From Chloroflexota bacterium (GTDB lineage: Bacteria; Chloroflexota; Limnocylindria; Limnocylindrales; CSP1-4): a DNA stretch of 64,000 nucleotides. Under the pieces are notes generated by a model. It was not told where the DNA came from, searched no databases, and was given only the letters and a program-made list of their open reading frames with translations. The DNA lies in assembly GCA_021787395.1 (NCBI GenBank), contig JAJYLZ010000009.1, positions 2,639 to 66,638 on the forward strand, given 5' to 3'. Shown in pieces: positions 1-64,000 of this stretch; the stretch's first letter is position 1; each line of letters starts with the position of its first letter. A program made the translations under genes and the position numbers.

Positions 1-121
1 GGTGGCGGCGGGCCGCGTGGCGCTCGCTCCGTCACGCCCGGCGGGCTGGCGCCACCGTAACGCGGCGCCGGGTCGGAGGTGCGACCGGCCCCGGCTCGGC
101 TCCGAGCCTGGCCGGCCCGCG

Positions 122-439
122 CTACGGGCGGGAGGCGCGGAGCGCCTCCTCGATCCACGCGCGAGGCGGCACGCCGCGCAGGCCGTCGGGGGTCCGGTAG
201 AGGCGGCAGCGGGGCGTGTAGTCGCCCGGGTCCTGGTACCCGGGGTCGACGTCCACCCCGTCGACCCGGATCGTCGGCGAGCCCGGGAAGCGCCGCTCCC
301 TCGCGACGGCCCCGTCCGAGGCGTCGACGTCCTCGATCGTCGCGCCCGGGTCGACCTCGGCGACCACCTCCGCGAGGAGCGCGCGGGCGGGCACGTGGCT
401 CGGGCAGCCGTCGAACCAGAGGAACTCGACCCTGGTCAT
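122..439 (-). CDS. Thioredoxin-fold small protein (DF-family/DUF2703-like, Cys form)
   Basis: MTRVEFLWFDGCPSH...FPGSPTIRVDGVDVDP...CRLY; ATG at 439 just downstream of the SQR-like gene. Confidence 0.75.
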   Translation of the reverse strand: MTRVEFLWFDGCPSHVPARALLAEVVAEVDPGATIEDVDASDGAVARERRFPGSPTIRVDGVDVDPGYQDPGDYTPRCRLYRTPDGLRGVPPRAWIEEALRASRP

Positions 440-447
440 GCTGGGGC

Positions 448-1587
448 TCAGCGACCGAACCAGGCCGCGAGACGGTCGGCCTCGAACGCGGCCTTCCCGG
501 CCATCGCGCCCTCGGACGGCCCCTGGACGTCCGCCGCCGGCGGGTCGGCGTAGAAGCGGGCGTCGATCTGGACGGCCCGGCCGCCTCCGGTCTCGGCGAA
601 GCAGGTGCCCGTGCCGTCGAAGGTCGCCGTCGGCTCCCGGCCCGCGAACTCCGCGGCGATCCGCTCGGCGACCGCGTGGCCCTCGGCCTCCGCGAACAGG
701 CCGGCCTTCGGCAGCGGGAGGCCGTGGGCGAGCGTGATGGCCGTCGCGTCGCCGACCGCGTACACGCCCGCGAACGGCGTCGCGAGCGTCCGCGGGTCGA
801 CCCCGACCCAGCCGCCCGCCGGGGCGAGGCCGGCGTCCACGAGCACCCGCGGAACGCGGTGCGGGGGCACCGCGAGCAGCAGGTCGAACGCGAGGTCCCG
901 GCCGTCCGCGAGGTGGACGACCCCGGCCCCGACCGATGTCGCGGGCTGGCCGCGGTGGAACGGGATGCCGGCGGCGTCGAGCAGCGCCTCGACCTTGGCG
1001 CTCTCGGCCGGCCCGAGGACTGGCAGCGCGATCGGCATCGGCCCGAAGACCTCGACGGACACCTGGGCGCCGCGGGCGGCCAGCGCGTCGCGCGCGAGCA
1101 GCGCGAGCTCGAACGGGCCGGGCGGGCACGCGTACGGCGTCCCGAAAACCCCCACGAGAAGGCGGCCGCGCTCGAGGGCGGCCAATGCGTCGCGGGCCCG
1201 ACCGGCGTTCGCCCGGTCCCAGACGTTGACCCCGTGCTGGGCGAGGCCTGGGACAACCTGGGGGACGGTCTCGGCGCCCAGCGCGACGACGATCGCGTCG
1301 GCGTCGACCCACGCGCCGTCGAGGCGGACGCGCCGGGCGGCGGGCTCGATCGCCTCGACCGACGCCTGCCGGACGTCGATGCCGCGGCCGCGGAGCGCCG
1401 CGAGGGGACGTCGGCCCTCCTCGAGCGGGTGCGCGCCGACGACCTCCCACGTCTTGTGGAGGCCCATGACGAAGTCGGTCGACCGATCGACGAGCACGAC
1501 CTCGTCGGAGGGGTCGAGGAGCGAGCGGAGCCGGGTGGCGGCCGCGATGCCGCCGAAGCCGGCGCCGAGGACGAGGACGCGTGCCAT
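448..1587 (-). CDS. Sulfide:quinone oxidoreductase-like FAD-dependent oxidoreductase
   Basis: VLVLGAGFGG Rossmann motif, YACPPGPFE, VYAVGD, LPKAG, GTCF; RBS GGGAGG. Confidence 0.85.
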   Translation of the reverse strand: MARVLVLGAGFGGIAAATRLRSLLDPSDEVVLVDRSTDFVMGLHKTWEVVGAHPLEEGRRPLAALRGRGIDVRQASVEAIEPAARRVRLDGAWVDADAIVVALGAETVPQVVPGLAQHGVNVWDRANAGRARDALAALERGRLLVGVFGTPYACPPGPFELALLARDALAARGAQVSVEVFGPMPIALPVLGPAESAKVEALLDAAGIPFHRGQPATSVGAGVVHLADGRDLAFDLLLAVPPHRVPRVLVDAGLAPAGGWVGVDPRTLATPFAGVYAVGDATAITLAHGLPLPKAGLFAEAEGHAVAERIAAEFAGREPTATFDGTGTCFAETGGGRAVQIDARFYADPPAADVQGPSEGAMAGKAAFEADRLAAWFGR

Positions 1588-1607
1588 GGGGCCTCCCTGT
1601 TGTGCCT

Positions 1608-1973
1608 CTAGAACGTGACCACTTTGTCCGCCCAGATCGTCCACTCCGTCAGCTCGGCGAGCGTGGAGCGCCGGGCGGGCTCGGCGAGCGGGTCGTCGGC
1701 CATGCCGCGGGCGTCGAGGCAGGTGCCGCAGCAGCCGACCGGCACGCCCCTGGGCTCGAGGCCGCGGAGCATCCGCTCGAGGTTGTAGTAGCCGTCCGCC
1801 GTCTTCTGCGGCGTCTTGGCACAGGTCACCGCGTCGCCCATCAGGAACACCCGGATCTCCTGGCCCTCGGCCTTGGCCAGCGAGAGGGCGAGCCGCAGGC
1901 CGTTGTACGAGCGCTCGTTGCCGTACGCCGGCTCGTTGAGGATGAACAGGGTCTTCACGGTTCGCGACTCCAT
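1608..1973 (-). CDS. DsrE/YchN-family sulfur-relay protein
   Basis: PAYGNERSYNGLRLA, VFLMGDAV, CGTCLDARG, WADKVVTF. Confidence 0.9.
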   Translation of the reverse strand: MESRTVKTLFILNEPAYGNERSYNGLRLALSLAKAEGQEIRVFLMGDAVTCAKTPQKTADGYYNLERMLRGLEPRGVPVGCCGTCLDARGMADDPLAEPARRSTLAELTEWTIWADKVVTF

Positions 1974-2007
1974 GCGGATCGCGGGCGGGACGGACCACGC
2001 GAGTCAA

Positions 2008-2031
2008 CTACTCAAACGAGGAGTAGAGTAG
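2008..2031. promoter_or_regulatory. Palindromic operator between divergent dsrE and arsR-rhodanese genes
   Basis: CTACTCAA-ACGAGGAG-TAGAGTAG imperfect inverted repeat, AT-rich in a GC-rich background. Confidence 0.55.
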
Positions 2032-2035
2032 CAGC

Positions 2036-2716
2036 ATGACAGAGGCCGCCGAGATCGGCACGCGGGCCGCCAAGAACGAGCTCCACGACGCCTTCGCCCA
2101 GGTCGGGAAGGCCCTCGCCAACGGCCACCGGATCGAGCTCCTCGACCTGCTCGCCCAGGGCGAGCGCTCGGTCGAGGCCCTGGCGTCGCGGGCCGAGATC
2201 TCGGTCGCCCTCGCCTCGGCCCACCTCCAGGCGCTCCGGCGCGCCGGGCTGGTGGCGGCGCGGCGCGACGGCAACCGCATCCTCCACCGGCTCGCCGACG
2301 ACGACGTCTACGCGCTCCTCGCCTCGCTGCGGACGGTCGCGTCGCGCCTGGGCGAGGCGGAGCGCGCGGCGGCGCGGTTCCTCGGCGCCCCGCAGGAGGC
2401 GGTGAGCCGGGCGGAGCTCGTGGCCCGCGTCCGCGCGGGCGAGGCGGTCGTCGTCGACCTGCGCCCGGCCGACGAGTTCGACGCCGGCCACATCGCGGGC
2501 GCCCTGTCGATCCCCCTCCCGGAGCTCGAGGCGCGCCTCGCCGAGCTGCCGCCCGACGTCGAGGTCGTCGCCTACTGCCGCGGGCCGTACTGCGCGATGA
2601 GCCCCCAGGGGGTCGCGCTGCTCGAGCGCGCCGGCCGGCGGGCGCGCCGCCTCGAGGACGGCTACCCGGAGTGGCGCCTAGCGGGGCTGCCCGTCGAGAG
2701 CGGGGGCGCCCGGTGA
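2036..2716 (+). CDS. ArsR-family regulator fused to a rhodanese domain
   Basis: KALANGHRIELLDLLAQGERSVE HTH; DLRPADEFDAGHIAGA...YCRGPYC rhodanese. Confidence 0.92.
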   Translation: MTEAAEIGTRAAKNELHDAFAQVGKALANGHRIELLDLLAQGERSVEALASRAEISVALASAHLQALRRAGLVAARRDGNRILHRLADDDVYALLASLRTVASRLGEAERAAARFLGAPQEAVSRAELVARVRAGEAVVVDLRPADEFDAGHIAGALSIPLPELEARLAELPPDVEVVAYCRGPYCAMSPQGVALLERAGRRARRLEDGYPEWRLAGLPVESGGAR

Positions 2717-3849
2717 CCGAGATCTACCTCGACTACAACGCGAGCACCCCGATCGACGCGCGCGTCGCGGACGTCGTGCGCGGGCTGCTCGACGGCCCAT
2801 ACGCCAACCCGCCAGCGCTCCACCGGGGCGGCCGCGGGGCCCGCGCCGTCGTCGACCGCGCCCGGACCCAGGTCGCGGGCCTGCTGGGGGCATCGCCCGA
2901 CGAGGTTGTGTTCACGTCGGGCGGCAGCGAGGCCGACAACGCGGCGCTGCTGGGCGCGTGGTTCGCGCGGCGCGACGGGACCGACCACCTCGTGACGACC
3001 GCCGTCGAGCACCCGGCGATCATGGAGCCGGCCCGGTTCCTCGAGCGCCTCGGGGCGCGCGTGACCGTCGTCCCGGTCGACGGCACTGGCCTCGTCGACC
3101 CTGATGAGGTGCGACGCGCGATCACGCCACAGACGTTTCTCGTCTCGGTGATGCACGCGAACAACGAGGTTGGCACGATCCAGCCGGTCGCCGAGATCGC
3201 GGCCGCCACCCGCGGGGCGGGCGTGCTGCTCCACACCGACGCCGCGCAGAGCGTGGGCAAGATCCCGACCCGCGTCGACGAGCTCGGCGTCGACCTGCTC
3301 TCGGTCGCCGGGCACAAGCTGTACGCGCCCAAGGGGATCGGCGCGCTGTACATCCGCCGCGGCGTGCGGCTTGAGCCCCTCGTCCACGGTGCCGGCCACG
3401 AGTCGGGCCGCCGCGCCGGGACTGAGAGCGCCCTGCTCGACGCGGCGCTCGGCGAGGCGTGCGCGGTCGCCGCCGACCTCGGGCCGATGGACGAGACCCG
3501 CGCGCTGCGCGACCGGCTGTGGGACGGCCTCCGGTCGCTGTTCGGCGGCCGTGTTGTGCTCAACGGGCACGCGACCGAGCGCCTGCCGAACACGCTCAGC
3601 GTGTCCTTCGTCGGCCGGCCGGGCGCCGACGTGCTCGCGGCCCTCGGCGACGTGGCGGCCTCAACTGGCTCCGCCTGCCACGCCGGCTCGGTCGAGCTCT
3701 CGCCCGTGCTCGCTGCGATGGGCGTCGAGCCCCGGGTCGGCATGGGGGCGGTGCGCCTGAGCCTCGGCCGCATGACGACCGCCGCGGATGTCGACGCCGC
3801 GCTCGAGCGGTTCGCCTCGCTCCAGCGAGGAGCCTTGCTCGCGATCTGA
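2713..3849 (+). CDS. iscS: Cysteine desulfurase (IscS/NifS family)
   Basis: IYLDYNASTP, FTSGGSEADN, HTDAAQ, GHKLYAPKG, STGSACH; GTG overlaps the upstream TGA. Confidence 0.92.
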   Translation: MTEIYLDYNASTPIDARVADVVRGLLDGPYANPPALHRGGRGARAVVDRARTQVAGLLGASPDEVVFTSGGSEADNAALLGAWFARRDGTDHLVTTAVEHPAIMEPARFLERLGARVTVVPVDGTGLVDPDEVRRAITPQTFLVSVMHANNEVGTIQPVAEIAAATRGAGVLLHTDAAQSVGKIPTRVDELGVDLLSVAGHKLYAPKGIGALYIRRGVRLEPLVHGAGHESGRRAGTESALLDAALGEACAVAADLGPMDETRALRDRLWDGLRSLFGGRVVLNGHATERLPNTLSVSFVGRPGADVLAALGDVAASTGSACHAGSVELSPVLAAMGVEPRVGMGAVRLSLGRMTTAADVDAALERFASLQRGALLAI

Positions 3850-4038
3850 CCGCGACGGATCGCGCGTCGTCGCCCGGCGACCAGGGGAGATGGTCATCAC
3901 CGCCCAGACGACCGCGACGATGACGCAGAGCATCGCAACCGCCGAGCATCCAGAGCCCGCCGCCCCAGCTTTGCCCATCGATCGTTCCCCTGTCTCGGCA
4001 GTTCGTCGATCAAACAGGCGCGGGCAGCCAGTGGGACT

Positions 4039-4062
4039 ACACTTGAGTTATGGCTCAAGTGT
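4039..4062. promoter_or_regulatory. ArsR/SmtB-type operator
   Basis: ACACTTGAG-TTATGG-CTCAAGTGT perfect 9-bp arms overlapping the regulator ATG. Confidence 0.75.
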
Positions 4063-4436
4063 TCGCCTCTGAGATCGACGCCGACGCGTGCTCGACTGAG
4101 TGCCTCCACCCGGAGGCGATCGAGCCGCTCCTTGGGCGGTCGCTGGGCGCCGACGGGGCGCGGGCCGTGGGTGAGCTGTTCGCGACCCTCGCCCACCCGT
4201 CGCGGGCCAGGATCGTCCACCTGCTCGCGATCACTGGGCAGGACCTGTGCGTGTGCGACATCGCGCTGGTCCTCGGCATGAGCGTGTCGGCCCTGTCGCA
4301 CCAGCTCCGATTCCTGCGTGAGCGCGGCGCGGTCGAGCGGCGCAAGGGCGGCCGGATGGCCTACTACCGCCTGGTCGACGACCACCTGCGCGACCTCGTC
4401 CTCGGCGCCGCGACCCACGTCGCCGAGGGCGCCTGA
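4050..4436 (+). CDS. ArsR/SmtB metal-sensing repressor (CadC/SmtB-like)
   Basis: N-terminal CSTECLH, DLCVCDIA, SALSHQLR, DDH..H. Confidence 0.92.
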   Translation: MAQVFASEIDADACSTECLHPEAIEPLLGRSLGADGARAVGELFATLAHPSRARIVHLLAITGQDLCVCDIALVLGMSVSALSHQLRFLRERGAVERRKGGRMAYYRLVDDHLRDLVLGAATHVAEGA

Positions 4437-5329
4437 TGCCGCACCCCCACGGCTCGGTTGCGGCTGCCAACCGGAACCGGCTGGTCGCGGTGCTCGCCCT
4501 CAGCCTCGTGATCCTCGTCGTCGAGGTCGCGGGCGCGCTCGCCTCCAACAGCCTCGCCCTGCTCGCGGACGCCGGGCACATGCTCACCGACGTGTCGGGC
4601 ATCGGCCTCGCGCTGCTCGCGATCTGGTTCGCCGGCCGCGCCCCCACGAACGGCCACACGTTCGGCTACCTGCGGGTCGAGATCATCGCCGCGGTGACCA
4701 ACGCGTTCCTGCTGTTCGGCGTGGCCGCGTTCATCCTCTACGAGGCCTGGCGGCGCCTGTCCGCGCCGCCCGAGGTCGCGTCGGGGCTGATGCTCGCCGT
4801 CGCGCTCGTGGGCCTGGCCGCCAACGGCGTGTCGCTCTACCTCCTGCGCCACGCCCAGCGAGAGAGCCTCAACATGCGGGGCGCCTACCTCGAGGTCATG
4901 GGAGACTTCGCGGGCTCGGCCGCCGTGATCGCGGCGGCCCTCGTCATCGCGGCGACCGGCTGGGCGCAGGCCGACACGGTCGCCTCGGTCGCCATCGCGC
5001 TCCTCATCCTGCCCCGGACGCTCGCCCTCCTCCGCGAGGCCACCGATGTCCTGCTCCAGGCGACCCCCAAGGGCGTGGACATGGACCACGTGCGGGCGCA
5101 CATCCTCGACGCCCCAGGGGTCGTCGACTGCCACGACCTGCACGCCTGGACGATCACGTCTGGCATGAACGTCGTCTCGGCCCACGTGGTCATCCGCGAC
5201 GGGGCGGATCCGGCCCTGACCCTAGACGCGCTGTGCGAGTGCCTCTCGGACGACTTCGACATCGAGCACTCGACCTTCCAGCTCGAGACCGCCGACCGGC
5301 GGCGGTTCGAGGAACGGAGCCACGCATGA
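4436..5329 (+). CDS. czcD: Cation diffusion facilitator (CzcD-like Zn/Co/Cd efflux)
   Basis: SLALLADAGHMLTD, TFGYLR, NMRGAYLEVMGD, HDLHAW, IEHSTFQLE. Confidence 0.93.
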   Translation: MPHPHGSVAAANRNRLVAVLALSLVILVVEVAGALASNSLALLADAGHMLTDVSGIGLALLAIWFAGRAPTNGHTFGYLRVEIIAAVTNAFLLFGVAAFILYEAWRRLSAPPEVASGLMLAVALVGLAANGVSLYLLRHAQRESLNMRGAYLEVMGDFAGSAAVIAAALVIAATGWAQADTVASVAIALLILPRTLALLREATDVLLQATPKGVDMDHVRAHILDAPGVVDCHDLHAWTITSGMNVVSAHVVIRDGADPALTLDALCECLSDDFDIEHSTFQLETADRRRFEERSHA

Positions 5330-5959
5330 CCGTCCTCGCCGCCTCGCGCCCTTCCCTGCTCCGGCGGGCGATCCGCCTCGAGCAGCTCACGGTGGGCTGG
5401 AACCTCGTCGAGGGCGTCGTGGCGGTCGCCGCGGGCCTCGCCGCGAGGAGCGTCACGCTCGTCGGCTTCGGCGTGGACTCGGCGGTCGAGACGGTGTCCG
5501 GGGCGGTCCTGCTGTGGCGTCTGTCGTCCGAGGCCCGGGGCACGCTCGACGAGGAGGCGGTCGAGCGGGTCGAGCGCCGCGCCGAGCGGCTGGTGGGCGC
5601 CGCGTTCCTGCTGCTCGCGGCCTACGTCGCGGTCGACGCGGTGCTCACCCTCGTCCGCGGCGAGCACCCGGAGGCGAGCCCGGTCGGCATCGCGCTGACG
5701 GCGGTGTCGATCGTCGTGATGATCTGGCTCACCGGGCAGAAGCGCCGGGCCGGCGAGGCGCTCGAGAGCCGGGCGCTGGTGGCGGACTCCAAGCAGACCT
5801 ACGCCTGCTGGTACCTCTCCGTGACGACCCTCGCCGGGCTCGCGCTCAACGCCCTGCTCGGCTGGTGGTGGGCCGACCCCGTGGCCGGCCTGGGTGATCG
5901 TCGCGTTCCTGCTGCGCGAGGCCGTCGAGGCGCTGCGCGGCGAGGCCGACGAGGACTGA
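5326..5959 (+). CDS. Short CDF-like cation transporter (frameshift near 5893)
   Basis: TVGWNLVEG, LVGFGVDS, ALVADS, GWWWADP; after an extra G in CTGGGTG the frame continues VIVAFLLREAVEALRGEADED*. Confidence 0.8.
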
Positions 5960-5979
5960 CGACGACGCGAAGGAGCGAG

Positions 5980-6260
5980 ATGACGGACTACACGATCAGG
6001 TCGGATGAGGACGAGGTCGCCATCGAGATCACGGGGCCGGGGGCTCCCAGGCGGAGCTGCTCCAGGCCTTCGGCGAGTGCCAGCAAGGGCAGTGCTCGTG
6101 CCCGACCAACGAGTACGAGAAGGTCGACGCGATGGACGTCGAGCCTGCGGGAGACCGCATCGCCATCACGCTCCGGGCGAAGCCCGGCGCGAGGTTCGAC
6201 GCAGACGAGATCGCGGCTTGTCTCGACTACACCGTGGGCAAGGGCGAGCGCAAGGGGTAG
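5980..6260 (+). CDS. Small Cys-containing hypothetical protein (frameshift near 6040)
   Basis: RBS AAGGAG; MTDYTIRSDEDEVAIEITG / SQAELLQAFGECQQGQCSCPTNEYEK...ACLDYT; indel in a G-run. Confidence 0.65.
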
Positions 6261-6418
6261 GCGCGCTCACGCGGCCGATGCGCGCCTGTCGCCCCGAGTG
6301 GGCCGGCCCCCTCGTCGAGACGGCCCGCCCCGGTGGCCCTGCTCCCCTTCCCGCCTAGCACCGCAGGCGAATAGACCGCGCCAGCCACCTTCCCGACGAT
6401 TGGCGGGTCAAGCTATCC

Positions 6419-6645
6419 GCGGTCTGCGGTGGGGTCACCAAACACGCGGGAAGCCGCTGTACGGCGCACGCCCGCCAGTCCAACCGCAGCCGCCATAACG
6501 CCCTCTGCAGCACGCGCGCCTGGCAGACGCTCAGCGCCCGAGTGCTGCGCTCCTGGCGGGGTGAGCACGTCAACTGGTGCCCTGGCTACGGCCGTCCCGC
6601 CCGCCGCAGTGCTGTGCCGCTCGTGCAACTCGACCAAGGGCGCGT
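6419..6645 (+). pseudogene. Phage-type HNH endonuclease remnant
   Basis: AVCGGVTKHAGSRCTAH...RAWQTLSARVL..WCPGYGRPA, then in another frame AVLCRSCNSTKG; central DH segment missing. Confidence 0.5.
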
Positions 6646-7030
6646 CGGTCGGGATGTGGGGTTGCCCATAAGGGACCGGCGATCGCGTGCGCTTGTGTTC
6701 CAGCGGCCGGGTCTCGCGCGTTTCAGAGATCCACCCGCTCGGACGCCACGCCCGCCCAAGTGCCGCCGAAACCGCGCATGCTGCCTGAACACGTGTCGGC
6801 CGCTCTTCGGTCGATCTGGGGTCGAGCGGCGCGACTGGGGACTGGCCAAGGCGTTCAGGTCCGAGCCTCGTGGGGCTCACGGCCAGCGATCCACGTCCGC
6901 GACCTCAGACTTCGATGATCGGGCGCGATCGGGTACGGCAACATTCCGGAGCAGCCTGAAGTGGCCGAGCACCAGAACGGGCGAGTCGCACCGCCGGTCG
7001 CCTTCCAACGGCGCTTCGGGTGGGTCCGGG

Positions 7031-7741
7031 TCAGCCGCCCACGGTGACGAATGCGCCGTACATTCCCTCGGCGGCGTGCCCGGGGACGGTGCAGAGATAC
7101 GTGTAGCGCCCGGGTGCCGGCGCGGTGAACGTCGTGGCGGTCTCGGGCATGGCGCTGCCCGTCGCGGCCGGCAGCGTGTCGGTGGCGGCGCCCGCCGCGA
7201 CCGGCCCGGACATCATGATCATGGCGCTGAACGGCGGCGTGGCGCTGGTGACGAGGAAGTCGTGCTCCATGCCGGCGTCGGCGTTGATGAGCTCGACGGA
7301 CACCTTCGCGCCCGCGGGCACGACGATCGACGGGTTGACCAGGCCGGCGATGCGGAACGTCTCGTCGGGGCCGTCGCGCGGGGCCCCCAGGACCACGAGG
7401 CGGACCGGGCCGGCCGAGAACGTCACGGTGTTGCCCGCCGCGTCGACGGTCGCGCCAGTCGGGGCCGCCGAGCAGAGGCGGGCGGCGTCTGCGGGCGCCA
7501 CCATCCCGGCCGCGGCCTCGCCGGTGCCCCCGCCCCCCGCGCCCTGGCCGTAGCCGCCGCCCATCATGCCCGGGCCTGACCCGCCGCCCATCACGCCCGG
7601 GCCGTAGGCGCCTGCGGGTGCCGTGCTGGAGCAGGCGGCGACACCCGCCGCGAGGGCGAGCGCGAGGGCCGCGCCCGCCGGGCCGCGGGCCGACCGGCGG
7701 CGGAGTCCCCGAGCGGGCGGCGCGACGAGCCGCACGGTCAC
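7031..7741 (-). CDS. Rusticyanin/sulfocyanin-like blue copper (lipo)protein
   Basis: Lipobox-like VAAC, GMMGG linker, NPSIVVPAGA.V...IN...HDF, YLCTVPGHAAEGMYG type-1 Cu ligands. Confidence 0.85.
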   Translation of the reverse strand: MTVRLVAPPARGLRRRSARGPAGAALALALAAGVAACSSTAPAGAYGPGVMGGGSGPGMMGGGYGQGAGGGGTGEAAAGMVAPADAARLCSAAPTGATVDAAGNTVTFSAGPVRLVVLGAPRDGPDETFRIAGLVNPSIVVPAGAKVSVELINADAGMEHDFLVTSATPPFSAMIMMSGPVAAGAATDTLPAATGSAMPETATTFTAPAPGRYTYLCTVPGHAAEGMYGAFVTVGG

Positions 7742-7935
7742 ATCTCCATGCTCGGCATGTACGCGGGGTCCAGGTACTTCGCCGGGTCGTCGGCGAACTC
7801 GAGCTTGCAGCCCTTGCCGCAGAAGTAGTACGGCTGGCCCCCGTGCTCCGCGACGAGGCCTGACGCCTTGGCGTGCGCGACCTCGACGGTCATGCCGCAC
7901 CCGGGGTCCGTCGCGGTGGTCGGCTGGTCGGTCAT
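7738..7935 (-). CDS. YHS/TRASH-domain protein
   Basis: DPGCGM...YYFCGKGC..F..DP; RBS GGAGGGAGGAG. Confidence 0.85.
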   Translation of the reverse strand: MTDQPTTATDPGCGMTVEVAHAKASGLVAEHGGQPYYFCGKGCKLEFADDPAKYLDPAYMPSMEM

Positions 7936-7967
7936 GGTGGTCTCCTCCCTCCGTGGGTGGTGGATGG

Positions 7968-10116
7968 TCAGGCCGGCTGGGTCGCGGCCGTCATGTCGTG
8001 GCTGGGCGCCCGCTCGAGGCGCAGGCGGCGGAGGAGCTGGGCGTTGGCTGCGACGATGATGGTCGACGCGCTCATCACCACTGCCCCCACGGCCATCGGG
8101 AGGTCGAGGCCCCACGGCACGAGGACGCCGGCCGCGACCGGGATCGCCACGAGGTTGTAGGCCGTGGCCCAGGCCAGGTTCTGGACCATCTTACGGTAGG
8201 TCGCCCGGGACAGCTCGACGGCGCCGACCACGTCGCGGGGGTCGCTGCGCACGAGCACGATGCCGGCCGACTCGACCGCCACGTCCGTGCCGGCGCCGAT
8301 CGCGATGCCCACGTCGGCCGTGGCGAGGGCCGGGGCGTCGTTCACGCCGTCCCCGACCATCGCGACCCTGCGGCCGCCGGCCTGGAAGCGCCGGACGGCG
8401 TCGGCCTTGTCGGCCGGCAGGACCTGGGCCGCGACCTCATCGACGCCGAGCCGGCGGGCCACCGAGTCCGCGACCGCCTGCGCGTCCCCGGTGATCATGG
8501 CGACCTTGAGGCCCATGCGGTGGAGCCGCTCGACGGCCTCGGCCGACTCGGGGCGGACCTCGTCCTCGACCGCCACGGCACCGACAACGACGCCGTCGGC
8601 GACCACGTGCAGCACCGTCCGGCCCTCGCGCGCCCACGCGTCGGTCGCCGGGTCGGCGTCGAGGCCGAGCTCGGCGAGCATGCGGGGGCCCCCGACCGTG
8701 ACCTCGCGGCCGTCGACGCGCGCCCTCGCGCCGCGCCCCGGCAGCGCCTCGAAGGCCTCGGCGCGCGAGGGCTCGACGCCCCGGGCGCGGGCGCCCTCGA
8801 CGATGGAGCGGCCGAGCGGGTGCTCGGAGTCGGCCTCGACCGAGGCCGCCAGGCGCAGGACCTCGGCCTCGTCCGCGCCGCTGACGGCGGCCAGGGCGGG
8901 CGCGCCGCGCGTGAGGGTCCCTGTCTTGTCGAAGACGACCACGTCGAGCTCGCGCGCCCGCTCGAGGGCGACCCGGTCCTTGACCAGGAGGCCATGCCGC
9001 GCGCCGAGCGACGTGCTGATCGCGATCACGAGCGGGATCGCGAGGCCGAGGGCGTGGGGGCAGGCGATGACGAGCACCGTCGCCATCCGCGTGAGCGCGC
9101 CCGCCCGGTCGCCGTCGAGCCACCAGAAGGCGAACGTGACGGCCGCCGAGCCCAGGGCCACGTAGAAGAGGACGGCCGCGGCCCTGTCGGCCAGGGCCTG
9201 GGCCCGCGAGGCGGAGGCCTGCGCGGCGGCGACCATGCGCATGATCCCCGAGAGGGCGGTGCCCTCCCCTGTGGCCGTCACCCGGACGCGCAGGCTGCCG
9301 CCCGCGGCGACCGTGCCGGCCACCACCCTGTCACCCGGCTCCTTGGCGACCGCGCGCGACTCGCCGGTGATCATCGACTCGTCGACGTCGGCCGTCCCGT
9401 CGACCACGGTCCCGTCCACCGGGACCCGGCCGCCGGGCCGGACCAGGACGATGTCGTCGACGGCGAGCGCGTCGAGGGCCACGGTCTCGGTGCCCTCGCC
9501 GGCCACCCGCTCCGCCGTGTCGGGCAGCAGCTCGGCCAGCGCGGCCAGGGCGCCGCGGGCCTGCGCGATCGAGCGCATCTCGAGTCAGTGGCCGAGCAGC
9601 ATGATCGTGATCAGCGAGCTGAGCTCCCACCAGATCTCGATCTCGAACAGCCCGAGCGTCCCAGACCAGCTCGTGACGAACGCGACCACGATCGCGAGGC
9701 TGATCAGGGTCATAATGCCGGGGCGCCGGTCGGCCAGCTCGCCCCGCGCGCCGCGCAGGAAGACGAGCCCGCCGTACAGGAAGACGATCGTGCCCAGGAC
9801 CGGCGGGACCCAGTCGGAGCCCGGGAACGCCGGCGCCGTGTAGCCGAGCCAGGCCTGGGGGGTCGGGGCTCCAGATGACGGCCGGGATGGTCAGGATCAG
9901 GCTCAGCCAGAACTTGTCGCGGAACATCGCGGCCGAGTGGCCGGCGTGGCGGTCGTGGCCGGACCCGCCCGCGTGGTCGGCGTGCTGCATGTGGCCCGCG
10001 TGCGGGGCCCCGGACGCGGGGGCGTGCCGGTCGTGCTGCTCGTGAGGGGTGGCGCCCGTGTGCGTGACGTGCTGGCCGCCCGTCATGGCGTCATGGTCCG
10101 TCGGGGAGTGGTTCAT
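7968..10116 (-). pseudogene. copB: CopB-type P1B-3 copper ATPase with His-rich N-terminus; frameshift ~9860 and in-frame TGA 9585-9587
   Basis: [32 protein letters not shown]; conserved GHWLEM reads GH*LEM. Confidence 0.85.
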
Positions 10117-10320
10117 CGTTCCGGGGTCATCAGTTCGGGGTCCATCGGTGTCGAGCGGGCGCTCGCGTCATGCCTCGGCCCTCGGCGCGGACCTCAGCAG
10201 ACATCAGGGGTTGAGCACACATCACGACGCCTCGTCTTGGACGACAGGCGGAGCGTCGGGACCTTGACAGGTTCTCGCGAATGGCCGTCGCGGGGACCGC
10301 CCGACGACGCCGTCGACAGG

Positions 10321-10350
10321 ACAGGATACTCCCTGGGGGTATAAAGTCAA
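10321..10350 (-). promoter_or_regulatory. Sigma70 promoter of copB with CsoR/RicR-type operator
   Basis: Minus strand TTGACT-16 nt-TATCCT; ATACTCCCTGGGGGTAT (10326-10342) covers the spacer. Confidence 0.7.
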
Positions 10351-10539
10351 AGGGCTTCCGCCGTCCATCACAGGGACGGCAGCCGTGGGCAGCCGTATGG
10401 GTTCGCCTACCTCGGCGAGCCCATCTGGCCGGCAGGTGAGCCCGCGTGACGGCGGTCTGAGCACCGGTCCGTGCTTCGACGGATGCTCACGCCGGCCCGC
10501 GACCACGGGAATGCGAGGCCGCTCGGCGGCCCGGCAGTT

Positions 10540-10576
10540 CTCACGCCGTCATCACCCCGCACTCATCTCCGATTAA
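10540..10576 (+). promoter_or_regulatory. 11-bp-period operator array (class A)
   Basis: CTCA 10540, ATCA 10551, CTCA 10562, TTAA 10573. Confidence 0.6.
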
Positions 10577-10640
10577 GGCTGCTCGACGACCGTCTGCACC
10601 GTCACCGGGCGGGCTGCAGCAGGAGGGAGATTGGAGTGCG

Positions 10641-11294
10641 ATGGACGGCAACATGACCGTGTCTGGGTCCGCGACGGACCAAGACAGCTACAAGGCCCGC
10701 GTGGCCGAGCACGGGCGCCTCCGCTCCCTGCTGGAATCGTTCGCCTACTCCGGGCCGTACCGGGCAATGTTCAAGCGCGCCGCCCCGTTCTACGCCGAGT
10801 CGTACTGGTACTGCATGGGCGGCATCACCTTCCTGATGTTCGTCTACCTGACGGTGAGCGGCATCCTCCTGGCCTGGCTCGGGCCCTTCTGGTGGCTCAC
10901 CGACCCGGTGGGGCAGTTCCTCAAGGCCACCCACTACTGGTCGGCACAGGCGTTCTTCTTCTTCCTCGTCCTCCACCTGGTTCGCGTCTGGGCGACGGGC
11001 TCGTACCGGGGGCGCCGCTGGGTCAACTGGCTGATCGGCGGCACGACCCTGCTGCTGGCCCTGGGCGAGAACCTGTTCGGCCTGCTGGCGCGCGGCGACT
11101 GGGAATCGCAGTTCGTCTCGATGCACTCGGACAACATGCTGTTCATCCAGCCGTTCTTCCTCAACCTATTCAAGCCCGGCGACTTCACGACGGACCTGGC
11201 GATCCACGTGGCGGTGATCCCGGTCGTGATGTTCGGGCTGATCCTGGCCCACCTGACCCTGGTCCGCCTCCAGGGGATCGCGCGGCCGCTCTAG
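10641..11294 (+). CDS. Cytochrome b/b6 N-terminal domain protein
   Basis: YWYCMGG, SGILL, THYWSAQ...VLHLVR, W..G, G.L.RGDWESQ, HVAVIP...AHL heme-His pattern. Confidence 0.85.
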   Translation: MDGNMTVSGSATDQDSYKARVAEHGRLRSLLESFAYSGPYRAMFKRAAPFYAESYWYCMGGITFLMFVYLTVSGILLAWLGPFWWLTDPVGQFLKATHYWSAQAFFFFLVLHLVRVWATGSYRGRRWVNWLIGGTTLLLALGENLFGLLARGDWESQFVSMHSDNMLFIQPFFLNLFKPGDFTTDLAIHVAVIPVVMFGLILAHLTLVRLQGIARPL

Positions 11295-11316
11295 GCCGCA
11301 ACCCGGAGGTGCGAGC

Positions 11317-12273
11317 ATGACATCCCAACCTGCCATGGCATCCGAGCGCACGGGGGAGACGTCGGGCCCGCCCGAGACGCACGTGCGCCACGCGTTCTGG
11401 AAGTACCCGCTCATCGCGGCCGCGATCCTTGTCGTCATCGTCGTCGTCGCCCTCGTCGCGGGCTCGCCCAACTGGCCGCGGGACAGCATCGCCACCGTCG
11501 CCAAGCAGGACCCTGGCGGCTCCGTCCTCGCCTTCACCCAGGAGCTCGACGGCACGTCGTCGTCCTGGGGCAACACGGGGGAGGTCAACTCGCGGCCCGA
11601 CCAGCTGTTCGTGCTCGGGCCGCTGACGGCCTACGAGCCCCTGCTCGGGGCCCCGGTGAGCGCCGCCGTGGCGATGTACGAGCAGGCGTCCGACGCTCAG
11701 CGGCAGGCGTGGGCGTCAGCCTACGACGACGCGCTCGGCACGATCACCCCGGAGGGCTCCGGCGGCGGCATGGAGGGCGCGGCCAGCCCCGACTACTCGA
11801 AGGTCGGCACGCTCACCGGCGACTTCGGCCCGGTCCCCGCGCTGACGGCCGCGTCGCTCCAGCTGGCGCAGGGCGGATACCTCCAGATGTACCTGACCGC
11901 GCTCCGCCCGGGCCACTCGCTCCACCTGACGACCATCTGGCTCTACGACGAGCCTGCGATGCTCAACACGGCCGTCGACCAGGGCCTCACGGACGACCAG
12001 TGGGGGATGATGAAGGAGCGCGGGTTCGCGGTCGGCCCGTGGTACCTGGCCCTGCCCGCGGTCATCCACGTGCTGCTCCCGGGCGGCGCGACCGGCATCG
12101 GGTTCACGCTCTGGAACCTCGGGTTCGCGCTCCTGTTCCTGTTCGCGGTGCCCCTCGTTCCGGGTCTGCGCGGGCTCCCGAAACGGCTCCGGCTGTACCG
12201 GCTGGTGTACCGCTACCCGCTCAGGGACGAACGGGTGACTCCGTATCCGGGCGCCGGCGAGGAGGCACGATGA
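11317..12273 (+). CDS. Membrane-anchored hypothetical protein, partner of cytochrome b
   Basis: N-terminal TM, extracytoplasmic domain, C-terminal GPWYLALP..TM..VPLVPGLRGLP..L.LYRLVYR; RBS GGAGG. Confidence 0.75.
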   Translation: MTSQPAMASERTGETSGPPETHVRHAFWKYPLIAAAILVVIVVVALVAGSPNWPRDSIATVAKQDPGGSVLAFTQELDGTSSSWGNTGEVNSRPDQLFVLGPLTAYEPLLGAPVSAAVAMYEQASDAQRQAWASAYDDALGTITPEGSGGGMEGAASPDYSKVGTLTGDFGPVPALTAASLQLAQGGYLQMYLTALRPGHSLHLTTIWLYDEPAMLNTAVDQGLTDDQWGMMKERGFAVGPWYLALPAVIHVLLPGGATGIGFTLWNLGFALLFLFAVPLVPGLRGLPKRLRLYRLVYRYPLRDERVTPYPGAGEEAR

Positions 12274-12560
12274 ACGGAGGAGACGTCGCGATGCACTGGC
12301 GGCGCGGGCTCGCCGAGGCGGCCCTGTTCATCGCGGCGTCGACCGCCGGGATCTACGGGCTCGGCGAGGGCCTGAACGGCTTCTTCGGCGGTGCTGCCGA
12401 CCCCTGGTGGCTCGCCGTGAGCGCCGTGGCCCTCGCCGTCCTCGCCAAGCAGATGGGCCGGGTGCAGGACCGCTGGCCGCGGCGGGCAGCCCCGGCCGGC
12501 GACGTCAGCGGAACGGCAATCAACTCCCCCGCCAGCGGCGGACGCGACCACCAGCACTGA
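12270..12560 (+). CDS. Small 2-TM membrane protein
   Basis: ATGA coupling to the upstream gene, RBS GGAGG, two hydrophobic segments. Confidence 0.7.
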   Translation: MNGGDVAMHWRRGLAEAALFIAASTAGIYGLGEGLNGFFGGAADPWWLAVSAVALAVLAKQMGRVQDRWPRRAAPAGDVSGTAINSPASGGRDHQH

Positions 12561-12569
12561 GGAACCACC

Positions 12570-12668
12570 ATGCGCGCTCACCTTGACGCCTATACCGCGG
12601 CCGCCTCGATCGTGCTCCTGGCTGCCCTCATCCTCGCGCTGCTCGCGGTGGTCAACCCGATCACCTAG
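12570..12668 (+). CDS. 32-aa single-TM peptide
   Basis: MRAHLDAYTAAASIVLLAALILALLAVVNPIT*; RBS GAGGA; absent from the ORF track. Confidence 0.65.
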   Translation: MRAHLDAYTAAASIVLLAALILALLAVVNPIT

Positions 12669-12737
12669 CCCCGCCGAACGGCCGAGCAGCCCGTCCCCCC
12701 CGGAGGATTCGTGAACAAGTCGCCCCAGGAGCGCCCG

Positions 12738-13424
12738 ATGGCGGCTCCGACACCCGCAGGCCGAGCACCGTCAACCCGAGCGGCCCGGCGTCAGGCGGCC
12801 CGACGCGAGGGCAAGCTCGCGACCGGCGGGCGCGCCGGAGCCGCCAGCCACCGTCGCCGCCCGACGAGGCTGGCGACCGGCCTCGTCGCGGTGATCGCGG
12901 TCGGCATCCTCGCTGCCGGCGCCGCCTTCGCCGCGGGCGCGTTCGGCGGGGGAACCGGCGCGAGCCCCGTCCCGTCCGGCACCGCGGTCTTCGCGGAGTC
13001 GGACCACGCGCACGTCACGGGGACCGTCTCGTACGACCGCACCCCGCCGGCGGGCGGCGCCCACAGCGCGGTCTGGCTCAACTGCGGCGTCTACCCCGAT
13101 CCCGTGCCCGACGAGAACGCCGTGCACTCGCTCGAGCACGGCGCGGTCTGGATCACCTACCGCCCTGACCTGGCGACCGACGAGGTGGCCCAGCTCCGGC
13201 AGTTCGCCGAGAGCCACCGCGTGGGCACCCAGGGCTACATCATCCTGAGCCCGTATCCGGGGATCCCCTCGCCGATCGTCGCCTCGGCCTGGGGTGCGCA
13301 GCTGGCCGTCCCAAGCCCGGGCGATCCGGACCTGGCCGCGTTCGTCCAGCACTACGCGGGCGGAGCCCAGGGCGGCGAGCCGGGCGGCGAGTGCACGGGC
13401 GGCGTAGGGTCGCCGGTCGGCTGA
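12738..13424 (+). CDS. DUF3105-domain membrane-anchored protein
   Basis: PPAGGAHSAVWLNCGVY, VHSLEHGAVWITY, SAWG, EPGGEC. Confidence 0.85.
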   Translation: MAAPTPAGRAPSTRAARRQAARREGKLATGGRAGAASHRRRPTRLATGLVAVIAVGILAAGAAFAAGAFGGGTGASPVPSGTAVFAESDHAHVTGTVSYDRTPPAGGAHSAVWLNCGVYPDPVPDENAVHSLEHGAVWITYRPDLATDEVAQLRQFAESHRVGTQGYIILSPYPGIPSPIVASAWGAQLAVPSPGDPDLAAFVQHYAGGAQGGEPGGECTGGVGSPVG

Positions 13425-13515
13425 CCGATCTGGCGCGCCCGGGCCGCGGGGCGCCCTGTTCGAGCCGGTTGGGGCGGCCTCGTCCCAGGCGTGGCCGCGC
13501 CGCGAGTGCCGCGCG

Positions 13516-13549
13516 GTGAAACGGTTCGGGCACGGCGTGTCCCTACCGG
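13516..13549 (+). promoter_or_regulatory. Putative ECF-sigma promoter, copy 1
   Basis: GTGAAACGGTTCGGGCACGGCGTGTCCCTACCGG; 31/34 identical to 17108-17141(-). Confidence 0.65.
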
Positions 13550-13589
13550 TGCGGGACAACGAGGTCCCCCGTACCGAAGGATCGCAACC

Positions 13590-13850
13590 GTGCTTCACCT
13601 GACCGCCCTCCACGCCGTCGCCCGCCCGCTCGCCGCCGCAGCCCTCGCCGTCGCCGGGATCGCCGGCCCGGGCATCGTGGTGGCGCAGGCCGTCCCGGCC
13701 GCGCCCGCCGCGGTGCACGCCGCTGCGTGCGCGACCGCGCCCCGCGCTGCGGGCGCGTCGCGGGCATGGCTGCGCGTCGACATGCCCGGCTCCTGCGCTT
13801 CCAAGGCACGCGGTGTCGCGATGGGCATGACCGGCCGCGGCAGCCGCTAG
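13590..13850 (+). CDS. Small secreted protein (paralog of 16617-17069)
   Basis: GTG start with RBS GAAGGA; MLHLTALHAVAR signal-like N-terminus. Confidence 0.55.
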   Translation: MLHLTALHAVARPLAAAALAVAGIAGPGIVVAQAVPAAPAAVHAAACATAPRAAGASRAWLRVDMPGSCASKARGVAMGMTGRGSR

Positions 13851-14106
13851 AGCTGGCGTCTGCTGGAGTCATCGGGGCCTCGCCCGAGCCGGCCAGACAG
13901 GGCTGGGCGGCGGCTGCGTCGAGCTGATGGCCACCGTCGGCGCGGCGGTCATGCATGGATGCTCCGTCCGGTATGCAGCCGCGACCGTGGAGAAGTGGCA
14001 TGACCCGCCGGGAGGCCCGGGCGGCGCGCTTCGAGTCGGCCGGGATCGTCGTCTCGCTCTCGTCCGCGTGGGCTCGCGGTCGTCGGCTTGCGGCTAGGAT
14101 GCTCTG

Positions 14107-14812
14107 ATAACCCTGCACGACCGCCCGCCGCGCGTCCTCGTCGTCGACGACGAGCCGGCGATCCGCGCGGTCGTGCGCGGCTTCCTCGAGCGCGACGGGC
14201 TGGACGTGTCGGAGGCGGGCGACGGTCCGTCGGCGGTCGACGCGGCCGTCGGGCTCGAGCCCGACGTGATCGTCCTCGACGTCATGCTTCCCGGGTTCGA
14301 CGGCCTCGAAGTCCTCCGCCAGGTGCGCGCCTTCTCCGACCCCATGGTGGTGCTCCTGACCGCCCGGACCGAGGAGGTGGACCGGATCGTCGGGCTGCGG
14401 GTCGGCGCGGACGACTACGTGACGAAGCCGTTCTCGGCAGCCGAGCTGGCTGCGCGCGTCGAAGCGCTCCTGCGCCGGCGCCGCGCAGCGCCCGCCTCGG
14501 CCAGCGGCACCCCGGAGGGATTGGTGCTCGACACCGCCCGCCGGCTCGTCTCGGTCGACGACGAGCGCGTCGAGCTCACGATGGATGCTCGAGTTCGACC
14601 TCCTCGCGGCCATCGCCCGCGACCCCGGCGTCGTGCTCACGCGCCAGCAGCTGCTCGACGCGGCGTGGGGCGAGGACTGGATAGGCGACGAGCACGTCCT
14701 CGACGTCCACGTCGCCAACCTGCGCCGCAAGCTCGGCGACGAGCCGTCGCGGCCGCGGTTCGTCGAGACCGTGCGCGGCGTCGGCTACCGGCTCCGGACA
14801 GACGCGCAGTGA
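14107..14812 (+). pseudogene. OmpR-family response regulator, disrupted
   Basis: [33 protein letters not shown]; GATG duplication at 14580-14587 shifts frame; start reads ATA; no adjacent kinase. Confidence 0.8.
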
Positions 14813-15100
14813 ACCGGGCAGGCAGTGCCGAGCGCTTCGGAGCGCGCAAGTAGGCCCGCGACGCCGTGCGGTGCGGGTTGACGCGCCGACCTGGGTGGGC
14901 CTCACGGGCGCCATCGTCGCGCCGCGAGCCCTCCACCGGGCGGGTCGGTCCCGCTCGCTGAACGCCGCCGAGCGGCCCCTGGTTCGCGTCAAGCAGTCGC
15001 TGGTCGAGGCGATCGTCGGCACCCCCTCCGTGGCAGGCAGTGGCGGGGGCTCGTCGCGACCTTCACCCCGCGGCAGCCGCTCGCCCGACGCGGCGCCAAC

Positions 15101-15778
15101 TCAGCCGCCCGGCTGATGGCTGGACCCGGGCTGGCGGCCCGGCTTCGACATCGACGTGGGCGCGACGGTCCTCGTCGGCATCGGCATCGCGGTGGGCATC
15201 GCGCTCCGTGTCGGCATGGGGGAGGGCATCGCCGTGGGCATGGAGGTGGGCATCCCAGTGGGCATCGCGGTCCGTTTCGGCAACGGTGACGTCATCGGCA
15301 TCGCCGTCGGCATGCTGGTGGACGGTGACATCGGACGGGGCGACATCGGCATCGCGGAACCCATCGGGCGGGATGGCGACGGCAGGGGCGACACGACCGG
15401 CGACGGGGTGGGCGAGGGATGCGTGGCCACCCACGCCGCGGCCACCACCCCGCCGCCGGCGCCGCCCAGGGCGACGACCACCGCCAGGATGACGAGCGCC
15501 GACGATGCCCGGACGGCGACCGGCCTGCCGGCGCCCAGGGCGACCCGCCATGCGTCGCGTATGGCCGCCAGGACGCCCGACGGCCTCCGCGAGCGCGCGG
15601 CGGCTGCCATCGCGGAGACCGGGGCGGGCATCGGCTCCTCGGCGAGCGCGGCCATGATGTCGCGGGCGAGCTCCGGCCGCGGGGCCGGCCCCTCGTCGCG
15701 GGCTGTGCGCTCGAGTGCGGCGGCCGCCGAGCTGATCCGCGCCGCCTCGTCCGGGGTGAACCCGTCGCGCTCGGTCAT
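15101..15778 (-). CDS. Putative anti-sigma factor with Met/Pro/Thr-rich extracytoplasmic tail
   Basis: Coupled to the ECF sigma stop; single TM; repeats MPTAMP/MPTSMP. Confidence 0.7.
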   Translation of the reverse strand: MTERDGFTPDEAARISSAAAALERTARDEGPAPRPELARDIMAALAEEPMPAPVSAMAAAARSRRPSGVLAAIRDAWRVALGAGRPVAVRASSALVILAVVVALGGAGGGVVAAAWVATHPSPTPSPVVSPLPSPSRPMGSAMPMSPRPMSPSTSMPTAMPMTSPLPKRTAMPTGMPTSMPTAMPSPMPTRSAMPTAMPMPTRTVAPTSMSKPGRQPGSSHQPGG

Positions 15779-16527
15779 CGGGCTGCCTCCAGCGTGTCGA
15801 GCCGCTCCCGCAGCCGCAGGAGGCCGCGGTGCAGGTGGGTCTTGACGGTGCCCTGCGGCCGGCCGCAGGCCTCGGCGATCTCCGGGACGGTCAGCCCCGC
15901 GAAGTAGCGCAGTGCCACCGTCTCGCGGTAGGGCTCCTCGAGGGAACGGAGCGCGTCGCGGACGACCGCAGCCTCCTCGCCCGCGAGCGCAAGGCGGCCG
16001 GGGTCGGTGGCATCCGCCGCGTCGGCTGCCGCGCCCGCGAAGTGGCGCGCGACGCGTCGTCCGCCGGGGTCGAGCATCTCGTCCTGGCCGTCGAGCGACG
16101 CTGCGTCGATCCAGTCCACGGGGCGCCGCTGGTGGGCCCGGCGGATGGAGATGCGCACCGCGATCCGCGAGATCCAGGCGATGAACGGCCCGTCCCCCCG
16201 CCAGTCGGGAAGCGAGCGGTAGGCGGCCACGAATGCCTCCTGTGCCGCGTCCTCGGCGTCGGCCGCGTTCCCAAGGACCCGATAGCAGACCCGGGTCACG
16301 GCCGGCAGGTCCCGCTCGACGAGCACGGCGAACGCGTCGCGGTTCCCGTCGAGGACGGCGCGGACGGCACGCACCGCCGTATCGTCGCGCTCGACAGCGG
16401 CAGGCTGATCGGCGGTGGCGTCAGGCTGGGGTTCGATGGCGCGAGGCCTCTCGCTGGGGCACCGCTCGGGTGCTGGCGACGCAGGGACGGTGTCAGCATC
16501 GTCGGGTGCCCCGCTGGGAGTGGTCAG
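15775..16527 (-). CDS. ECF RNA polymerase sigma factor (start uncertain)
   Basis: DAEDAAQEAF, WISRIA, LTVPEIAE...GTVKTHLHRG. Confidence 0.88.
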   Translation of the reverse strand: MTTPSGAPDDADTVPASPAPERCPSERPRAIEPQPDATADQPAAVERDDTAVRAVRAVLDGNRDAFAVLVERDLPAVTRVCYRVLGNAADAEDAAQEAFVAAYRSLPDWRGDGPFIAWISRIAVRISIRRAHQRRPVDWIDAASLDGQDEMLDPGGRRVARHFAGAAADAADATDPGRLALAGEEAAVVRDALRSLEEPYRETVALRYFAGLTVPEIAEACGRPQGTVKTHLHRGLLRLRERLDTLEAAR

Positions 16528-16616
16528 GGTCCGTCCGGCTCGTCTCGCCTGACGACGGACCCCAAGACGGCCCGTCGTCAGGCACGCGTTCGGTGGCCCG
16601 TCGGTTCGCGGCCTCG

Positions 16617-17069
16617 TCAGTGGCCCATGCCGGAGCCCATCCCGGAGCCCATCCCCGAGCCCATCCCGCGGTAGCCCGCAGCATCGCAACCGATGAGGCA
16701 GGGCGCCGTGGTTTGGCGGGGCGCCGAGGTCGCGCCGGGCGCCTGCTGCGTCGTGGTGGTCATCCACTGCTGGCGGTCGGTCGCCATGGTCGTCCACTGC
16801 TGCTGATTGGCGGCCCGGGTGGTGGCCTGCACCTTCGCCGAGGCGGCGGGCGCGACGGACATCATCGGCCCGAGGGGCGAGGCGGGTGCCACCGACGCCA
16901 TCGGCGCGAGGGACGCTGCCGCGGGCGCGTGTGAGGCGGCAGCTGCCTCACCCGGCGTCCGCGACGTGACGGCGTTGACCCCCAGGGCACCGGATGCGAC
17001 GAGCGCCCCGGCGAGCAGCGCGCGGGCGGCGACGTGTGCGATGGTCTGGAACGCGGTGAAGTGCAGCAC
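16617..17069 (-). CDS. Met-rich secreted protein with (GMGS)n-H tail
   Basis: GTG start with RBS GAGGA; signal peptide; CLIGC; GMGSGMGSGMGSGMGH. Confidence 0.65.
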   Translation of the reverse strand: MLHFTAFQTIAHVAARALLAGALVASGALGVNAVTSRTPGEAAAASHAPAAASLAPMASVAPASPLGPMMSVAPAASAKVQATTRAANQQQWTTMATDRQQWMTTTTQQAPGATSAPRQTTAPCLIGCDAAGYRGMGSGMGSGMGSGMGH

Positions 17070-17107
17070 GATTGGTCCTCGGTGACGTGGAGTCTTGATG
17101 CTCCATG

Positions 17108-17141
17108 CCGGTAGGGGCACGTCGCGCCCGAACCGTTTCAC
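17108..17141 (-). promoter_or_regulatory. Putative ECF-sigma promoter, copy 2
   Basis: GTGAAACGGTTCGGGCGCGACGTGCCCCTACCGG. Confidence 0.65.
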
Positions 17142-17568
17142 GTGTCGCACTCCGGCGCTGTCCGGCCGGCGTGCAGCGCGAGGAGTGCCCGCCTCAGCGT
17201 CGATCTCGGTGGGTGGGTCGTAGCTCCACCGCCCGCAGGCTGAGCGGCGGGCGAGGCCTGGGCGGTCGGGCAGCCGCGGCCCGAACGCTCGGGACGGGGA
17301 CGCGTGCTGCCACGACCTTGACCTGATCTTAACTGAGCGCGGGGGCACGTCGCTGTAGACTTGCGGAATGGCGATTCGGCTCGAGTTGGGGTGTACGTGT
17401 CCGCGGCGGCTGCGCTGTGCAGAGGCCACGACCTCGGACTCCCGACGAGCTGATCGTCCCGGCCGGCCCGACTTCGGCTGACCTGAGGTCTCGACCGAGG
17501 CCTCCTTTCCTGAGCAGCGCACGCCGCGACTTGTCTCGCCACGCGCCCCTCAGCCCTCGTGCCCAGGA

Positions 17569-18351
17569 ATGGAAGCCCCCATGACCCTCGCGACACTCGA
17601 CGCTCCCCGTCCTACCCTGCCCCCTGCCTTCGCTCCGTGCTGCGCGACCCACCAGCACGACGCGCGCCAGCTCGCCCGCGTCGCCGCGGCGGTCATGCCC
17701 CCCGGCACCGCCCTCGACATCGGGTCGGGAACCGGGGCCGTATCCGTGCGGCTGCTCCGCCTGCGGCATGACCTTCGCATCGTCGGTGTCGAAGTGTCGT
17801 CGGCGGCTGCGCGCGAGTCGGTCCGGCGCGCGACGGCGATGGGCCTCGGCGACCGCTTCCGCGTCATCCGCGGCGACGCCCTCGCGACCCGCCTGCCGGA
17901 TGCGCCGTCGGTCGTGGTCAACCCGCCCCTGCTGCCGACCGAGGGGTGGTTCGCGCCCCCAGCGGCGTCGTCCCCGCGGGAGGGCTTCGCGGCCGCCCTC
18001 GTCCGCCGCCTCGGCGAGCGGCAGGCCACGTCCGACATCTGGATCCACCTGTTCGACTTCCACGGCATCGACCGGTCGTTCGGCTGGGGGACGCCGATCG
18101 CGCAGGTGGCGGCCGACCTCGGGTTCGAGCTCGGGCTCCCGCACCGAGGCTGGCGCGCTGTCGGGCCGACCAGCCGCATCCGAGACGCGCTTCCCCTGCT
18201 GGCCCTCCTCTTCCCCGATGCCAGGGCCATCGTCGACGGCGCGCCGGCCCGCCTGCAGGAGCTTCGGACGATCGAGACGCGCCCGCTGCTGATCCCCCAC
18301 TCGGTCGTCCGGCTCCACCGGACGCAGAGCCCGAACGGAGCCGCCCGATGA
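17569..18351 (+). CDS. Class I SAM-dependent methyltransferase
   Basis: ALDIGSGTG, VGVE, VVNPP; N-terminal PCC; coupled to CBS. Confidence 0.75.
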   Translation: MEAPMTLATLDAPRPTLPPAFAPCCATHQHDARQLARVAAAVMPPGTALDIGSGTGAVSVRLLRLRHDLRIVGVEVSSAAARESVRRATAMGLGDRFRVIRGDALATRLPDAPSVVVNPPLLPTEGWFAPPAASSPREGFAAALVRRLGERQATSDIWIHLFDFHGIDRSFGWGTPIAQVAADLGFELGLPHRGWRAVGPTSRIRDALPLLALLFPDARAIVDGAPARLQELRTIETRPLLIPHSVVRLHRTQSPNGAAR

Positions 18352-19400
18352 CCGCCACCGCCGGCGCGGCTGCCTCGCCGCGTGCCATGCGTTACGCCGA
18401 TTCCGTGCTCGACCTCGTCGGCCACACCCCACTCGTCCGCCTGTCCCGCGTCACGCGGGGCCTGGGCGCGGCGGATGCCCAGCCCGTGCTCCTCGCCAAA
18501 CTCGAGATGCTCAACCCGGGGGGGTCGGTGAAGGACAGGATCGGGCTGCCGATGATCGAGGCGGCCGAGCGGGCGGGGCTGCTGCGGCCGGGCGGGGTCA
18601 TCGTGGAGCCCACCTCGGGCAACACGGGCCACGGCCTCGCGATCGCGGCGGCCCTCAGGGGCTACCGCTGCATCTTCGTGGTGGCCGACAAGCAGTCCGA
18701 GGAGAAGCGGTCGCTCCTCCGCGCCTACGGCGCCGAGGTCGTCGTCTGCCCCACCGGCGTTCCCCCGGAGTCGCCCGACAGCTACTACAGCGTTGCCCGG
18801 CGCCTTGTCGAGCAGACGCCCGGGGCCTTCAGCCCCGGCCAGTACTGGAACCGCGAGAACCCGGCGGCCCACGAGCGGAGCACTGGCCCGGAGATCTGGG
18901 AGCAGACCGCCGGGCGGATCACCCATCTGGTCGCCTCGGCCGGAACCGGAGGGACGATCAGCGGCACGGGCCGCTACCTGAAGGACCGCAACCCGGCCAT
19001 CGAGGTGGTCGGCGCCGACCCGGAGGGCTCTGTGCTCTCGGGCGACGCGGCGAGGAGCTACCTGACGGAGGGCGTGGGGGAGGACTTCCTCCCGGGCACC
19101 TTCGACCCGGCCGTCGTCGACCGCTGGGTCCGTGTGCCCGACAGCGTCGCCTTCCACACCGCCCGGCGGATGGCACGCGAGGAGGGCATCCTCGCGGGCG
19201 GCTCCTCGGGCACCGCCGTCGCGGCCGCGAGGCTGGTCGTGCAGGAGCTGGTCGAGCGGGGCGGAGGACCCGAGAGCGTGGTGGTCGTCGTCCTACCGGA
19301 CACGGGGCGGAACTACTTGACCAAGTTCCTCGACGACGGCTGGCTGCGCGACCGGGGGATCCCGGCCGACGGCGTGGAGCACGCCCGCTTCGTCGAGTAG
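18348..19400 (+). CDS. Cystathionine beta-synthase/cysteine synthase family PLP enzyme (no C-terminal CBS domains)
   Basis: NPGGSVKDRIG, EPTSGNTG, GTGGT, ADPEGS, EGVGEDF, GGSSG. Confidence 0.9.
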   Translation: MTATAGAAASPRAMRYADSVLDLVGHTPLVRLSRVTRGLGAADAQPVLLAKLEMLNPGGSVKDRIGLPMIEAAERAGLLRPGGVIVEPTSGNTGHGLAIAAALRGYRCIFVVADKQSEEKRSLLRAYGAEVVVCPTGVPPESPDSYYSVARRLVEQTPGAFSPGQYWNRENPAAHERSTGPEIWEQTAGRITHLVASAGTGGTISGTGRYLKDRNPAIEVVGADPEGSVLSGDAARSYLTEGVGEDFLPGTFDPAVVDRWVRVPDSVAFHTARRMAREEGILAGGSSGTAVAAARLVVQELVERGGGPESVVVVVLPDTGRNYLTKFLDDGWLRDRGIPADGVEHARFVE

Positions 19401-19451
19401 GAGCGGGCGGGCGGGCCGCCTCGGACCGAGGGGCACCGCCCGCCCGGGCTG

Positions 19452-19649
19452 CTACATCTCGGCCACGTAGCCCTCGGTGAGGAACGTCTCGGGGTCCTCG
19501 CCGAACTCGAGGAGGCAGCCCTTGCCGCAGAAGACGTACTCGCGGCCAGCGTGGTCGCGCGCGAGGCCCTTCTTGCGGGCCTCGGCGACATCGACCTTCA
19601 TCCCGCAGACGGGGTCTTCGTCCGGCGCGACGGCGCGGTGCTCGGCCAT
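19452..19649 (-). CDS. YHS/TRASH-domain protein
   Basis: DPVCGM...FCGKGC; RBS GAGGAG. Confidence 0.85.
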   Translation of the reverse strand: MAEHRAVAPDEDPVCGMKVDVAEARKKGLARDHAGREYVFCGKGCLLEFGEDPETFLTEGYVAEM

Positions 19650-19662
19650 GTCGGAACTCCTC

Positions 19663-20010
19663 TCAGTGGTGGTGCGCGGCCCCGAGGGCGGCCTGCTCGG
19701 CGTCAAGGGCGGCCTTGACGTCCGGGTACGCCTCGGACAGGCAGCACGAGCAGCTCTCGTACCAGCGGCGCATGCCGGCGTCGATCACGACGGGGCCCGC
19801 GGGCGCGATCGAGGGATCCGCCGCGGCCGCCTCGGCCGTCGCGATGTACTCGGGCGGGTCGTCCACGAACGACCGGCGGCAGCCTCGGCCGCAGAAGGCC
19901 CATGTCCTGCCGTCGTGCTCGAGGAGCAGGCCAACCGCCTCGGCCTTCGCGACGTCGACGGACATGCCGCACACGGGGTCGATCAGGGTCTCCGGTCGGG
20001 GTTCCTGCAA
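19663..20010 (-). CDS. YHS-domain protein with C-terminal CSCC motif
   Basis: DPVCGM...FCGRGC...WYESCSCCLS...HHH. Confidence 0.8.
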   Translation of the reverse strand: MQEPRPETLIDPVCGMSVDVAKAEAVGLLLEHDGRTWAFCGRGCRRSFVDDPPEYIATAEAAAADPSIAPAGPVVIDAGMRRWYESCSCCLSEAYPDVKAALDAEQAALGAAHHH

Positions 20011-20067
20011 CGCGAGGCTCCTTCTGGTGGGTCGCCCCGCCGGGCGGCCTGAACCAGTCTACGGCGG

Positions 20068-22425
20068 TCAGGACGCGGCGCGGGCGGCGGCCCGGGCCGA
20101 CGACGGGGACGTGACGGCGGGGCGAACCCGGAAGCGCCGGAGCCGCAGGGCGTTGGAGACGACGGTGACCGACGAGGCAGCCATCGCGGCAGCGGCGAAG
20201 ATCGGGTCGAGCAGCATCCCGTTGACCGGGTAGAGGACGCCCATCGCGATCGGGATGAGGATGACGTTGTAGCCGAAGGCCCAGACCAGGTTCTGGCGGA
20301 TGTTCCGCATGGTCGCATTGGACAGCGAGATGGCCGTGACGAGGCCCCGCAGGTCGCCCGACATGAGCGTCACGCCAGCCGATTCCATCGCGACGTCGGT
20401 CCCGGTGCCCATGGCCACGCCGACGTCGGCGGACGCGAGCGCGGGGGCGTCGTTCACGCCGTCGCCGACCATGGCCACGACCATGCCCTCGGCCTGGAGC
20501 GCCTTGACCGCGGCGGCCTTGCCGTCGGGCCGGACGTCCGCGACGACCCGGTCGATGCCGGCCGTGCGGGCGATCGCCTCGGCGGTCCGCCGGTTGTCGC
20601 CGGTGAGCATCGTCACCAGGATCCCGAGGCGGTGCAACTCGGCGACCGCCTCGACCGAACCCGCCTTGAGCGTGTCGGCGATCGCGATGACCGCGGCCCC
20701 ACGCCCGTCGACCGCGGCGAAGACCGGCGTCTTGCCGTCGGCGGCGAGGGCGTCGGCGGCGCCCGTCAGCCCGGAGACGTCCACACCGACCGACTGGAGG
20801 AAGCCCGGTCGCCCGACGACGACCTGCCGGCCGCCCACTGCGGCGGTGACCCCCCCGCCGGCGACCGCGAGGAAGTCGGCCGCCTCGGCGAGCGTGAGGC
20901 CCCGGGCCCCGGTCGCCTCGCGGACGATCGCATCGGCGAGCGGGTGCTCCGAGCCGCGCTCGGCGGCCGCGACGAGGGCGAGGATCTCGTCCTCGCGCAG
21001 GGCGCCTTGCGCGACGACCACGTCAGTCACGCGCGGCTTGCCCTCGGTGAGGGTGCCGGTCTTGTCGAGGACCACCGCCCTCACCGAGCCGAGCCGCTCG
21101 AGCGCCTCCGCGCTGCGGAACAGGACCCCGTTCTCGGCGCCCTTGCCGGTGCCGACCATGATCGAGGTCGGGGTGGCCAGGCCCAGGGCGCAGGGGCAGG
21201 CGATGATCAGGACCGCGACCGTGTTGAGCAGCGCCATGTTGAACGCGGGCTGCGGCCCGAGGGCGAACCACACGACGAAGGTCAGCACGGCAAGGAGGAG
21301 CACCGCCGGCACGAAGTACCCGGTCACGACGTCGGCGAGGCGCTGGATCGGGGCGCGGCTGCCCTGCGCCTCGGACACGAGGCGGATGATCTTGGCGAGC
21401 ACCGTGTCGGCGCCGACGCGCGTCGCCCGGAACGTGAGGGTGCCCGTTGTGTTGAGCGTGCCGCCGACGACGAGGTCGTCGGCGCGCTTGGCGACCGGCA
21501 GGCTCTCGCCGGTGATCATCGACTCGTCCACGCCCGAGGCGCCCTCGGTGACCACGCCGTCGACCGCGACCGTCTCGCCGGGGCGGACGCGCACGAGGTC
21601 GCCGACGCGGACCTGCGCGATCTCGACGTCGGTCTCCGCGCCGTCGCGGATGACGCGCGCGGTGCGTGGCGCGAGGTTGATGAGCTTGCGGATGGCGTCG
21701 GAGGTGTGGCTGCGGGCGCGCGCCTCGAGGAACCGGCCCAGCAGGATGAGCGCGATGATCGCCGCGCTCGTGTCGAAGTACATCGGCAGCGCCCCGCCGT
21801 CCATGCCCAGGCCCGCGGCGCGGAAGAAGCCGGGGAACGCGATCGTCGCGACGCTGTAGAGGTACGCCGCGGACGTGCCGACGGCGATGAGCGTGTTCAT
21901 GTCGGCGCTCTTGTGCCGCAGGGCCTTCCAGGCGCCGGCGTAGAAGACCGAGCCCGCCCAGAACTGGACCGGCGTGGCGAGCGCGAGCTGGAACCACGGG
22001 TTGGTGAAGACGGCGGGGATCCCGGGCAGCACGGCCATTCGCGCGAGGCCCACGATGAGCGGCAGCGTCAGCAGGGCGGCGACCGCGAGTCGCCGGCGCA
22101 GATTGGCTGCGTGCCTGGCGGCTGCCTCGTCGCGCTCGGCCTTCGCGGCGGCGGCCTCGGTGACGTCCGCCGCGTGGTCCGCTGTCGCCGCCTGCTCGAG
22201 GCGCGCCACGTAGCCCGCGGCGTCGACGGCCGCGACGAGCTCGGCAACGTCCACGCGAGTCGGGTCGTAGCGAACGGTCGCGGACTCGGACGCGAGGTTG
22301 ACGCTCGCCTCGTCGACACCGTCCACCTTGTTCAGGAACCGCGTGATGCGGTTGACGCACGAGGCGCAGGTCATACCCTCGACGGGGAACGACACGATCT
22401 CGATCGGGGCGGAAGGGGTGGTCAT
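20068..22425 (-). CDS. copA: Cu(I)-translocating P1B-1 ATPase
   Basis: [27 protein letters not shown]. Confidence 0.95.
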
Positions 22426-22439
22426 CTGCAGGCTCCAAT

Positions 22440-22456
22440 ATACTCCTGGGGAGTAT
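22440..22456. promoter_or_regulatory. CsoR/RicR-type operator of copA
   Basis: ATACTCCTGGGGAGTAT, 14 nt before the ATG. Confidence 0.7.
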
Positions 22457-22481
22457 TGTACACGCGCGTCAAGCGCAGCCG

Positions 22482-24305
22482 TCAGGTGTGTCGCGGCGGT
22501 CGGGTGGCTGCGTCGCCGGACTCGTCGAGGTATGGGGCGGAGCCCCCTGACTTCGCGGCAGCCGGGGCGGGCGCGTGCGCCGACTGGTCGGCCAGCAGCG
22601 TCCGCGCCGCAAGCTGCGACGACGCGGCTCCCGCTGTGGGCACCGACCTCGCCCCCGCAGGGGCAGCGGCGGACGGAGGGGCATCCGCGGGCTTCGGGAC
22701 AACGGTGATCTGGGCGGCGTACATCCCCATCGCGCAGGTGTAGCGCAGCACCCCGGCGGGCAGCGGGGGCAGGGCGAACGTGTTCGGGCCCTTGTGGAGG
22801 CTGGACCGGATGTCCACGCCCGGAGCGAAGATGGACGCCGCGCAGGTGCTGGTGTTCGACGAGACCACGGTCCACTCGACCGGATATCCCGCGTAGATCG
22901 TCACGTTCGACGGGCTGTAGCCGCCGGCGTCCTGGCGGGTGGTTATCCGCTCCACGCCGTCGGCGCCCACGACCGACGGGTCGACGGCGGCAGCCCGTGC
23001 CGCGCCCACGACCGAGGGAAGCGCGAACCCGGACAGCCGGAGCCCGGCGCCGCCGTTGAGCGCCGCGAAGCCGATCACGACGATGCCGACGAGGCGCAGC
23101 AGCGTGGGCTTGGCCCGCGACGGGACGACCAGCGGGAGCCCCGCCAGCGCGAGCAGCCCGGGCGCGGTTCCCAGCGCGAAGACGCCGAGCAGGACGGCGG
23201 CGTAGGCGGGCGACCCGGTCGAGAGAGCGAAGATCTGGATCGCCTGCGTGAAACCGCAGGGCAGGAAGAACGAGAGCGCGCCGAGGGTCGCCGCGCGGCG
23301 GTCGGAGTAGGCGCCGGTTCCGCCTTCGCCCGACAGTCCGAGCAGGTGGCCGAGACTCGTCGGGAGGGTCGGCGACCAGCCCGCCAGGCGCGGCGACAGG
23401 CCGGTGAGGCGCGCGCCGAGGAGCAGCATCACGACCGCGACGCCCAACATCAGCGCCGCCGTCAGCTGCGGCGGCATCGAGACCGACGCGCCGAGGACGC
23501 CGAGCAGGGCGCCGAGGGCCGTGTAGCCGACGATCCGGCCGCCGACAAGGACGAGCGCCGGGCGCATCTGCGCGGCCCGGCCCGTGCCCGCGGGCCTGCC
23601 GGCCTGGTAGGAGGCGGAGAGCCCGAGGACGAGGCCGCCGACGAGGGCCATGCACGTGGACACGCCTGCGGCGAGCCCGAGGAGCATGGCGACCAGCACG
23701 CCGCCCCTGCTGATGTCGCCCGCCGAGTTCGCGAGGTCGCCGATGCCGCTGAGCTGCGCGGCGATCGCGAGGCCGAGGACCACCACGACGCCGAAGCCCG
23801 CCGTGCCCCAGACGACCGGGTCCGTCGCGAGCCAGGAGTCGCGGCCGACCTCGTAGCCGGCGCTGCCGATCGCCGACATGATGGACGCCGCCGAGACGGG
23901 GGACAGGCACTCGACGACGACCTCGCCCTTGGCCGCGGAGGCGCTGACGTGCGCGACGCCGGGGAGTCGGCCCACGAACCTGCCGATGCGCGCCTCGCAG
24001 GAGCGGCAGGTCATGCCCTTCATGGGAAACGCCATCGAGGTCGTGCCGGCAGCGGTCACAGACCGCCTCGGGGCGACGGGCCGCTGGCGCAGGCCCATGC
24101 GGATCTCGCGCATCTCGACCGCGCGGCGGTGGAGCTCCCCCGCCTCGTCGAGGGGCTCGACGGCGACCGCGGCCCCCGGCTGCAAGGCGTCCGCCCGGAG
24201 GCGGCGGTCTCGGCGCGCCTCGGCGCCGGATCGGCTCTCGCGAGCAGACGCCGGTGCCGCGCTCGGGACGCGGGCTCGGGCGGAGCTTGGGCCGCGGGAC
24301 ATCAC
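22482..24305 (-). CDS. HMA + TauE/SafE(DsbD_2)-like membrane domain + cupredoxin fusion (start uncertain)
   Basis: [35 protein letters not shown]. Confidence 0.85.
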
Positions 24306-24357
24306 GACGCCGGCTCGTCGCCGTCGACGGGGCGGACGGCGATCACAACGAGAAGGA

Positions 24358-24651
24358 TCACCGGCGGCCCAGAAGCCGCTCGAGCAGGCCGCGGTCAGAA
24401 CCCTCCGGCAGCTCCTCGGCCGAGTCGAGGTCCGCCTCGTAGCCGGCGGCGGCGACCGCCGCCGCGAGCGCCCCGTCGGGGGCGCGGGAGGGCTCGCGGC
24501 GGACGGTCGCGGTCTCTCGGCGGAGGTCGACGGACACCTTCGCGACCCCGGGGACTCTCGAGACCGAGCGGACGATGCGGCTGACGCAGGAGCCGCAGGT
24601 CATGTCCCGCACCGGGAAGCGCACGACCTGGAGCTCGGCCGGGGCGCTCAC
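24358..24651 (-). CDS. HMA-domain copper chaperone (CopZ-like)
   Basis: DMTCGSCV...AAGYE; GTG overlaps the upstream TGA. Confidence 0.82.
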   Translation of the reverse strand: MSAPAELQVVRFPVRDMTCGSCVSRIVRSVSRVPGVAKVSVDLRRETATVRREPSRAPDGALAAAVAAAGYEADLDSAEELPEGSDRGLLERLLGRR

Positions 24652-25502
24652 ATCGACACCATCAGGCCGAAGCTCATCGCGATGATCGCGAGCGCGATCC
24701 CGGCCTTGACCCACGGCGAGTTGGCGCGGTTCCAGCGGCCAACCTGGCCGAGCACCCGACGGTTGCTCACCGCGAGCAGCATCGCGACGAGCGGGACGAT
24801 GAACGCGATGTTGTACAGCGCGAGGAGGGCGAGCCCGGTGGGCCCGCCGCCCGAGGCGTGCAGGACCGCCGTGATCTGGAGGTACATCGCGCCGGAGCAG
24901 GGCACCGTGCAGATGCCGACGAGGACGCCGGCGAGCAACATGCCGCCCAGCCCGCCCCGCTCCATGGCCTTGCGCATGCGGCCGTGCGTGCCCGAGGGCG
25001 CCATCATCGACGGCCCGACGCCCGGCAGGAGCACGTCCTTGAGCATCCAGAGGGCCATGACGAGCGCGACGACCGAGGCCACGCGGGCGACGAGGTGGTC
25101 GCGCCCCATCCAGCCCAGGAAGCTGAGCAGGCCTACCCCGATCACGAAGTAGGTGACGAACACGGCGCCCACGTACAGCGAGCCTGCGCCGAGCAGGCGC
25201 CGCCGGGCCTCGGCCGTCGGCGAGCCGTTCGCGGTCACGGCGTTCACGAGCGTCAGCGTGAACGTGGCGAACAGGACCAGCAGGGCGAAGGCGCACGGGT
25301 TGAAGCCGTCGAGGAACCCTGCGGCGAGGACCGCGGGGATCGTGAGGCCACCGAACGCGGCGGACTCGAACGGCACCGCGAGCACGTACAGGGAGGCCGT
25401 CGCCCCGACGACGGCGAGCATCGCGGCGAGGAGGAGGGCGGGCAGGGGCCAGCCGGCGATCGTGCGGTGGGAGGGCAGCGGGCCCGCGGCCGGGGCGGTC
25501 AC
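24648..25502 (-). CDS. CcdA/DsbD-like transmembrane thiol electron transporter
   Basis: GFLDGFNPCAF...CTVPCSGAMY. Confidence 0.85.
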   Translation of the reverse strand: MTAPAAGPLPSHRTIAGWPLPALLLAAMLAVVGATASLYVLAVPFESAAFGGLTIPAVLAAGFLDGFNPCAFALLVLFATFTLTLVNAVTANGSPTAEARRRLLGAGSLYVGAVFVTYFVIGVGLLSFLGWMGRDHLVARVASVVALVMALWMLKDVLLPGVGPSMMAPSGTHGRMRKAMERGGLGGMLLAGVLVGICTVPCSGAMYLQITAVLHASGGGPTGLALLALYNIAFIVPLVAMLLAVSNRRVLGQVGRWNRANSPWVKAGIALAIIAMSFGLMVSM

Positions 25503-26071
25503 CCGACGGTCCCCGGCACGGCGGCCGGCGCCGCCTTCACGACGATCTTGCCGTGCATCTGGGGGGCGTCCTTGCCGCCGCAGCACGAGTCGCAGTACAC
25601 GTCGTACGTGCCCGGCTTGTCCGGCACCGTCCACGTGAGCAGGCGCGTGCTCTCGGCGGGCAGCTCCTCGTGGAGGCCGAGGTCGGGCGAGACCATCGTG
25701 TGGACGCCGTTCGTCAGGTGCGGTGCCGCGTCCTGCGTCCACCACTTGAGGGTGACGGTCTGTCCGGCCGTGACGTCGATCTCGGACGGCGTGAAGCCCG
25801 CCATCGAGCTCTGGACGTCGATGATCCCGCTCGACGCCGCGTCCGCGGGCCGCCGCAGGAAGTCCCCGAAGGCGAGATAGCCGCCCACAGCGAGCACGGC
25901 CACGACGATCCCTCCGAAGGCCAGCTTGCGGAGCTTGTCCAGGCGGGCGGCGCGCTCGCGCTGGGCGCGGCGGGCGTCACGCCGGGCGACCACGACCTGG
26001 TGGAGGGCCTCGCGCTCCTGCCCCCTGCGCTCGCGGCGCGAGGCGGGCGGCTGCGGTTCGTGGTCAGTCAT
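25499..26071 (-). CDS. Membrane-anchored cupredoxin with CxxCCG motif
   Basis: GFTPSEI.V, GVH, PGTYDVYCDSCCGGKDAPQMHG. Confidence 0.85.
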   Translation of the reverse strand: MTDHEPQPPASRRERRGQEREALHQVVVARRDARRAQRERAARLDKLRKLAFGGIVVAVLAVGGYLAFGDFLRRPADAASSGIIDVQSSMAGFTPSEIDVTAGQTVTLKWWTQDAAPHLTNGVHTMVSPDLGLHEELPAESTRLLTWTVPDKPGTYDVYCDSCCGGKDAPQMHGKIVVKAAPAAVPGTVG

Positions 26072-26333
26072 GGTGGGCCTCCTGGCGGCGGGCGGCGCGG
26101 CGGCGCGCCGATGCGTGATGGGGCGGCGGGTCCTCGTCGAGGGCGGCGACGGCGCGCCGGTACTCCTCCTCGCTGATCTCGCCCCGGGCGAAGCGGTCGC
26201 GGAGGATCCCTGCGGGGTCGGGGTGGCGGGCGCGCCGGGGCTCGCGGACGAGGAGCCAGACGACCAAGGCCATGACGAGCACCCACGCGCCGATCCAGAC
26301 CCAGGCGTCCATCCCCATCTGCCAGCCCGTCAT
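26064..26333 (-). CDS. SHOCT-domain membrane protein
   Basis: TM then ILRDRFARGEISEEEY. Confidence 0.8.
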   Translation of the reverse strand: MTGWQMGMDAWVWIGAWVLVMALVVWLLVREPRRARHPDPAGILRDRFARGEISEEEYRRAVAALDEDPPPHHASARRRAARRQEAHHD

Positions 26334-26419
26334 GCCGAGCCTCCCTGTCGCCGGCCGGCAGACCGCCGGTCCTGGACGAGGATCCGGCGCCGCGACTGGG
26401 AGGGCCATGGAGGGACGGG

Positions 26420-26497
26420 CAAGCGTTGGTCAAGAGTCGATCAACGCAAGACCCTGCGCCCGGCCGACACTCTCACCTCCCACTCACCTCCTGCTCA
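26420..26497. promoter_or_regulatory. Back-to-back 11-bp-period arrays in a divergent intergenic region
   Basis: CAAG/CAAG/CAAC at 26420/26431/26442 (class B); CTCA at 26472/26483/26494 (class A). Confidence 0.6.
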
Positions 26498-26584
26498 GGA
26501 GTCGGCTCGACGATGCGGAGGCATCAGCGCGTGCCAACAGCGTGCGGCATAGGCCATCGCGCACGCTCCCGCGAGGAGGGCCCG

Positions 26585-27060
26585 ATGTCACCGGCGTCTT
26601 GGCTGCTCTGGGGGCACTTGCTGGCGACCGTCGTCTTCGTCGGCTACTACGTCCTTCTGGCCGTCGTCGTGATCCCGGCCGTCGCCCGTGTCCTGGGCGA
26701 CGGCGCTGCCGACCGCATGCCGGCGGGCCCGCTGCTGGCGGCCATCGAGCGGCGCGCGCTGCCGCTGCTTCTGGCCTCGCTCGGCATCTTCCTCGCCACC
26801 GGCGTCGCCCTCCAGACCGCGGACCCGCGGTACCTGGGGCTGGGACAGGTCCGGGGCGCGGGGCGGGCCTGCTGCTCGTGAGGCACCTTGTGGTGGTGGC
26901 GATGCTCGCGGTCGGCTCGCTGCTCGACGGCTTGCTGGTCCGGGCGGGGCGAGACGACCAGTCGCCGGTGCCGGAGGCACCTCTCGTCTGGACGGCACGC
27001 GCCCAGGCCGCGCTCGGGACGGTGGTCCTCCTCATCACGGCGGCGGCCCAGGGAGCCTAA
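26585..27060 (+). CDS. CopD-like membrane protein (frameshift ~26865)
   Basis: WGHLLATVVFVG, LATG, LLVRHLVV; RBS GGAGG; length not a multiple of 3. Confidence 0.65.
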
Positions 27061-27157
27061 CGGAGATCCGAGGTCCTCTGGTCCTCGACCGAACGGACGA
27101 GCGCCATGCTCGGAGTGGCCACCACCTCCGCTCTCGCGGCCGCGCAGCGCGAGTCGC

Positions 27158-28294
27158 CTACTGTTCCCGGGGCCCCACATCGTCGGTTGAACGACGCTCG
27201 CGGATGGCCTGCCACACGCGGACCTGCCGCCCGAGGTCCTCGGCCTCGACATAGCCGAGGCCATCAGTCCCGCGAACGAGCGCGAAGCCATGGCGGGCAA
27301 GCTCCTGGAGGACGTCGACCGCCCCGGCAGTCGGCCCGAGGATCCTGAGCGAGCCCAGCGGCACCATCAGCGCCGCGCACCGGTCGTCCAGCCGGGCGCC
27401 AGCGACGCCCGCGAGCTGGCGGGGCCCGACCGCGCCGGCGATGCCGGCGCCGCCCTCGATCAGCGCGACGGAGGCATCCGTCCGGAGGCGGGCGAGCAGG
27501 CTGGCGACCGGCTCGTCAGGCCCGGCGTTGGTCGTGATGGGCCGGGCGAGGTCGCCCGCCACGTGGCCCGCGAGGAACCTCGCCGTCGCGTCCTGCCGGG
27601 CAGCGAGCTGCCCACCGGTCCACGTCAGGAAGGCGAGCGCAACGCCCAGCGCCAACAGCATGGGGTCGCCGAGGAGCACGGCGCCGAGGACCACCCCGAG
27701 CAGGATCGGCACGCCGACGGCGCGGGCCAGACGAGCGGCGCGCGGCTGGCGCTGATCCGGAGAGGCGCCAGTCGCATCAGCCAGCGCGAGCGCGAGCGCC
27801 CAACCCGGCAAGCCAGGCACCATGACGAGCGCCCCGGCGGCCACGGCGACGTTGACGCCGAGAACAAGGGTGGAGATGGCGTGGGCGGGCGTTGCCGGGT
27901 CCATCGCAACAGCCGCAGACCCCGCAAGGACGCCGAGTGCAGCCGGCCCGACGGCACCAGCCGCGACCGCGGCCAGCCGCCACCGCGCTCCGACGTCTGG
28001 CGACGTGAGCGGATCCGGGCCGGTGCCGAGCAGAACGATCGGCTCCCTGCTCCCGCCGAGTCGAAGGATCACCCCTCGCAGCACGCGCACAGCCGCGATC
28101 GAGAGTCCCACGGCGTAGAGCATGGCGGCGGTGGTCACCAAGACGCTGAACGGCCCCGCGGTCGGGTCATGCGCCGGCACGTAGAGCAGACCGAGGGCGA
28201 GGCCGGCGAAGACTGCCGACCCAAGCCAGCCTTGGCCGAGCGACAGCCAGCCTGAGGATCCCTCGCGGCGTCCAGAGACGTGGCCCAAGTTCAT
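27158..28294 (-). CDS. Degenerate site-2-protease(M50)-like + CBS-like membrane protein lacking HExxH
   Basis: M50-like TM layout (AAAGAVGP, N..PGLPGW) followed by CBS-like C-terminus; paralog 47501-48649. Confidence 0.55.
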   Translation of the reverse strand: MNLGHVSGRREGSSGWLSLGQGWLGSAVFAGLALGLLYVPAHDPTAGPFSVLVTTAAMLYAVGLSIAAVRVLRGVILRLGGSREPIVLLGTGPDPLTSPDVGARWRLAAVAAGAVGPAALGVLAGSAAVAMDPATPAHAISTLVLGVNVAVAAGALVMVPGLPGWALALALADATGASPDQRQPRAARLARAVGVPILLGVVLGAVLLGDPMLLALGVALAFLTWTGGQLAARQDATARFLAGHVAGDLARPITTNAGPDEPVASLLARLRTDASVALIEGGAGIAGAVGPRQLAGVAGARLDDRCAALMVPLGSLRILGPTAGAVDVLQELARHGFALVRGTDGLGYVEAEDLGRQVRVWQAIRERRSTDDVGPREQ

Positions 28295-28824
28295 GGCGGG
28301 AGCATCGCTCGCGTTGCTGAGCGCCGGGTGAGAACGCGGCGAGGGGTCGGTGAGATCGGCCGGTCAGCCGCGAGTCCCCAGAGACGGCATCGTCAACGAG
28401 CACTTCCGGCGGGCTGCTGGCGGCCGTCGCGGCCTTCACATCGGCGGTACAGGGTGGTCGGCGTTGATGCGATCACCGAGAGCATCGGGGTCGTTCGCAG
28501 GACGCCGGCCCTTGGATCTGTGCTCCGCTGACCGCAATCCTCGACGGGGACCGCATCCCCGGTCGCCTCCAACTGCGCGACCGGCGGTCTCGCCACCTCG
28601 CCTGACCAGGGAAGCGCTCTGACGCGGGCGAGCAACGACACGCGGGCGACACGCGGGCGAGCACGAGGTGCGTCGAGCCATAGAATCGCGACGCGGGCGG
28701 CTGGAGCGACTAGAGCACCCGGACCTTGCACGGGCGCTGCATGCGCGCAGGGTCACCCTCGAGGGAGCACCGTCGACGCGCCATGCAACGGACCTGATCG
28801 ACGAACGAGCTGACGGAATCACCG

Positions 28825-29589
28825 ATGCGCCTGCTTGGCGCGGGCCTCCTCGCCGACGGCGTCCGCCGGATCGCCCGACGCTCGGCGACCCGCCGCGCAC
28901 TCGGCGCATCAATCGTGCTGGGCGTCATCGAGTTCGGAGCCGGGCTCAACATGCTCGAGCGGGCCCCGATCAGCCCCCGAACGCTGTACCGGGTCGTCGC
29001 CCCGGTGTACGACCCGATCATGCCGCTGTGGCGCGACTGGCTGCATCGCGACGCCACCCGGGCCTTCGACGATGCGTTGCGGACCTGGTGCCGGCCCGGG
29101 AGCCACGTGCTTGACCTCGCGTGCGGGACCGGGGCGGTGCTCGAGTGCTTGCTCGCGATCGGCGCGCCGTTGGCGTCGTACACGGGCGTCGACCAGTCGG
29201 CCCCGATGCTGGACCGGGCGCGGGCGAAGTTCGGCGCCATGCCCAACGCAGCATTCGAGCCGCTCGACCTGCGCTCGGGTTCCCTGCCCGCGGGACCCTA
29301 CGACCTCATCGCGTCGGCCTGGGCGCTGGAGCACCTGCCCGATCCCGGGCAGGTGATCGCCTCGGCCGCCGAGCGGCTGCGCCCAGGCGGCGTTCTCGTG
29401 CTGCTGTTCGAGGCCGACGGGAACAGCTGGCGGGAGCGGAGCCTGAGGCGTGTGTGGCGCTTCCTCGCTGTTCGGCTCATCCCTGCGCGAGAGTACGCGG
29501 CCTGGCCCGGCGCGACCTCGATCCAGCGATTCGGTGCGGCGGGTCCCAGCGCCGTCGTGCTGATCGCAGCCCCAACCACAAGCACCTGA
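28825..29589 (+). CDS. Class I SAM-dependent methyltransferase
   Basis: VLDLACGTG, GVDQSAPML, YDLI...LEH, LRPGG. Confidence 0.85.
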   Translation: MRLLGAGLLADGVRRIARRSATRRALGASIVLGVIEFGAGLNMLERAPISPRTLYRVVAPVYDPIMPLWRDWLHRDATRAFDDALRTWCRPGSHVLDLACGTGAVLECLLAIGAPLASYTGVDQSAPMLDRARAKFGAMPNAAFEPLDLRSGSLPAGPYDLIASAWALEHLPDPGQVIASAAERLRPGGVLVLLFEADGNSWRERSLRRVWRFLAVRLIPAREYAAWPGATSIQRFGAAGPSAVVLIAAPTTST

Positions 29590-29611
29590 GCGCGAGCCCT
29601 GGTTGGGCAGG

Positions 29612-29750
29612 TCAGCGGGTCAGGTCGCGGCGTCGCACGCCCCACGCGCCGGCGGCCAGGCCACCGACTGCAAGCAGGATCGCGACGCCCATGCCGGCGA
29701 GGTCCGACTCGCGAGCATCGGTTCGGAGATGACGTGGCTGGACAGGAAGG
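29612..29750 (-). pseudogene. C-terminal remnant of an ABC-2-type permease
   Basis: AGMGVAILLAVGGLAAGAWGVRRRDLTR* typical permease end; no intact upstream part. Confidence 0.35.
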
Positions 29751-30091
29751 CCGTCCGGCCCTCGGCCGTGCGTATGAAACGGCGGGGCCGGCACTAGGGC
29801 CGGCCCCGCCGCTACGAACCCGGCGGGGGGAGAGCCGGGCGCGGAGGGAGGATGGCGACGGGACGCCCGAGGGGCGCCCGGTCGTTCTGATTGACGGGCG
29901 AAGGCGGGCCCGAGGTGGCTCGGTCGCCGGCGTCCGGTGTGATCTCGTTGCCTGTCACGGCGGATCATGTTGCGTCCGGCTGAGAGGAACGTGCGCGGCG
30001 GCTAAGAAGTGCAGCGACCGGGATCGCCGGCGATCTCCGCCTCCCACGGCGGTGGAGGTCGGGCGCCGGGCGGCGCTGACACGCGAACGTT

Positions 30092-30128
30092 CTCAGCGAG
30101 GCATCAGGTCGCGTTCAGGGAGGGTTCA
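30092..30128 (+). promoter_or_regulatory. 11-bp-period operator array (class A)
   Basis: CTCA 30092, ATCA 30103, TTCA 30114, TTCA 30125. Confidence 0.6.
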
Positions 30129-30297
30129 CGCTGGCCCACCATCCTGTAGCCAATGGCCGGCGGGCTGGAGCGGGTTCGCCCCTCGCCCCGGGACGCGGCC
30201 AGGCTCCAACGGCGCGCTGTCCAGTCGGGACGACAACCTGGCGCGGACGGCGTCCGCATTCGGAGGGCGACTCAGGGACTGGGCGAGGAGACACGAA

Positions 30298-30915
30298 ATG
30301 AACGCAACACAGCACCCGGCGACGAGCGGGCCGGCATCTTGGACCCATCCGGCACCCGCGGGAGTCCCGTGGCGCCGCTGGGCCGCTGGCGCCCTGGCGG
30401 TCGCCGGCCTGGTGGCAGCGATCCTGCTGCTGGCCGCGCTTGCCAACCGGCCACCTGTGCCGGGCGCGACTGCGCAGGGCATCCTCAGCGACCCAGGGGC
30501 ATACATGGGCGAGCGCGTCGCGGCCAGCGGGCGCGTCGAGGAGCTGCTCACGCATCGCGCCCTGACACTCGCGGGCGGACCAACGCAGGACCCGCTGCTC
30601 GTTCTGGTCGAGGAGCCGGCCGTGGTCAACGCCTACGCCGAGGACGGCGGGGGGACGCTGACCGGCTATGTCCCGGACGCGCACGGGCCACTGTATCGCC
30701 CGCAGACGCTCGTCCGGCTCACCGGGACGGTCGAGCGGTTCGATCGCGCGACGCTGGCGAGCCAGCTCGACATCGTCCTCGACGCGCGGCTGTTCGGGTC
30801 GTATGAGGGCAAGCCGGTCCTCGTCGTCGACCAGCTCGACGCCAGCAGCCTCGTGGGCGTGCAGCCGGCAGGCGCGGTGCCGTCGACGGAGCCGACCGCC
30901 CCGACGGCCCGGTAG
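30298..30915 (+). CDS. Membrane-anchored hypothetical protein (possible OB-fold)
   Basis: RBS GAGGAG; TM; DPGAYMGERVAASGRV...VRLTGTVERF. Confidence 0.7.
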   Translation: MNATQHPATSGPASWTHPAPAGVPWRRWAAGALAVAGLVAAILLLAALANRPPVPGATAQGILSDPGAYMGERVAASGRVEELLTHRALTLAGGPTQDPLLVLVEEPAVVNAYAEDGGGTLTGYVPDAHGPLYRPQTLVRLTGTVERFDRATLASQLDIVLDARLFGSYEGKPVLVVDQLDASSLVGVQPAGAVPSTEPTAPTAR

Positions 30916-31014
30916 CACGACTGGCGCGGTCAACCGCGGCGCGACTGCCTCATCAGTTGACCACGCTGGGCCAGCGCGTCGCACACCATTCGCTCGTGGC
31001 TCCAGACTCGCTCC

Positions 31015-31353
31015 TCAGCGCTGTCCGCCGGGATGGCGCTTGGCCGGGTTCCGAGGTCGACGATGGGGCGTCGCCCCGTTCGCGATGGCGCGCCACGCGG
31101 CGAGCGCCCCAGCACTGATGGTGGCGCGGTTCGCCTCGTCGCACTCGTCGAGGCCGCAGGGGTCCGTCTGCCCCGAGAGGTAGCGGTCCGGGTCGGCCTC
31201 GAAGCGAGCCAGGCAGCCGAGACAGCGAAAGCGCAGCGCGCGCCCCCGCCATGCGACCGCGACGCCCTCGTCGTCCTTCAGCTCGTTGCCGCAGACCGGA
31301 CAGCGGTCCGCGGGCTGGGGCTGGCCAGGGCTGTTGCCTCGCTGCCCGCTCAT
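31015..31353 (-). CDS. YHS/TRASH-like protein
   Basis: CPVCG...RALRFRCLGCLARFEADPDRY; C-terminus possibly frameshifted (SEWC occurs in another frame). Confidence 0.65.
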   Translation of the reverse strand: MSGQRGNSPGQPQPADRCPVCGNELKDDEGVAVAWRGRALRFRCLGCLARFEADPDRYLSGQTDPCGLDECDEANRATISAGALAAWRAIANGATPHRRPRNPAKRHPGGQR

Positions 31354-31598
31354 GTCCACCCGCTCGCCCGCACGGGGGCACGCCTTCCGGCGCAGCAGCT
31401 GCTGCTGTGACCGGCGAGGAACTGGACGGGGTCTGCCATGAGGCGCGGCGGGCAGCCGGCGTCCCGGGGCCGTGGGGCCGGGCCGCGGCGTCGTGCCGTC
31501 GGGCGCGGCGCCTCGCGGAGGGCGCCTCCGCCTGCGACATGCTCCCCCGCATGGGGACTGAGCGAGTCGAGGAGCACAGGCTCGGATGCCATGATCAT
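31350..31598 (-). CDS. Degenerate YHS-like small protein
   Basis: RBS GGAGG; CPPRLMADPVQFLAGHSSSCC...ASGWT; ATGA coupling with the next gene. Confidence 0.45.
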   Translation of the reverse strand: MIMASEPVLLDSLSPHAGEHVAGGGALREAPRPTARRRGPAPRPRDAGCPPRLMADPVQFLAGHSSSCCAGRRAPVRASGWT

Positions 31599-31814
31599 CT
31601 AGCTGCCTCCGAGGAGGGCGGTCCTAGGCGGGCCCGCTCCGCGCCGCGGCACGGGGCCTCGCGGGGCGCACCGCGGAGTCTGTCCTCGCCAGCTGAGCGC
31701 CCGATGAGCTGCATCTGAGACTCGGATGGATCGGGTGGCCGTGGGCCTCCTGCTCCTGCCCGCACCCCGCCGGTCGGCGCGTCCTCCGACGGGCGCGATG
31801 CCGCCGGAGGACTC

Positions 31815-32375
31815 TCAGCGCAGCTGGACCGTCGGCGTCGCGGCCGCCGCGGGCTCGGCCGCGAAGTACTCGCGGCGAGTGAACCCCATCATGCCCGCCA
31901 TCAGGACCATCGGGATCGACTGGATGGCAGTGTTGAACGCGCGGACGGCCGCGTTGTAGGCGTCGCGCGCGCCCCTGATCATGTCCTCCGAGGTCGCAAG
32001 CTGGTCCTGGAGCGAGAGGACGTTCTGGCCCGCCTTGAGGTCCGGGTACCGCTCGACGACGGCGAACAGCGAACGCAGCGTCGCCGACAGCGCGTTCTCG
32101 GCCGCGGCCTGCTGGCCCGGGCCGGCCGCGCCCGCCGCGACCGCCGCGGCGCGCGCCTCGGTGACGTCGGTCAGCACCTGCTGCTCGAAGCCCATGTAGC
32201 CCTTCACCGCGGCCACCAGGTTCGGGACCAGGTCGTGGCGGCGCTTCAGCTGGACGTCGATCTGGGACCAGGCCTGGTCGACCTGGTTGCGCATGCGGAC
32301 GACGCCGTTGTACATCCGCACGATCAAGAGCAGCCCCACCACGAAGACGATGACGACGACCAGGACCGCGACCAT
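31815..32375 (-). CDS. lemA: LemA family protein
   Basis: IDVQLKRRHDLVPNLV, ERYPDLKA, YNAAV..FN. Confidence 0.93.
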   Translation of the reverse strand: MVAVLVVVIVFVVGLLLIVRMYNGVVRMRNQVDQAWSQIDVQLKRRHDLVPNLVAAVKGYMGFEQQVLTDVTEARAAAVAAGAAGPGQQAAAENALSATLRSLFAVVERYPDLKAGQNVLSLQDQLATSEDMIRGARDAYNAAVRAFNTAIQSIPMVLMAGMMGFTRREYFAAEPAAAATPTVQLR

Positions 32376-32405
32376 GACGCACCCTCCGCTGCTCAGAGGT
32401 CCAGT

Positions 32406-34766
32406 CTACGCACCCACCTGTCTGGCGCCATCTGGGTCGCCGGCAACATCGAGCTCGAGGGCAACCTCCGGCAGGATCCGATCGAGCCAGGCGGGGAGCC
32501 ACCAGTTCCAGTCGCCGAGGAGGCGCATCGTTGCCGGGACCAGGACGATCCGGACGACCGTCGCGTCGACGAGCACCGCGGCGGCGAGGCCGAAGCCGAC
32601 CTCCTTGACGGCCAGGATCGACGACAGCGTGAACGCCGAGAAGACGACGACCATGATCGCCGCGGCGCCGGTGATCACGCCGCCGGTCCGCTCGAGCCCG
32701 GTCGCCACGGCGTCGACGTTGCCATGGCCGCGGTCATGGAGCTCGCGGATCCGGCTCAGCAGGAACACCTCGTAGTCCATCGACAGCCCGAACAGCACAC
32801 CGAACAGCAGCACCGGGGTGATCCAGTTGACCGCGCCCATCGAGGTGAAGTCGAGCACGCCGGCCGCGTAGCCGCGCTGGAAGGCGAGCACCAGCAGCCC
32901 GTAGGCGGCGCCCACCGAGAGCAGGTTCATGACGACCGCCTTGAGCGGGATGAGGATCGAGCGGAACAGCACGAGCAGCAGCACGAACGTGGCGGCGAGG
33001 ATGATCCCCACGACGAGCGGGAGGCGAGCGTAGAGCGCGTCGACGGCGTCCATCTCGATGGCGGTCGTGCCGCCCACGAGGACGGCGTCGCCGCGCAGGC
33101 CTGAAATGGCCGGCACGATCTCGCCGCGGAGAGTGCGGACGGCGTCCCGCGCCGATGCCGAGCCGGGGTCGTCGCGGAGGTAGGCCAGCACGACGGTCAC
33201 GTTGCTGCCGCGGTCGAGGTTGACGACCTGGCCGACTGCCGGCCGGAGCGTCGCGGGCACCGCCGCGAAGCCGTCCGCGTACATGGCCTGGTACGCCGCG
33301 AGGCCGAGGCTCGGGTCGAGATTGGTGAGACTCGTCGCCCCGCTGAAGTGGGGATCGGCCTCGATCGCCCGGGTCAGGGCATCCAGGGCGGTCAGGGTGG
33401 CCGGCTGGCCGACCCCGCCCGGGGCGTCGATGACGACCTGGACCGGCGCGATGACGCCCGGTCCGAAGTCGCGCGCCATGACCTCGTAGCCCTGCCGGCT
33501 CTGGGCGTTGCTGCCCAGCAGCTTGACCCCGAGCGACCCGGTCTGGAGCGAGAAGACTGGCCACGCGAGCAGGGCGATCACGGCCAGGCCCGCCGCCAGG
33601 AACCGCACCGGCCGGCGCATGACCGCGTGCGCCCAGCTCGCCCAGAAGCCGCCACGGTGCGTGCGCCCCACGAGCCGCGCCAAGCCTGCCGGCCACTCGA
33701 TCCGGTCGCCCAGCAGCGTCAGCAGCGCCGGCAGGAGGGTCAGGGCGGCGGCCACGGCCACCAGCGCGACGAGCACCCCACCGATGGCCATCGACATGAC
33801 CGTCGGCTCGCCGGCGGCGAGCAGCGCCAGCAGACCGATGGTCACCGCGAACGCTGAGAAGGCGACCGCCTTGCCGGCGTGGCGCACGGTCTCGACGACT
33901 GCCACCTCAACCGGCCGTCCCGCCCGTCGCTCGACTCGGAAGCGGCTGAGCAGGAACAGCGAGTAGTCGATCCCGAGACCGAGGCCGAGCATCGTGGTGA
34001 AGTTCTCGAGGAAGACCGAGAGGTCCATGAGCTGGCCGACCGCGAAGGCCAGTGCCAGGGCAACGACGATCGCGATCAGGCCGATGACGAGGGGAAGACT
34101 CGCCGCCACGAGGGCCCCGAACACGAGGACGAGAACCACGGCGGCAACGGGAAGGCCCACCGCTTCGGCCTCGGCGAGGCTCTTCTGGCTGGCGGACGTG
34201 ATGTCGGCGTGGATCGCCTCAGTGCCGGTGACATACACATGGAGCCAGGCGGGGGTCTGTGTGGCGGACACCACGTCGATGAGCCGGCCGGACGCGTTCA
34301 TGCCGTCCGAGTGCGTCGTGGAGCGCAGGTTGAGGAGCATGTAGGTGGTGTGGCCGTCGGCGCTGACGAGCCGACGGTCGCCAGAGGCGTAATAGCCGTC
34401 GGCGCTGACGAGCCGACGGTCGCCAGAGGCGTAATAGCCGTCCACGCTGGTCACGAGCCCTGTCGCCTGGACGGTGCGCATCACTGATTGCGCCGCTTCG
34501 CGGTAGGCAGGGTCATCCACGGTCCGCTTGTCGCTGGTGATGACGAGCTGCTCCTCGAACGGACTGCGACTGGTGAACTCGGATGCCACCAGGTCCGCAG
34601 CGGCCTGCGAGTCGCCAGTGTTGCCCGTGACGAACTGCCGGGCGAAAACCTCCTGGAGGCGCGGGGCGAAGACGCCGCCGAGGGCGAGGATCCCGACCCA
34701 TGTCCCCACGACAAGCCACCGCCGGGCGACGGCCAGGCGGCCGAGGGCGGTGAAGAAGCGGTCCAT
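32406..34766 (-). CDS. MMPL family transporter
   Basis: GLGIDYSLF..RF, GLSMDYEVFLLSRIRE, DATVVR..LVPA, NWWLP. Confidence 0.93.
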   Translation of the reverse strand: MDRFFTALGRLAVARRWLVVGTWVGILALGGVFAPRLQEVFARQFVTGNTGDSQAAADLVASEFTSRSPFEEQLVITSDKRTVDDPAYREAAQSVMRTVQATGLVTSVDGYYASGDRRLVSADGYYASGDRRLVSADGHTTYMLLNLRSTTHSDGMNASGRLIDVVSATQTPAWLHVYVTGTEAIHADITSASQKSLAEAEAVGLPVAAVVLVLVFGALVAASLPLVIGLIAIVVALALAFAVGQLMDLSVFLENFTTMLGLGLGIDYSLFLLSRFRVERRAGRPVEVAVVETVRHAGKAVAFSAFAVTIGLLALLAAGEPTVMSMAIGGVLVALVAVAAALTLLPALLTLLGDRIEWPAGLARLVGRTHRGGFWASWAHAVMRRPVRFLAAGLAVIALLAWPVFSLQTGSLGVKLLGSNAQSRQGYEVMARDFGPGVIAPVQVVIDAPGGVGQPATLTALDALTRAIEADPHFSGATSLTNLDPSLGLAAYQAMYADGFAAVPATLRPAVGQVVNLDRGSNVTVVLAYLRDDPGSASARDAVRTLRGEIVPAISGLRGDAVLVGGTTAIEMDAVDALYARLPLVVGIILAATFVLLLVLFRSILIPLKAVVMNLLSVGAAYGLLVLAFQRGYAAGVLDFTSMGAVNWITPVLLFGVLFGLSMDYEVFLLSRIRELHDRGHGNVDAVATGLERTGGVITGAAAIMVVVFSAFTLSSILAVKEVGFGLAAAVLVDATVVRIVLVPATMRLLGDWNWWLPAWLDRILPEVALELDVAGDPDGARQVGA
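34353..34442. repeat. 42-bp in-frame tandem duplication in MMPL
   Basis: Two identical 42-bp units encoding DGYYASGDRRLVSA. Confidence 0.9.
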
Positions 34767-34768
34767 GG

Positions 34769-35443
34769 TCACACCTCGGGAGAGTGCAATGCGGTGGCGG
34801 CCGGCGCCTCGCCGGCCGCGGCGGACGGGGCGTCGCCCGGCGGCAGCTGGCTGGGTGCGACCAGGCCGTACAGCTCGAAGTCGAGCAGCTCCTCGGCCAG
34901 CCGGCACAGGTCGGACGTCCGCCCTTCGGTCACGATCGTCCAGGTCGCGGTATGGACCAGGAGGCCGACGATGGCCCGGGCGATGGGGGCGGCGGACAGC
35001 GGGCGGAGAAGCCCGCTCGCAGCCCCCGCCTCGAGGTAGGCCGTCGAGATCCGCTCGGTGTCGCGGATCAGCCGCGCGCGGATCTCGCTGCTGCGCCCGA
35101 CAGGCGGCCCGCCGAGCACCAGCCCCGCGACGCCGCGGTTCCGCGCGCACAGCTCGAAGGTCGCGGTGTAGAGGTCCGCGAACCTGTCACGCAGGTCGAC
35201 GGTGGACCGGATGTCATCCCAGCGGATTCTCGCGGCGACGCCTCGCACTGCCTCGGCAAACCGCTCCAGGACCGCCTCGTAGAGCCGCTCCTTGCTCTCG
35301 AAGTAGAGATAGACGGTTCCCTGGGCGACACCGGCCGCGCGGGCGATCTCGCTCACGCGAGCGTCGTGGTAGCCGCGCGCGCCGAACACCTCGGCGGCGG
35401 CATCGAGCAGGCGGTCGGCCGTGATGTGGGGTGCCATCGGCAT
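34769..35443 (-). CDS. TetR-family regulator
   Basis: IARAAGVAQGTVYLYFESKE. Confidence 0.92.
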   Translation of the reverse strand: MPMAPHITADRLLDAAAEVFGARGYHDARVSEIARAAGVAQGTVYLYFESKERLYEAVLERFAEAVRGVAARIRWDDIRSTVDLRDRFADLYTATFELCARNRGVAGLVLGGPPVGRSSEIRARLIRDTERISTAYLEAGAASGLLRPLSAAPIARAIVGLLVHTATWTIVTEGRTSDLCRLAEELLDFELYGLVAPSQLPPGDAPSAAAGEAPAATALHSPEV

Positions 35444-35451
35444 GTCCTAGC

Positions 35452-35469
35452 TGACTGATTGGTCAGTCA
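35452..35469. promoter_or_regulatory. TetR operator
   Basis: TGACTGA-TTGG-TCAGTCA just upstream of the tetR ATG. Confidence 0.8.
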
Positions 35470-35725
35470 TCAGCCTGCAGGCGACGCGTGAGCTGGCCGT
35501 TAAACACGCCTGAAACGTCGATGAGGAAGCCCGTCGAGCGCCGAGCGCTGGAGCGCGCCCCGGCGAGGCCAACCGCGCCGTGTCGCGCACATCGCGCGAG
35601 GCAGGGGTCGGACTCGCCGATCGGGCCAGTCCTCTCGCCCAGCGACTACCGATGTGGCGCTTCAAGCGCCCGATCGAGCGCGTGGCCCCACGCGTCCCTG
35701 CGTCGATTGCGCCGCCGGACAGCGT

Positions 35726-36196
35726 CTACCGGGGCCGGTTCCACCGCCTCGTGCTCGGCCAGCTCGAGATCCAGGGGGCGACCCACTCGGCGTCCTCGTA
35801 CGCGAAGGGCGGGTACGGGTCGAGGAAGGACCGCGCGTCGCCGTCGACAGGGCCAGGGTCCTTGCTGGCCGGCTCGACGACCCGCTCGAGGGTCGGTCTG
35901 ATGAAGACGTCGTCCTTCGTGATCCGCTCGATCGCCTCGACCGGCACGAACGACCTGGCTTCGCCGAGGTGGAGCCATCCCCCGGACGCGATCTCGAGGA
36001 ACCGAACTCTCCCCACGGCATCGTCGACGAGGAGGTGCTCGATGCGGCCGACCTTCTGGCCGGTCGGGTCCCTGACGACCCGCCCGCGAAGGTCCTCCTG
36101 GTCGCGGGAGACGGTCCTTCCCGCGTTTCGCAGGCGGCTCAGGGTCGGAGGCGGCAGCCGCCGATCGGTCGTGGTGATGTGGTTGTCGGGATTCAT
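35726..36196 (-). CDS. PRC-barrel domain protein
   Basis: DLRGRVVRDPTGQKVGRIEHLLVD...GGWLHLGE...VPVEAI. Confidence 0.8.
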   Translation of the reverse strand: MNPDNHITTTDRRLPPPTLSRLRNAGRTVSRDQEDLRGRVVRDPTGQKVGRIEHLLVDDAVGRVRFLEIASGGWLHLGEARSFVPVEAIERITKDDVFIRPTLERVVEPASKDPGPVDGDARSFLDPYPPFAYEDAEWVAPWISSWPSTRRWNRPR

Positions 36197-36452
36197 GGCG
36201 CGGCCTCCGCCTCGTGTTGTCCGATTCGTCCTCGACACGATCCTGCCCCTTCGGGGTGAGCCCCCCGTGATCCTGGGCTGAGCGGCAGGTGAGGAGATCC
36301 GCCATGCCGGCCCGCGTTGCATGGGGACGTTGGTCCGGAGGCCGTCAGCAGGTGCGAGCCCGAAGCCGTGCCCGCCGGCTGCATCGGCTGACGAATGTGC
36401 AGACGGCCCGTGTCGCACACCCCCTCATGAGGACCCGAGCGATGGGCGTCAT

Positions 36453-36606
36453 GGGGTTCGGCTGGTCCCGGTCTGCGGGATAGAGATTCGCCGCGAGGAT
36501 GCGGCCGCGACCACCGGCCGCGAGTAGGCTGACCCGCTGCTTCTCCTGACCGCTACTTCTGCAGCCAGGCCTGCCACGACACGGTGATCAGGGATCCCAA
36601 TCCCCA
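36453..36606 (+). pseudogene. Decayed YHS-domain gene
   Basis: VPVCGIEIRREDAAAT..* then in another frame RYFCSQACHDTVIRDP; resembles 62639-62833. Confidence 0.55.
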
Positions 36607-36784
36607 CGGCATCCCGCCGCGGGCCACGCCGACACGGCAGGCCCGGCCACTGGTCGGCACCGGGGGCGCGGAGGCTCAGCCGGACCGCCTGGCCGTGCAC
36701 GTCTCAGCGCCGCTTCACCTCGGGCTAAGCCTCCGGAGCAACGATCCCGGCGACCCAAGGCGGAGCCATGGAGGTGCACTCTAC

Positions 36785-37021
36785 ATGGGGGACCTGCTGC
36801 TGGACCCAGTCTGCGGGATGGAGATCGAGTCCGGCGGGGCGGTCGCGAGTGCCGTGGCCGAGGGGCGGCGCTTCCACTTCTGCTGCCCACGCTGCTACGC
36901 CGCCTTCCTCGACACGCCGCATCGCTACGTCGGCTGGCCGGGTGAGCCGGTGCGGCCGGTCCCCGTGGCGGTCGCCCCGCCCACGAGCTCGCGCCTCGGG
37001 CGCTGTCCGTTCGCTTCCTGA
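36785..37021 (+). CDS. YHS-domain protein
   Basis: DPVCGM...FHFCCPRC..F..P; RBS GGAGG. Confidence 0.8.
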   Translation: MGDLLLDPVCGMEIESGGAVASAVAEGRRFHFCCPRCYAAFLDTPHRYVGWPGEPVRPVPVAVAPPTSSRLGRCPFAS

Positions 37022-37132
37022 GGATGCCCGGCGCCGTGCGGTCCGGCCTCAAGGACCGCGGCGGGTCACGCCAGGCGTGAGCGCCCCGAAAAGCCCGTAC
37101 CGCCGATCGGCGACTTGCCTGCGGGCGCCGTG

Positions 37133-37435
37133 TCAGTGGCAGCCGCCGCTGTGCTTCGGCGGAGCGTCGACCTCGCTCACGGGCGCCTGGCCAGGGTCGG
37201 CCGACGCATTCTCGCCCGCGTGCCCCGCATGCCCTCCGTGGCCGCCATGCGCTCCGTGGCCGAAGAGGTGCATGCCGATCATGCCCCCGAACAGCCCGAT
37301 CGTCAGCAGGGACTCCGGCGTCAGGACGCCGAGGTAGAGGAGCGCCGCAGCGACGGCGGCCGCCGCGATCGCCGGGAGCAGCCACCGCGGCCGGCTCCCG
37401 GACCGATGGGCCGTGTCGTCGGCGTTGGTGATCAT
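37133..37435 (-). CDS. DUF2933-like His-rich membrane protein
   Basis: 2 TM, MHLFGHGAHGGHGGH, C-terminal GGCH. Confidence 0.7.
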   Translation of the reverse strand: MITNADDTAHRSGSRPRWLLPAIAAAAVAAALLYLGVLTPESLLTIGLFGGMIGMHLFGHGAHGGHGGHAGHAGENASADPGQAPVSEVDAPPKHSGGCH

Positions 37436-38247
37436 GCGGTTGCCTCCAAGCGCGCTGAGGGGGAGTTGACGAGACGGGCGCGACGCCTCGCCAAGACGGC
37501 GAGGCCGATCCCGGCGATGCCGATCGCGATCCCGATCAGCTGCGCCGTCTTGAGGCCGAGCAGGACGCTCGGCTCGTCGCGCAGGAAGAACAGCACGAAG
37601 CGGATGGACGCCAGCCCGACGAGGTAGGCGGCGGCCAAGGCGCCCGGCACCATGAACGGTTGGCGGCGGAGGGTCCAGAGCACGACGAACAGGCCGAGCA
37701 GCGCGATTGCCTCGTAGGCCTGGGTCGGGTGGAGGGGCGTGCCCAGCGGCGCCATCGCCGCCGGGTTTCGGTAGATCACGGCCCACGGGACCGTCGTCGG
37801 GATGCCGGCGGAGTCGCCGCCGATGAGGCACCCGACGTGGCCGATCGCCTGGCCGACGGCTGCGGCCGGCGCCGCCACGTCAAGGGCGCTCATCCAGCCG
37901 ACGCCTCGCCGACGCGCGAAGACGACCAGAGCCGACGCCCCGGCGACCAGGCCCCCGTAGAACGACAGCCCGCCGGTCCACACCATGAGGAGGTGGACGG
38001 GGTGCGCGGCGAGGTCGGGAAGGCCGTTCTGCAGGGCGTAGAGCAGCCGCCCGCCGGCGAGGGACGCCACGGCAACCCAGAGCACGGCGTCGGCGACGAC
38101 CCCCCCCGGCAGCCTCCGGCGGCGGGCCTCGTGGTCGGCGACCGCAGAGGCGACGAGCATCGCGAGGACCAGCGTCAGGCCGTACCAGCGGATGTCCACA
38201 CCAGCGACCCGGAACGCGACCGGGTCGATGTCGATGACGAAGGGCAC
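37432..38247 (-). CDS. lgt: Prolipoprotein diacylglyceryl transferase family protein
   Basis: IRWYG, GGRL.Y, GGLSFYGG, HPTQAYE. Confidence 0.85.
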   Translation of the reverse strand: MPFVIDIDPVAFRVAGVDIRWYGLTLVLAMLVASAVADHEARRRRLPGGVVADAVLWVAVASLAGGRLLYALQNGLPDLAAHPVHLLMVWTGGLSFYGGLVAGASALVVFARRRGVGWMSALDVAAPAAAVGQAIGHVGCLIGGDSAGIPTTVPWAVIYRNPAAMAPLGTPLHPTQAYEAIALLGLFVVLWTLRRQPFMVPGALAAAYLVGLASIRFVLFFLRDEPSVLLGLKTAQLIGIAIGIAGIGLAVLARRRARLVNSPSARLEATA

Positions 38248-38256
38248 CGGTTGGCC

Positions 38257-38769
38257 TCAGCGGCGTTCGGCGGCGCGGCGCGGCGCCGCAGCAGTCCGGA
38301 GGACGGTCAGCGCCGTCACCAGGCTCGCGAGGGCCGCGGCGAGCCAGGTCGCGAGGACCGGTGCGCCGGCGAGGACCGACGCGCCCAGCAGGAGGACGAG
38401 TGCCGAGAGGAGGATCGCCCAGGGCCAGGGACCGCGGCCGCCACCGCCCCTGTGGTGGCCGGAACCCGCGCGGCGGACGATGCGCCCGCGGTAGCGGCCC
38501 ATGCCGCACGTGAACCGGACCTCCCCCGGCCCCGCCGCGGGGAGGTCGACCACGGTGGTCGCGCCCGGCGCCAGGTGCCTGACGAGGCGCGGCTCCGAGA
38601 ACACGACGCGGTCCGAGCACTCGTGGGCGTCCACCCTGTGGAACACGAGCCTGATCGGGGTGTCGGCCGCCACCTCGACCAGGCTGGGGTGGTACCCATT
38701 GGCGACCAGGATCTCGACCGTCTGCGCGTCCTCAACCGACACCTTGCCGCGACCGCCGATCACCGCCAT
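38257..38769 (-). CDS. Cupredoxin-domain (CupA-like) protein with C-terminal TMs
   Basis: GYHP, ECSDRVVF, FTCGMG. Confidence 0.75.
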   Translation of the reverse strand: MAVIGGRGKVSVEDAQTVEILVANGYHPSLVEVAADTPIRLVFHRVDAHECSDRVVFSEPRLVRHLAPGATTVVDLPAAGPGEVRFTCGMGRYRGRIVRRAGSGHHRGGGGRGPWPWAILLSALVLLLGASVLAGAPVLATWLAAALASLVTALTVLRTAAAPRRAAERR

Positions 38770-38963
38770 GCGACGGCTCCGAACCCCGCGAGGAGGATCA
38801 CCGCGAGCAGCACGACCACCAACCAGGTCGCCGGGTGCGTCATGACGCCCGCGGCTGCCCCCGCGCACGACCTGGTCGCCGCGCCGCCCCCCACGACCAG
38901 GTCGAGGAGGACGAGCGCGCCGACGGCGATGAGCAGGTAGCCGAGGATGTCCACGGCCGTCAC
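38760..38963 (-). CDS. Small membrane protein
   Basis: Two hydrophobic helices; first gene of the operon, after a class A array at 38979-39015. Confidence 0.55.
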   Translation of the reverse strand: MTAVDILGYLLIAVGALVLLDLVVGGGAATRSCAGAAAGVMTHPATWLVVVLLAVILLAGFGAVAWR

Positions 38964-39122
38964 GTTCGTCTGGCCAGATGAACGCGGGATGAGGCGCTGG
39001 TAATGCACGGCTGAGAATGCCGGCGTCCCAGCCCAGTTCAAGGCTTGCCTCGGGCCTCGCGGCTGAGAACCCTGCTGGGTGCCGCTGAGTCCGGCGAGAG
39101 CGGATCCGGGGGCCCGTTCGGC

Positions 39123-40364
39123 TCAGGCGCGATCCAGGGCGCTGGCGATGTCCCGGAGCAGGTCGTTGGGCGACTCGACCCCCACCGACAGCCGCACCAG
39201 CGCCGGGTCGATCGCCAGCGACGAGGCGGCCACCGACATGTGGGTCATCGCGGCCGGGAGCTCGACCAGGGACTCGACCCCCCCGAGCGACTCGGCGAGC
39301 GTGAACAGGCGGGTCCCCTCGCAGAAAGCAGTCGCCCGTTCGGGCGCAGACTTGCCCGCACGACCGCCGGAGGCGGGGATGAACGAGATCATCCCCCCGA
39401 AGGCCGGCTCGCCGGTCTCCGCGTGGCGCATCTGGCGCGCCGCGATGGCGGCGCCCGGGTGCGCGTGCCGCCCGTCGCGCAGGCCCGGGTAGCTGACCCA
39501 CGCCACGTCCGCGCGTCGCGCCAACAGCTCCGCCACCAGGTTGGCGTTCGCGGAATGCCGGGCCATCCGGAGCGGCAAGGTGCGGAGGCCGCGCAGGACG
39601 AGGAAGCAGTCAAGCGGCCCAGGCACGGCGCCCATGGCGTTCTGGATGAACCGGAGGCGATCAGCGAGGCCGTCGTCGCTCACCACGACGACCCCCAGGA
39701 CGGTGTCGGAGTGGCCCCCGAGGTACTTCGTGGCCGAGTGGAGGACGATGTCCGCGCCGAGCTCCAGGGGGCGCTGGAGCGCCGGCGATGCGAACGTGTT
39801 GTCGACGACAAGAAGCGGTCGGTCTTCTCGCGAGCCCGAGTCGCGGACGAGCGAGGAAACCGCGGAGATGTCGACCACCTTGAGCAGCGGGTTGGACGGC
39901 GTCTCGACCCACACGAGCCGCGTCCGGCCGTGCCTCGCTCCCAGGACGGCCTCAACGGCGCCGCCCGCCAGGTCGACATATCGCGTCGTCGCGGCACCGC
40001 CGGCCTTGTGCACGCGCTCGAGGTACCGGAACGTGCCGCCGTAGACGTCATCGCCCACGAGGATCTCGCTGCCGGGGCCCGCGAGCTGGGCGATGGCCGC
40101 GGTGGCCGCGGAGCCGGACGCGAACGCGATCCCGTGGCGCCCGCCCTCGAGGTCCGCGACGGCGCGCTCGAGGCGTTCGCGCGTGGGGTTCTGGGACCTC
40201 GCGTACTCGTATCCCCGCCGCGGGCGGCCGACGCCGTCCTGGGCGTAGGTCGAGGTCTGGTAGATCGGCGGGGAGACGGCCCCCGTGACCTCATCCGGCT
40301 CTGCTCCGGCGCGCACGGCGCGCGTTGCGAAGGCATGCCCGTTTCCGCGGCGTTGCGTCTCCAT
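39123..40364 (-). CDS. Cystathionine gamma-synthase/lyase family PLP enzyme
   Basis: PIYQTSTY, YARSQNPT, ETPSNP, VDNTF, SATKYLGGHSD, ESLGGVESL. Confidence 0.92.
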   Translation of the reverse strand: METQRRGNGHAFATRAVRAGAEPDEVTGAVSPPIYQTSTYAQDGVGRPRRGYEYARSQNPTRERLERAVADLEGGRHGIAFASGSAATAAIAQLAGPGSEILVGDDVYGGTFRYLERVHKAGGAATTRYVDLAGGAVEAVLGARHGRTRLVWVETPSNPLLKVVDISAVSSLVRDSGSREDRPLLVVDNTFASPALQRPLELGADIVLHSATKYLGGHSDTVLGVVVVSDDGLADRLRFIQNAMGAVPGPLDCFLVLRGLRTLPLRMARHSANANLVAELLARRADVAWVSYPGLRDGRHAHPGAAIAARQMRHAETGEPAFGGMISFIPASGGRAGKSAPERATAFCEGTRLFTLAESLGGVESLVELPAAMTHMSVAASSLAIDPALVRLSVGVESPNDLLRDIASALDRA

Positions 40365-40539
40365 GCGTTCCCTGCCCATCTGGTCTGGTGATCGGTCGTG
40401 AGACGACGGACGCCCTCGAGGCCACTCAGCGGGAGGGGCCGATCTCGACGCTCCGGATGATGCCCTCGCTAATGAGCAAGATTCGGGCCTGGCCGAGACT
40501 CGGTCAAGCGAGCGGGGGCTGCGTCCGCCGAGCGTGCAA

Positions 40540-41628
40540 TCAGGGCGCAGGGAGCTCCACAAGGAACGTGGCCCCCATGCCGAGGCCGGCGCTCTCGGCC
40601 CACGCTCGGCCCCCCATCGCGTTGGCCAGGGCGCGGACGATCGCAAGGCCGATGCCAGCGCCACCGGCGGATCGCGTGCGGGCCGGATCGACCCGGTAGA
40701 AGCGCTCGAAGACGGCCTCGAGCTGGTCCGCGGCGAGCCCTTGGCCCTGGTCGGTGACCCGGAGCCTGCCGGCCCCGGAGGCCACCTCCGCCGCGACCTC
40801 GATCGACGAGTTGTCCGGCGCGTACCGGAGCGCGTTCGAGAGGTAGTTCGAGACGATCTGGGCGACGCGGTCGCGGTCGGCCATGACTGGCAGGCGGCCG
40901 GCGGGAGCGGCCAGCCCGATCCCTCGCGCGTCGGCCTGCGGCGCGAACCGGGCAATGACCTCCCGAGCCACCTCGGCCGCGTCGATCTCCTCGGTGCGCA
41001 GCGGCAGCTGGTGCGCCTCGGCCCGCCACAGCTCGGCGAGCTCGTTGACCATCCTCGTCAGCCGCGAGGTCTCGGCGCGGAGCAGGTGCCACGTCTGGGG
41101 GCTCGACTGGATCACGCCGTCCTCGAGTCCCTCGAGGTAGCCGTCCAGCGTCGCCAGCGGCGTGCGCAGCTCGTGCGCCACGTCGCCGACCAGCTGGAGC
41201 CGCCTCCGCTCGGTGGCCTCGAGGGACGCCGCCATGTCGTTGAACGACGCCGCGAGGTCGGCGATCTCCCCGGGCTCGTCGGTCTCCACCCGCTCGGCGT
41301 AGTGGCCGGCGGCGATCCGCCGCGACGCGTCGGCGAGGCGGGTGACGGGCCGAGCGATCCGTGCGGCGACGGCAACGCTGACGACGGCTGCCGTGATCAC
41401 CGCGATGACCGTGGCCGCGAGGAGCGCCCGGCGCATCGCGTCGATGAACGCCATCTGGGTGGCCATTGCCATGGCCTCGCCCATCGGGTCGCCCGGGACG
41501 TGGCCCATCGCCTCCGAGAAGTAGCTGGGGCCCACGAGCAGGACCGCCGCGCCGACGGTGCCCAGCGCCGCGGCCGCGACGGCCACGAACGCCGCCAGCA
41601 GCCGAGCACGCAGCGACCGGGGGATCAC
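40540..41628 (-). CDS. HAMP sensor histidine kinase (CopS/BaeS-like) with Met-rich loop
   Basis: AHELRTP, N..RY, D.G.G, FERFYR, GIGL. Confidence 0.93.
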   Translation of the reverse strand: MIPRSLRARLLAAFVAVAAAALGTVGAAVLLVGPSYFSEAMGHVPGDPMGEAMAMATQMAFIDAMRRALLAATVIAVITAAVVSVAVAARIARPVTRLADASRRIAAGHYAERVETDEPGEIADLAASFNDMAASLEATERRRLQLVGDVAHELRTPLATLDGYLEGLEDGVIQSSPQTWHLLRAETSRLTRMVNELAELWRAEAHQLPLRTEEIDAAEVAREVIARFAPQADARGIGLAAPAGRLPVMADRDRVAQIVSNYLSNALRYAPDNSSIEVAAEVASGAGRLRVTDQGQGLAADQLEAVFERFYRVDPARTRSAGGAGIGLAIVRALANAMGGRAWAESAGLGMGATFLVELPAP

Positions 41629-42389
41629 GGCCGCGCCTCGCGCAGCCGGTAGCCCACGCCCCGGACCGTGTCGATGAAGCGCGGATCCGCGGCATTGTCA
41701 CCCAGCTTGCGTCGGATGTTGCCGATGTGGACGTCGACCAGGTGGTCGTCGGCGAAGTTGACGCCGCCCCACACCTCCCGGAACAAGCGCGCCCTCGACA
41801 GGACGATGCCCGGCTGGCGAGTGAGCGCGGCGAGGACGGCGAACTCGATGGCGGTGAGCTCTACATCCCTTCCGTCAACCCTGACGGACCGGCGGTCCTC
41901 GTCGACGGCAAGGCCGGGCGGCCCGGTCGAACGGAGGTGGGCAGTCGATGAGCGCGGTCGCCGGAGGAGCGCCTTGATCCGCGCGACGAGCTCGCGCGGC
42001 GAGAAGGGCTTCGCCAGGTAGTCGTCCGCGCCCACCGTCAAGCCGGCGACGCGGTCGACCTCCTCGCTGCGGGCGGTCAGCATCAGGACGTAGGCGTCCG
42101 AGAACCCGCGGAGTTGCCGGCAGACCTCGATCCCGTCGAGGCCGGGGAGCATGAGGTCGAGGACCACCACGTCCGGCTCGAAGTCGCGGACAGCCGAGAC
42201 GGCAGCGATGCCGTCAGCGACCACGCGTGCCTCCCAGCCCTCTCGCGAGACGTACCCGGCGACCAGATCCGCGATCGGGGGCTCGTCGTCGACCACCAGG
42301 ATGCGCGGGGCGCGTGCAGGCGGATGCGTGCCGGTGTCGTCCGGCTGGTTGTGGTGGATGGTGGACGCCAGATCTGTGTCCTCGCGCAT
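41625..42389 (-). CDS. OmpR-family response regulator
   Basis: [28 protein letters not shown]. Confidence 0.92.
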   Translation of the reverse strand: MREDTDLASTIHHNQPDDTGTHPPARAPRILVVDDEPPIADLVAGYVSREGWEARVVADGIAAVSAVRDFEPDVVVLDLMLPGLDGIEVCRQLRGFSDAYVLMLTARSEEVDRVAGLTVGADDYLAKPFSPRELVARIKALLRRPRSSTAHLRSTGPPGLAVDEDRRSVRVDGRDVELTAIEFAVLAALTRQPGIVLSRARLFREVWGGVNFADDHLVDVHIGNIRRKLGDNAADPRFIDTVRGVGYRLREARP

Positions 42390-42717
42390 GTCGTCTCTGC
42401 AGCACTTGGCTTCTAGAAGCGCTCGCAACCGTGGCGCCTCGAGGACATTGTCCGCGGTCGCTGCGCTGAACACCACACAGGGGGTGGGCAAGCGCGCGTC
42501 AAGGAACCATCAAGACGCCGATCCCGCGCCGCAGCGCCCGGCGAATGCGATCGTGGGCGGCGACCGCAGACAACGTGCGTGGATCGGGACGACGTCAACT
42601 CGGGCCGGGCAAGCGGAGCCGAAGCGCGCCCGGAGCGTGGCCGGGCAGCTGCTTGATCGTCACGCTCCAGGGCGAGGGCGGTGCGGACAGGCGGTTGGTG
42701 GCACCGCCGTGCTTCGT

Positions 42718-42798
42718 CTACGTCCTGTGCGCCGAGCAGTCGCACGGGCAGCCGCAGTGCCTGCAGCCGCAGCACTGGCCGCAGGGGCAGTCACACAT
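42718..42798 (-). CDS. 26-aa metallothionein-like Cys-rich peptide
   Basis: MCDCPCGQCCGCRHCGCPCDCSAHRT* (10 Cys, 2 His); RBS AGGAAGGAGG; start overlaps the MerR 3' end. Confidence 0.75.
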   Translation of the reverse strand: MCDCPCGQCCGCRHCGCPCDCSAHRT

Positions 42799-43191
42799 CG
42801 CCGACCTCCTTCCTGCCGACTTGAATGAGCGGCCGCGGTTGAGCGCCCGCTGCCAGGGCGGCGTCGAGCCGGGCGAGCTCGGCGTCGAGCCCGGCCAGCT
42901 CGCGGGTGCGCCGGGCGATCTCGTTCCGCCGGGTGGCGATCGCCGCCCGGACGCCCTCGGCGACGCGGTCACACTGGCCGTCGGCGCACAGGCCGGCCAG
43001 CTCCGCCGCCTCGCCGAGCGGCACGTCGAGCCGCCGGAGGCCCACCAGCACGCGCAGCCGCTGGACGTCGTCGGCCCCGTAGTCGCGGTACCCGTTCGTC
43101 GCCCGGGCCGGCCGAGGCAGCCGCGCTCCTCGTAGAAGCGCACCGCCTTGGCCGTCACGCCCAGCTCGCGGGCGAGGTCGCCGATCTGCAT
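42791..43191 (-). CDS. MerR-family regulator (frameshift ~43120)
   Basis: MQIGDLARELGVTAKAVRFYE / PRPARATNGYRDY...CADGQC...coiled coil. Confidence 0.85.
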
Positions 43192-43197
43192 GGCCAG

Positions 43198-43228
43198 ACG
43201 GTAGACCTTCCAGAGGCGGGAATGTCAA
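43198..43228 (-). promoter_or_regulatory. MerR-type promoter with 19-bp spacer and CueR-like dyad
   Basis: TTGACA-19 nt-TACCGT; ACATTCC-N7-GGAAGGT; ATG 6 nt after the -10. Confidence 0.85.
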
Positions 43229-43302
43229 GGAGCCAACCAGGGAACGCAGGCCCGACCCATCCACGCCTTCCCCAGCCACCGCGATCGGCGCCGCCGGGAA
43301 GC

Positions 43303-43345
43303 GTTCTTGAGGAGTTCTTGAGGCACCTTTGTGAGCAGCCTGAGG
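43303..43345 (+). promoter_or_regulatory. 11-bp direct-repeat array (class B)
   Basis: GTTCTTGAGG at 43303 and 43314; weaker units at 43328 and 43339. Confidence 0.65.
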
Positions 43346-43423
43346 AAGGCCCCGCAGTATGTCTCTTGCATCGCCCCGCTGGGGGCAACGACACAACGAC
43401 GGATTTCAGGAAGGGAAAGCAGA

Positions 43424-43687
43424 ATGATGTTCGGGTACGGATCCGGCCTCGGATGGGGCCTCGGCGGCTGGTTGGGGATGCTGGGCATGCTCGCCGTGAT
43501 CGTCGGGATCGTGGTCCTTGTCGTCTGGCTCGTGAGCCGCGCGACACAGAGCGCTCAGCCGCAGGGCCCCGGCGCGCCGGGCCAGCAGCCTGATGCGATG
43601 GAGTTGCTCCGCCTGCGGTTCGCGCGCGGCGAGATCACCGCCGATGAGTACCAGGCAGCCAAGAACGTCCTGGAGGCGGGTAGATGA
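43424..43687 (+). CDS. SHOCT-domain membrane protein
   Basis: MMFGYG..TM..LRLRFARGEITADEY. Confidence 0.85.
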   Translation: MMFGYGSGLGWGLGGWLGMLGMLAVIVGIVVLVVWLVSRATQSAQPQGPGAPGQQPDAMELLRLRFARGEITADEYQAAKNVLEAGR

Positions 43688-44307
43688 GCGGGCGGCTGGG
43701 GATCGCCGGGGCGGGGCTGGTCCTCGCCGGCGCGGTGATGATCGGCGTGGGGGCCGTCGTCGGGGGAGGGTTCGGCGGGTTCGGGCCGGCCGCGATGATG
43801 GGCTACGCCCTGGACGGCTCCGCCGGGGCGAACGGAACGAATGGGACGACGACCACGCCCTATGGTTACGGGATGATGGGCGGGTACGGCGGCTACGGGA
43901 TGATGGGCGGGTACGGCGGCTGGGCCGGCAACGGCGTCGCCGGCGCCTCCGCTCCGGCCCCGGGCGAGGCCGGCTTCGTCGCCGGCACGCAGGCGAGCCC
44001 ACGCGTGGTCCAGGTCATCGCCGGCCCCGGCTACACCTTCACGCCGTCGGTGATCACCGTCCAGAAGGGCGAGACCGTCACCTTCGAGGTGACGACCATG
44101 GGACCGCTCGTCCACGAGTTCATGGTCGGCCCGGCCGACGCGGTCGCCGCCGACCAGGAGGGCACGCCCGAGGTCGCCGACATCGGGATGATGCAGACCA
44201 AGTCGGTGACGTACACGTTCGACGGCTCGGGCCCGTACGCCTTCGCCTGCCACGCCCCCGGCCACTACGAGGCCGGCATGAAGGGGACGATCACCGTCGT
44301 CGGCTGA
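43684..44307 (+). CDS. Plastocyanin/azurin-family cupredoxin with GMMGG repeats
   Basis: HEFM, CHAPGHYEAGM. Confidence 0.88.
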   Translation: MSGRLGIAGAGLVLAGAVMIGVGAVVGGGFGGFGPAAMMGYALDGSAGANGTNGTTTTPYGYGMMGGYGGYGMMGGYGGWAGNGVAGASAPAPGEAGFVAGTQASPRVVQVIAGPGYTFTPSVITVQKGETVTFEVTTMGPLVHEFMVGPADAVAADQEGTPEVADIGMMQTKSVTYTFDGSGPYAFACHAPGHYEAGMKGTITVVG

Positions 44308-44365
44308 CCCGACGACCGGCGCGCGGGCTCGACCCTGGGGCGGCCGCGTAGACCGGCACGACCGC

Positions 44366-44397
44366 GCCCCCGCCCCACGCGCGGAAGGGGCGGGGGC
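44366..44397. terminator. GC-rich hairpin between the cupredoxin and kinase genes
   Basis: GCCCCCGCCCC-loop-GGGGCGGGGGC; no U-tract. Confidence 0.35.
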
Positions 44398-44425
44398 CGG
44401 ACCCGCCCTACAGGAAGGGTGTCAA

Positions 44426-45664
44426 ATGGTCCGTCGTGAGCTGAGCCGCCTCCGGTGGCGGCTGCTGGCGGCCAATCTCGCCGTGGCGGCCGCCGGCGTG
44501 GTTGCGGCCACGTTCGGCGTGTGGCTGGCGGCGCCCGGCGCCTTCAGCGACGCCATGGTCCGCGCCGGCATGATGGGTGCGGGCCAGGGCGGCATGATGG
44601 GCGGCTCCGGGCCAAGCGGGGTGATGGACCCGCTGCTCAGCGCCGCCTTCGGCGACGCCGTCGGGACCGCGATCTGGCTCGGCCTCGCGGCGGCGGTCGT
44701 CGTTGCCGTCGCGGCGTCAGTGCTCCTCGCGACGCGCCTGTCGCGGCCGATCGACGCGCTCGCGGCCGCCAGCCGCCGCGTGGCCTCCGGCGACTACTCG
44801 CGCCCCGTGGCGCAGGGGGCCGGCGAGCTGGGCGAACTCGCCGCGTCGTTCAACGCCATGGCGTCCCGCCTCGCCGCCGAGGAGCAGCGCCGCCGCGACA
44901 TCATCGGCGACGTCGCGCACGAGCTGCGGACGCCCATCGCCTCGGTCCGCGGATACGCCGAGGGGCTGGAGGCGGGTGTGTTCGCGCCCGGGCCCGACGC
45001 CTGGAGAGTGCTGTGCGAGCAGACCGAGCGCCTCGGGCGGCTGGTGGACGACCTGGCCACGCTGTGGCGGGCCGAATCCAGCGACGTGCGGCTGGAGATC
45101 GGTCCCGTGGACGCGGGGACCGCCGTCGCAGACGCCCGGGAGCGCCACCTCGCGGCCGCCGCTGCCCGCTCCACCACCCTCTCGCTCGACGTCGAGCCAG
45201 TGTGGGTCGCGGCAGACGCGGTGCGGCTGGCCCAAGTTCTCGACAACCTCGTCTCCAACGCCATCCGCTACGGCCACGACGGCGGCGCCGTGACGCTGTG
45301 CCTGCGGGCGGAGGGTCGCGCCGGCGTGATCTCGGTGCGCGACGACGGGCCCGGGCTCGAGCCCGCGGAGGCGGCGCGCGTCTTCGACCGCTTCTACCGC
45401 GTCGACACGTCGCGCTCGCGGGCGGGGGGCGGCAGCGGCCTCGGCCTGGCAATCACCAAGTCGCTCACCGAGGCGATGGGCGGCGCGGTGGCGGCGTCGA
45501 GCCCTGGGGCAGGAATGGGGGCCACCTTCACAGTCCGGCTCCCGCTCGCCCGAGCGGCAGACACCCGTCACCCGCCCAAGGGGCTCAGCCAGAGTGACGG
45601 GTCGGGTGGGAATGGGCGACCGCAGCGTGGCAGCGATCGCCCGACGGCGTCCCCCCACTTGTGA
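44426..45664 (+). CDS. HAMP sensor histidine kinase with Met-rich loop (paralog of 40540)
   Basis: GMMGAGQGGMMGG, AHELRTP, NAIRY, DDGPG, GLGL. Confidence 0.92.
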   Translation: MVRRELSRLRWRLLAANLAVAAAGVVAATFGVWLAAPGAFSDAMVRAGMMGAGQGGMMGGSGPSGVMDPLLSAAFGDAVGTAIWLGLAAAVVVAVAASVLLATRLSRPIDALAAASRRVASGDYSRPVAQGAGELGELAASFNAMASRLAAEEQRRRDIIGDVAHELRTPIASVRGYAEGLEAGVFAPGPDAWRVLCEQTERLGRLVDDLATLWRAESSDVRLEIGPVDAGTAVADARERHLAAAAARSTTLSLDVEPVWVAADAVRLAQVLDNLVSNAIRYGHDGGAVTLCLRAEGRAGVISVRDDGPGLEPAEAARVFDRFYRVDTSRSRAGGGSGLGLAITKSLTEAMGGAVAASSPGAGMGATFTVRLPLARAADTRHPPKGLSQSDGSGGNGRPQRGSDRPTASPHL

Positions 45665-45793
45665 CGGCAGCCATCGCGGCGACCATCAGGCCTGAGCCCA
45701 ACGCCCTGGTGTCGCGCTGTGCCGGCGACCCGCCTCTCACTGGTCTGACACGGCCCCCACCGACGGCCGCAGGCGGGCGATCGCGGCGGACGG

Positions 45794-46642
45794 TCAGACC
45801 GTGAGCAGGATCGCGAACCCCATCACCAACACCACGAGCGCCATCAGCAGCTTGGTCCCGCTGGCGTGCTTGAGGTGCCACCGGTTGAGCGTCCTGATGA
45901 CGCCGGGTCGGCTCGCGAGCACGAGGAGCAGGACCAGCGGCGTGATGTACGCCAGGTTGTAGAGGGCCAGTCCCCCAAGCCCGGCCGCCACGCTGCCGCC
46001 TGCGCCCAGCAGGGCCACGACGCCGAGGTACACGGCGCCGCTGCACGGCACCGTGCACAACCCGATCAGCACCCCGCCGCCGAGCAGGGCGAACGGCGAG
46101 CTGGTACGGGCCCATGCGCGCATCCGCCCGTGCAGGGCACCCGGTGCGGCGAGCTGCAGCGGCGCATCCGGCAGGAGCGCGTCGCGGAGCATCCAGATGC
46201 CGAACGCGATGGCGACCAGGGCCGCCACGCGACTCGGCAGATGGTTGGAGCCGAAGTCGGTGGCCGAGGCGATCGCCGTCAGGAGGCCGAGGCCGAGGAG
46301 GAAGTACGTCGCGAGGACCCCTGCCACGAAGAGCGACCCCAGGCCGAGCACGCGCCGCGAGGCCGCTGCGGCGGCGGGCCCCCCCGTGGCCACCGATTCC
46401 CTCGCCGCCAAGCCGAGGGCGAAGGTGGCGAACAGGATGAGCACGCCGAAGGCGCAGGGGTTGAACCCGTCGAGGAACCCGGCGCCGAGGATGATCGGGA
46501 CGGTGAGCGGCTCGAGCGCCCCATGGGCTCCTGCCGGGGCATGCGGCTGGGCGAAGGCGACGGCAGCGGCGGCCACGCCGAGGACCGCCCCCACCGCAGC
46601 GATCGCGGTGGTGCGCCTCGGCATCGCGAGAGCGCCCGTCAT
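45794..46642 (-). CDS. CcdA/DsbD-like transmembrane protein (paralog of 24648)
   Basis: GFLDGFNPCAF...CTVPCSGAVY. Confidence 0.85.
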   Translation of the reverse strand: MTGALAMPRRTTAIAAVGAVLGVAAAAVAFAQPHAPAGAHGALEPLTVPIILGAGFLDGFNPCAFGVLILFATFALGLAARESVATGGPAAAAASRRVLGLGSLFVAGVLATYFLLGLGLLTAIASATDFGSNHLPSRVAALVAIAFGIWMLRDALLPDAPLQLAAPGALHGRMRAWARTSSPFALLGGGVLIGLCTVPCSGAVYLGVVALLGAGGSVAAGLGGLALYNLAYITPLVLLLVLASRPGVIRTLNRWHLKHASGTKLLMALVVLVMGFAILLTV

Positions 46643-47124
46643 GCGGTCACCGTCAGCGTGCCCTGCATCGTCGGGTTGGCTCGGCCGCCGCAGCAGATGC
46701 CGCAGTACCAGGTGTACGTCCCCGGTGTTGCCGGCGCGGTGAACTCGAAGACCTTGCTGCTCTCCGGTCCCACCTTCCAGTCGATGCCCAGCTGGTCGAT
46801 CGCCATCTCGTGCCAGCCGCCGCCGTCGCTGTGGAACTGGGTGTCCAGGGATGTCAGCTCGATGCTGACGGTCGAGCCCGCCTTGACGCTGAACGAGTCC
46901 GGCGAGAATCCGCCCATGCTTGCCTTGACCTGGATGGCATCCGCGGAGATGGGGCTCGACGGCAGGAGGCGGGCCGCGACCAGACCGAGCGCGGCGAGGG
47001 CGATCGCAGCAGCGAGTATGCCGAAGCCGAGCGACCGCAGCCGCCGCCCCCTCGCAGCCGGGCGGGGCTTGGGCTGCCCGGGCCGGGAGGCGGCGCCGCG
47101 GTTCGATGGCGAGTGCTTGTTCAT
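46639..47124 (-). CDS. Cupredoxin with CxxCCG motif (paralog of 25499)
   Basis: GWHEM, PGTYTWYCGICCGGRANPTMQG. Confidence 0.85.
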   Translation of the reverse strand: MNKHSPSNRGAASRPGQPKPRPAARGRRLRSLGFGILAAAIALAALGLVAARLLPSSPISADAIQVKASMGGFSPDSFSVKAGSTVSIELTSLDTQFHSDGGGWHEMAIDQLGIDWKVGPESSKVFEFTAPATPGTYTWYCGICCGGRANPTMQGTLTVTA

Positions 47125-47504
47125 GGGCGGGCTTCCTCTGGGTGTTCTGTGGGTTGGTGCGGGGACGCGATGGGGTCGAGGGGGGCCCGGCCCGGGCTGC
47201 GCCCGCGGCGGAGGATCGGCCGGAGCAGCAGCCGCACGTCCGGGCGGGCGTCCTCCGACGCAACCGCCTGCCGATCGACCTCCTGCTGGACCAGCCGCAG
47301 GAGGAGGGCGTCGAGTGATCCCTGCGTCGCGAGCAGCTGCTGGACGACGGCGCAGTGCGGCTGGCCGCTCCGAATCATCTCGGCGACGGCGGCGGCCTGA
47401 CCCGCGGCGCGGTTGGCGCGGGCGAGTGCCTCTGCGCGCTCCGTGACGGATGCCGCCGTCTGGGGGCGCCGGCCACGTCCCGACGCCGAGCCGAGACGGC
47501 TCAC
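47121..47504 (-). CDS. CsoR/RcnR-like regulator, degenerate
   Basis: RANRAAGQ..AVAEMI...CAVVQQLLA..GSL; GTG overlaps the upstream TGA; second His/Cys ligands absent. Confidence 0.6.
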   Translation of the reverse strand: MSRLGSASGRGRRPQTAASVTERAEALARANRAAGQAAAVAEMIRSGQPHCAVVQQLLATQGSLDALLLRLVQQEVDRQAVASEDARPDVRLLLRPILRRGRSPGRAPLDPIASPHQPTEHPEEARP

Positions 47505-48649
47505 GGGCGCCACCCGTGGGTCGCACGCATGTCCTGGGCGTCGGAGGCGGCCCACGCCCGCATCTGGGCGGCCGCATCATCGGCGTCGACCGCCCCGTAG
47601 CGGCCGCCGCGCACGAGCAGGACGCCGACCGTCGCCAGATCGCCGGCGATGTCCGCGGCAGGGGCGTCCTCCCGCGCGACGCGGAGCGAGGCGGCGGGCA
47701 CCATCACGTCGCCGCATCGCGCGGCGGGGCGGGCCAGCGCCACGCGGAACTGGCGCGGCCCGACGACGCCGACGAACGCGCCACTGCCATCGAGCACGAG
47801 CGAGACGCAGTCGCGCGTGCCCGGCGCCAGATCCGCGATCCTGTCGTCGGCACGGCATACCGACGTGACGGGATGCGCGAGGTCCGAAGCCGAATGGCTT
47901 CTGAGGAATCGGCTCGTCGTGTCGAGGTCCTTGCGGGACCCCGCCGCGACCCAGACGGCCACGGCCGGAAGGCCGCCGAGAGCGGCGATCACGGGGTTGC
48001 GCAGGAGGACTGCGCCTACCGCGAGCAGCGCAGCGAGCAGGGCAGCGGCCGTCCTGGCCATCCGCGCCGCGTGGGCCACCCGGTGGTCGGGGTCTGCGCA
48101 ACGGAGGTCTGCGACCGCCTGGGCGGCCCCCCAGCCAGGGAGTCCTGGAATCGGGACGACGAGGGCCAGGAGTAGCCCGAGGTTCGCGACCCCGGCGAGC
48201 ATGCCGATGGCGTGCTGGTCGGTTCCGGGGATTGCACCCGCGGTCGCGACCCCTGCCGCAATCGCGAGCGCGCTTGACAGAAGTGCGCCGGCGGAGAACG
48301 CGGCGAGGCGTCTTGCCGGCGAGGCATGCAGCACGGTGGAGCTCGAGCGTCGGCGTGGCGCGGCGGCTCTCCGCCCATCGAGCATGACGAGACGCGCCGC
48401 GCGCGGGAGGAGGACGGCCATGCCGACCAGGTAGGTGCCAGCAGCGGTCGTCAGGGCCACCTGCACCGGCCAAGCGTTGGGGTGCATCGGCATGTAGAGG
48501 GTGGCGACGAGGACAACCGCGATGGCAGCCGGGACGAGCAGCCGGCCGGGCCCTTCCGCGGCCAGGCCTCGAGCTGGCAGGCCAGGGGCGAGTCGCGCCC
48601 TCACCAGCGGGGCCCCGGCGCTGCGCGATCGAGGTGCTCGCCCTTCCAT
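47501..48649 (-). CDS. Degenerate M50-like + CBS-like membrane protein
   Basis: Paralog of 27158-28294 (PGLPGW, FL..H.A.DLA.P, VGPRQ); no HExxH. Confidence 0.55.
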   Translation of the reverse strand: MEGRAPRSRSAGAPLVRARLAPGLPARGLAAEGPGRLLVPAAIAVVLVATLYMPMHPNAWPVQVALTTAAGTYLVGMAVLLPRAARLVMLDGRRAAAPRRRSSSTVLHASPARRLAAFSAGALLSSALAIAAGVATAGAIPGTDQHAIGMLAGVANLGLLLALVVPIPGLPGWGAAQAVADLRCADPDHRVAHAARMARTAAALLAALLAVGAVLLRNPVIAALGGLPAVAVWVAAGSRKDLDTTSRFLRSHSASDLAHPVTSVCRADDRIADLAPGTRDCVSLVLDGSGAFVGVVGPRQFRVALARPAARCGDVMVPAASLRVAREDAPAADIAGDLATVGVLLVRGGRYGAVDADDAAAQMRAWAASDAQDMRATHGWRP

Positions 48650-48858
48650 GCCACGTATGCCGCCGCCATGAGGATGCTCCCGCCGACAAGCGCGATCGGG
48701 ATGTCCTCCCGTGCGGGGGCAGTCTGGCCCGGCGCTGCCTCGTCGCCAGTGGGCGACGCACCCCCCGCCCCAGTCACCTCGAGTGGCGTCAAGGCCTCAC
48801 CGGCTAGAGGGAACGCAAGGGCGATGAACGCAGCCAGGATCAAGAGAGCTCGGCGCAT
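48601..48858 (-). CDS. Small secreted/membrane protein
   Basis: MRRALLILAAFIALAF; RBS GGAGGG; class A array at 48930-48966. Confidence 0.5.
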   Translation of the reverse strand: MRRALLILAAFIALAFPLAGEALTPLEVTGAGGASPTGDEAAPGQTAPAREDIPIALVGGSILMAAAYVAWKGEHLDRAAPGPRW

Positions 48859-49153
48859 CGCGAACCCTCCGTTCTCCTCTCCTACATCGGCGGCCCAAGC
48901 GGGGCCACGCAGACTCCACACCTCGCCGCTGAGTTGGGGATGAGGGCCGTCTTAGCAGGCGCTTAGGAATCGCCTCGGACACCGGGCACCGATCTGGGGA
49001 CGACGTCGGGACCGTGCGGCGGCAGGAAATGCATCGCTCAGGGCGGCCTCATCGTGCGCTCAGGCTGGCGAGCGACGCTGTCCGCCCGGGACGAGCTCGA
49101 GAGGAGTATTCCCGAGCACCGTCCGACCGGTACAGCGAAGTTGGAGTCCCAAT

Positions 49154-49426
49154 ATGCGGCTCACCGAACTGGCGGTGATCGACTCGGGCCAGCAACCCGC
49201 GGCCCCCTGCGCCACCTGCGGCACGCTCGTGCCGGCCGGATCCGGCGTGACTGCGCTATTCCACGGCCGCACGCTGCGCTTCCGGTGCGGCGAGTGCTAC
49301 TCGCGGTTCGTCCTCGATGCCGACCACGCGCCCGAGGCCATCCTTCCTTCCTGCTGCAGTGGCGAAGCGTCGCATGAGCCCGAGCCCGATCCGGCGACGA
49401 CGCCCTACAGCGAGTGGTGCATCTGA
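49154..49426 (+). CDS. YHS/TRASH-like protein with CC...SEWC tail
   Basis: CATCG...LRFRCGEC..RF..D...SCC...SEWCI; RBS GGAG. Confidence 0.7.
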   Translation: MRLTELAVIDSGQQPAAPCATCGTLVPAGSGVTALFHGRTLRFRCGECYSRFVLDADHAPEAILPSCCSGEASHEPEPDPATTPYSEWCI

Positions 49427-49522
49427 CGCCGGGGCCTCCTGGGGCGACGCCTCGCCCGCGGGCCCAGCGCGAGGTGCGGCGCGGTCGGTGCGACCGATCG
49501 CCGACGATCGCCCGCGGCTCCC

Positions 49523-50935
49523 TCAGCGCGGGCGTGCCGGGATCGAGATCTCGACGCGGGTGCCCGCCCCGGGCAAGGGGGCGAGCGACATCGTGGCGCC
49601 GTGGGCGTCGGCGATCCAGCGCGCGATCGCGAGGCCGAGGCCCGTCCCCGATGGCCGGAACCCCCGGGCGCGGCGCCCTCGGTAGAGGCGCTCGAACACG
49701 CGCTCCACGTCCTCCGCGTCGATCCCGATGCCGGTGTCGTCGACGGTCACCACCGCGCTGGCGCCGAGGGACTTCAGACGCACGGTCACCGTGCCGCCCG
49801 GAGGCGTGTAGCGCGCTGCGTTGTCGAGCACGATGCCGAACAGCTCCCGGAGGCGGTATGCGTCTCCCTCGACGGTCACGGGCTCGACGGCGGCGACGGT
49901 CATGCGCACGTGCGGCGCGGCCTGCCGCCCCCGGCGGACGGACTCGACCAGGAGCGCGTCGAGCTCGACCGGCTCGAACTCCAGGCGCGCCCCGGACTCG
50001 GCGCGGGCCAGCGACAGCAGGTCGCCGACGAGGCGGCCCATCCGCTCGGCCTCGTCGCGGGCGTCGGTGAGGATGGCCTCGCGCTCGGCCGGGGGCAGGT
50101 CGGGGCGTGCGGCGAGGTCCAGGTTCGCCCGGACCGTCGTCAGGGGCGTCCGGAGCTGGTGCGACGCGTCGGCGAGGAACCGCTGGAGCGTCTGGTGGTT
50201 CTGCTCCAGCGCCTCGAGCATCTCGTTGAACGCCACGGCGAGGTCGCCGATCTCGTCGCCCGGCCGGCCGACGTCGACGCGCGCCGCGAAGTCGCCGGAG
50301 AGCGCGATGGCCCGGGCGGTCTCGGTCACCTCGACAACCGGCGCCAGGGCGCGGCGGGCCAGGAGGAAGCCGCCGACCACGGCCGCGCCGGACACGAGGG
50401 CGCCGCCCGCGACGAGCGCGGCCGCCACCGTGCGGAGGAGGTCGTCGAGGGGCAGCGTCGAGTTGGCCCACGCGACGTAGCCGACGACGCCCCACGTCTG
50501 GTTGGTGATCGTGTGGACCGTGTAGCGGCGGGAGTCGCCCGTCGCGGTCACGAACGGCCGTACTAAGTACGCGTGGGCGTCCGCGGCCGCGAAGTCGGCG
50601 GCGTCGATGGGCGGCGGGGCGGCGCCGGCGGGCGCCGAGTCGGCGATGACCGCGTGGCTGGGGTCGTAGACGACCACACGGCCGCCGGTCGACGCCAGCT
50701 GGTCCACCAGGCGTCCGCTCGGACGGAGCCGGCCCGCGGCGTCCACGTCCTGGGCGAACGCGCCCGCAGCATGCTCGGCGTTCGCGAGGAGGGCCGAGTC
50801 GAACGCCCCGACGAGCTGGCCGCGGAGCAGGACGAAGGTACCACCGCCGAACGCCAGCAGCGCCACGGCCAGCAGCCCGTTGTAGATGAGCGCCAGGCGG
50901 ACCCGGAACGAGGGCCGCGGCCGACGCGTTCTCAC
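49523..50935 (-). CDS. HAMP sensor histidine kinase (MprB/CusS-like)
   Basis: [27 protein letters not shown]. Confidence 0.92.
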
Positions 50936-51612
50936 TCCTTGAGCACGTAGCCCGCGCCGCGGACGGTGTGGATCAGCCTCGACTCTCCGGCGGCCTCGAG
51001 CTTCCCGCGCAGGTACCGGACGTAGACCTCGAGGATGTTGGACTCGCCCTCGAAGTCGTAGGCCCACACGTGGTCCATGATCACCTCCCGGGTGAGGACC
51101 TTGCGCGGGTGGCGCATGAACAGCAGCAGCAGGTTGTACTCGGTCGTCGTGAGTTCGATCGGGCGGTCGCCCCGACGGCCCTCCCGGGCGTCCACGTCGA
51201 GCTCGAGGTCGGCGAAGCGGAGCACCTCGCCAGCTGGCGCGGTCCGGCGGCGCAGCAGCGCGTGCACCCGGGCGAGCAGCTCCTCGAAGCTGAACGGCTT
51301 GACCAGGTAGTCGTCCGCGCCGGTCTCCAGCCCCGCGACGCGGTCCGCGACCTCGTCCCGGGCCGTCAGCATCAGGATCGCGACCTCGTCGCCCGCGGCA
51401 CGCAGTCGGCGCGTGACCTCGAGGCCATCGAGACCCGGCATCATGACGTCGAGGACGACGAGCTGGGGCAGGTGCTCTCGCGCCTTCTCGAGGCCCTCCT
51501 CGCCCGACGCGGCCTCGACCACCCGGTACCCCTCGTACGCCAGCCCGCGGCGGACGACGGTGCGGATCTTTGGGTCGTCGTCGACGACGAGGACGCGGAC
51601 GGGGTCAGCCAT
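50932..51612 (-). CDS. OmpR-family response regulator (MprA-like)
   Basis: [38 protein letters not shown]. Confidence 0.93.
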
Positions 51613-51712
51613 GGCGGCGGGCGGCCTCCAAATCTTCGTGCGCCGCGAGACCGGCGGCTTCTCGCCGGGTACCAGCATCCTACGACGTCAGCCGGACGGT
51701 GACCTCTACGCC

Positions 51713-51738
51713 TGAGAGCCACCTGAGTGCCTGCTGAG
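51713..51738 (-). promoter_or_regulatory. 11-bp-period operator array (class A) upstream of the response regulator
   Basis: TGAG at 51713, 51724, 51735. Confidence 0.6.
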
Positions 51739-51952
51739 ACATCAGGCCTACAGGCGGGGCGACCGGTGCTCGCGCGGGACAAGGATGCTCCCGGGCTGCA
51801 GCACGCGGGTTCGGCGCCCGCTCGGGCTTGGTGCCTGCGCTGCCATCGACGCCAGCCCCGTGGCCTTTGCGCAACCCGAGCGTACGATGAGGGGCACGAG
51901 CTGATCACTGTCGGCCCGGAGGGTGGCCACTGGATGCGGCGCCGGCTCGTCA

Positions 51953-52699
51953 TCACGCCAGCGGGCCGACTCCGATGTGGCAGGCAGCAAGGAGGGCGAC
52001 ATACGCCGCGATCGGCAGCCACTCGAACGGCAGGGCTCGCCGGCGGTCGCTCCGGCCCGCCGACGCGGCGCCCACCAACCACTCGATACGCCTGACTGGA
52101 TCCGCCGCGAACGACGTACCGCCAGTGTCCAGCCAGTCCGTCTTGAGGAGCGCGCGCGCCACGGTGGCCCGGCTCGACCCGGCATCGATGGCCGCGCGGT
52201 CCGCCTCGATCTCGAGGTCCGAGAGGCGGCGGGCGGCGGCGTCTCGCACTGGACGAAACGGCCGGAGCAGGGTCGCCCACGCCTCGAGCGCCGCCGCATG
52301 CATCGGAGCCCGCGTCTTGCGGTGATGCTCCTCGTGGCGCAGCACCGCGAGAAGCTCGTCGGCCTGGAGGTCCGCGAGCAGTCCGGCGCCAATGTAGACG
52401 TTGGGGCGCAGCCAGCCGAGCACGAAGGCGTGTCGCCCGCCGCCATCGACGAGCAGGAATCGGACCCCCGCGACCTCCATCGTGCTCGCATGGGAGTCGA
52501 GCGCCCTGCGGAGGCGCTCGTCGCGAACGACGATCCGCAGACCAAGCACCGCCCAAGTGGCGACCGCGAGGGCGCCACCCACCTCAGGCGCGCGCAACGG
52601 ATCGCCGGAGGCGTGCGTCAGGGCGTCGGCGCACCACGCGCCGATCGCCACCGCCAGCCCGAACGCGGCCAGGAGCGCGACGGCCAGTCGCCGGTTCAC
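51953..52699 (-). CDS. M56/M48-family (BlaR1-like) membrane metallopeptidase
   Basis: AVLRHEEHH, EIEAD, ARALLK. Confidence 0.8.
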   Translation of the reverse strand: MNRRLAVALLAAFGLAVAIGAWCADALTHASGDPLRAPEVGGALAVATWAVLGLRIVVRDERLRRALDSHASTMEVAGVRFLLVDGGGRHAFVLGWLRPNVYIGAGLLADLQADELLAVLRHEEHHRKTRAPMHAAALEAWATLLRPFRPVRDAAARRLSDLEIEADRAAIDAGSSRATVARALLKTDWLDTGGTSFAADPVRRIEWLVGAASAGRSDRRRALPFEWLPIAAYVALLAACHIGVGPLA

Positions 52700-53109
52700 G
52701 GGGGCCCGCCGCCGGCGAGGCGGACGAGCTCCGCCCGGAGCTCCGGGTCGAGTTCGCCGAGCCTCTCGCCGAACTGGCGGACGGCGGCCGAGCCGTAGCG
52801 GGCGAGGACGGCGTCGACGGCCTGTCCCGCGAGCGCATCGACCGAGGCCGGCTCGTCGCCGGCGGGGCGGTACACGTAGCCGCGCCCGACCTTCGTCCGC
52901 TCCACCAGTCCGCGGTCGTGGAGGCGGACGAGGATGGTCATGACGGTGGTGTACGCCAGCTGGCGCGGCTGCTCGCGGTTGATGTGCGCCACGACGTCGG
53001 CGACGCTCGAAGGCCCGCGGTCCCACAGGACGCGCATGACCGCCGACGCGAGCGGGCCGAGCATCGATGCCACGCCGGGCTCCCCTAGGCGTTGCTCCTC
53101 CGGCTCCAT
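52696..53109 (-). CDS. BlaI/MecI/CopY-family repressor
   Basis: LGPL...VM..LW, LAYTTVMTILVRL..RGLV.R. Confidence 0.92.
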   Translation of the reverse strand: MEPEEQRLGEPGVASMLGPLASAVMRVLWDRGPSSVADVVAHINREQPRQLAYTTVMTILVRLHDRGLVERTKVGRGYVYRPAGDEPASVDALAGQAVDAVLARYGSAAVRQFGERLGELDPELRAELVRLAGGGPP

Positions 53110-53181
53110 CGGCCGACCATACCACGGCGCACCTCGGATGGCGGCGGCGCGGGCCAGGTGCAGGTCAGGCGAAGGCCGATA

Positions 53182-53199
53182 TACTACGGCCCTGTCGTA
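53182..53199. promoter_or_regulatory. BlaI-type operator
   Basis: TACTAC-GGCCCT-GTCGTA; related sites at 56825, 56912, 59002. Confidence 0.7.
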
Positions 53200-53728
53200 T
53201 GTCGGTGCTGAGTCCTACTGTCCCCTCGCCCGATCCCATCCCCTCCTCGCGTTCCGGAGTGCCCCTCGTCGAGCTCTCCCAGGCGACCAAGGTGTGCGGC
53301 GCCACGGTCGCCATATGGCGCGTCGACCTCCAGCTGCATGCCGGCGAGGGCGTTGGGATCGTCGGGGCAACGGCTCCGGGAAGACCACCCTGCTCCGAGC
53401 GGTCGCGGGGGTGCTGGAGCTCGACGCCGGCGCCCGTGATGCCGCACCCTCGTTGAAGGCCCACCCTGTTGGGGCACCGGTTAGGGCTGTTCGACGACCT
53501 CACCGTCCTCGAGAGCCTCCGCCTCTTCGACCACACGCGCAGCGGCGGCCCAGGGCGAGCGAGCCATCTCCTTTCGAGGCTGAGGCTGGACGACGTCGCG
53601 CACGCCCGGGTCTCGTCCCTGTCCGCAGACACGCGCCGCCGTGCCGGACTCGCACGGGCACTGGCCACCAACCCCGAACTGCTCGTGCTGGACGAGCCGT
53701 TCGCGTCGGTGGACGCCGAACACGCGTC
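53199..53728 (+). pseudogene. ABC-transporter ATPase (CcmA-like) remnant
   Basis: Walker A GNGSGKTT and LLVLDEP lie in different frames; truncated. Confidence 0.7.
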
Positions 53729-53968
53729 GACCTGGCAGGCGGCGAGCGCGAGCAGCGCGTACTCGACCGGGTTGGGGGCGGTGTCCGCGCCGCCGAGCGA
53801 GGGCGGCTCGTCCACCCCGAGCTCGAACGAGCGGATCCGCGCGTCGCTGCGCAGGGCGGCCGTCTGGCGGCTGGTCACGCGCAAGGTGTGGACGCTGGCG
53901 CCCTCGGGCGCGGCGGCGAGGGCCTCGCGGGTGGCGGCCACGAGCGGGGCGAAGGCGAACTCGGTCAT
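53726..53968 (-). pseudogene. OsmC-family protein, N-terminal fragment
   Basis: VDEPPSLGGADTAPNPVEYALLALAACQ then abrupt loss of homology. Confidence 0.7.
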
Positions 53969-54463
53969 GGGGTCTGATCTCCCAGGGGTGCGTCGTTGAA
54001 GGCGTACGGGTGGGAGGTCCCGGCCGGGTGCAGTGGTTCCGGCGGCAGGCCGTCGCATTCGTCCTGAGGAGCGATGGGCCGCAGCCTTGGCTGCGTTCTC
54101 GGGACCTCGGCCCGAGGCCAGGCGCGGTCAGCGACCGGCCGCGCGCCCTCGGGCCCCGTCCTCAGCGCGGCGGGGCCGCCGGCGCATACACATCATCCCC
54201 GCGGAGCGGCCGGGCGAGCTCGTGGGCGGACGGTACGAGCCTGACGGGTTGCGGTCAAGGAGCCGTTCGGTGCCGAGTTGGGTTCGGTCGCCAGGCTCTC
54301 CAGATGGGGTGCTCTACCCGGTTCCGGGTGTCGGCCGCGCCACGCAATCTTGACCGGCGAACGGCCTGCGCCGATCGAGCTCGCCAGGGCCGCGATCGTC
54401 ACGTCGGGGGCGCCGGCGGCCTGCTCGGCCCCCCGCGGCGCCCGCACCCCATGTGGCGGCCGA

Positions 54464-54955
54464 CTACGTCTCGGCGTCGGCCAGGTCGAGTTCCGCGGCG
54501 GCGACGACCCGCGAGCATGGGCTGCATCGCCCCACGACCGTCAGGTGGGAGAGGTTGACCACGAACCCCCGCGCTGCCGTCAGCGCTTCGGTCAGCGCCG
54601 CGGCTTCGGCTCCGCTGATATCCCAGGTCCCGCCGCACGCCTCGCAGCGCAGGTGGCCGTGCACGGACTCGGGCAGCACGTGGTATTCCTCGACTCCGTC
54701 GTGGCCGTGGGAATGGCGCACCAGCCCGAGCTCCTCGAGGGCGTCGAGGCTCCGGTAGACGGTTGAGGGCGTCGTGTCGGGGTCGACCGCCCGGCAGCGC
54801 TCGACGAGCTCGGAGCCGGTCACGTGGCCCTGCGCGGAGAGGAGCACTTCGACGAGCACCCGCCGCTGCGGCGTCCAGCGCATGCCGCTCGCCCGCAGGC
54901 GCGCCCTCGCCCTCTCGACCGCACTCTCTTCTCGGTGGCTGGCTGGCTGGCTCAT
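54464..54955 (-). CDS. Fur-family regulator (Nur/Zur-like)
   Basis: RWTPQR, STVYRSL, HSHGH, HGHLRCEACG, CSPC. Confidence 0.9.
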   Translation of the reverse strand: MSQPASHREESAVERARARLRASGMRWTPQRRVLVEVLLSAQGHVTGSELVERCRAVDPDTTPSTVYRSLDALEELGLVRHSHGHDGVEEYHVLPESVHGHLRCEACGGTWDISGAEAAALTEALTAARGFVVNLSHLTVVGRCSPCSRVVAAAELDLADAET

Positions 54956-55083
54956 CGCACCCGGCATCCTACGGCTCTCCTAACCGGCAGCTTACCGCGG
55001 CGCAGATGCCACGGAGGACAGATGCAACACGGCGCGTTAGGATGCCCCCTGACCCCACCGACCCTCGTCCCAGGGAGCCGTTC

Positions 55084-56160
55084 ATGCTGTCGCACCTCCG
55101 CCGTCTGCTCGACGCGTCCCCCAGCCTGCGGCGACGGGTCGTCGTGGTGTACGTCTTCCTGCTGTGCTTCAACGTCGCCGCGTGGGGCCTGGCCCTCGCG
55201 GCGTCCGCGGCCTACCCGATCCTGCTGCCGACAGCGTTCCTCGCCTACACGTTCGGCCTACGGCACGCCGTGGACGCGGACCACATCGCGGCGATCGACA
55301 ACTCGACCCGCAAGCTGATGCAGGACGGGCAGCGCCCCGTCGCGGTCGGGACGTTCTTCTCGCTCGGCCACTCGACCGTCGTCGTCGCCCTGTCGGTGCT
55401 CGTCGCCGTCTTCGCCGGCGCGGTGAGCGGGATCCCGGCGGCGCAGCGGATCGGCGGCCTGATCGGGACCGGGGTCTCCGCGACGTTCCTCCTCGTGATC
55501 GGCGTCATCAACCTGGTCGTGCTGCTCGACATCTGGCGGATGTTCCGGGAGGTCCGCGAGGGCGGCGAGTACAGCGAGGAGAGCCTCGAGGACTTCCTCG
55601 ACAGCCGCGGCCTCCTGGCGCGGCTCCTGCGGCCCGCGCTGCGGCTGATCCGGCGGAGCTGGCACATGTACCCGCTCGGCTTCCTGTTCGGCCTCGGGTT
55701 CGACACCGCGTCCGAGGTGGCGCTCCTCGGACTGGCGGCCACCTCCGGGGCCGGCGGCGTCCCGGTCGGCTACATCCTGATCCTGCCCGCGCTCTTCGCG
55801 GCGGGCATGTGCACCGTCGACTCCACCGACGGGATCCTGATGCTCGGTGCCTACGGCTGGGCCTATGTCAAGCCCATCCGCAAGCTGTATTACAACCTCA
55901 ACATCACCTTTGTGTCGGTGGTGATCGCCTTCATCATCGGCGGCATCGAGGTCCTGAGCATCATCGCGAACCAGTTCGGGCTGACCGGCGGGATCTGGGA
56001 CGTCGTCACAGGACTCGACTTCGGGCTGATCGGCCTCGGGATCATCGTGGTGTTCGCGGCGAGCTGGATCCTGTCAACGCTCGTGTACCGCTGGAAGGGC
56101 TACGACGACCTGCTCGCCGCGGCGCATCCGGCCATGGGGACGGGCGGCGACGCCTCCTGA
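55084..56160 (+). CDS. HoxN/HupN/NixA nickel/cobalt transporter (NiCoT)
   Basis: RHAVDADHIAAIDN, FSLGHSTVV, LFGLGFDTASE. Confidence 0.95.
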   Translation: MLSHLRRLLDASPSLRRRVVVVYVFLLCFNVAAWGLALAASAAYPILLPTAFLAYTFGLRHAVDADHIAAIDNSTRKLMQDGQRPVAVGTFFSLGHSTVVVALSVLVAVFAGAVSGIPAAQRIGGLIGTGVSATFLLVIGVINLVVLLDIWRMFREVREGGEYSEESLEDFLDSRGLLARLLRPALRLIRRSWHMYPLGFLFGLGFDTASEVALLGLAATSGAGGVPVGYILILPALFAAGMCTVDSTDGILMLGAYGWAYVKPIRKLYYNLNITFVSVVIAFIIGGIEVLSIIANQFGLTGGIWDVVTGLDFGLIGLGIIVVFAASWILSTLVYRWKGYDDLLAAAHPAMGTGGDAS

Positions 56161-56333
56161 CGCCCAGCCCCCGCTGCCACTCGCGCCGGCGGCGCACAAG
56201 GCGGGCGTTCCCGGATTCCCGGATCGTGACCACCAATCCGCGTGCCGGCAATCCACAGGCCTGTCTCAGCCTGCGCTCATGTGCGCGTCGATCATCGGCC
56301 CTAGCGATGGTCGGGACGGCAGGAGTTCACGCA

Positions 56334-56777
56334 GTGCTTGAGCAGACATTCGGGCCGATGGGCCGCTGGGCCGAGGATCCCCGGGCGATCACGGTCGCCG
56401 TCGAGTCGATCCCGCTCGTCCGGGCCGCCTTCGAGTCTCTCGTGGCGACGGTCCCAGGGATCCGTCTGGCCTCCGCTGGCCCCGACCACCGGGCGACCAC
56501 GCCGATGGTCGTGCTCGAGGTGGATGTGGGCCAGGGACGGTCCTCGGATGATGGGACGCGTGCTCCCGCCCCGCGGGCCAACGTGCTCCGGCTCGCGCCC
56601 CAATGGGAACCGCGGGACGCGCTGCGGGCTGTTCAGGACGGGGCGGTCGGCTGCCTGACGACCGGCGCCTCGGTCGCCGACCTCGCGACTGCGATCCGCC
56701 GAGTGGCGCGGGGCGAGGTGACGCTGCCGCCAGGCGTTGACGGCGCCGCGCAGTGGGGCCAGCCCATCGGCCGCTGA
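56334..56777 (+). pseudogene. Degenerate NarL-type receiver fragment without HTH
   Basis: LVRAAF...ALRAVQDGAVGCL...DLATAIRRVARGE; class A array at 56254-56279. Confidence 0.45.
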
Positions 56778-56824
56778 CCATCCCCGCTGCGGCCGGCTTC
56801 GCCCGGGCCCTCCCCGAACGCTTG

Positions 56825-56929
56825 TACGACAGCGCTGTAGTAGCATCGCGCCAGCGAGCTCGACTCGCCCGCCTCCGCGCCAAGCGGCGCGACCAGCTCG
56901 CCCGCCACGAATACGACATATGTGTAGCA
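56825..56929. promoter_or_regulatory. Two BlaI-type operators
   Basis: TACGAC-AGCGCT-GTAGTA (56825) and TACGAC-ATATGT-GTAGCA (56912). Confidence 0.7.
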
Positions 56930-56983
56930 GGTTGGCGGCGGCGGCCCGTTCAACCGCAGCACGCTAGAGCTAGAGAGAAGCAG

Positions 56984-58171
56984 ATGTCCTCCCGGAGCAA
57001 CCGAGCGTCAGGGCGCGCACGGCGCCCCAAGACCGCGGGCGAACGGCGGTCCTCGCCTCCGGCCGTGCCTTCCGGTGTCGCAGCCGCGGGCGCGGGGATC
57101 GTAGCCGATCCCCCTGGCGCCACGGCCGACCAGCCGAGAGTGGAGCCGGCTGCCCTCGTCGTCTCCCACTGGTTCGAGTCGGGCCCCGCAGGCGGACCCC
57201 GGTACGACGCCACCATCCGGGTCGTGGGCCGGCGGCGCGGCGTGGACGCGGGGAGGGCCGGCCCGGGCGACTCGTTCTCGGTGTCCGAGGCCGTCCAGGG
57301 GGTCGTGCCGGGCTCCGGTCCCGTCGCGGCGACCAGCTGGGTCTACGGGGTGACCGCCGGGGACTGGGACGTGAGCGCCGAGCTCGTTGGGCCCGAGCGC
57401 GCCCGCCAGGCGAACGGCGGCGGCCGGGTTCACCGCGCCGGCTGGTCGTGGCGGCGCTGGACGGTCGAGTCGGCGCCCGACGCCCCGGTCTCCACCCGCT
57501 GGGCGCCGATCGCCCCGCTCGCGGCGAGCCCGGTGGTGGCCCCGGGGAGCTTCACCGTCCTCGCCGCCGTTGCGCTGGCCGCCGCCATCGGGCTCGAGCC
57601 GGCGTTCCTCGCCCACCACCGCCTCGATGTCGGCAGCGCCCTCGTCGCGTCCGTCCTCGGCGCGGCGCTGGGCCTGGCCGGGGCGAAGGCTTGGTACATG
57701 GCCCTCAAGGGCTTCTCGCGCGCGACCCTCCGCGAGGGTTGGTCGGTAGACGGCTTCCTGATCGCGGCGCCCGTCGCGGCCTCGATCGTGGCTGTCGTCC
57801 TCGGGGAGCCCCTCGGCGCGTTCCTCGACGCGGTCACCCCGGGCCTGTTCGTCGCCGTCGCGATCGGGCGGATCGGCTGCTTCTTCACCGGCTGCTGCGC
57901 CGGGCGAACGACGGCCGGCTGGGGGATCTGGTCCTCCGACAGACGCGTCGCTGCCCGCCGGGTCCCCACACAGCTGCTCGAGTCGCTGACCGGGGCCGCC
58001 CTCGCCGCGGTCTCGACCGCCGTGGTGCTCGGCCGCGTCGCATACGGGTCGGGTCTGGTGTTCGCGGCGACGATCGTGGCCTACGTGGTGGCGCGGCAGG
58101 GGCTGCTACGCCTCCGCGCGGAGTCGCGGCCGTTCTCGTGGCGGCGCGCCGCGCCCGCACGGACCGGGTAG
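56984..58171 (+). CDS. Lgt-like protein with N-terminal soluble extension
   Basis: GAKAWY, IGRIGCFFTGCCAG, WSSD, RVPTQLLES. Confidence 0.75.
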   Translation: MSSRSNRASGRARRPKTAGERRSSPPAVPSGVAAAGAGIVADPPGATADQPRVEPAALVVSHWFESGPAGGPRYDATIRVVGRRRGVDAGRAGPGDSFSVSEAVQGVVPGSGPVAATSWVYGVTAGDWDVSAELVGPERARQANGGGRVHRAGWSWRRWTVESAPDAPVSTRWAPIAPLAASPVVAPGSFTVLAAVALAAAIGLEPAFLAHHRLDVGSALVASVLGAALGLAGAKAWYMALKGFSRATLREGWSVDGFLIAAPVAASIVAVVLGEPLGAFLDAVTPGLFVAVAIGRIGCFFTGCCAGRTTAGWGIWSSDRRVAARRVPTQLLESLTGAALAAVSTAVVLGRVAYGSGLVFAATIVAYVVARQGLLRLRAESRPFSWRRAAPARTG

Positions 58172-58226
58172 CCGCGCCGGGGCTGGAAACGCCGCAGGCG
58201 GGACGAGGGGGCGACGCAGCGGCTGT

Positions 58227-58916
58227 TCAGGTCCCGTCAGGCACCGTGGGCCCGATCGCCCGCTCGGGCCAGTGGCCGCGCCGCTCCTTGACCAGCTGGC
58301 CGAGCTTCATCATCCCGTAGGTCAGGCCCTCCGGCCGGGGCGGGCAGCCAGGGACGTAGACGTCGACCGGCAGGAGCCGGTCGATGCCCTGGATCGTGGA
58401 GTAGGAGCGCTTGTAGCGGCCGCCCGAGCAGGTGCAGTCGCCCATGGCCACGCACCACTTCGGCTCGGGCATCTGCTCCCACAGGCGGACGAGCGGGCCG
58501 GCCATCTTGGTCGTCAGGGTGCCGGCCACGATCAGGACGTCGGCCTGTCGCGGGCTGGCGCGGAACGGGAACATGCCCCAGCGGTCCATATCGTTGCAGC
58601 TGCAGGCCGCCGACATCATCTCGATCGCGCAGCAGGCGAGGCCCGACAGCAGCGGCCAGAGGCTGTTCATGCGGATCAGGTCGATCAGGATGTCGGCCTT
58701 GGTCGGGATCACGTCCAGCTGGCCCCAGCGTGCCGTGTCCGCCAGCACGAGGTCCGAGCCCTCGAGCTCGCGGAGGTGCGTGGAGGCGGGCGCGGTGCCC
58801 TGGTAGGCGCCCGGCCGGACCGTGGACCACAGCGTGTTGGGGACGACGATCGGCTCGGCTCGGGCGTCGCGCCCGGAGTCTGCCGTGGCGATCAACCGGC
58901 GGGGCGGCTCGTCCAT
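58227..58916 (-). CDS. nuoB: Stand-alone NuoB-family 4Fe-4S protein
   Basis: GLACCAIEM, RASPRQAD, MPEPKW..AMGDC, VDVYVPGCPPRPE. Confidence 0.92.
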   Translation of the reverse strand: MDEPPRRLIATADSGRDARAEPIVVPNTLWSTVRPGAYQGTAPASTHLRELEGSDLVLADTARWGQLDVIPTKADILIDLIRMNSLWPLLSGLACCAIEMMSAACSCNDMDRWGMFPFRASPRQADVLIVAGTLTTKMAGPLVRLWEQMPEPKWCVAMGDCTCSGGRYKRSYSTIQGIDRLLPVDVYVPGCPPRPEGLTYGMMKLGQLVKERRGHWPERAIGPTVPDGT

Positions 58917-59001
58917 GCGGCGTGGTCCTCCTGAGCCACAAGCCCCGCGCGCTGCGGTCCGGGCTCCTATCACCGTGTGGTGCGCGAGGGTTCCCCGATG
59001 T

Positions 59002-59019
59002 TACGACAGGCGTGTAGTT
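59002..59019. promoter_or_regulatory. BlaI-type operator upstream of nuoB
   Basis: TACGAC-AGGCGT-GTAGTT. Confidence 0.65.
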
Positions 59020-59057
59020 GTTGTCCGGGCCATACCCGATCGCGATCGCCCATGGGG

Positions 59058-59300
59058 TCAGCCGTCACCGGGCGCGACCGGGACTCCGCCGAGCCTGACG
59101 ATCGCGGCGAGGTCGGCGACCCCGACCACGAGCGGGTCGTAGTCGATGATGAGCAGGCGCCCCTCTCTGGCGGTCACCGCCCGGTAGATGCCCGGGTGGG
59201 CCTCGAGCAGGCGCTCGTACCGGCGGTCACTCGTCCGCGCGTCGGTGCTGACCGGGACGTGGGCGCGGAACCCCCGGACCGGTCGGCGCTGCCGCGTCAT
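59058..59300 (-). CDS. Small hypothetical protein (HMA-like fold without CxxC)
   Basis: RBS GGAGGAGG; PGIYRA...IDYDP. Confidence 0.5.
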   Translation of the reverse strand: MTRQRRPVRGFRAHVPVSTDARTSDRRYERLLEAHPGIYRAVTAREGRLLIIDYDPLVVGVADLAAIVRLGGVPVAPGDG

Positions 59301-59641
59301 GAGCCTCCTCCCCTGGCGGTGCTCGAGCGCGTGGGGTCGCCCGATCCGGTCCCACCCGTCGCCCCGGTTGCTGCACGGGGCGTCATCCCGCCCGCACCCA
59401 GGCCGACGAGGCGCTTGCGCTCATGGCGGCGCGAATCGAGCCCATCGGTTTCAGCGTCCACCAGCGATGCTGATCATGAACCGAGGCTGGCCGCGGCTGA
59501 TGAATCCAGAGTGAGCCGCGGATGAGACTTCCGGTCCCATTCGGCACCGCCCGCCTGCTTCCGTCCGGCGCGGGACCTCCGCGTCGGCTCGGATCAGCTG
59601 GCCGACACGGTCGGGAGCTGGTCCGGCGCGCCGCCGAGGCG

Positions 59642-60847
59642 TCAGGCCGCGCACGCCGCCAGGCACCATGCGCAGCGATCGCAGCCCGCCGGCTCGACGA
59701 ACAGCGCCCGCGGCGCGAGCTCGGCGGCATGCAGCCCGCAGGCGCAGGCGAGCTCGCACCGGCCGTCGATCGCGAACGGCGCCGACCGCCCGGCGATGGC
59801 GTCGATCGCCCGCTCGCGCACCGTGTGGCTCAGGCGTACGCCGAGCAGCGCAACGCTGATCGACCCCTCGGCCACGAGCGCGATCGCGCCCAGGCGGTCG
59901 AGCGCAGGGCCGAGCACGCCGCGCAGGCGGCGGTCGTGGTCCTGTAGCGAGCCGATGGCGCCGTCGGCCCAGTCGCCGATGACCTGGGCGGCGGCGACGC
60001 CGGACAGGAGCGCGTACGAGATGCCCTCGCCGAACAGGGCATCGGCCGTCGCGGCCGCGTCGCCCGCCAGGACGACCCGGTCCGAGGCGAGCGGCCCTGT
60101 GCGGAGCCCCTGGGGGATCCAGTGCCCGCGCACGTGCCCCGCGCTCGGGTCGAGGCCGAGATCGCGGGCGAAGCGCGCCAGATCGCCTCGCAGCCGGCGG
60201 TGCTCGGAGGCGCGGTACGAGCCTACGCCGACGTTGGCGTGGTCGCCCTTCGGGAAGTACCAGCCGTAGCCGCCCCGCAGGCCGAAGGCCAGCACGGCCG
60301 TCTCGGGCGCGACCACCGAGGAGAACGGCAGGTCGACCTCGAGCGCCAGGGCCAGGCGGTGCGGCGTGCCACCGAGGCCCAGCCGGCGGGACAGGGCGCT
60401 CGGTTCGCCGTCGGCCACGACCGCGACATCCGCCGCGAACCGCCCGCCCGCGGTGCGGATCGCCACGCCGGTCTCGTCTTCGACGATGTCGAGGACCGGG
60501 GTCGCGTCGCGGACCTCGGCCCCCGCGCGCGCCGCGGCCTCGACCAGGGTGAGGTCGAACCGTGTCCGTTCGACCATCGCGATCGTCGCGGCGGGCGCCT
60601 CGATGCGGAACGAGCCGAGGTGTGGCGCCCGGAGCTCCACCCGCTCGACGCGGCGCTCGACCACCTCGAGCGCCTCTCGCGGGACGAGCCGCTGGGCCTT
60701 CGGGGTCAGGCCGCCGCCGCACAGCTTGGGGCGCGGCAGGCGGCGGGCCTCGAAGAGGGTCACGTCGGCGCCGCGCTCGGCGAGGAGCCGGGCGGCGGTG
60801 CTGCCGGCCGGTCCGGCTCCGATGACGGCGACCCTGGGCTGCGACAT
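59642..60847 (-). CDS. Geranylgeranyl reductase family flavoprotein with Cys-rich tail
   Basis: GAGPAG, KLCGGG, YGWYFP, GDAA...GEGISYA; CELACAC...CDRCAWCLAAC. Confidence 0.88.
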   Translation of the reverse strand: MSQPRVAVIGAGPAGSTAARLLAERGADVTLFEARRLPRPKLCGGGLTPKAQRLVPREALEVVERRVERVELRAPHLGSFRIEAPAATIAMVERTRFDLTLVEAAARAGAEVRDATPVLDIVEDETGVAIRTAGGRFAADVAVVADGEPSALSRRLGLGGTPHRLALALEVDLPFSSVVAPETAVLAFGLRGGYGWYFPKGDHANVGVGSYRASEHRRLRGDLARFARDLGLDPSAGHVRGHWIPQGLRTGPLASDRVVLAGDAAATADALFGEGISYALLSGVAAAQVIGDWADGAIGSLQDHDRRLRGVLGPALDRLGAIALVAEGSISVALLGVRLSHTVRERAIDAIAGRSAPFAIDGRCELACACGLHAAELAPRALFVEPAGCDRCAWCLAACAA

Positions 60848-60852
60848 GGGCG

Positions 60853-61122
60853 TCAGGCGGCCCTAGCCGAGCGGTCGACGACGAAGTTCCAGGCGGCGGC
60901 CGCGGCCGCGGCCGCGGCGAGGCCGTACAGGGCCATCTCGACGAGGCCCAGCACGAAGCTGACCGGATCGAGCCAGGTGAAGCCCGGGAAGAGCGTCGGG
61001 AAGGACCGCCACATGCCGAACACGTCGGGCCAGATGGCCCCGGCCGCGAGGCAGACGAGGTAGGCGACCTCGCCGACGGCGACGAGTGCCGCCGCGAGTG
61101 GCGCGAACGGCAGGCGGTTCAT
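60853..61122 (-). CDS. DUF5676-like membrane protein
   Basis: YLVC...LFPGFTWL...GLVE...YG; RBS GGAGG. Confidence 0.8.
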   Translation of the reverse strand: MNRLPFAPLAAALVAVGEVAYLVCLAAGAIWPDVFGMWRSFPTLFPGFTWLDPVSFVLGLVEMALYGLAAAAAAAAAWNFVVDRSARAA

Positions 61123-61383
61123 GTGTGCTGCCTCCTGCGGTGCTGTCGTTGATGACGACCGGACAGCCGCCCGGGGTCATCCACGGTTGAGAGCGTCGCT
61201 CGTTCGAGTTAGCCGGCGGTGAACCCGCGCTGAGGTCCTGCTGAGAACGGGGGAGCCATGGCCGTGCGCAACCCCGGCCTCTCAGGCGTAGCTCACCTGT
61301 CCCTCAGGCCACGGACCGATGCTGCACGCGTGAAGGGCCGATACGTGCGCCTGGGCTCCACGTTGGGCGTCGCTCAGCACGCC

Positions 61384-62820
61384 ATGACCCCAAGTGCCGC
61401 TGCAGAGTGGGAGCCGACGGCTCGCCCGGCGCGGCCGCCTCGGCGCATGAGCTGGCTGCCGTCCGGCCTGGCCGCCCTCGTGGCGGCCATCTGGGGACTC
61501 TGCTATGTGCTCATCCAGGCGTCCCTGCCCAGCGTGACGCCCCTCCTCCTCGCAGGGCTGCGGGCCCTGATCGGCGGGGCGGTCCTGGGCGTGTGGATCG
61601 CGCTGACCCGGTGGAGTGCGCGGCGCGGTCGGCCGAGCGCACGACATGCCGACCGGTTTGGCCGGCCGTGCGGCGTGCCCCCGCTGCGGACCGTCGCGAC
61701 GCTGGCGGCGACGAACGTGGCGCTGGCGTTCGAGGCCATGTACCTCGCCGCCGGGCAGTCAGTGGCGGCTGTCGCGTCAACCCTGTCCGGCAGCCAGCCA
61801 GTCCTCCTCTCGGCCGCAGGCTGGGCCCTGTTCGGCGAGCGGGCGCCGGCCCGAACTCTCATCGGGTTGTGCGTTGCCATGGCCGGCCTGGTGCTGGTGG
61901 CGTCGACGGCTTCAGGCTCGACTAGCATCGATGGCGTCGCCCTGTCGCTCCTGGCAGCTGCAGCGCCGGCCGCGGGCACGGTGGTCATGCGTCGGCTGGG
62001 CTCGACCATCGACGTGCCGGCGACGGCGAGCGCCCAGCTCCTGCTTGGCGGGCTGATGCTCGTCTCGGCGAGCGCGAGGCTGGAGCCGTGGGGCAACGTG
62101 TCCTGGCCGCCGGCAACCATCGCCTCGCTGCTCGTCCTGGGCGTCCTCGGCACGGGCCTCGCCTACGCGGTCTGGTTCTGGCTGCTGGGCCGCGCCTCGC
62201 TCACGGCGCTGGGGACGTCGCTTTTCCTGGTCCCGGTGGTCGGCGTCGTCTCTGGGATCCTCGCCGGCAATCGGCTCGAGCCTGCCGAGCTCGCCGGGGC
62301 CGCAGCGCTCCTCGGAGGCGTCGCGCTCGTGTCACTTCGCGAGCCGCGGGGCTCTCACTTGTCAACGACGTCTTCGCTCAGCACACCTAGGGGGCGCGCT
62401 CGACGGCCCCCGCCGACCCCGGCTGATCGTGCTCAGGCGACGACGTCGTCCCGCGGACGGGTCGCGAGGCCGCCGCGGGTCCGGCGGCGGGTCCGCAAGG
62501 GCGGCGAACCCGGAGGACGTGACCGGGGCGGAGTGCCGAGGGCGGGTGGGCATCACACGCCGCCGCGTGTGATGCCGCCACTGCAGCGGAAGCGTGCGGG
62601 CGCTCGGGCGATGAGCCTCCGCGCCCGCGGGCTCGGGATCAGTGGTGGCCGTGGCCTTCGTGGCCGCCGTGCTCTGTGCCCGGGTGGCCGTAACGATGGG
62701 GGTCGCCGACGAAGGCCTGGTGGCAGCCCTTGCTGCAGAAGTGGAGGGTTCGCCCCTCGTGGACCTCGGTTGCGGCCGCATCCTCGATGCGGATGTCCAT
62801 GCCGCAGACCGGGTCCTTGA
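61384..62820 (+). CDS. EamA/DMT transporter (homology ends ~62345; the ORF tail is probably read-through)
   Basis: IWG, LRA, QP, GE, TGLAY..WF.LL; ~10 TM. Confidence 0.8.
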   Translation: MTPSAAAEWEPTARPARPPRRMSWLPSGLAALVAAIWGLCYVLIQASLPSVTPLLLAGLRALIGGAVLGVWIALTRWSARRGRPSARHADRFGRPCGVPPLRTVATLAATNVALAFEAMYLAAGQSVAAVASTLSGSQPVLLSAAGWALFGERAPARTLIGLCVAMAGLVLVASTASGSTSIDGVALSLLAAAAPAAGTVVMRRLGSTIDVPATASAQLLLGGLMLVSASARLEPWGNVSWPPATIASLLVLGVLGTGLAYAVWFWLLGRASLTALGTSLFLVPVVGVVSGILAGNRLEPAELAGAAALLGGVALVSLREPRGSHLSTTSSLSTPRGRARRPPPTPADRAQATTSSRGRVARPPRVRRRVRKGGEPGGRDRGGVPRAGGHHTPPRVMPPLQRKRAGARAMSLRARGLGISGGRGLRGRRALCPGGRNDGGRRRRPGGSPCCRSGGFAPRGPRLRPHPRCGCPCRRPGP

Positions 62821-62833
62821 CGGTGTCAGCCAT
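62639..62833 (-). CDS. YHS-domain protein with His-rich tail
   Basis: KDPVCGM...FCSKGC...HGGHEGHGHH; RBS AAGGAGG. Confidence 0.88.
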   Translation of the reverse strand: MADTVKDPVCGMDIRIEDAAATEVHEGRTLHFCSKGCHQAFVGDPHRYGHPGTEHGGHEGHGHH

Positions 62834-62948
62834 GGCAGGTGTGCCTCCTTATCTTGGGGGTGGTTCTTGGCCCGATGCGGCGGCCGTCGGCCGGCGTTTC
62901 GAGACTCTCTTGTAGGGCGGCCCGGGGTGGGCGCGGCCCCGAGCGCGC

Positions 62949-64000
62949 TCACGCCGCGCCATAGCGGCGGATCCCCTCGAGCTTGGTGCGCTTCAGGAGC
63001 AGGGCGTTGACGGCCACCAGGAGCGAGCTGCCGGCCATGCTGATGGCGGCAATCTCCGGGCTCAGGAGCAGCCCGATCGAGGGGTAGAGGAGGCCCATCG
63101 CGATCGGGAAGGCGACGGTGTTGTAGCCGACCGCCCAGAACAGGTTCTGGCGCATCTTCCGGACCGTCGCGCGCGACAGCGCGATCGCGCCCAGGACGTC
63201 GAGCGGGTCGCTCTTCATCAGCACGACGTCGGCCGTCTCGACCGCCACGTCGGCGCCCGCGCCGATCGCGATCCCGACGTCGGCCTGGGCGAGCGCCGGC
63301 GCGTCGTTGATCCCGTCACCGACCATGGCCGCGAGCTTGCCGGCCGCCTGGAGCTCCCTGACCTTGTCGGCCTTCTGGCCGGGCAGGACCTCGGCAAACA
63401 CCGTGTCGAGGCCGAGCTCGGTGGCGATCCGTTCGGCCGTCGCGCGGTTGTCGCCCGTCAGCATGGCGACCTCGATGCCGAGGTTGTGCAGCCGGCCGAT
63501 CGCCTCTTTCGCGCCCGGGCGCACCGCATCCGCGATCGCGATCAGGCCAGCCGCCTCGTCGTCGATGGCGACCCGCACGACCGTCCGCCCGGACCCCTCG
63601 AGGTCGGCGGCTCGTGATGCCAGGGCGTCGAACGGCATCTCCCGATCGCGCATCAGCTTGGCGTTGCCGACGAGGACGGCCCGGCCGTCGACGCGGGCCT
63701 CGAGGCCGTGGCCCGGGATCGCCCGGAAGTCGGCGGCATCGGTCAGCGCCAGGCCGCGCTCCCGGGCGGCGTCGACGACCGCCGCGCCGAGCGGGTGCTC
63801 GCTCGAGGCCTCGGCCGAGGCCGCGAGGCGGAGGAGCTCGTCCTCGCCGACCGGGTTCGCGCTCGCGACGAGATCGACGACGCGCGGCTGGCCGACGGTG
63901 AGGGTGCCGGTCTTGTCGAAGATCACCGCGCCGACCTTCGAGGCCTGCTCGAGCGCGGTCGCGTTCTTGAACAGGATGCCGTTGAGGGCTCCCAGGCCGG
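62949..64000 (-). CDS. Heavy-metal (Cu) P1B ATPase, 3' part (truncated by window end)
   Basis: DKTGT, SEHP, GDGINDAP, YN, MAGSS. Confidence 0.92.
   Translation of the reverse strand, partial: GLGALNGILFKNATALEQASKVGAVIFDKTGTLTVGQPRVVDLVASANPVGEDELLRLAASAEASSEHPLGAAVVDAARERGLALTDAADFRAIPGHGLEARVDGRAVLVGNAKLMRDREMPFDALASRAADLEGSGRTVVRVAIDDEAAGLIAIADAVRPGAKEAIGRLHNLGIEVAMLTGDNRATAERIATELGLDTVFAEVLPGQKADKVRELQAAGKLAAMVGDGINDAPALAQADVGIAIGAGADVAVETADVVLMKSDPLDVLGAIALSRATVRKMRQNLFWAVGYNTVAFPIAMGLLYPSIGLLLSPEIAAISMAGSSLLVAVNALLLKRTKLEGIRRYGAA

Follow-up and report, generated by a model that had tools for sequence, protein, structure and literature searches.

The locus raises the question of whether the short direct repeats that precede many of its genes are the operators of a single regulon and, if so, which regulator reads them. 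The window analysed here, a stretch of 64,000 nucleotides from a Chloroflexota bacterium, had been predicted to carry 14 arrays of three to four (C/T/A)TCA units with a period of 11 bp. The host probably belongs to the Limnocylindrales within the Chloroflexota rather than to the actinobacteria. All 14 arrays were found where they had been placed, the minus-strand coordinates of the original prediction being the left ends of the arrays. The unit pattern holds strictly in 10 of them, while each of the other four contains one degenerate unit (CTAA at 36703 and 48930, CACA at 56254, and ATTA at 38979) but still reaches 17.3–23.6 bits on a position weight matrix (PWM). Five arrays (10540, 30092, 36257, 38979, and 61209) were read by eye as having four units. 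The consensus of the repeat is T-CTCA-G/C, occurring once per 11 bp in direct orientation in three, sometimes four, units; only the 4–5 bp cores are conserved, and the spacers vary from site to site.

The strict pattern, [CTA]TCA-N7-[CTA]TCA-N7-[CTA]TCA, has 12 overlapping matches in the window, originating from the 10 strict arrays, while 0.03 matches are expected from 100 dinucleotide shuffles of the window, with a largest value of 2. Genome-wide, 35 matches were obtained at period 11 and none at periods 7, 8, 10, 13, 14, 16, 17, and 19; the 14–16 matches at periods 9, 12, 15, and 18 track codon periodicity. Likewise, the number of PWM matches above 14 bits was 74 at period 11, 48 at period 12, 42 at period 9, 3 at period 10, and 1 at period 13. 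The period is close to one helical turn (10–11 bp), as expected of the sites of OmpR/PhoB-type activators.

On the plus strand, the array at 10540–10576 (CTCA ATCA CTCA TTAA; 27.8 bits), for which the A and T of a −10 element were located by eye at 10589 and 10593, precedes a cytochrome b-like gene (10641–11294, Pfam Cytochrom_B_N_2) and two genes without assigned function. The three-unit array at 26472–26497 (27.1 bits; −10 GACGAT), with a predicted transcription start at about 26521, is followed by small membrane ORFs at 26585–26881 and 26890–27060; the description of the gene downstream as CopD-like was not borne out, as no Pfam match was obtained at E ≤ 1e-3. The gene downstream of the array at 30092–30128 (CTCA ATCA TTCA TTCA; 29.9 bits; −10 A at 30141 and T at 30145) is uncertain (30412–30915, no Pfam match). 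Arrays of three units also precede a YHS protein gene at 36785–37021 (36703–36728, third unit CTAA; 23.6 bits; −10 AACGAT) and a gene for a Cys-rich TRASH/YHS-like protein at 49154–49426 (49037–49062; 28.1 bits; −10 GACGCT), which has no Pfam match of its own and groups by blastp with Pfam-positive TRASH/YHS proteins. Downstream of the array at 56254–56279 (three units, the first CACA; 23.3 bits), the −10 element of which (ATCAT) lies one base closer, are a gene for a 147-aa protein and, 362 bp further on, an lgt-like gene (57140–58171). The array at 61281–61306 (three units; 29.3 bits; −10 GATGCT), ahead of an EamA transporter gene, is located back to back with a minus-strand array at 61209–61245 (four units, the fourth CTAA; 28.5 bits), which precedes genes for a DUF5676-like protein (60853–61122; E = 8e-5, under the Pfam cut-off) and a FAD oxidoreductase (59642–60847).

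The other minus-strand arrays precede genes for a YHS/TRASH protein at 31015–31359 (31694–31719, three units; 31.5 bits; −10 CAGACT), a PRC-barrel protein at 35726–36196 (36257–36293, four units; 24.7 bits; −10 CAGGAT), 106-aa and 367-aa membrane proteins (48930–48955, three units, the first CTAA; 18.1 bits; a poor −10), and an 80-aa protein followed by a NuoB-like protein at 58227–58916 (Oxidored_q6; array at 59501–59526, three units; 29.8 bits; −10 CAGCCT). The array at 38979–39015 (CTCA ATTA CTCA TTCA; 17.3 bits) is found ahead of an operon, running from 38963 down to 37133, for a 67-aa protein, a cupredoxin, Lgt, and a His-rich 100-aa protein. A three-unit array at 51713–51738 (32.6 bits) lies before a regulator–kinase operon, with the −10 A at 51700, the T at 51696, and a predicted transcription start at about 51689.

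Three weaker minus-strand sites were absent from the earlier list: 28318–28343 (three units; 17.8 bits), ahead of a gene for a 378-aa membrane protein (27158–28294) paralogous to 47501–48604; 29981–30006 (19.3 bits), divergent from the array at 30092 and with an uncertain downstream gene; and a doubtful, array-like site at 35489–35525 (about 13 bits, 12.9–13.2), ahead of a TetR-MMPL-LemA operon (35437 down to 31815). For the main CopA operon, which runs from 26333 down to 19452, the PWM scan revealed no array, a point against the regulon model.

The proposed number of about 14 units thus proved too low: the window has 17 sites, the whole contig holding it (C72) has 22, and a second island (C17, 60–160 kb) contributes a further 26. 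These two regions comprise 5.1% of the genome and contain 48 of its 67 site clusters scoring at least 12 bits. According to the crude gene calls made for this analysis, 47 of the 48 island sites are intergenic, compared with 18% of island DNA. Shuffled and non-island controls, which had been proposed as a check, therefore came out in favour of the arrays, which far exceed the shuffles, are concentrated in the islands, and are not equally frequent in coding DNA or genome-wide. The expected agreement between the orientation of an array and that of the downstream gene was observed for 41 of the 48 island sites, each followed within 350 bp by the start of a gene on the same strand.

The −10 columns lie outside the PWM and were counted over 105 distinct sites from seven genomes. 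An AnnnT element was detected, with A at +13 after the last repeat in 75 of the 105 sites and T, four bases further, at +17 in 86, against a background of 13% per base. Given this exact 13-nt distance between the last repeat and the A, the repeats would lie at promoter positions of about −49, −38, and −27, and no −35-like hexamer was found at the −35 position of the array promoters. Judged from the predicted −10, the repeats occupy the place of the −35 element at a fixed distance, as at PhoB/PhoP-type activated promoters. Arrays are kept ahead of orthologous genes though the flanking DNA diverges; the array–target pairs recurring across diverged islands involve genes for HMA (seven contigs), cupredoxin, Lgt, and TRASH/YHS proteins (six contigs each), and an array ahead of the cupredoxin-lgt pair recurs on six contigs. 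Among the predicted targets across both islands are P-type ATPases, a multicopper oxidase, YHS/TRASH and HMA proteins, cupredoxin-lgt, PspA, and M48 protease operons, cytochrome b-like and Nuo-like genes, and many genes lacking a functional annotation.

The candidate binder is the OmpR/PhoB-family response regulator encoded at 50935–51612 on the minus strand, hereafter RR3. Its ATG start at 51612 is conserved along with the ribosome-binding site, and both a receiver domain (Pfam E = 5e-33) and a winged-helix Trans_reg_C domain (2e-27) were recognised. The Asp of its LDVMMPG segment aligns with the same segment of M. tuberculosis PhoP, in which the acceptor is Asp71 (PMC4832192). The cognate histidine kinase HK3 (49526–50935, minus strand) comprises two transmembrane helices, an outer sensor of about 137 aa, and HAMP, HisKA, and HATPase domains. 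The sensor has a generic PDC/PAS-like fold, with WalK and KinD as the nearest matches and CzcS at rank 15; one His is invariant and two are near-invariant, and no Cys is conserved in at least six of the eight orthologues. Only 50 clusters among 1.84 billion representatives belong to this sensor family, and the mean identity among orthologues is 63%. A second copy of RR3, 90% identical, is present on C17, and the two sensors of the genome are 68% identical.

Assignment of the pair to a described family is less straightforward. Against the heavy-metal two-component family (TIGR01386/TIGR01387, CusRS/CopRS/CzcRS), RR3 scores 233.7 bits, below the curated cut-off of 279.2, and HK3 scores 190.4 bits, below the cut-off of 292.55, though this is its best full-length match. 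The NCBIfam CseB model gave 198 bits for RR3 (cut-off 350), and no MprA model was among the best 25 of the 77 families matching. The earlier designation of the regulator as MprA-like agrees nevertheless with the automatic JGI label of proteins 85–91% identical to it, as well as with the CssR/HtrB-type homologues. The nearest solved relatives of RR3 are PhoP, the best of them (E = 2e-62), and PrrA; for PhoP, structure 5ED4 and transcription activation complexes are available. PhoP reads TCACAGC-N4-TCACAGC via Asn212, Val213, Glu215, Ser216, Tyr217, and Tyr220 (PMC4832192). The recognition helix of RR3 retains four of these six residues (Asn, Glu, and both Tyr), with Ile in place of Val213 and Val in place of Ser216.

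RR3 orthologues (87–90% identity) were identified in 7 of the 25 genomes of the genus, on array-rich contigs; these genomes contain 5–32 strict arrays each, compared with 0–6 in the other 18. Across the class, RR3 is present in 17 of 301 sampled genomes (12 of 57 genera, two families; orthologues at 82–90% identity), and at least five arrays were found in 14 of these 17 genomes versus 10 of the 284 without RR3. Among the matches listed for the latter genomes with at least five strict arrays, several are tandem repeats. The strict matches in one genome, G318, resemble island arrays; its regulator may be unassembled or below the threshold. Against the link to RR3, no three-unit array was found within 6 kb of four Chloroflexia-type homologues (62–64% identity) whose helices are nearly identical, the best PWM scores being 3.0–9.4 bits.

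The array before the regulator operon, from which autoregulation had been proposed, recurs among relatives: all 14 RR3 orthologues examined have a site scoring 19 bits or more ahead of their operon, within about 250 bp in 12 of them and about 1.2–1.3 kb upstream in two (in G003 another gene intervenes; the G154 stretch was not gene-called). In seven of eight aligned orthologue promoters, conservation is confined to the array, and no alignment extends into the promoter DNA on either side. Repeat period, fixed −10 distance, co-occurrence, and recognition helix together lend comparative support to an OmpR/PhoB-type regulon probably run by the RR3 system.

However, co-occurrence alone cannot single out RR3, because every larger island encodes other OmpR-family regulators as well. 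The arrays could be genuine operators of a different OmpR-family protein, with RR3 being merely one of the targets; candidates are other island regulators (41628–42389 or the C17 152889–153590 type) or a chromosomal paralogue on contig C4 or C57 with a similar helix. The helices of the regulators on C4 and C57 resemble those of PhoP/PrrA, arrays adjoin their own loci, and the site at C4 24619 is conserved in G022, a genome without RR3. Nevertheless, the C4 sites, none of which is in an island, are composed of units of the CTCATCG type, and a survey of the genus for arrays and RR3 found no array-rich contigs in genomes lacking RR3. The other island regulators are only 56–71% conserved while the motif is unchanged, and their helices are unrelated and lack the Asn/Tyr/Tyr base-contacting pattern, RR3 alone among them having a PhoP/CssR-type recognition helix. 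We consider it unlikely that another regulator is the binder.

It is quite unlikely that RR3 binds the arrays but acts by promoter occlusion, the island being de-repressed when RR3 is unphosphorylated. The repeats do overlap the core promoter (−50 to −24), and OmpR-family regulators can repress, as described for CutR at htrB (PMC12802291). However, the absence of a −35-like hexamer is typical of activator-dependent promoters, and the rigid phasing to the −10 element resembles that of PhoB/PhoP-activated promoters (PMC11825685). Moreover, htrB, cssR, and cssS transcripts drop in css mutants of Streptomyces lividans (PMC3498368). Finally, contig C96 has a true 11-bp tandem repeat matching the pattern, and relatives carry comparable tandem runs, but an origin of the arrays by chance or from a dispersed element of the REP or MITE kind is extremely improbable and is contradicted by near-zero shuffle and off-period controls, variable spacers around 4–5 bp cores, fixed gene orientation and −10 phasing, and retention before orthologous genes with diverged flanks.

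The arrays are thus probably operator–promoter elements of an OmpR/PhoB-family activator, with RR3 as the likely binder and island-wide activation as the outcome. Phosphorylated by its partner HK3, RR3 would bind head-to-tail, one subunit per repeat, and recruit RNA polymerase in the manner of M. tuberculosis PhoP and Escherichia coli PhoB. Besides its own operon, it would activate some 16 further units of the window; together with its 90% identical copy, it would serve about 48 promoters, spread over the two paralogous islands of metal and envelope genes, so that one sensor would probably switch on the whole metal-resistance island. The weakest step of this model concerns the inducing signal, most likely extracytoplasmic stress from metal (copper) or the resulting envelope damage. 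More tentatively, the sequence comparisons may point to a self-contained, portable regulon, in which more than 20 promoters per island, all without a −35 element, answer solely to a CssR/MprA-type regulator borne on the island, with a rare, fast-evolving sensor. In this genome, two diverged sensors would then converge on one shared operator, pooling two signals on some 48 promoters, and the motif would double as the CssR operator of Streptomyces.

Among known systems, each E. coli pho box has two direct repeats of 11-bp period, which stop about 10 bp short of the −10 element and replace the −35; the repeat sequence is unlike CTCA and the signal is phosphate. Compared with it, the arrays have a third repeat further upstream. 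The MprA box comprises two 8-bp repeats 3 nt apart. CopRS of Corynebacterium glutamicum is a copper-induced, autoregulated OmpR-family pair with a copper ATPase and a multicopper oxidase among its targets (PMC3353115). Its tandem repeat also has an 11-bp period, but the sequence, TGAAGATTT, differs from that of the CTCA arrays; one binding site and nine target genes are described, unlike the many promoters of the island, and the outer loop of CopS is about 30 aa, compared with about 137 aa for the outer sensor of HK3. Horizontally acquired islands bring their own metal-responsive two-component systems in Pseudomonas paraeruginosa and Legionella (LciRS), which, according to the abstracts, regulate a copper-resistance system or one effector gene (PMC11195947, PMC6989116). 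In the parts of the literature on accessory copper two-component systems that were consulted, no island-wide set of at least 20 uniformly built promoters was found.

M. tuberculosis PhoP belongs to the same regulator family as RR3 and recognises 7-bp direct repeats with a 4-bp spacer; its core TCACAGC is one position apart from T-CTCA-GC, the third base being A in PhoP and T here. Tandem PhoP units over the −35 activate transcription, displacing sigma region 4 (PMC11825685), and cooperative trimers, tetramers, and hexamers have been described (PMC4832192, PMC11825685). The arrays differ from PhoP sites in having mostly three units rather than pairs, and RR3 from PhoP in being island-borne, patchily distributed among genera, and presumably directed at metal and envelope genes.

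CssRS-htrB of Streptomyces shares the helix type N-x-L-[D/E]-V-Y-x-x-Y and an identical grammar of array, 13-nt gap, and AnnnT: ten homologues from Streptomyces or other Actinomycetota (54–57% identity) have this arrangement before the operon, and the one annotated locus (L035) encodes an HtrA-like protease, a regulator, and a kinase, the htrB-cssRS layout. In S. lividans, htrB expression was found to depend on CssR (PMC3498368, PMC12802291). The CssR/MprA clade has an adjacent HtrA/PepD-type protease gene, but neither island has one, no Trypsin_2 match being obtained for the 122 proteins of the window or the 125 of C17/C72. The CssS sensor is described as having two conserved Cys (PMC12802291), while that of HK3 has none comparably conserved, and the regulon here differs from CssRS in comprising dozens of promoters. 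No operator definition for CssR was found in the portions of the CssRS literature consulted; if the proposed wiring is correct, the motif described here would define this hitherto undefined operator of Streptomyces.

The original prediction placed 14 arrays in the window, each consisting of three or four CTCA-type direct repeats with an 11-bp period, and proposed that they mark an OmpR/PhoB-type regulon. All 14 arrays are present, and a position weight matrix (PWM) of 30 columns, built from 27 sites, recovers 14 of 14 with scores of 17.3–32.6 bits and adds three window sites, at 28318, 29981, and 35489 (the last one weak). The strict three-unit pattern [CTA]TCA-N7-[CTA]TCA-N7-[CTA]TCA occurs 12 times in the window, against 0.03 expected and a maximum of 2 in 100 dinucleotide shuffles. 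When the spacing alone was varied, the whole genome yielded 35 matches at period 11 and zero at periods 7, 8, 10, 13, 14, 16, 17, and 19, while the 14–16 genome matches at spacings that are multiples of three are due to coding periodicity. The 35 matches are distributed over contig C72, which contains the window (15), C17 (13), C96 (four), and C4, C79, and C91 (one each). A plain 11-bp tandem repeat (CTCACCSGCGG) at C96:32092–32183 fits the strict pattern and is without promoter-like features; tandem runs resembling it raise array counts in some relatives.

The PWM gave 74 matches above 14 bits; respacing the matrix to periods 10 and 13 left 3 and 1, respectively. Neither coding DNA nor the genome at large carries the arrays at equal frequency: 48 of the 67 site clusters scoring at least 12 bits genome-wide are located in two islands comprising 5.1% of the genome, and, on rough in-house gene calls, 47 of these 48 island sites are intergenic, compared to 18% of island DNA. 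A co-directional gene start lies at most 350 bp away in 41 of the 48.

The window (G000:C72:2639–66638) belongs to a 3.45 Mb draft genome with a G+C content of 73.8% and is, by Pfam content, a metal and envelope island, with genes encoding P-type ATPases, YHS/TRASH and HMA proteins, cupredoxins, two lgt paralogues, LemA-MMPL, NicO-Fur, CopY/BlaI-like, MerR, and ArsR regulators, and several two-component systems. The same families form a paralogous island at 58–160 kb of contig C17, which additionally contains a multicopper oxidase, PspA and M48 protease operons, and a Nuo-like operon. Extra lgt paralogues are found at 37432–38247 and 57140–58171 of the window, and the C17 island has four more together with a Lit transacylase; several of these lgt genes share array-headed operons with cupredoxins, a hint that the response includes lipoprotein maturation. 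The genes at 27158–28294 and 47501–48604 (-) encode membrane proteins that are paralogous to each other, each about 370 aa long and with no Pfam match; an array precedes each, and relatives with arrays are present on 4 island contigs. One response-regulator gene is split over two frames on the plus strand, the receiver in the frame of 14173–14850 and Trans_reg_C in that of 14585–14809, and is either a frameshifted pseudogene or an assembly error. The operon at 43424–45664 (+) encodes SHOCT and copper-binding proteins followed by a kinase, while its paralogue at C17:151771–154460 (-) also includes a regulator gene, which seems to have been lost from the window copy. DNA nearly identical to window 48500–58400 was detected in metagenome contigs of three studies (mine drainage, wastewater, and sediment), mine drainage being possibly the source; no RNA datasets matching this segment were found.

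Comparison of array-headed operons on 10 island contigs from 7 genomes revealed recurrent target families. The regulator–kinase pair RR3–HK3 is array-headed on 8 contigs, small HMA proteins on 7, and cupredoxin, lgt, and TRASH/YHS-like genes on 6 contigs each. Nuo-like operons and genes for MacB-type ABC, DoxX, cytochrome b-like, and M50-like membrane proteins are array-headed on 4 contigs each, and those for P-type ATPases on 3.

To describe the promoters, distinct sites were pooled across this genome and six relatives in the genus, 105 in total. The consensus runs T-CTCA-G-[C/G], then CTCA after five variable bases and CTCA-G after another seven, largely variable ones. Numbering from the array's first C puts A at position +38 in 75 of 105 sites and T at +42 in 86 of 105; the background frequency of each base is 13%, and both positions lie outside the PWM. 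Judged from these columns, the arrays are putative promoter elements, with a -10 motif AnnnT (-11A, -7T) exactly 13 nt past the last repeat, which would place the repeats at about -49/-46, -38/-35, and -27/-24. No -35-like hexamer was found at the -35 position in the 105 pooled sites. Five of the window's arrays have four units; in these, inspected by eye, the three promoter-proximal units hold the -10 register. Recognition by an ECF sigma factor was ruled out, since the sites have an AnnnT -10 and, upstream of it, a triple repeat in place of a single -35. A literature search returned nothing relevant on either a CTCA-type regulon or metal two-component systems in Limnocylindria.

The window contains three genes for OmpR-family regulators, one with a frameshift, and C17 contains three more. 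Four lines of evidence point to RR3 (50935–51612, minus strand) and its 90% identical C17 copy as the predicted array binder; the kinases of the two islands share 68% identity. RR3 orthologues (87–90% identity) are present in exactly 7 of 25 genus genomes, on array-rich contigs, and the next best regulator anywhere in these 25 genomes is 50–53% identical. The 7 genomes with RR3 contain 5–32 strict arrays, compared to 0–6 in the 18 without it, and a reversed-pattern control gave 0–2. An even sample of 301 class genomes contained orthologues (82–90% identity) in 17 genomes and 12 of 57 genera (12 of 91 in family f1 and 4 of 103 in family f4), a patchy distribution across two families; the genomes without RR3 include four unpublished ones. 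Counting by hand gave five or more strict arrays in 14 of 17 genomes with RR3 versus 10 of 284 without, related genomes not being independent. Several homologues of RR3 with 86–88% identity bear names from Limnocylindria or Chloroflexi, and EF-Tu of this genome shares 89% identity with a protein attributed to a Candidatus Limnocylindrales MAG; the host is therefore more probably a member of the Chloroflexota than an actinobacterium. In all 14 orthologues examined, the regulator operon is preceded by a site scoring at least 19 bits, in 12 of them within about 250 bp; in the relatives G003 and G154 it lies 1.2–1.3 kb upstream, with one intervening gene in G003. Alignment of eight orthologue promoters showed only two conserved blocks: the array, in 7 of 8, and the start codon together with its ribosome-binding site.

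The larger islands also encode other regulators, and their presence or absence does not separate them from RR3. The chromosomal paralogues on contigs C4 and C57 have related recognition helices and array-like sites of their own; cross-talk with them is possible. The C4 kinase–regulator pair ends a cluster of glycosyltransferase, ABC exporter, and UDP-glucose dehydrogenase genes and is flanked by CTCATCG-type arrays at C4:14080 (+; 17.4 bits) and C4:24619 (-; 28.8 bits), the second of which is kept in G022, a relative without RR3. The main CopA operon, at 19452–26333 (-) and encoding SHOCT, cupredoxin, HMA, DsbD-like, CopA, and two YHS proteins, is presumably under another regulator, since the PWM scan revealed no CTCA array for it and the array located in the gap upstream faces the opposite direction.

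The nearest solved relatives of RR3 are PhoP and PrrA of M. tuberculosis. According to the excerpted text of PMC4832192, PhoP binds TCACAGC-N4-TCACAGC via Asn212, Val213, Glu215, Ser216, Tyr217, and Tyr220; the corresponding residues of RR3 are Asn, Ile, Glu, Val, Tyr, and Tyr. Other island regulators have DDHLVDVHIGNIRRK and a second 15-residue stretch in the helix region. No three-unit array was found near four homologues of Chloroflexia type whose helix is almost identical to that of RR3. In two Anaerolineales MAGs, the sequence upstream of the regulator homologue contains TCACAG-type repeats with an 11-bp period (L039) and TCTCAGC-N4-TCTCAGC (L040), and therefore both core variants occur within the RR3 regulator clade. 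The residue at the Ser216 position is Ile in the homologue with TCACAG-type repeats and Val in that with TCTCAGC-type repeats. These two homologues weaken the idea that the change of Ser216 to Val explains that of the core base from A to T; since they differ in the core, no one-residue rule applies.

Ten Streptomyces and Actinomycetota homologues share 54–57% identity with RR3 and have the helix SSNSLDVYVMYLRRKT. At these loci (L027, L028, L030–L035, L037, and L046, from Streptomyces and one Actinomycetota MAG), the array TT-CTCAG-N6-CTCAG-N6-yTCTCA lies about 1.1–1.7 kb upstream of the regulator gene and is followed after 13 nt by AnnnT and 7–9 nt further on by ATG. At L035, the one locus annotated, it heads an operon of HtrA-like protease, regulator, and kinase genes, the htrB-cssRS layout. 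In S. lividans css mutants, htrB, cssR, and cssS transcripts are reported to be reduced (PMC3498368), and the cssR qPCR primer of that paper encodes N-S-L-D-V, matching the helix of these homologues. As a by-product of this work, the CTCA array is a candidate operator of Streptomyces CssR, which directly activates htrB and whose regulon was still undefined in December 2025, according to an extract of PMC12802291.

The kinase HK3 (49526–50935, minus strand) carries an H-box and an outer domain of about 137 aa, spanning residues 36 to 172 or so, with a predicted PDC/PAS-like fold (pLDDT 94.7); a fold search with this sensor returned the generic fold (WalK, KinD, chemoreceptors, and CzcS) and no ligand clue. 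The sensor belongs to a rare family, with 50 clusters (E<=1e-3) in a set of 1.84 billion representatives, and has diverged more quickly than the remainder of the protein (63% versus 76% mean identity), with His55 invariant and His121 and His123 nearly so. The nearest curated kinase family is a heavy-metal one, with a score below its cut-off. The gene content favours copper, some other metal, or the resulting envelope damage as the signal. Tandem regulator units could occupy the repeats by analogy with PhoP transcription activation complexes, in which the unit over -35 lifts the DNA and takes over the sigma region 4 contact (PMC11825685, in excerpt); cooperative PhoP binding is described as extendable to trimers and tetramers on suitable repeats (PMC4832192).

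These results outline, in testable form, how a large and mostly uncharacterised metal/envelope-stress island of uncultured, probably Limnocylindrales, bacteria may be wired. One operator grammar predicts a joint response among dozens of genes of unknown function and therefore nominates TRASH/YHS proteins, extra lgt copies, DUF5676, and M50-like membrane proteins as metal/envelope-stress genes. The island would be an example of a mobile element that brings along its own regulator together with uniformly built, activator-dependent promoters.

The RR3 system belongs to the OmpR/PhoB family, and PhoB/PhoP-type class II activation is its predicted mode. The CssR/MprA-PhoP group is nearest to RR3, although the neighbouring protease of that group is absent at RR3, while against heavy-metal two-component families the system scores below curated cut-offs. 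The closest functional analogue is CopRS of C. glutamicum, described as having one site and nine target genes (PMC3353115, in excerpt). What is unusual is the scale and uniformity of the system, with about 22–26 predicted promoters of identical build per island.

Follow-up and report, generated by a model that had tools for sequence, protein, structure and literature searches.

A 26-codon ORF that starts over the end of a merR gene is a real, conserved gene that has remained unannotated. Together with the merR gene it would make up a self-contained two-gene metal-response module, in which the small Cys-rich peptide serves as a metallothionein-like sink. We give this reading of the function a probability of about 0.6, judging from the sequence comparisons described below. 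The locus lies in a stretch of 64 kb of DNA (73% G+C), called the window here. The features of the locus are listed in Table 1.

Table 1. Features of the merR and mini-ORF locus in the window
Feature	Coordinates	Strand	Remarks
MerR-type promoter, TTGACA-19 nt-TACCGT	43198..43228	(-)	6 nt before merR ATG
-35 element, TTGACA	43228-43223	(-)	
-10 element, TACCGT	43203-43198	(-)	
Dyad, left arm, ACATTCC	43225-43219	(-)	in the spacer, N7 between the arms
Dyad, right arm, GGAAGGT	43211-43205	(-)	in the spacer
merR codons 1-24, frame A (the peptide's frame)	43120..43191	(-)	MQIGDLARELGVTAKAVRFYEERG; Pfam MerR, E 3.7e-08
merR body, residues ~25-134 and stop, frame B	42791..43120	(-)	Pfam MerR_1, MerR-DNA-bind
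merR stop codon	42793-42791	(-)	
Out-of-frame ORF, 157 aa	43191..42718	(-)	
Shine-Dalgarno sequence, AGGAAGGAGG	42805..42814	(-)	6 nt 5' of peptide ATG
Mini-ORF, 26 codons and TAG stop	42718..42798	(-)	translation MCDCPCGQCCGCRHCGCPCDCSAHRT*
Peptide ATG	42798-42796	(-)	

A conserved mini-ORF at the 3' end of merR

The peptide MCDCPCGQCCGCRHCGCPCDCSAHRT, translated from the mini-ORF, consists of 26 amino acids, of which 10 (38%) are Cys, arranged in the motifs CxCxC, CC and CxCxCxC, and two are His, and it has no F, W or Y. It shares with metallothioneins the low mass, the high Cys content, the Cys-x-Cys and Cys-Cys motifs, and the absence of aromatic residues. The Shine-Dalgarno sequence, AGGAAGGAGG, is situated within the merR codons for R-K-E-V, and the ATG overlaps the final merR codons GAT GTG TGA. 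The original prediction for this DNA had described an ORF of 26 aa with 10 Cys, a ribosome binding site of its own and a start overlapping the merR end, and all of these were present in the translation and the coordinates. In the six-frame translation of the window, this was the sole place with at least 8 Cys per 21 stop-free residues, and no such place occurred in 20 block-shuffled copies. The mini-ORF is absent from the gene-caller output and visible only inside the 157-aa ORF. That gene callers miss it, as had been supposed, applies to the whole family, which is unannotated and invisible to gene callers, Pfam and NCBIfam alike.

The peptides showed no significant similarity to the metallothionein families covered by Pfam, NCBIfam and a profile search of the PDB. 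Pfam gave no family for the window peptide (E up to 1) or for seven relatives (E up to 10), all eight being without a match to the Metallothio_Pro profile of the SmtA/BmtA family, and no NCBIfam model matched the type A or type B peptides defined below. The type A profile retrieved a single PDB chain, that of wheat Ec metallothionein, with an E of 5.7 that is not significant, and a 37-aa type A peptide used as the query gave no usable match in the ESM Atlas. Searches of the openly accessible full-text literature gave no paper on Cys-rich mini-ORFs coupled to merR.

A search for short Cys-rich ORFs behind homologous merR genes, proposed with the original prediction, gave 34 non-redundant loci (the window and the loci of its relatives after collapsing), a count that overstates the support because the related genomes among them are non-independent samples. 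Each locus has a Cys-rich mini-ORF of 17-37 aa, the start of which overlaps or abuts the merR stop. An SD-like site is found upstream of the mini-ORF in 34/34 of them, and the start is located at -17 to -1 nt from the first base of the merR stop in 32/34, and at +2 and +4 in the remaining two. The conserved G/R-K-E at the C-terminus of the MerRs fits the constraint imposed by the embedded SD. Among 29 loci other than the window's own, 16 carry a separate Cys-rich mini-ORF at the merR stop, while in one the peptide is fused, in one MerA takes its place, and the other 11 fall into a different MerR clade. A mini-ORF was present in 28/34 of the loci from named MAGs, which were found by a contig profile scan with a narrower MerR alignment, and in 1/5 of the metagenome loci. 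An earlier contig profile scan, with a window-like MerR alignment, had yielded no confirmed relative. In a plasmid collection, tblastn with a 134-aa homologue retrieved matches at the level of the HTH only (35-37% of the query), none of them from the MerR clade of the window. The family is distributed in Limnocylindria and other Chloroflexota, and Actinomycetota MAGs contribute single cases.

The peptides fall into two types, i.e., type A, to which the window peptide belongs (9-10 Cys), and type B, with 6-7 Cys in 17-21 aa and the pattern CCC-x2-HCCG. Five type A relatives from other genomes share nine invariant Cys, two Gly and one His, and the six aligned type A peptides are devoid of F, W and Y. 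Purifying selection on both types is confined to the peptide frame. The pN/pS ratio in this frame was 0.35 for type A (6 unique core DNAs), where the other two frames gave 1.2 and 1.5, and 0.35 again for type B (21 unique core DNAs), the non-peptide frames of the two types ranging over 1.2-1.6. The variable columns of type B included 11/11 third codon positions and 4/11 of each of the first two positions. Invariant Cys positions are encoded by both TGC and TGT, and the nucleotide identity, 0.81 in the core, drops to 0.30 immediately past the stop codon. The DNA signature of type B was detected at 25 places in 401 genomes, and the reversed control gave 0.

The atypical MerR, its promoter and the frameshift in the window

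The MerR is predicted to have the HTH and the coiled-coil dimerisation helix of the heavy-metal-responsive subgroup. The merR body encodes the end of the HTH, LCADGQC, the dimerisation helix and a G-x2-PRPLI motif, and the protein is 82% identical to its 134-aa homologues. An invariant C-x2-G-x-C, which appears in the centre of the window MerR as LCADGQCD, provides the only cysteines of this MerR. It is placed at the start of the dimerisation helix, just before the position equivalent to S77 of CueR. In the profile alignment with CueR chains, C112 of CueR aligns with an invariant Leu, and the sequence beyond the dimerisation helix is free of Cys. Two loop cysteines are present in nearly all metal-sensing MerRs, as described in PMC9909328. 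A central CADGQC without a C-terminal Cys loop, as had been proposed for this protein, is what the alignment gives. The closest solved structure is CueR (E ~6e-18), and the best NCBIfam matches of the MerRs were CadR/PbrR, MerR, CueR and ZntR, all under the equivalog cut-offs. Against the CueR equivalog TIGR02044 (cut-off 147.4), P0002 (the merR body of the window), P0004 and L026 scored 33.3, 62.7 and 72.5 bits, respectively. The matches to NmlR and SoxR were weak (E 1e-7 to 1e-13) and far under their cut-offs.

The Cys tract might have been the in-frame C-terminus of the MerR, a case foreseen in the original prediction. This is ruled out for the close homologues, because all 17 full-length ones are 133-136 aa long and end where the window MerR ends. 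It does occur elsewhere, since L026 and P0030 are natural in-frame fusions of a MerR with a type A peptide. Both fused forms retain an SD and an ATG ahead of the Cys tract. In addition, in a sister MerR clade (11/29 of the loci other than the window's own), which has no peptide, the MerR itself bears a CC-x(n)-CxCC tail. A 'metallothionein-like domain' in a Streptomyces regulator is the subject, by its citation, of a 1998 paper that may be relevant to the fused forms.

The architecture of the promoter, read from its sequence, is that of the MerR type, with a 19-bp spacer and a CueR-like box. TTGACA-19 bp-TACCGT with a dyad close to the CueR box had been predicted, and it is present in the sequence; the resemblance was borne out by comparison with PcopA of E. 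coli K-12. The PcopA sequence TTGACCTTCCCCTTGCTGGAAGGTTTAACCT and the window sequence TTGACATTCCCGCCTCTGGAAGGTCTACCGT are identical at 23/31 positions (counted by hand) and have the same 19-nt spacer, and their operator arms, ACCTTCC/GGAAGGT and ACATTCC/GGAAGGT, differ by one mismatch. Because the -10 element is so close to the merR ATG, the mRNA would be leaderless. The corresponding arrangement, TTGACN-19-TANNNT-(5 to 8 nt)-ATG, was found in 31/34 non-redundant loci, and most type B loci have another palindrome, ACATTnGAGCnGCTCnAAnGT. A sigma-70 and terminator scan of 42300-43500 returned 0 sites, with a spacer range of 16-18 nt that is blind to a 19-nt promoter. Downstream of the mini-ORF, a response-regulator gene is located at 42491..41625.

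The merR gene of the window is frameshifted. From its ATG (43191) to the stop it measures 398 nt, compared with 402 nt expected from the 134-aa homologues, and this deficit of 4 nt places the first 24 codons in the peptide's frame and the remainder in another frame, with the shift at ~43120. The 157-aa ORF arises from this shift. The mini-ORF had been described as the tail of a frameshift artefact. It is indeed the tail of an out-of-frame ORF, but the shift is not an artefact of a single record, because contigs of runs X1, X2, X5 and X8, from two studies, are identical at this site. Eight public runs, none of them RNA, contain the stretch; they are labelled mine drainage and wastewater metagenomes, and 7/8 may be its own source. 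MerR regulation has probably been lost in the window genome, and since merR is frameshifted, the regulation proposed below would be unable to operate there as described. The peptide gene of the window is probably expressed only at a basal level from the unassisted promoter, and the peptide may also be made as the tail of the 157-aa out-of-frame product. The module of the window may be decaying. Accordingly, the proposal of a minimal metallothionein activated by an atypical MerR stands in part: the gene is conserved and coupled to a CxxGxC MerR, but its activation is probably void in this genome.

Sister operons and the proposed function

Within one MerR clade (support 100/100), the cargo downstream of merR is a type A peptide, a type B peptide, MerA, or CopZ with a P-type ATPase. 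MerA is behind merR in L031 (521.8 bits, TIGR02053 cut-off 454.45), a MerA-like reductase is found in L069, and CopZ with a P-type ATPase in L071. The MerRs of L073, which has the peptide, and of L069 are sister rows with 86% identity, their loci are named for the same MAG isolate, and both operators contain a TACAGCnGCTGTAG core. Peptide types A and B also swap on related MerRs. The occupation of the peptide slot by MerA or by CopZ and an ATPase in sister operons points to a soft-metal effector, and we infer the name metallothionein from these occupants and from the composition of the peptide.

The module is autonomous: its flanking genes are variable, the next gene being mostly convergent, the window operator is unique in the 3.45-Mb genome (91.9% complete) at up to 2 mismatches, and no merR accompanies five of the type B copies. 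The neighbours in the window encode YHS, two cupredoxin-type proteins, SHOCT, NicO and a BlaI/CopY-type repressor. CDF or Nramp genes are neighbours at some loci. A RiPP precursor was rejected, as neither a maturase nor any other conserved neighbour was found at 16 loci (35 flanking ORFs scanned), and so was a leader or attenuator peptide, as the ORF follows a gene instead of preceding one and the gene beyond it is mostly convergent.

For the module as a whole, we propose that a leaderless transcript from the MerR-type promoter encodes the atypical MerR and then the 26-aa peptide, whose translation would be coupled through the strong SD within the merR 3' end and the ATG over the merR stop. 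In the intact relatives, apo-MerR would keep the promoter off, and MerR, on taking up a thiophilic metal (Cu(I), Ag(I), Hg(II) or Cd(II)), would realign the -35 and -10 elements. The levels of MerR and peptide would then climb together, the metal would be chelated by the thiolates of the peptide, which would act as a sink or buffer in the manner of a minimal metallothionein, and the loop would close as the free metal drops. The metal is ambiguous, because MerA points to Hg, Cu is suggested by CopZ with the ATPase and by the CueR-like box, and CDF/Nramp point elsewhere. Copper is the best guess for the window copy, owing to the CueR-like box and the cupredoxin, YHS and SHOCT neighbours. Another metal may apply, as sister operons carry MerA.

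Stoichiometry bears on the role as a sink. The overlapping stop and start suggest ~1:1 synthesis, and at such a ratio to a transcription factor the peptide would buffer poorly, short of strong induction or separate initiation. The fusions in L026 and P0030 and the Cys-rich C-terminal tails of the related MerRs, where the peptide is absent, fit a part of the sensor rather than a bulk sink. The peptide could then be a detachable metal-binding domain of MerR, supplying the thiolates missing at the end of the dimerisation helix; loaded with metal, it would dock near CxxGxC and switch or tune the MerR, with signalling prevailing over detoxification. The MerR lacks the two loop cysteines typical of metal sensors of this family (PMC9909328), with an invariant Leu at C112 of CueR. 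However, five type B genes exist without merR, and peptide-free close paralogues of the MerR drive MerA or CopZ and an ATPase, so that this clade can sense metal without the peptide. The two Cys of CxxGxC would be enough for linear coordination of Cu(I) or Hg(II), as in CueR, the Cys tract of the fused forms is still preceded by an SD and an ATG of its own, and related MerRs exchange peptides of types A and B. We regard a role in sensing as unlikely, though it deserves serious consideration. For a complex of the MerR dimer with the 37-aa type A peptide of L073 and 3 Zn, the structure prediction scored 0.01 (mark 0.32), the fold of the partner being uncertain, and this speaks for binding no more than against it.

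The related idea that the peptide is a detachable sensing and buffering module of a new two-piece class of MerR sensors is doubtful to a slightly greater degree. If true, MerR would keep the CxxGxC half-site, and the peptide would capture the metal and hand it over or bridge it to the regulator. A single peptide of 20-30 residues would then determine how sensitively the switch responds as well as how much metal the cell can buffer, in a metal analogue of TipAL/TipAS that evolves via repeated fission and fusion.

A role of the thiols outside metal binding, as a sink for electrophiles or oxidants or as a ligand of Fe-S or another cofactor under a redox- or electrophile-sensing MerR such as NmlR or SoxR, is improbable. 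Such sensors exist in the MerR family and were matched weakly here, and the lone Cys pair could serve as a redox switch, but the top profile and structure matches are CueR, CadR, MerR and ZntR, the sister operons carry MerA or CopZ and an ATPase and no redox enzymes, the window operator is CueR-like, and the neighbourhood is metal-related. Least probable is that the ORF is untranslated and its conservation reflects an RNA element or the merR 3' end: gene callers do skip it, and in 73% G+C DNA open frames are common enough for an incidental one, as the 157-aa junk frame illustrates, but the selection is frame-specific (pN/pS 0.35 vs 1.2-1.6) and stops with the conservation at the stop codon, start, SD and stop are kept across 34 loci, Cys is invariant though TGC and TGT alternate, the type B signature (25 places in 401 genomes vs 0 reversed) is not matched by the control, and shuffling gives no comparably Cys-dense frame.

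Comparison with known systems and significance

As a metallothionein-like sink, the peptide is comparable to several known products. SmtA is under the ArsR-type repressor SmtB and MymT under the repressor RicR, and MymT is not known to be coupled to a MerR. MymT of M. tuberculosis likewise stems from a small Cys-rich ORF that had at first escaped annotation; it is up-regulated for copper resistance and has a predicted capacity of up to six Cu(I) (PMC7558416). It resembles the window peptide in the proposed role, which is to trap a soft metal with thiolates in the cytosol, and differs in its size, 4.9 kDa, which is ~2 times that of the window peptide. SmtA/BmtA are ~55 aa in length and have a zinc-finger-like fold with a polynuclear Zn cluster, according to the literature. 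They are Cys-rich like the mini-peptides, form metal clusters and are metal-induced, whereas the mini-peptides have no Metallothio_Pro match even at E up to 10. Fungal copper metallothioneins of ~25 aa with ~7 Cys (Neurospora crassa) exemplify that a peptide so small can hold a Cu(I)-thiolate cluster. These proteins are similar in size and Cys count, but they are eukaryotic and have another Cys pattern, and homology is undetectable.

On the side of regulation, CueR/PcopA shares the 19-bp spacer and a nearly identical operator (23/31). In contrast to CueR, the window-type MerR has CxxGxC instead of C112 and C120, is autoregulated and leaderless, has a peptide and not an ATPase as its cargo, and reaches 33-72 bits against the equivalog cut-off of 147.4. 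In Streptomyces, the autoregulated MerR-family gene tipAL gives a transcript that also yields a small ligand-sequestering product, TipAS. Its ligand is a thiopeptide antibiotic, and the product is the C-terminal domain of the regulator, made via an in-frame internal start. The fused L026 and P0030, with their internal SD and ATG, would mimic this arrangement exactly, although in most of our loci the small product comes from an ORF of its own that overlaps merR in another frame. Metallothionein-like proteins activated by a MerR-family regulator are not unprecedented, because in P. aeruginosa the MerR-family sensor CadR is proposed to activate Zrd, a small Cys-rich protein that its authors liken to metallothioneins (PMC12301328). 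Zrd differs in that it is a zinc-ribbon with two mononuclear Cys4 sites, is not translationally coupled, and has an unrelated pattern.

The bacterial metallothionein families are few, those named in the reviews consulted being SmtA/BmtA, MymT and the Pseudomonas metallothioneins. If they bind metal as proposed, the present peptides would add a family of 17-37 residues to them. To our knowledge, peptides of this length are smaller than any known bacterial metallothionein. For annotation, the 3' ends of merR genes should be scanned for overlapping mini-ORFs. The promoter, the atypical MerR and the peptide would constitute a compact and portable sensor-plus-sink cassette of ~0.5 kb, which is a natural part for biosensing or metal capture. 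Since this cassette family exchanges its cargo with MerA or CopZ, it makes metal sensing by a MerR without the canonical loop cysteines directly testable, and also the minimum size of a metal-thiolate cluster peptide and whether a regulator is coupled to its buffer.

The mini-ORF in the window

An SD sequence (AGGAAGGAGG) lies 6 nt 5' of the peptide start, and the peptide ATG overlaps the 3' end of merR as GAT GTG TGA. Upstream of the merR ATG (43191), TTGACA is followed by a 19-nt spacer containing the dyad ACATTCC-N7-GGAAGGT and by TACCGT, and only 6 nt separate this -10 element from the ATG. Counted by hand, the promoter is identical to E. coli K-12 PcopA (TTGACCTTCCCCTTGCTGGAAGGTTTAACCT) at 23 of 31 positions, and the two spacers are equally long; the operator is unique in the window's genome at ≤2 mismatches. 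The original prediction of a Cys-rich peptide with its own RBS and a start overlapping the merR end, behind a TTGACA-19-TACCGT promoter whose dyad is nearly a CueR box, was thus borne out by the window sequence and the PcopA comparison. Across all six frames of the 64-kb window, whose G+C content is 73%, the mini-ORF is the sole place with at least 8 Cys in 21 residues, and this density occurred in none of 20 shuffled copies of the window.

Features of the window around the merR-peptide module
Feature	Coordinates	Strand	Remark
Cys-rich mini-ORF	42798..42718	-	translates to MCDCPCGQCCGCRHCGCPCDCSAHRT, then stop
157-aa ORF	43191..42718	-	leaderless merR ATG, then 107 out-of-frame codons, then peptide
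YHS	36584-37018		metal-homeostasis neighbour
Cupredoxin-like	38257-39501		metal-homeostasis neighbour
SHOCT + CopI-like cupredoxin	43331-44307		metal-homeostasis neighbour
BlaI/CopY-type repressor	52699-53109		metal-homeostasis neighbour
NicO	54763-56157		metal-homeostasis neighbour
Histidine kinase	40540-41628
Histidine kinase	44426-45664
Histidine kinase	49526-51067
OmpR-type response regulator	41625-42491
Region of ~3.4 kb	45700-49150		no Pfam match at E ≤1e-5 for any of six long ORFs

Close MerR homologues all share the ending ...RKExx[D/N/H/S/R]V and stop where the window MerR stops, and therefore the Cys tract is not the MerR C-terminus in the window's lineage, which was the alternative that the original prediction had named against itself. 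The last Val is invariant in these homologues and the penultimate residue is always encodable as NAT or NGT, which, judged from the proteins only, would be compatible with an overlapping ATG or GTG start. Locus DNA was obtained from a metagenome scan, from 400 genomes of the same class and from a scan of species-representative genomes, the record titles of which give the class as Limnocylindria (Chloroflexota). A separate Cys-rich mini-ORF was found at the merR stop in 16 of the 29 non-own loci of the 400-genome set, the other 13 comprising one in-frame fusion, one locus with MerA instead and 11 members of another, tail-bearing MerR clade. The mini-ORF was also present in 28 of 34 named loci of the species-representative scan and in one metagenome locus (L006). 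When identical DNA was collapsed, 34 loci remained, including the window; since related genomes are not independent, these locus counts describe the family and do not constitute a statistical test.

The peptides are of two types. Type A, with 9 invariant Cys, 2 Gly and 1 His, is carried by the window, L013, L029, L045, L072 and L073, and type B (28 loci; 17-21 aa) has the core C-x2-CCC-x2-HCCG. For both types, pN/pS was 0.35 in the peptide frame, as compared with 1.2-1.6 in the remaining frames. The variable columns of type B included 11 of 11 third codon positions, versus 4 of 11 at each other position, TGC and TGT interchange among the Cys codons, and nucleotide identity, which is 0.81 in the core, is down to 0.30 directly past the stop. 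When 401 genomes of the class were searched with a degenerate signature for the DNA of the type B core, 25 places in 21 genomes matched, and the reversed control had no match; two of the 25 belong to longer ORFs that are unrelated (L079, L080), and one lies in an unpublished genome. These patterns point clearly to coding selection, and we consider with high confidence that the mini-ORF is a real gene.

The atypical MerR and its frameshift

Pfam and NCBIfam placed the MerR among heavy-metal MerRs (CadR/PbrR, MerR, CueR, ZntR), where it reached no NCBIfam equivalog cut-off and scored far under all of them; its closest solved relative is CueR. According to PMC9909328, MerRs that sense metals nearly always have a pair of Cys bounding a loop after the dimerisation helix, and selectivity is set by a residue of the other protomer, S77 in CueR and Cys in divalent sensors. 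In contrast, the position of CueR C112 is an invariant Leu in the peptide-linked clade, and the alignment with CueR showed no Cys after the dimerisation helix in this clade. Its sole invariant Cys are in C70-x2-G-x-C75, just ahead of the S77-equivalent position, which is Ser in MerRs linked to type B and Ala in the group of the window MerR. The regulator was rightly described as atypical at the outset.

In the window, merR codons 1-24 (MQIGDLARELGVTAKAVRFYEERG), which match Pfam MerR, are in one frame and the other 109 codons (protein P0002) in a different one, with a 1-base overlap of both frames at 43120. Seventeen full-length homologues (133-136 aa, 61-82% identical) read through ...YEERGLLPRP... 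uninterrupted, and the window merR measures 398 nt up to the stop versus 402 in these. The window's exact letters across the site also occur in independently assembled contigs from runs of two studies, one of these runs not being flagged as a possible source of the window DNA. Because of this recurrence, the frameshift is, at contig level, a population property rather than a slip of a single assembly, and the regulator in the window's genome is a pseudogene. Since codons 1-24 share the peptide's frame, which stays open, the 157-aa ORF ends in the peptide; the earlier account of this ORF as a frameshift artefact was correct as to its tail, but not as to the frameshift itself. Initiation at the merR ATG would yield a 157-aa product with a terminal Cys-rich tract. 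At L040/L068, the merR N-terminus and promoter look disrupted with the type B mini-ORF intact, another case of a kept peptide and a damaged regulator. Degenerate window-like merR copies from metagenomes (L007/L008; 67% identity) lose the frame just after the first CxxGxC Cys, and the mini-ORF is absent from them.

Module architecture and exchange of the linked gene

An SD-like site precedes the peptide start in all 34 loci, and the G/R-K-E conserved close to the C-terminus of MerR is evidently this SD read as protein. Relative to the first base of the merR stop, the start lies 1-17 nt ahead in 32 loci, and at +2 and +4 in the other two. In 31/34, TTGACN-19 nt-TANNNT precedes the merR ATG at a distance of 5-8 nt; in L073 this distance is 9 nt and the promoter is otherwise the same, and the merR 5' end is damaged in L040/L068. 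Most loci have ACATTnGAGCnGCTCnAAnGT as the spacer palindrome, and the window and L026 have the CueR-like ACATTCC-N7-GGAAGGT. Flanking genes otherwise vary, the next gene being mostly convergent. Directly 5' of the module in L006, on the same strand, stands another MerR (1208-1714, +), which looks canonical and has a Cys pair (CDPSGIC) at its C-terminus.

In a maximum-likelihood tree, all peptide-linked MerRs fall in one clade and the tail-bearing MerRs (WCHSGHC and a C-terminal CC...CxCC tail) form a separate group, each with 100/100 support. Inside the peptide-linked clade, the gene behind merR encodes peptide A, peptide B, a mercuric reductase with an overlapping start (L031; TIGR02053 score 521.8 bits, cut-off 454.45), a MerA-like reductase carrying the CVNTGCVPSK motif (L069), or a CopZ-like HMA protein, with a P-type ATPase gene next (L071). 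The L069 MerR (reductase) and that of L073 (peptide A) are sisters in the tree with 86% identity; both loci bear the name of one MAG isolate in their record titles, and their operators have the TACAGCnGCTGTAG core in common. With moderate support, the tree places the type A-linked MerR of L045 among MerRs linked to type B. Five type B genes are orphans with no merR within ~700 nt (tblastn E<1e-3; L077, L078, L081, L082, L083). From the cargo variety in sister operons, the variable flanks, the single operator and the orphan copies, the peptide behaves as swappable effector cargo of a soft-metal sensor, also able to exist alone.

L083 apparently retains an SD-bearing remnant of a merR 3' end. 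One Chloroflexota MAG isolate has four modules of the peptide-linked MerR clade (L045, L054, L069, L073; two type A, one type B and one MerA-like reductase), L054 and L069 being on the same contig. In the sister clade (L004, L028, L030, L032-L039; central WCHSGHC, C-terminal CC-x(n)-CxCC tail), the mini-ORF is absent and the TTGACA-19-TANNNT promoter mostly so; several merR starts there appear coupled to the gene upstream.

Predicted function and precedents

We predict, with a probability of roughly 60%, that the peptide is a metal-induced thiolate sink, minimal and metallothionein-like, on the regulator's own leaderless transcript. The original proposal of a minimal metallothionein under an atypical MerR is partly supported: it gains from the conserved merR-coupled gene and the unusual regulator, and loses from the frameshift in the window merR. 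The main alternative, which we regard as unlikely, is that the peptide is a component of the sensor. It is favored by two in-frame MerR-peptide fusions (L026, P0030), in each of which an SD and ATG still precede the Cys tract, by the Cys tail built into sister-clade MerRs, and by long metallothionein-like tails on more distant MerRs (P0038, P0050, P0060, P0066, P0172). However, orphan peptide copies exist, and paralogues without the peptide still drive MerA or CopZ. The Cys-rich tails of the distant MerRs extend the C-terminus and include stretches like CxCxC and CGCGCC, which suggests that such tracts were fused to MerR regulators repeatedly.

For the thiolate sink, copper is our best guess in the window copy, because of the CueR-like box and the metal-related neighbours; the SHOCT membrane protein with a CopI-like cupredoxin is divergent from merR. 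Given the MerA-linked paralogues, the clade as a whole may respond to Hg or several thiophilic metals.

No Pfam or NCBIfam model matched any of the peptides, and a PDB search with the type A profile retrieved only wheat Ec metallothionein, whose E of 5.7 is not significant. The main text of openly accessible papers gave no description of merR-coupled Cys-rich mini-ORFs. In CadR-Zrd, a recent precedent, a MerR-family regulator is proposed to activate a metallothionein-like protein (PMC12301328), and MymT was also a small, non-annotated ORF (PMC7558416). In view of these two precedents, we rate the merR-peptide module as a new family and a new coupling architecture, and not as a new principle.

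Follow-up and report, generated by a model that had tools for sequence, protein, structure and literature searches.

A putative BlaI-M56 regulon with palindromic operators and a stand-alone NuoB, a candidate inducible complex I isoform, in a Chloroflexota bacterium

A gene pair encoding a BlaI-family repressor and an M56-type membrane metalloprotease was found together with four copies of a palindromic dyad, one of them in front of a solitary nuoB, in a 64,000-nt stretch of a Chloroflexota genome (GCA_021787395.1, JAJYLZ010000009.1:2639-66638; hereafter the window). The interpretation we lean towards, with a confidence somewhat better than even, is that these elements make up a BlaI-M56 regulon with the dyads as operators, in which the stand-alone NuoB is an inducible alternative isoform for complex I. 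Part of a preceding sequence-only reading of the locus is retained, namely the operators of the BlaI/M56 pair, the linkage of nuoB and an Lgt-like gene to that pair, and the metal island around them. Its ABC ATPase proved to be a pseudogene, and the copper sensing it had borrowed from CopY homologs had to be given up for a repressor devoid of cysteine.

Results

The repressor (52696..53109, minus strand, 137 aa) is a winged-helix protein of the BlaI/MecI family that matches PF03965 (Penicillinase_R) at 79.8 bits, against a cut-off of 22.6. Its best solved relative is 2g9w, which we take to be Rv1846c; the alignment spans residues 15-134, and LAYTTVM is common to the recognition helix of both. 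The score against the CopY/TcrY model TIGR02698 is 38.2 bits, below the cut-off of 121.95, and the C-terminal CxCx4CxC or CxC metal site of the CopY type is absent. Since none of its 137 residues is a cysteine, BlaI cannot sense copper as CopY does. The M56 gene (51953..52699, minus strand, 248 aa) comes directly after blaI, its GTG start overlapping the blaI stop as GTGA. The product is BlaR-like, scoring 27.3 bits with PF05569, which is under the cut-off of 31, and 21.7 with PF01435, against 20.3. It carries an HEEHH motif, in which HE-x-HH is invariant in 15 relatives, a cysteine in the first transmembrane helix kept in 15 of 15 sequences, and a Cys-His pair in the last transmembrane helix kept in 14 of 15. 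As had been noted from the sequence, the sensor is missing: no penicillin-binding (transpeptidase) domain was matched by Pfam over the 248 residues, the C-terminal end is a transmembrane helix, and the extracytoplasmic part is nearly nil, consisting of a loop of about 18 residues. A sequence search for a solved relative of the M56 protein found none. The BlaI-M56 pair is rare in the genus, being present in only three of 40 other genomes.

The dyads are far more frequent than chance would allow, the pattern originally proposed occurring at four sites in the window (0.02 sites expected; six strand matches, a count reached by 0 of 100 shuffles), all of them between genes. Operator 1 (53182..53199, TACTACGGCCCTGTCGTA) lies in the promoter of blaI itself, 73 nt upstream of the gene, and its final base is the A of the ATG of a ccmA remnant. 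Operators 2 (56825..56842, TACGACAGCGCTGTAGTA) and 3 (56912..56929, TACGACATATGTGTAGCA) are found 142 and 55 nt upstream of the ATG of the Lgt-like gene, and operator 4 (59002..59019, TACGACAGGCGTGTAGTT) is located 86 nt upstream of the nuoB ATG and 39 nt past the stop of an 80-aa gene, which links nuoB to the predicted regulon. Operators 3 and 4 match 11 of the 12 specified bases rather than all 12. When the whole genome was scanned at a threshold of at least 11 of 12 bases, 18 matches were obtained, compared with three in the reversed genome that served as control. TACGACA...GTAGT is common to six of the 18, all six intergenic, and the remaining 12, without this consensus, are all inside coding frames. 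The six comprise the four window dyads, one at C17:114362 on another contig, and operator 5 at window coordinate 65490-65507, beyond the 64-kb window, in the promoter of a copper P1B-type ATPase; together these sites define the 18-bp palindrome TAC(G/T)ACAG-N2-CTGT(A/C)GTA. A blaI paralogue on contig C17 has a perfect dyad at the same place in its promoter. A sigma-70-like promoter was looked for at the dyad sites and none was found.

The dyad recurs with relatives of the pair, at least one copy (at least 11 of 12 bases) being present in 13 of the 16 Limnocylindria M56 loci examined, and of the 11 related loci that extend past the start of blaI, 8 have a dyad immediately ahead of the gene. This recurrence speaks for the dyads as putative operators, and they fit a system in which a BlaI repressor is partnered by an M56 protease lacking the sensor. 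The repressor would then sit on the dyads, and the co-translated protease, a BlaR without the penicillin-binding domain, would probably remove it by cleavage. On the window contig the pair most likely controls itself, the Lgt-like Cys-rich membrane protein, the copper ATPase and the stand-alone NuoB.

The blaI-M56 locus of the window is a duplicate that has eroded: it is the second copy of a gene supercluster that is kept in Limnocylindria and consists of ccmABCEFG, a dyad, blaI-M56, nuoA, a NuoB/NuoD-like protein without cysteines, nuoHJKLMN, and a response regulator-kinase pair. In the window, repressor and protease have been retained, the nuo-like cluster is gone, and the ccm genes have been cut down to a dead ccmA stump (53199..53723, plus strand). 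The stump has two frame changes around Walker A, whose segment is out of frame, and an in-frame stop at 53454-53456, and it ends at about codon 171 of 229; an intact paralogue exists on C17 and an intact orthologue on contig C85 of the sister genome G061. It is fused to a 5' fragment of an OsmC gene (53732..53968, minus strand; codons 1-79 of 172, with 87% identity to the copy on C17), which marks the far side of the deletion through which ccmB-ccmG were lost; that deletion, of about 7 kb, left the ccmA pseudogene behind. The supposedly intact ABC ATPase is therefore ruled out as a working gene for CcmA, the heme exporter ATPase, its frame being broken and truncated. The content of the regulon as first read also needs revision, the wider conserved content being cytochrome c maturation together with a complex-I-like membrane module.

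The stand-alone nuoB (58227..58916, minus strand) encodes a complex-I-type protein of 229 aa (PF01058, 92.5 bits; TIGR01957, 211.9 against a cut-off of 142.7). All four N2 cluster cysteines (CC, GDC, GCPP) align with those of canonical and solved NuoB/NDUFS7, so that the Fe-S cysteines are kept as initially described. The lack of nuo or hydrogenase neighbours was likewise borne out: profiles PF00346, PF00146 and PF00374 have no match on the contig of the window, and nuoA and nuoC, which flank the best NuoB matches in relatives in 19 of 19 cases, are both missing beside this copy. A separate nuoB is present in the canonical nuo operon, on contig C1, so the window gene is not the only copy, and its being a piece of a split nuo operon is ruled out. 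With 86% identity to NuoB of the canonical complex I, and a position in the tree within the canonical NuoB clade of the genus, it represents an additional complex-I-type copy that branched off recently from the canonical one. This origin bears on whether the orphan could be the missing Fe-S subunit of a second, BlaI-linked nuoA..N-like cluster on C17, the operon being in effect split. That cluster is without nuoB, C, D and I, its 437-aa protein with weak matches to NuoB and NuoD has no cluster cysteines, and cluster and orphan would belong to the same regulon. However, the sister genome G061, where the regulon is present, has two such clusters and no stand-alone NuoB, and a recent canonical offshoot is not a lineage co-evolved with the cluster, so that we consider this arrangement very improbable.

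A second stand-alone NuoB is encoded on L116, an unrelated metagenome contig, again with no nuoA or nuoC beside it and with a dyad 175 nt upstream. Both copies carry a derived Cys-Ser-Cys (AACSCND in the window copy), whose cysteines lie 10 and 12 residues past the tandem cluster cysteines, and they share C84, the AGC serine codon, C86, Q155, the N-terminal M-(D/Q)-(E/D)-P-P and, besides the upstream dyad, a strong Shine-Dalgarno sequence. The two are about 82% identical in DNA and have a core dN/dS of 0.16, canonical pairs giving 0.15, which indicates that they are under purifying selection. They are not joined in a free tree, and a clade uniting them is not rejected (p-AU 0.49). The stand-alone NuoB is a conserved, selected copy with a derived CxC.

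It could still be a passenger: in an island prone to rearrangement, a duplicate may have come to lie behind an operator without having a role of its own, the true regulon then being the Lgt-like gene, the ATPase and ccm. A CxC NuoB was found in one of 401 genomes of the class and on one metagenome contig, with none in the 400 others, and it is therefore a marginal accessory gene and not a general part of the regulon; as mentioned, the sister genome does without it. The region is rich in remnants, with the ccmA and OsmC stumps in the window and GGR and NuoL fragments in G061:C50. Relative to the resident copy, the window NuoB has a raised dN/dS (0.34, against 0.05-0.11 for close canonical pairs). 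The 9-nt change making Cys-Ser-Cys also makes a 10-bp palindrome of the kind that a template switch could yield, and the motif may have arisen by templated mutation and afterwards simply been tolerated. A passenger would nevertheless not be expected to keep, in two copies so far diverged, an open frame, the four cluster cysteines, the CxC and Q155, to show constraint at the level of canonical pairs, or to have a dyad and a strong Shine-Dalgarno sequence upstream in both cases. We regard the passenger account as rather unlikely, while giving it some weight.

The preceding reading offered two roles for NuoB, that it may counter damage to Fe-S clusters or act as a redox sensor. On the second view the protein would work apart from complex I, either as a decoy or as a free sensor of redox state or metal based on Fe-S, with the extra cysteines as the sensing site, in keeping with its isolation from nuo genes, its two derived cysteines and its location in a copper island. 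Yet the two copies agree at every position over a run of more than 100 core residues, which differs little from canonical NuoB and takes in regions contacting other subunits in solved complexes; a free sensor would have no need of such conservation, and NuoB has neither a partner domain nor a regulator output attached to it. We find a free sensor improbable. Our preferred reading of the stand-alone NuoB is that of an inducible alternative N2-cluster subunit that would still assemble into complex I.

The Lgt-like gene (56984..58171, plus strand) encodes a membrane protein of 395 aa with the two features previously ascribed to it: the motif IGRIGCFFTGCCAGR, and an extra soluble domain, which is an N-terminal, cytoplasmic beta-sandwich of about 150 aa preceding an Lgt-fold membrane domain with GRIGCFFTGCCAGR. 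It matches PF01790 at 59.5 bits against 24.9, and the top fold match of its model is E. coli Lgt (5azb) at a probability of 1.00, but with an E-value of 1.9e-3 and a TM-score of 0.32-0.43; with 47 bits against the best NCBIfam Lgt model, whose cut-off is 334, the equivalog level is not reached. The stretch following the conserved Arg reads GCFFTGCCAG, at the matching positions of which E. coli Lgt has Asn and Glu. A dyad lies upstream of five of the ten Lgt-like copies examined (from five genomes), which upholds the link to BlaI/M56 and makes the gene a recurrent target of the predicted dyad regulon.

Downstream of the M56 gene is a two-component pair, an MprA-like response regulator of the OmpR family (50932..51678, minus strand) and, as its second gene, a histidine kinase with HAMP, HisKA and HATPase_c domains (49523..50935, minus strand), both identified by Pfam. 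The regulator is 92% identical to the one closing the intact supercluster at locus L076, and such a pair comes after blaI-M56 or the nuo-like cluster in L076, L078, L082 and L083. Three CTCAG boxes with 11-nt phasing (51712..51738, minus strand) stand in front of the regulator gene, and the window holds 17 such boxes (at most one mismatch) against 5.0 expected; they are probably the site of the response regulator and would represent a second regulon of the island. Phased boxes also occur at 56254..56280 (plus strand), upstream of a gene for a 147-aa protein without family match (56334..56777, plus strand), which lies directly upstream of operators 2 and 3 and the Lgt-like gene, an order also kept in G061:C50. 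Both kinds of site meet at the copper P1B-type ATPase gene, of which the 3' part is in the window (62949..64000, minus strand) and which extends to window coordinate 65426: its promoter has three phased CTCAG boxes and then operator 5, 64 nt upstream of the gene. The ATPase passes TIGR01511, a model for copper ATPases, and has a His/Met-rich N-terminus. The metal-stress setting suggested at the outset agrees with the gene content of the window, where Pfam finds three P1B ATPases, four YHS proteins, cupredoxins, HMA domains and a DsbD-like protein, and in relatives the dyad-flanked genes include DUF305, a PCYCGC protein, a DsbA-like thioredoxin and an ArsR-CDF pair.

That the signal is instead of the cell-wall or beta-lactam type, as in classical BlaR1-BlaI, with the metal genes as mere neighbours, could be argued from the family membership of BlaI and M56, from the Lgt-like target being an envelope protein, and from the MprA-like envelope-stress boxes in the same island. 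We give little credence to this, as there is no penicillin-binding domain in the M56 protein and no beta-lactamase among the dyad-flanked genes, and a domain of penicillin-binding type is reported for only about 6% of M56 proteins (PMC13492132).

Discussion

The window system adds a variant to the known non-beta-lactam BlaIR systems. Mycobacterial BlaI-BlaR (Rv1846c/Rv1845c) and M. abscessus BlaRI likewise combine BlaI with an M56 partner lacking the penicillin-binding domain; mycobacterial BlaI (2g9w) has the same LAYTTVM helix, and its operator is similar to the window dyad. Energy-metabolism targets, predicted ones in the window system, appear in both cases: atpH and sigC are named as members of the mycobacterial BlaI regulon (PMC8265638), Rv1303, co-transcribed with the atp operons, is given as repressed (PMC12565901), and M. 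abscessus BlaRI is described as linked to energy metabolism (PMC13492132). The window system is from a different phylum, however, and its predicted targets are ccm, the complex-I-like module, the Lgt-like protein, the copper ATPase and the NuoB isoform, neither an ATP synthase nor a beta-lactamase being among them. The non-canonical BlaIR systems, including CenIR of Clostridioides difficile, are described as a repressor and an M56 protein without transpeptidase domain that govern a small envelope-gene regulon (PMC13492132), and the window system would be alike in these respects; CenR has a C-terminal region of its own, whereas the window M56 has only its short loop and the Cys...Cys-His in membrane helices. 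CopY/TcrY, of the same DNA-binding family as the window BlaI, are reported to regulate a copper P1B ATPase by way of an inverted repeat and to carry a C-terminal CxCx4CxC (PMC11672702). CopY itself senses Cu(I) via that motif, whereas the cysteine-free window BlaI has a protease partner. A second copy of a core subunit under a stress repressor is also known from the stress-regulated paralogue replacement of metalloprotein subunits, such as the Zur-controlled ribosomal protein paralogues, the difference being that the stand-alone NuoB keeps its cofactor ligands and has not lost them.

From the gene neighbourhood and the conserved M56 residues we infer that the signal may be copper or thiol stress at the outer face of the membrane, perceived through the invariant cysteine of the first transmembrane helix and the Cys-His of the last. 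Copper is also reported to act on the assembly of cytochrome c (PMC4600104). A bolder proposal, which we put forward as speculation of low likelihood, is that copper or thiol oxidation is perceived by a BlaR-type protease pared down to a minimum, which then releases a programme refitting the respiratory chain in Limnocylindria. This programme would comprise cytochrome c maturation, the cofactor-less complex-I-like module, the Cys-rich Lgt-like enzyme, the copper pump and, in some species, an alternative N2 subunit whose added Cys-x-Cys would alter how complex I copes with metal or redox stress. Among the entries listed in a literature search, no case of stress-regulated paralogue replacement of a complex I core subunit was found. 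If the proposal is true, the NuoB copy would be the first stress-switched isoform of a core Fe-S subunit of complex I.

Results

The dyad that the sequence-only reading had placed at 53182, 56825, 56912 and 59002 was recovered at exactly these four places and nowhere else in the window, giving six strand matches at four sites against 0.02 expected, a count not attained in any of 100 shuffles. In a common orientation the four sites read TACGACAGGGCCGTAGTA, TACGACAGCGCTGTAGTA, TACGACATATGTGTAGCA and TACGACAGGCGTGTAGTT, and the motif can therefore be written as an 18-bp palindrome, TAC(G/T)ACAG-N2-CTGT(A/C)GTA. When the source genome (3.45 Mb, 73.8% G+C, 96 contigs) was scanned with one mismatch allowed in the 12 outer bases, 18 matches were obtained versus three in the reversed genome; the extended consensus is common to six of the 18, all six intergenic, and the remaining 12 are GACGAC-type stretches within coding frames. 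Two dyads were added in this way, one at C17:114362 between ccmA and a second blaI gene, and a fifth operator candidate at window coordinate 65490, which is 1.5 kb past the window end and 64 nt upstream of a copper ATPase gene. That the dyads mark a regulon of the BlaI repressor, as had been proposed, is supported at the level of sequence. Promoter-like sites were absent from 52900-59400 in a scan with the sigma-70 consensus, which is uninformative for this phylum, and no RNA dataset appeared among the listed matches to the window, the three metatranscriptome runs on the list containing almost none of its sequence words. In the sister genome G061 the orthologous operator between blaI and ccmA (C85, locus L055, about 850-870) carries one extra C and reads TACTAC-N7-GTCGTA; sites at a third BlaI-like gene of the source genome (C17:57292-57340) are N7-spaced too, and dyad spacing seems to vary between paralogous BlaI systems.

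The BlaI-family repressor (52696-53109, 137 aa; PF03965, 79.8 bits) has 2g9w as its best solved relative, and the recognition-helix segment LAYTTVM is common to both. Since it contains no cysteine and scores too low for the CopY/TcrY model, it is not a direct copper sensor of the CopY type, and copper sensing in the manner of the CopY homologs cited earlier is not supported for it. Its stop codon overlaps, as GTGA, the GTG start codon of the gene for a 248-aa membrane protein (51953-52699, minus strand) that contains HEEHH and matches M56 weakly, with a score under the Pfam cut-off. As had been noticed from the sequence, no penicillin-binding sensor domain was found in this protein; M56 partners lacking a sensor domain are the majority of the family, according to PMC13492132. 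An alignment of 15 Limnocylindria relatives showed that a cysteine close to where the first transmembrane helix ends on the outer side, a short GDP...E loop, an HE-x-HH-R-x-T-x-AP block and a P-x-EW motif are kept, and that 14 of the 15 also retain a Cys-His at the outer end of the final helix. The BlaI-M56 pair is patchy in the genus, being present in three of 40 other genomes.

The architecture of the locus is best read from its paralogue on contig C17. There, a perfect dyad separates ccmA, the last of a series on one strand (a CcmG-like redoxin, ccmF, ccmE, ccmC, ccmB and ccmA), from blaI, M56, nuoA, a gene for a 437-aa protein and nuoHJKLMN on the other. The same ccm/blaI-M56/nuo arrangement occurs twice in G061, whose counterpart of the window-type pair (BlaI 83% identical) is split over two contigs overlapping by 248 bp at 99.6% identity and runs OsmC ... 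ccmF-ccmA, dyad, blaI-M56, nuoA..nuoN, response regulator, kinase. Measured against this template, two blocks are gone from the window, namely the ccm genes and the nuo-like cluster. What had been taken for an ABC ATPase is a fossil: it is a ccmA remnant with its Walker A out of frame and a stop at 53454-53456, and it ends at about residue 171 of 229. Codons 1-79 of an OsmC gene, inverted, directly adjoin it, so that about 7 kb must have been deleted. No trace of the nuo-like cluster was found between M56 and the response regulator in the window. Among 16 related loci from named Limnocylindria assemblies, 13 carry at least one dyad at 11/12 or better; ccm genes adjoin the BlaI-M56 pair in five, a whole or partial nuo-like cluster was found in three and the regulator-kinase pair in four. 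A divergent pair encoding a Fur-family regulator and a NiCoT nickel/cobalt transporter (54464-56160), at which no dyad is present, lies between the BlaI locus and the Lgt-like gene, and it occupies the same place on contig C50 of G061. Beside Fur-NiCoT and the Lgt-like gene, that contig also carries residues 1-191 of a geranylgeranyl-reductase-like protein and, after them, a C-terminal fragment of NuoL/N type (locus L056, 7328-8771), which adds to the evidence for a rearrangement hotspot in this region.

The nuo genes directly after blaI-M56 on C17 (115940-124212; L011, 7941 onward) form a complex-I-like operon of nuoA, the 437-aa protein gene and nuoH, J, K, L, M and N, without nuoB, C, D or I, which was also located at L076 920-9209 and L077 11044-19316. 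The 437-aa protein has a single cysteine and gave weak Pfam/profile matches to NuoB (residues 47-87, E 1.7e-4) and to the C-terminal part of NuoD (residues 309-423, E 7e-4), so that it is probably a cofactor-less NuoB/NuoD fusion; its AlphaFold model (pLDDT 39.5) was unusable. Since two such clusters occur in G061, which lacks an orphan NuoB, the orphan is not an obligate partner of the second nuo cluster.

Of the six Oxidored_q6 genes in the source genome, three adjoin [NiFe]-hydrogenase large subunits, a fourth belongs to the full nuo operon of C1 and a fifth to a second set, complex-I-like or hydrogenase-like, on C7; the sixth is the stand-alone nuoB of the window (58227-58916, minus strand, 229 aa). 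The latter could have been the only copy, left over from a split operon, but the full nuo operon on C1 has its own NuoB, to which the window protein is 86% identical. Similarity in DNA between the two genes amounts to 88.6% over 614 nt and ends at the edges of the coding core; blastn of 58840-59320, covering the upstream region, against the source genome and all fetched loci returned only the self-match. In 19 of 19 relatives the best NuoB match is flanked by nuoA and nuoC, and the window copy has neither. The phylogenetic comparison with complex I copies, called for by the sequence-only reading, placed the window copy inside the genus clade of canonical NuoB in a 40-row DNA tree, on an end branch of 0.13 versus a median of 0.05. 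At synonymous sites it is closest to the resident C1 copy (dS 0.25, dN/dS 0.34); for canonical nuoB, dN/dS is 0.05-0.11 in close pairs and averages 0.15 over all pairs. The window protein differs at seven positions that are invariant in 16 canonical copies. In one stretch, eight changes in nine adjacent bases turn T-S-K into C-S-C, creating in addition the palindrome TGCAGCTGCA, and the added cysteines follow the tandem N2 cysteines at distances of 10 and 12 residues. The counterparts of C84 and C86 in mouse NDUFS7 are the A and R of AAPRYDMDRFG. C86 does not align with the arginine that is hydroxylated in NDUFS7; that residue lies in FRASPRQ and is conserved in the window NuoB. A candidate second orphan on G012:C40 (89% identity) was rejected as a canonical nuoB-C-D-H fragment.

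An exact 36-mer of the orphan nuoB had no match in metagenome contigs. A degenerate motif for the CxC form of NuoB was absent from 400 other genomes of the class and matched one unrelated metagenome contig, L116, whose NuoB (230 aa, 80% identical to the window copy) also lacks nuoA and nuoC in its flanks. The two proteins have in common C84, an AGC serine codon, C86, Q155 and a short M-(D/Q)-(E/D)-P-P N-terminus, and on L116 the dyad AACTACGCCGCAGTCGTA lies 175 nt upstream of nuoB, adjoining a P1B-ATPase fragment. Over their core, dN is 0.100 and dS 0.644 (ratio 0.16). A clade of the two stand-alone copies was not rejected (p-AU 0.49), the constrained tree being 0.34 log units better. Both copies are read as products of one old duplication of the complex I nuoB. 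Purifying selection would have preserved the duplicate behind a BlaI-type operator, and an exchange between the stand-alone gene and the resident copy would have followed in the source genome.

The Lgt-like gene (56984-58171, plus strand, 395 aa) encodes, in a predicted model (pLDDT 81), a disordered, basic N-terminus, a confident beta-sandwich (residues 56-165) and a six-helix membrane domain whose best fold match is E. coli Lgt. The protein passes Pfam LGT and scores far under every NCBIfam Lgt equivalog, and its N-terminal domain gave no usable Protein Atlas match. All of 20 family members retain the motif GR-x-GCF-x-TGCCAGR. Limnocylindria are rich in this family, with 519 proteins at an E value of 0.001 or better, and four of the nine LGT-family genes in the source genome are of this type; the others are at C2:104284, C17:77564, C72:40133 (window 37432-38247), C17:139574 and C2:93242. 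The 271-aa LGT-family copy in the window has GHVGCLIGGDSAG after the conserved region and scores 114.9 with TIGR00544, just under the cut-off of 118.9. A dyad precedes the Lgt-like gene in five of 10 copies examined (window, G061:C50, G007, L079 and L080), and in G061 the dyad again stands between the 147-aa gene and the Lgt-like gene. The third, more distant BlaI-like gene adjoins another Lgt-like paralogue and has two sites in which identical half-sites are separated by N7. Among the distal targets, the Lgt-like gene thus recurs most often.

The window, positions 2639-66638 of contig C72 in a genome that the names of its closest homologues assign to Chloroflexota, class Candidatus Limnocylindria, forms an island of metal-handling genes, with three P1B-type ATPases, four YHS proteins, five cupredoxin-type proteins, HMA domains, a DsbD-like protein, an ArsR-CDF pair and the Fur-NiCoT pair. 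The operator-linked copper ATPase (L010 1588-4065, window coordinates 62949-65426) has a His/Met-rich N-terminus instead of an HMA domain, and its membrane motif is CPD versus CPC in the neighbouring ATPase. CTCAG boxes at 11-nt phasing number 17 in the window (at most one mismatch) versus 5.0 expected; they range over 26483-61307 (e.g. 51712-51738, 56254-56280 and 61230-61245) and occur again at L010 4180-4215 on the minus strand. They precede the response regulator, the DUF5676-GGR unit that lies upstream of nuoB and the 147-aa gene that lies upstream of the Lgt-like one, and a triple box stands directly before the fifth operator in the ATPase promoter. This suggests a second regulon, that of an MprA-like regulator, interlaced with the BlaI regulon. 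Since the boxes lie near BlaI targets, these may be activated by the island's response regulator and gated by BlaI.

Discussion

The case for copper or envelope thiol stress as the signal of the M56 protein is circumstantial. It is built on the island itself, the copper ATPase target, the conserved M56 Cys and Cys-His, and the dyad-flanked genes in relatives, which encode DUF305, a PCYCGC protein, a DsbA-like thioredoxin and ArsR-CDF. The ccm genes count toward it as well because copper reportedly targets the assembly of cytochrome c (PMC4600104). Sequencing runs associated with the dataset that best matches this DNA are labelled mine drainage metagenome, which fits a metal-rich habitat and proves nothing.

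The repressor domain, the operator and the gene order make the system a member of the BlaI family, while the M56 protein, with its score under the Pfam cut-off, differs from classical BlaR1 in being without the defining sensor domain. The pair would work in the manner of other non-canonical BlaIR systems, namely CenIR of C. difficile and the mycobacterial pairs, the latter with a regulon that extends to ATP synthase and energy metabolism. Relative to the known BlaIR systems, the novelty lies in the phylum, the set of targets and the NuoB isoform; a literature search on stand-alone nuoB paralogues gave nothing relevant among the papers listed, and a text search for the operator sequence of mycobacteria yielded irrelevant papers only. 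BlaIR-type switches without a beta-lactam sensor are the family majority, and the signal or regulon is known for almost none of them (PMC13492132).

What is gained is a compact, computable regulon in a new phylum, which would tie a sensor-less BlaIR switch to respiratory-chain biogenesis and copper handling and would parallel, in Limnocylindria, the mycobacterial link to energy metabolism, and the protease offers a concrete candidate sensing site. Our functional reading of the stand-alone NuoB is a hypothesis resting on a conserved, selected paralogue. This natural variant of the N2-holding complex I subunit, with two extra cysteines and a predicted regulated promoter of its own, is a ready-made object for asking whether stress leads bacteria to exchange core subunits of complex I.
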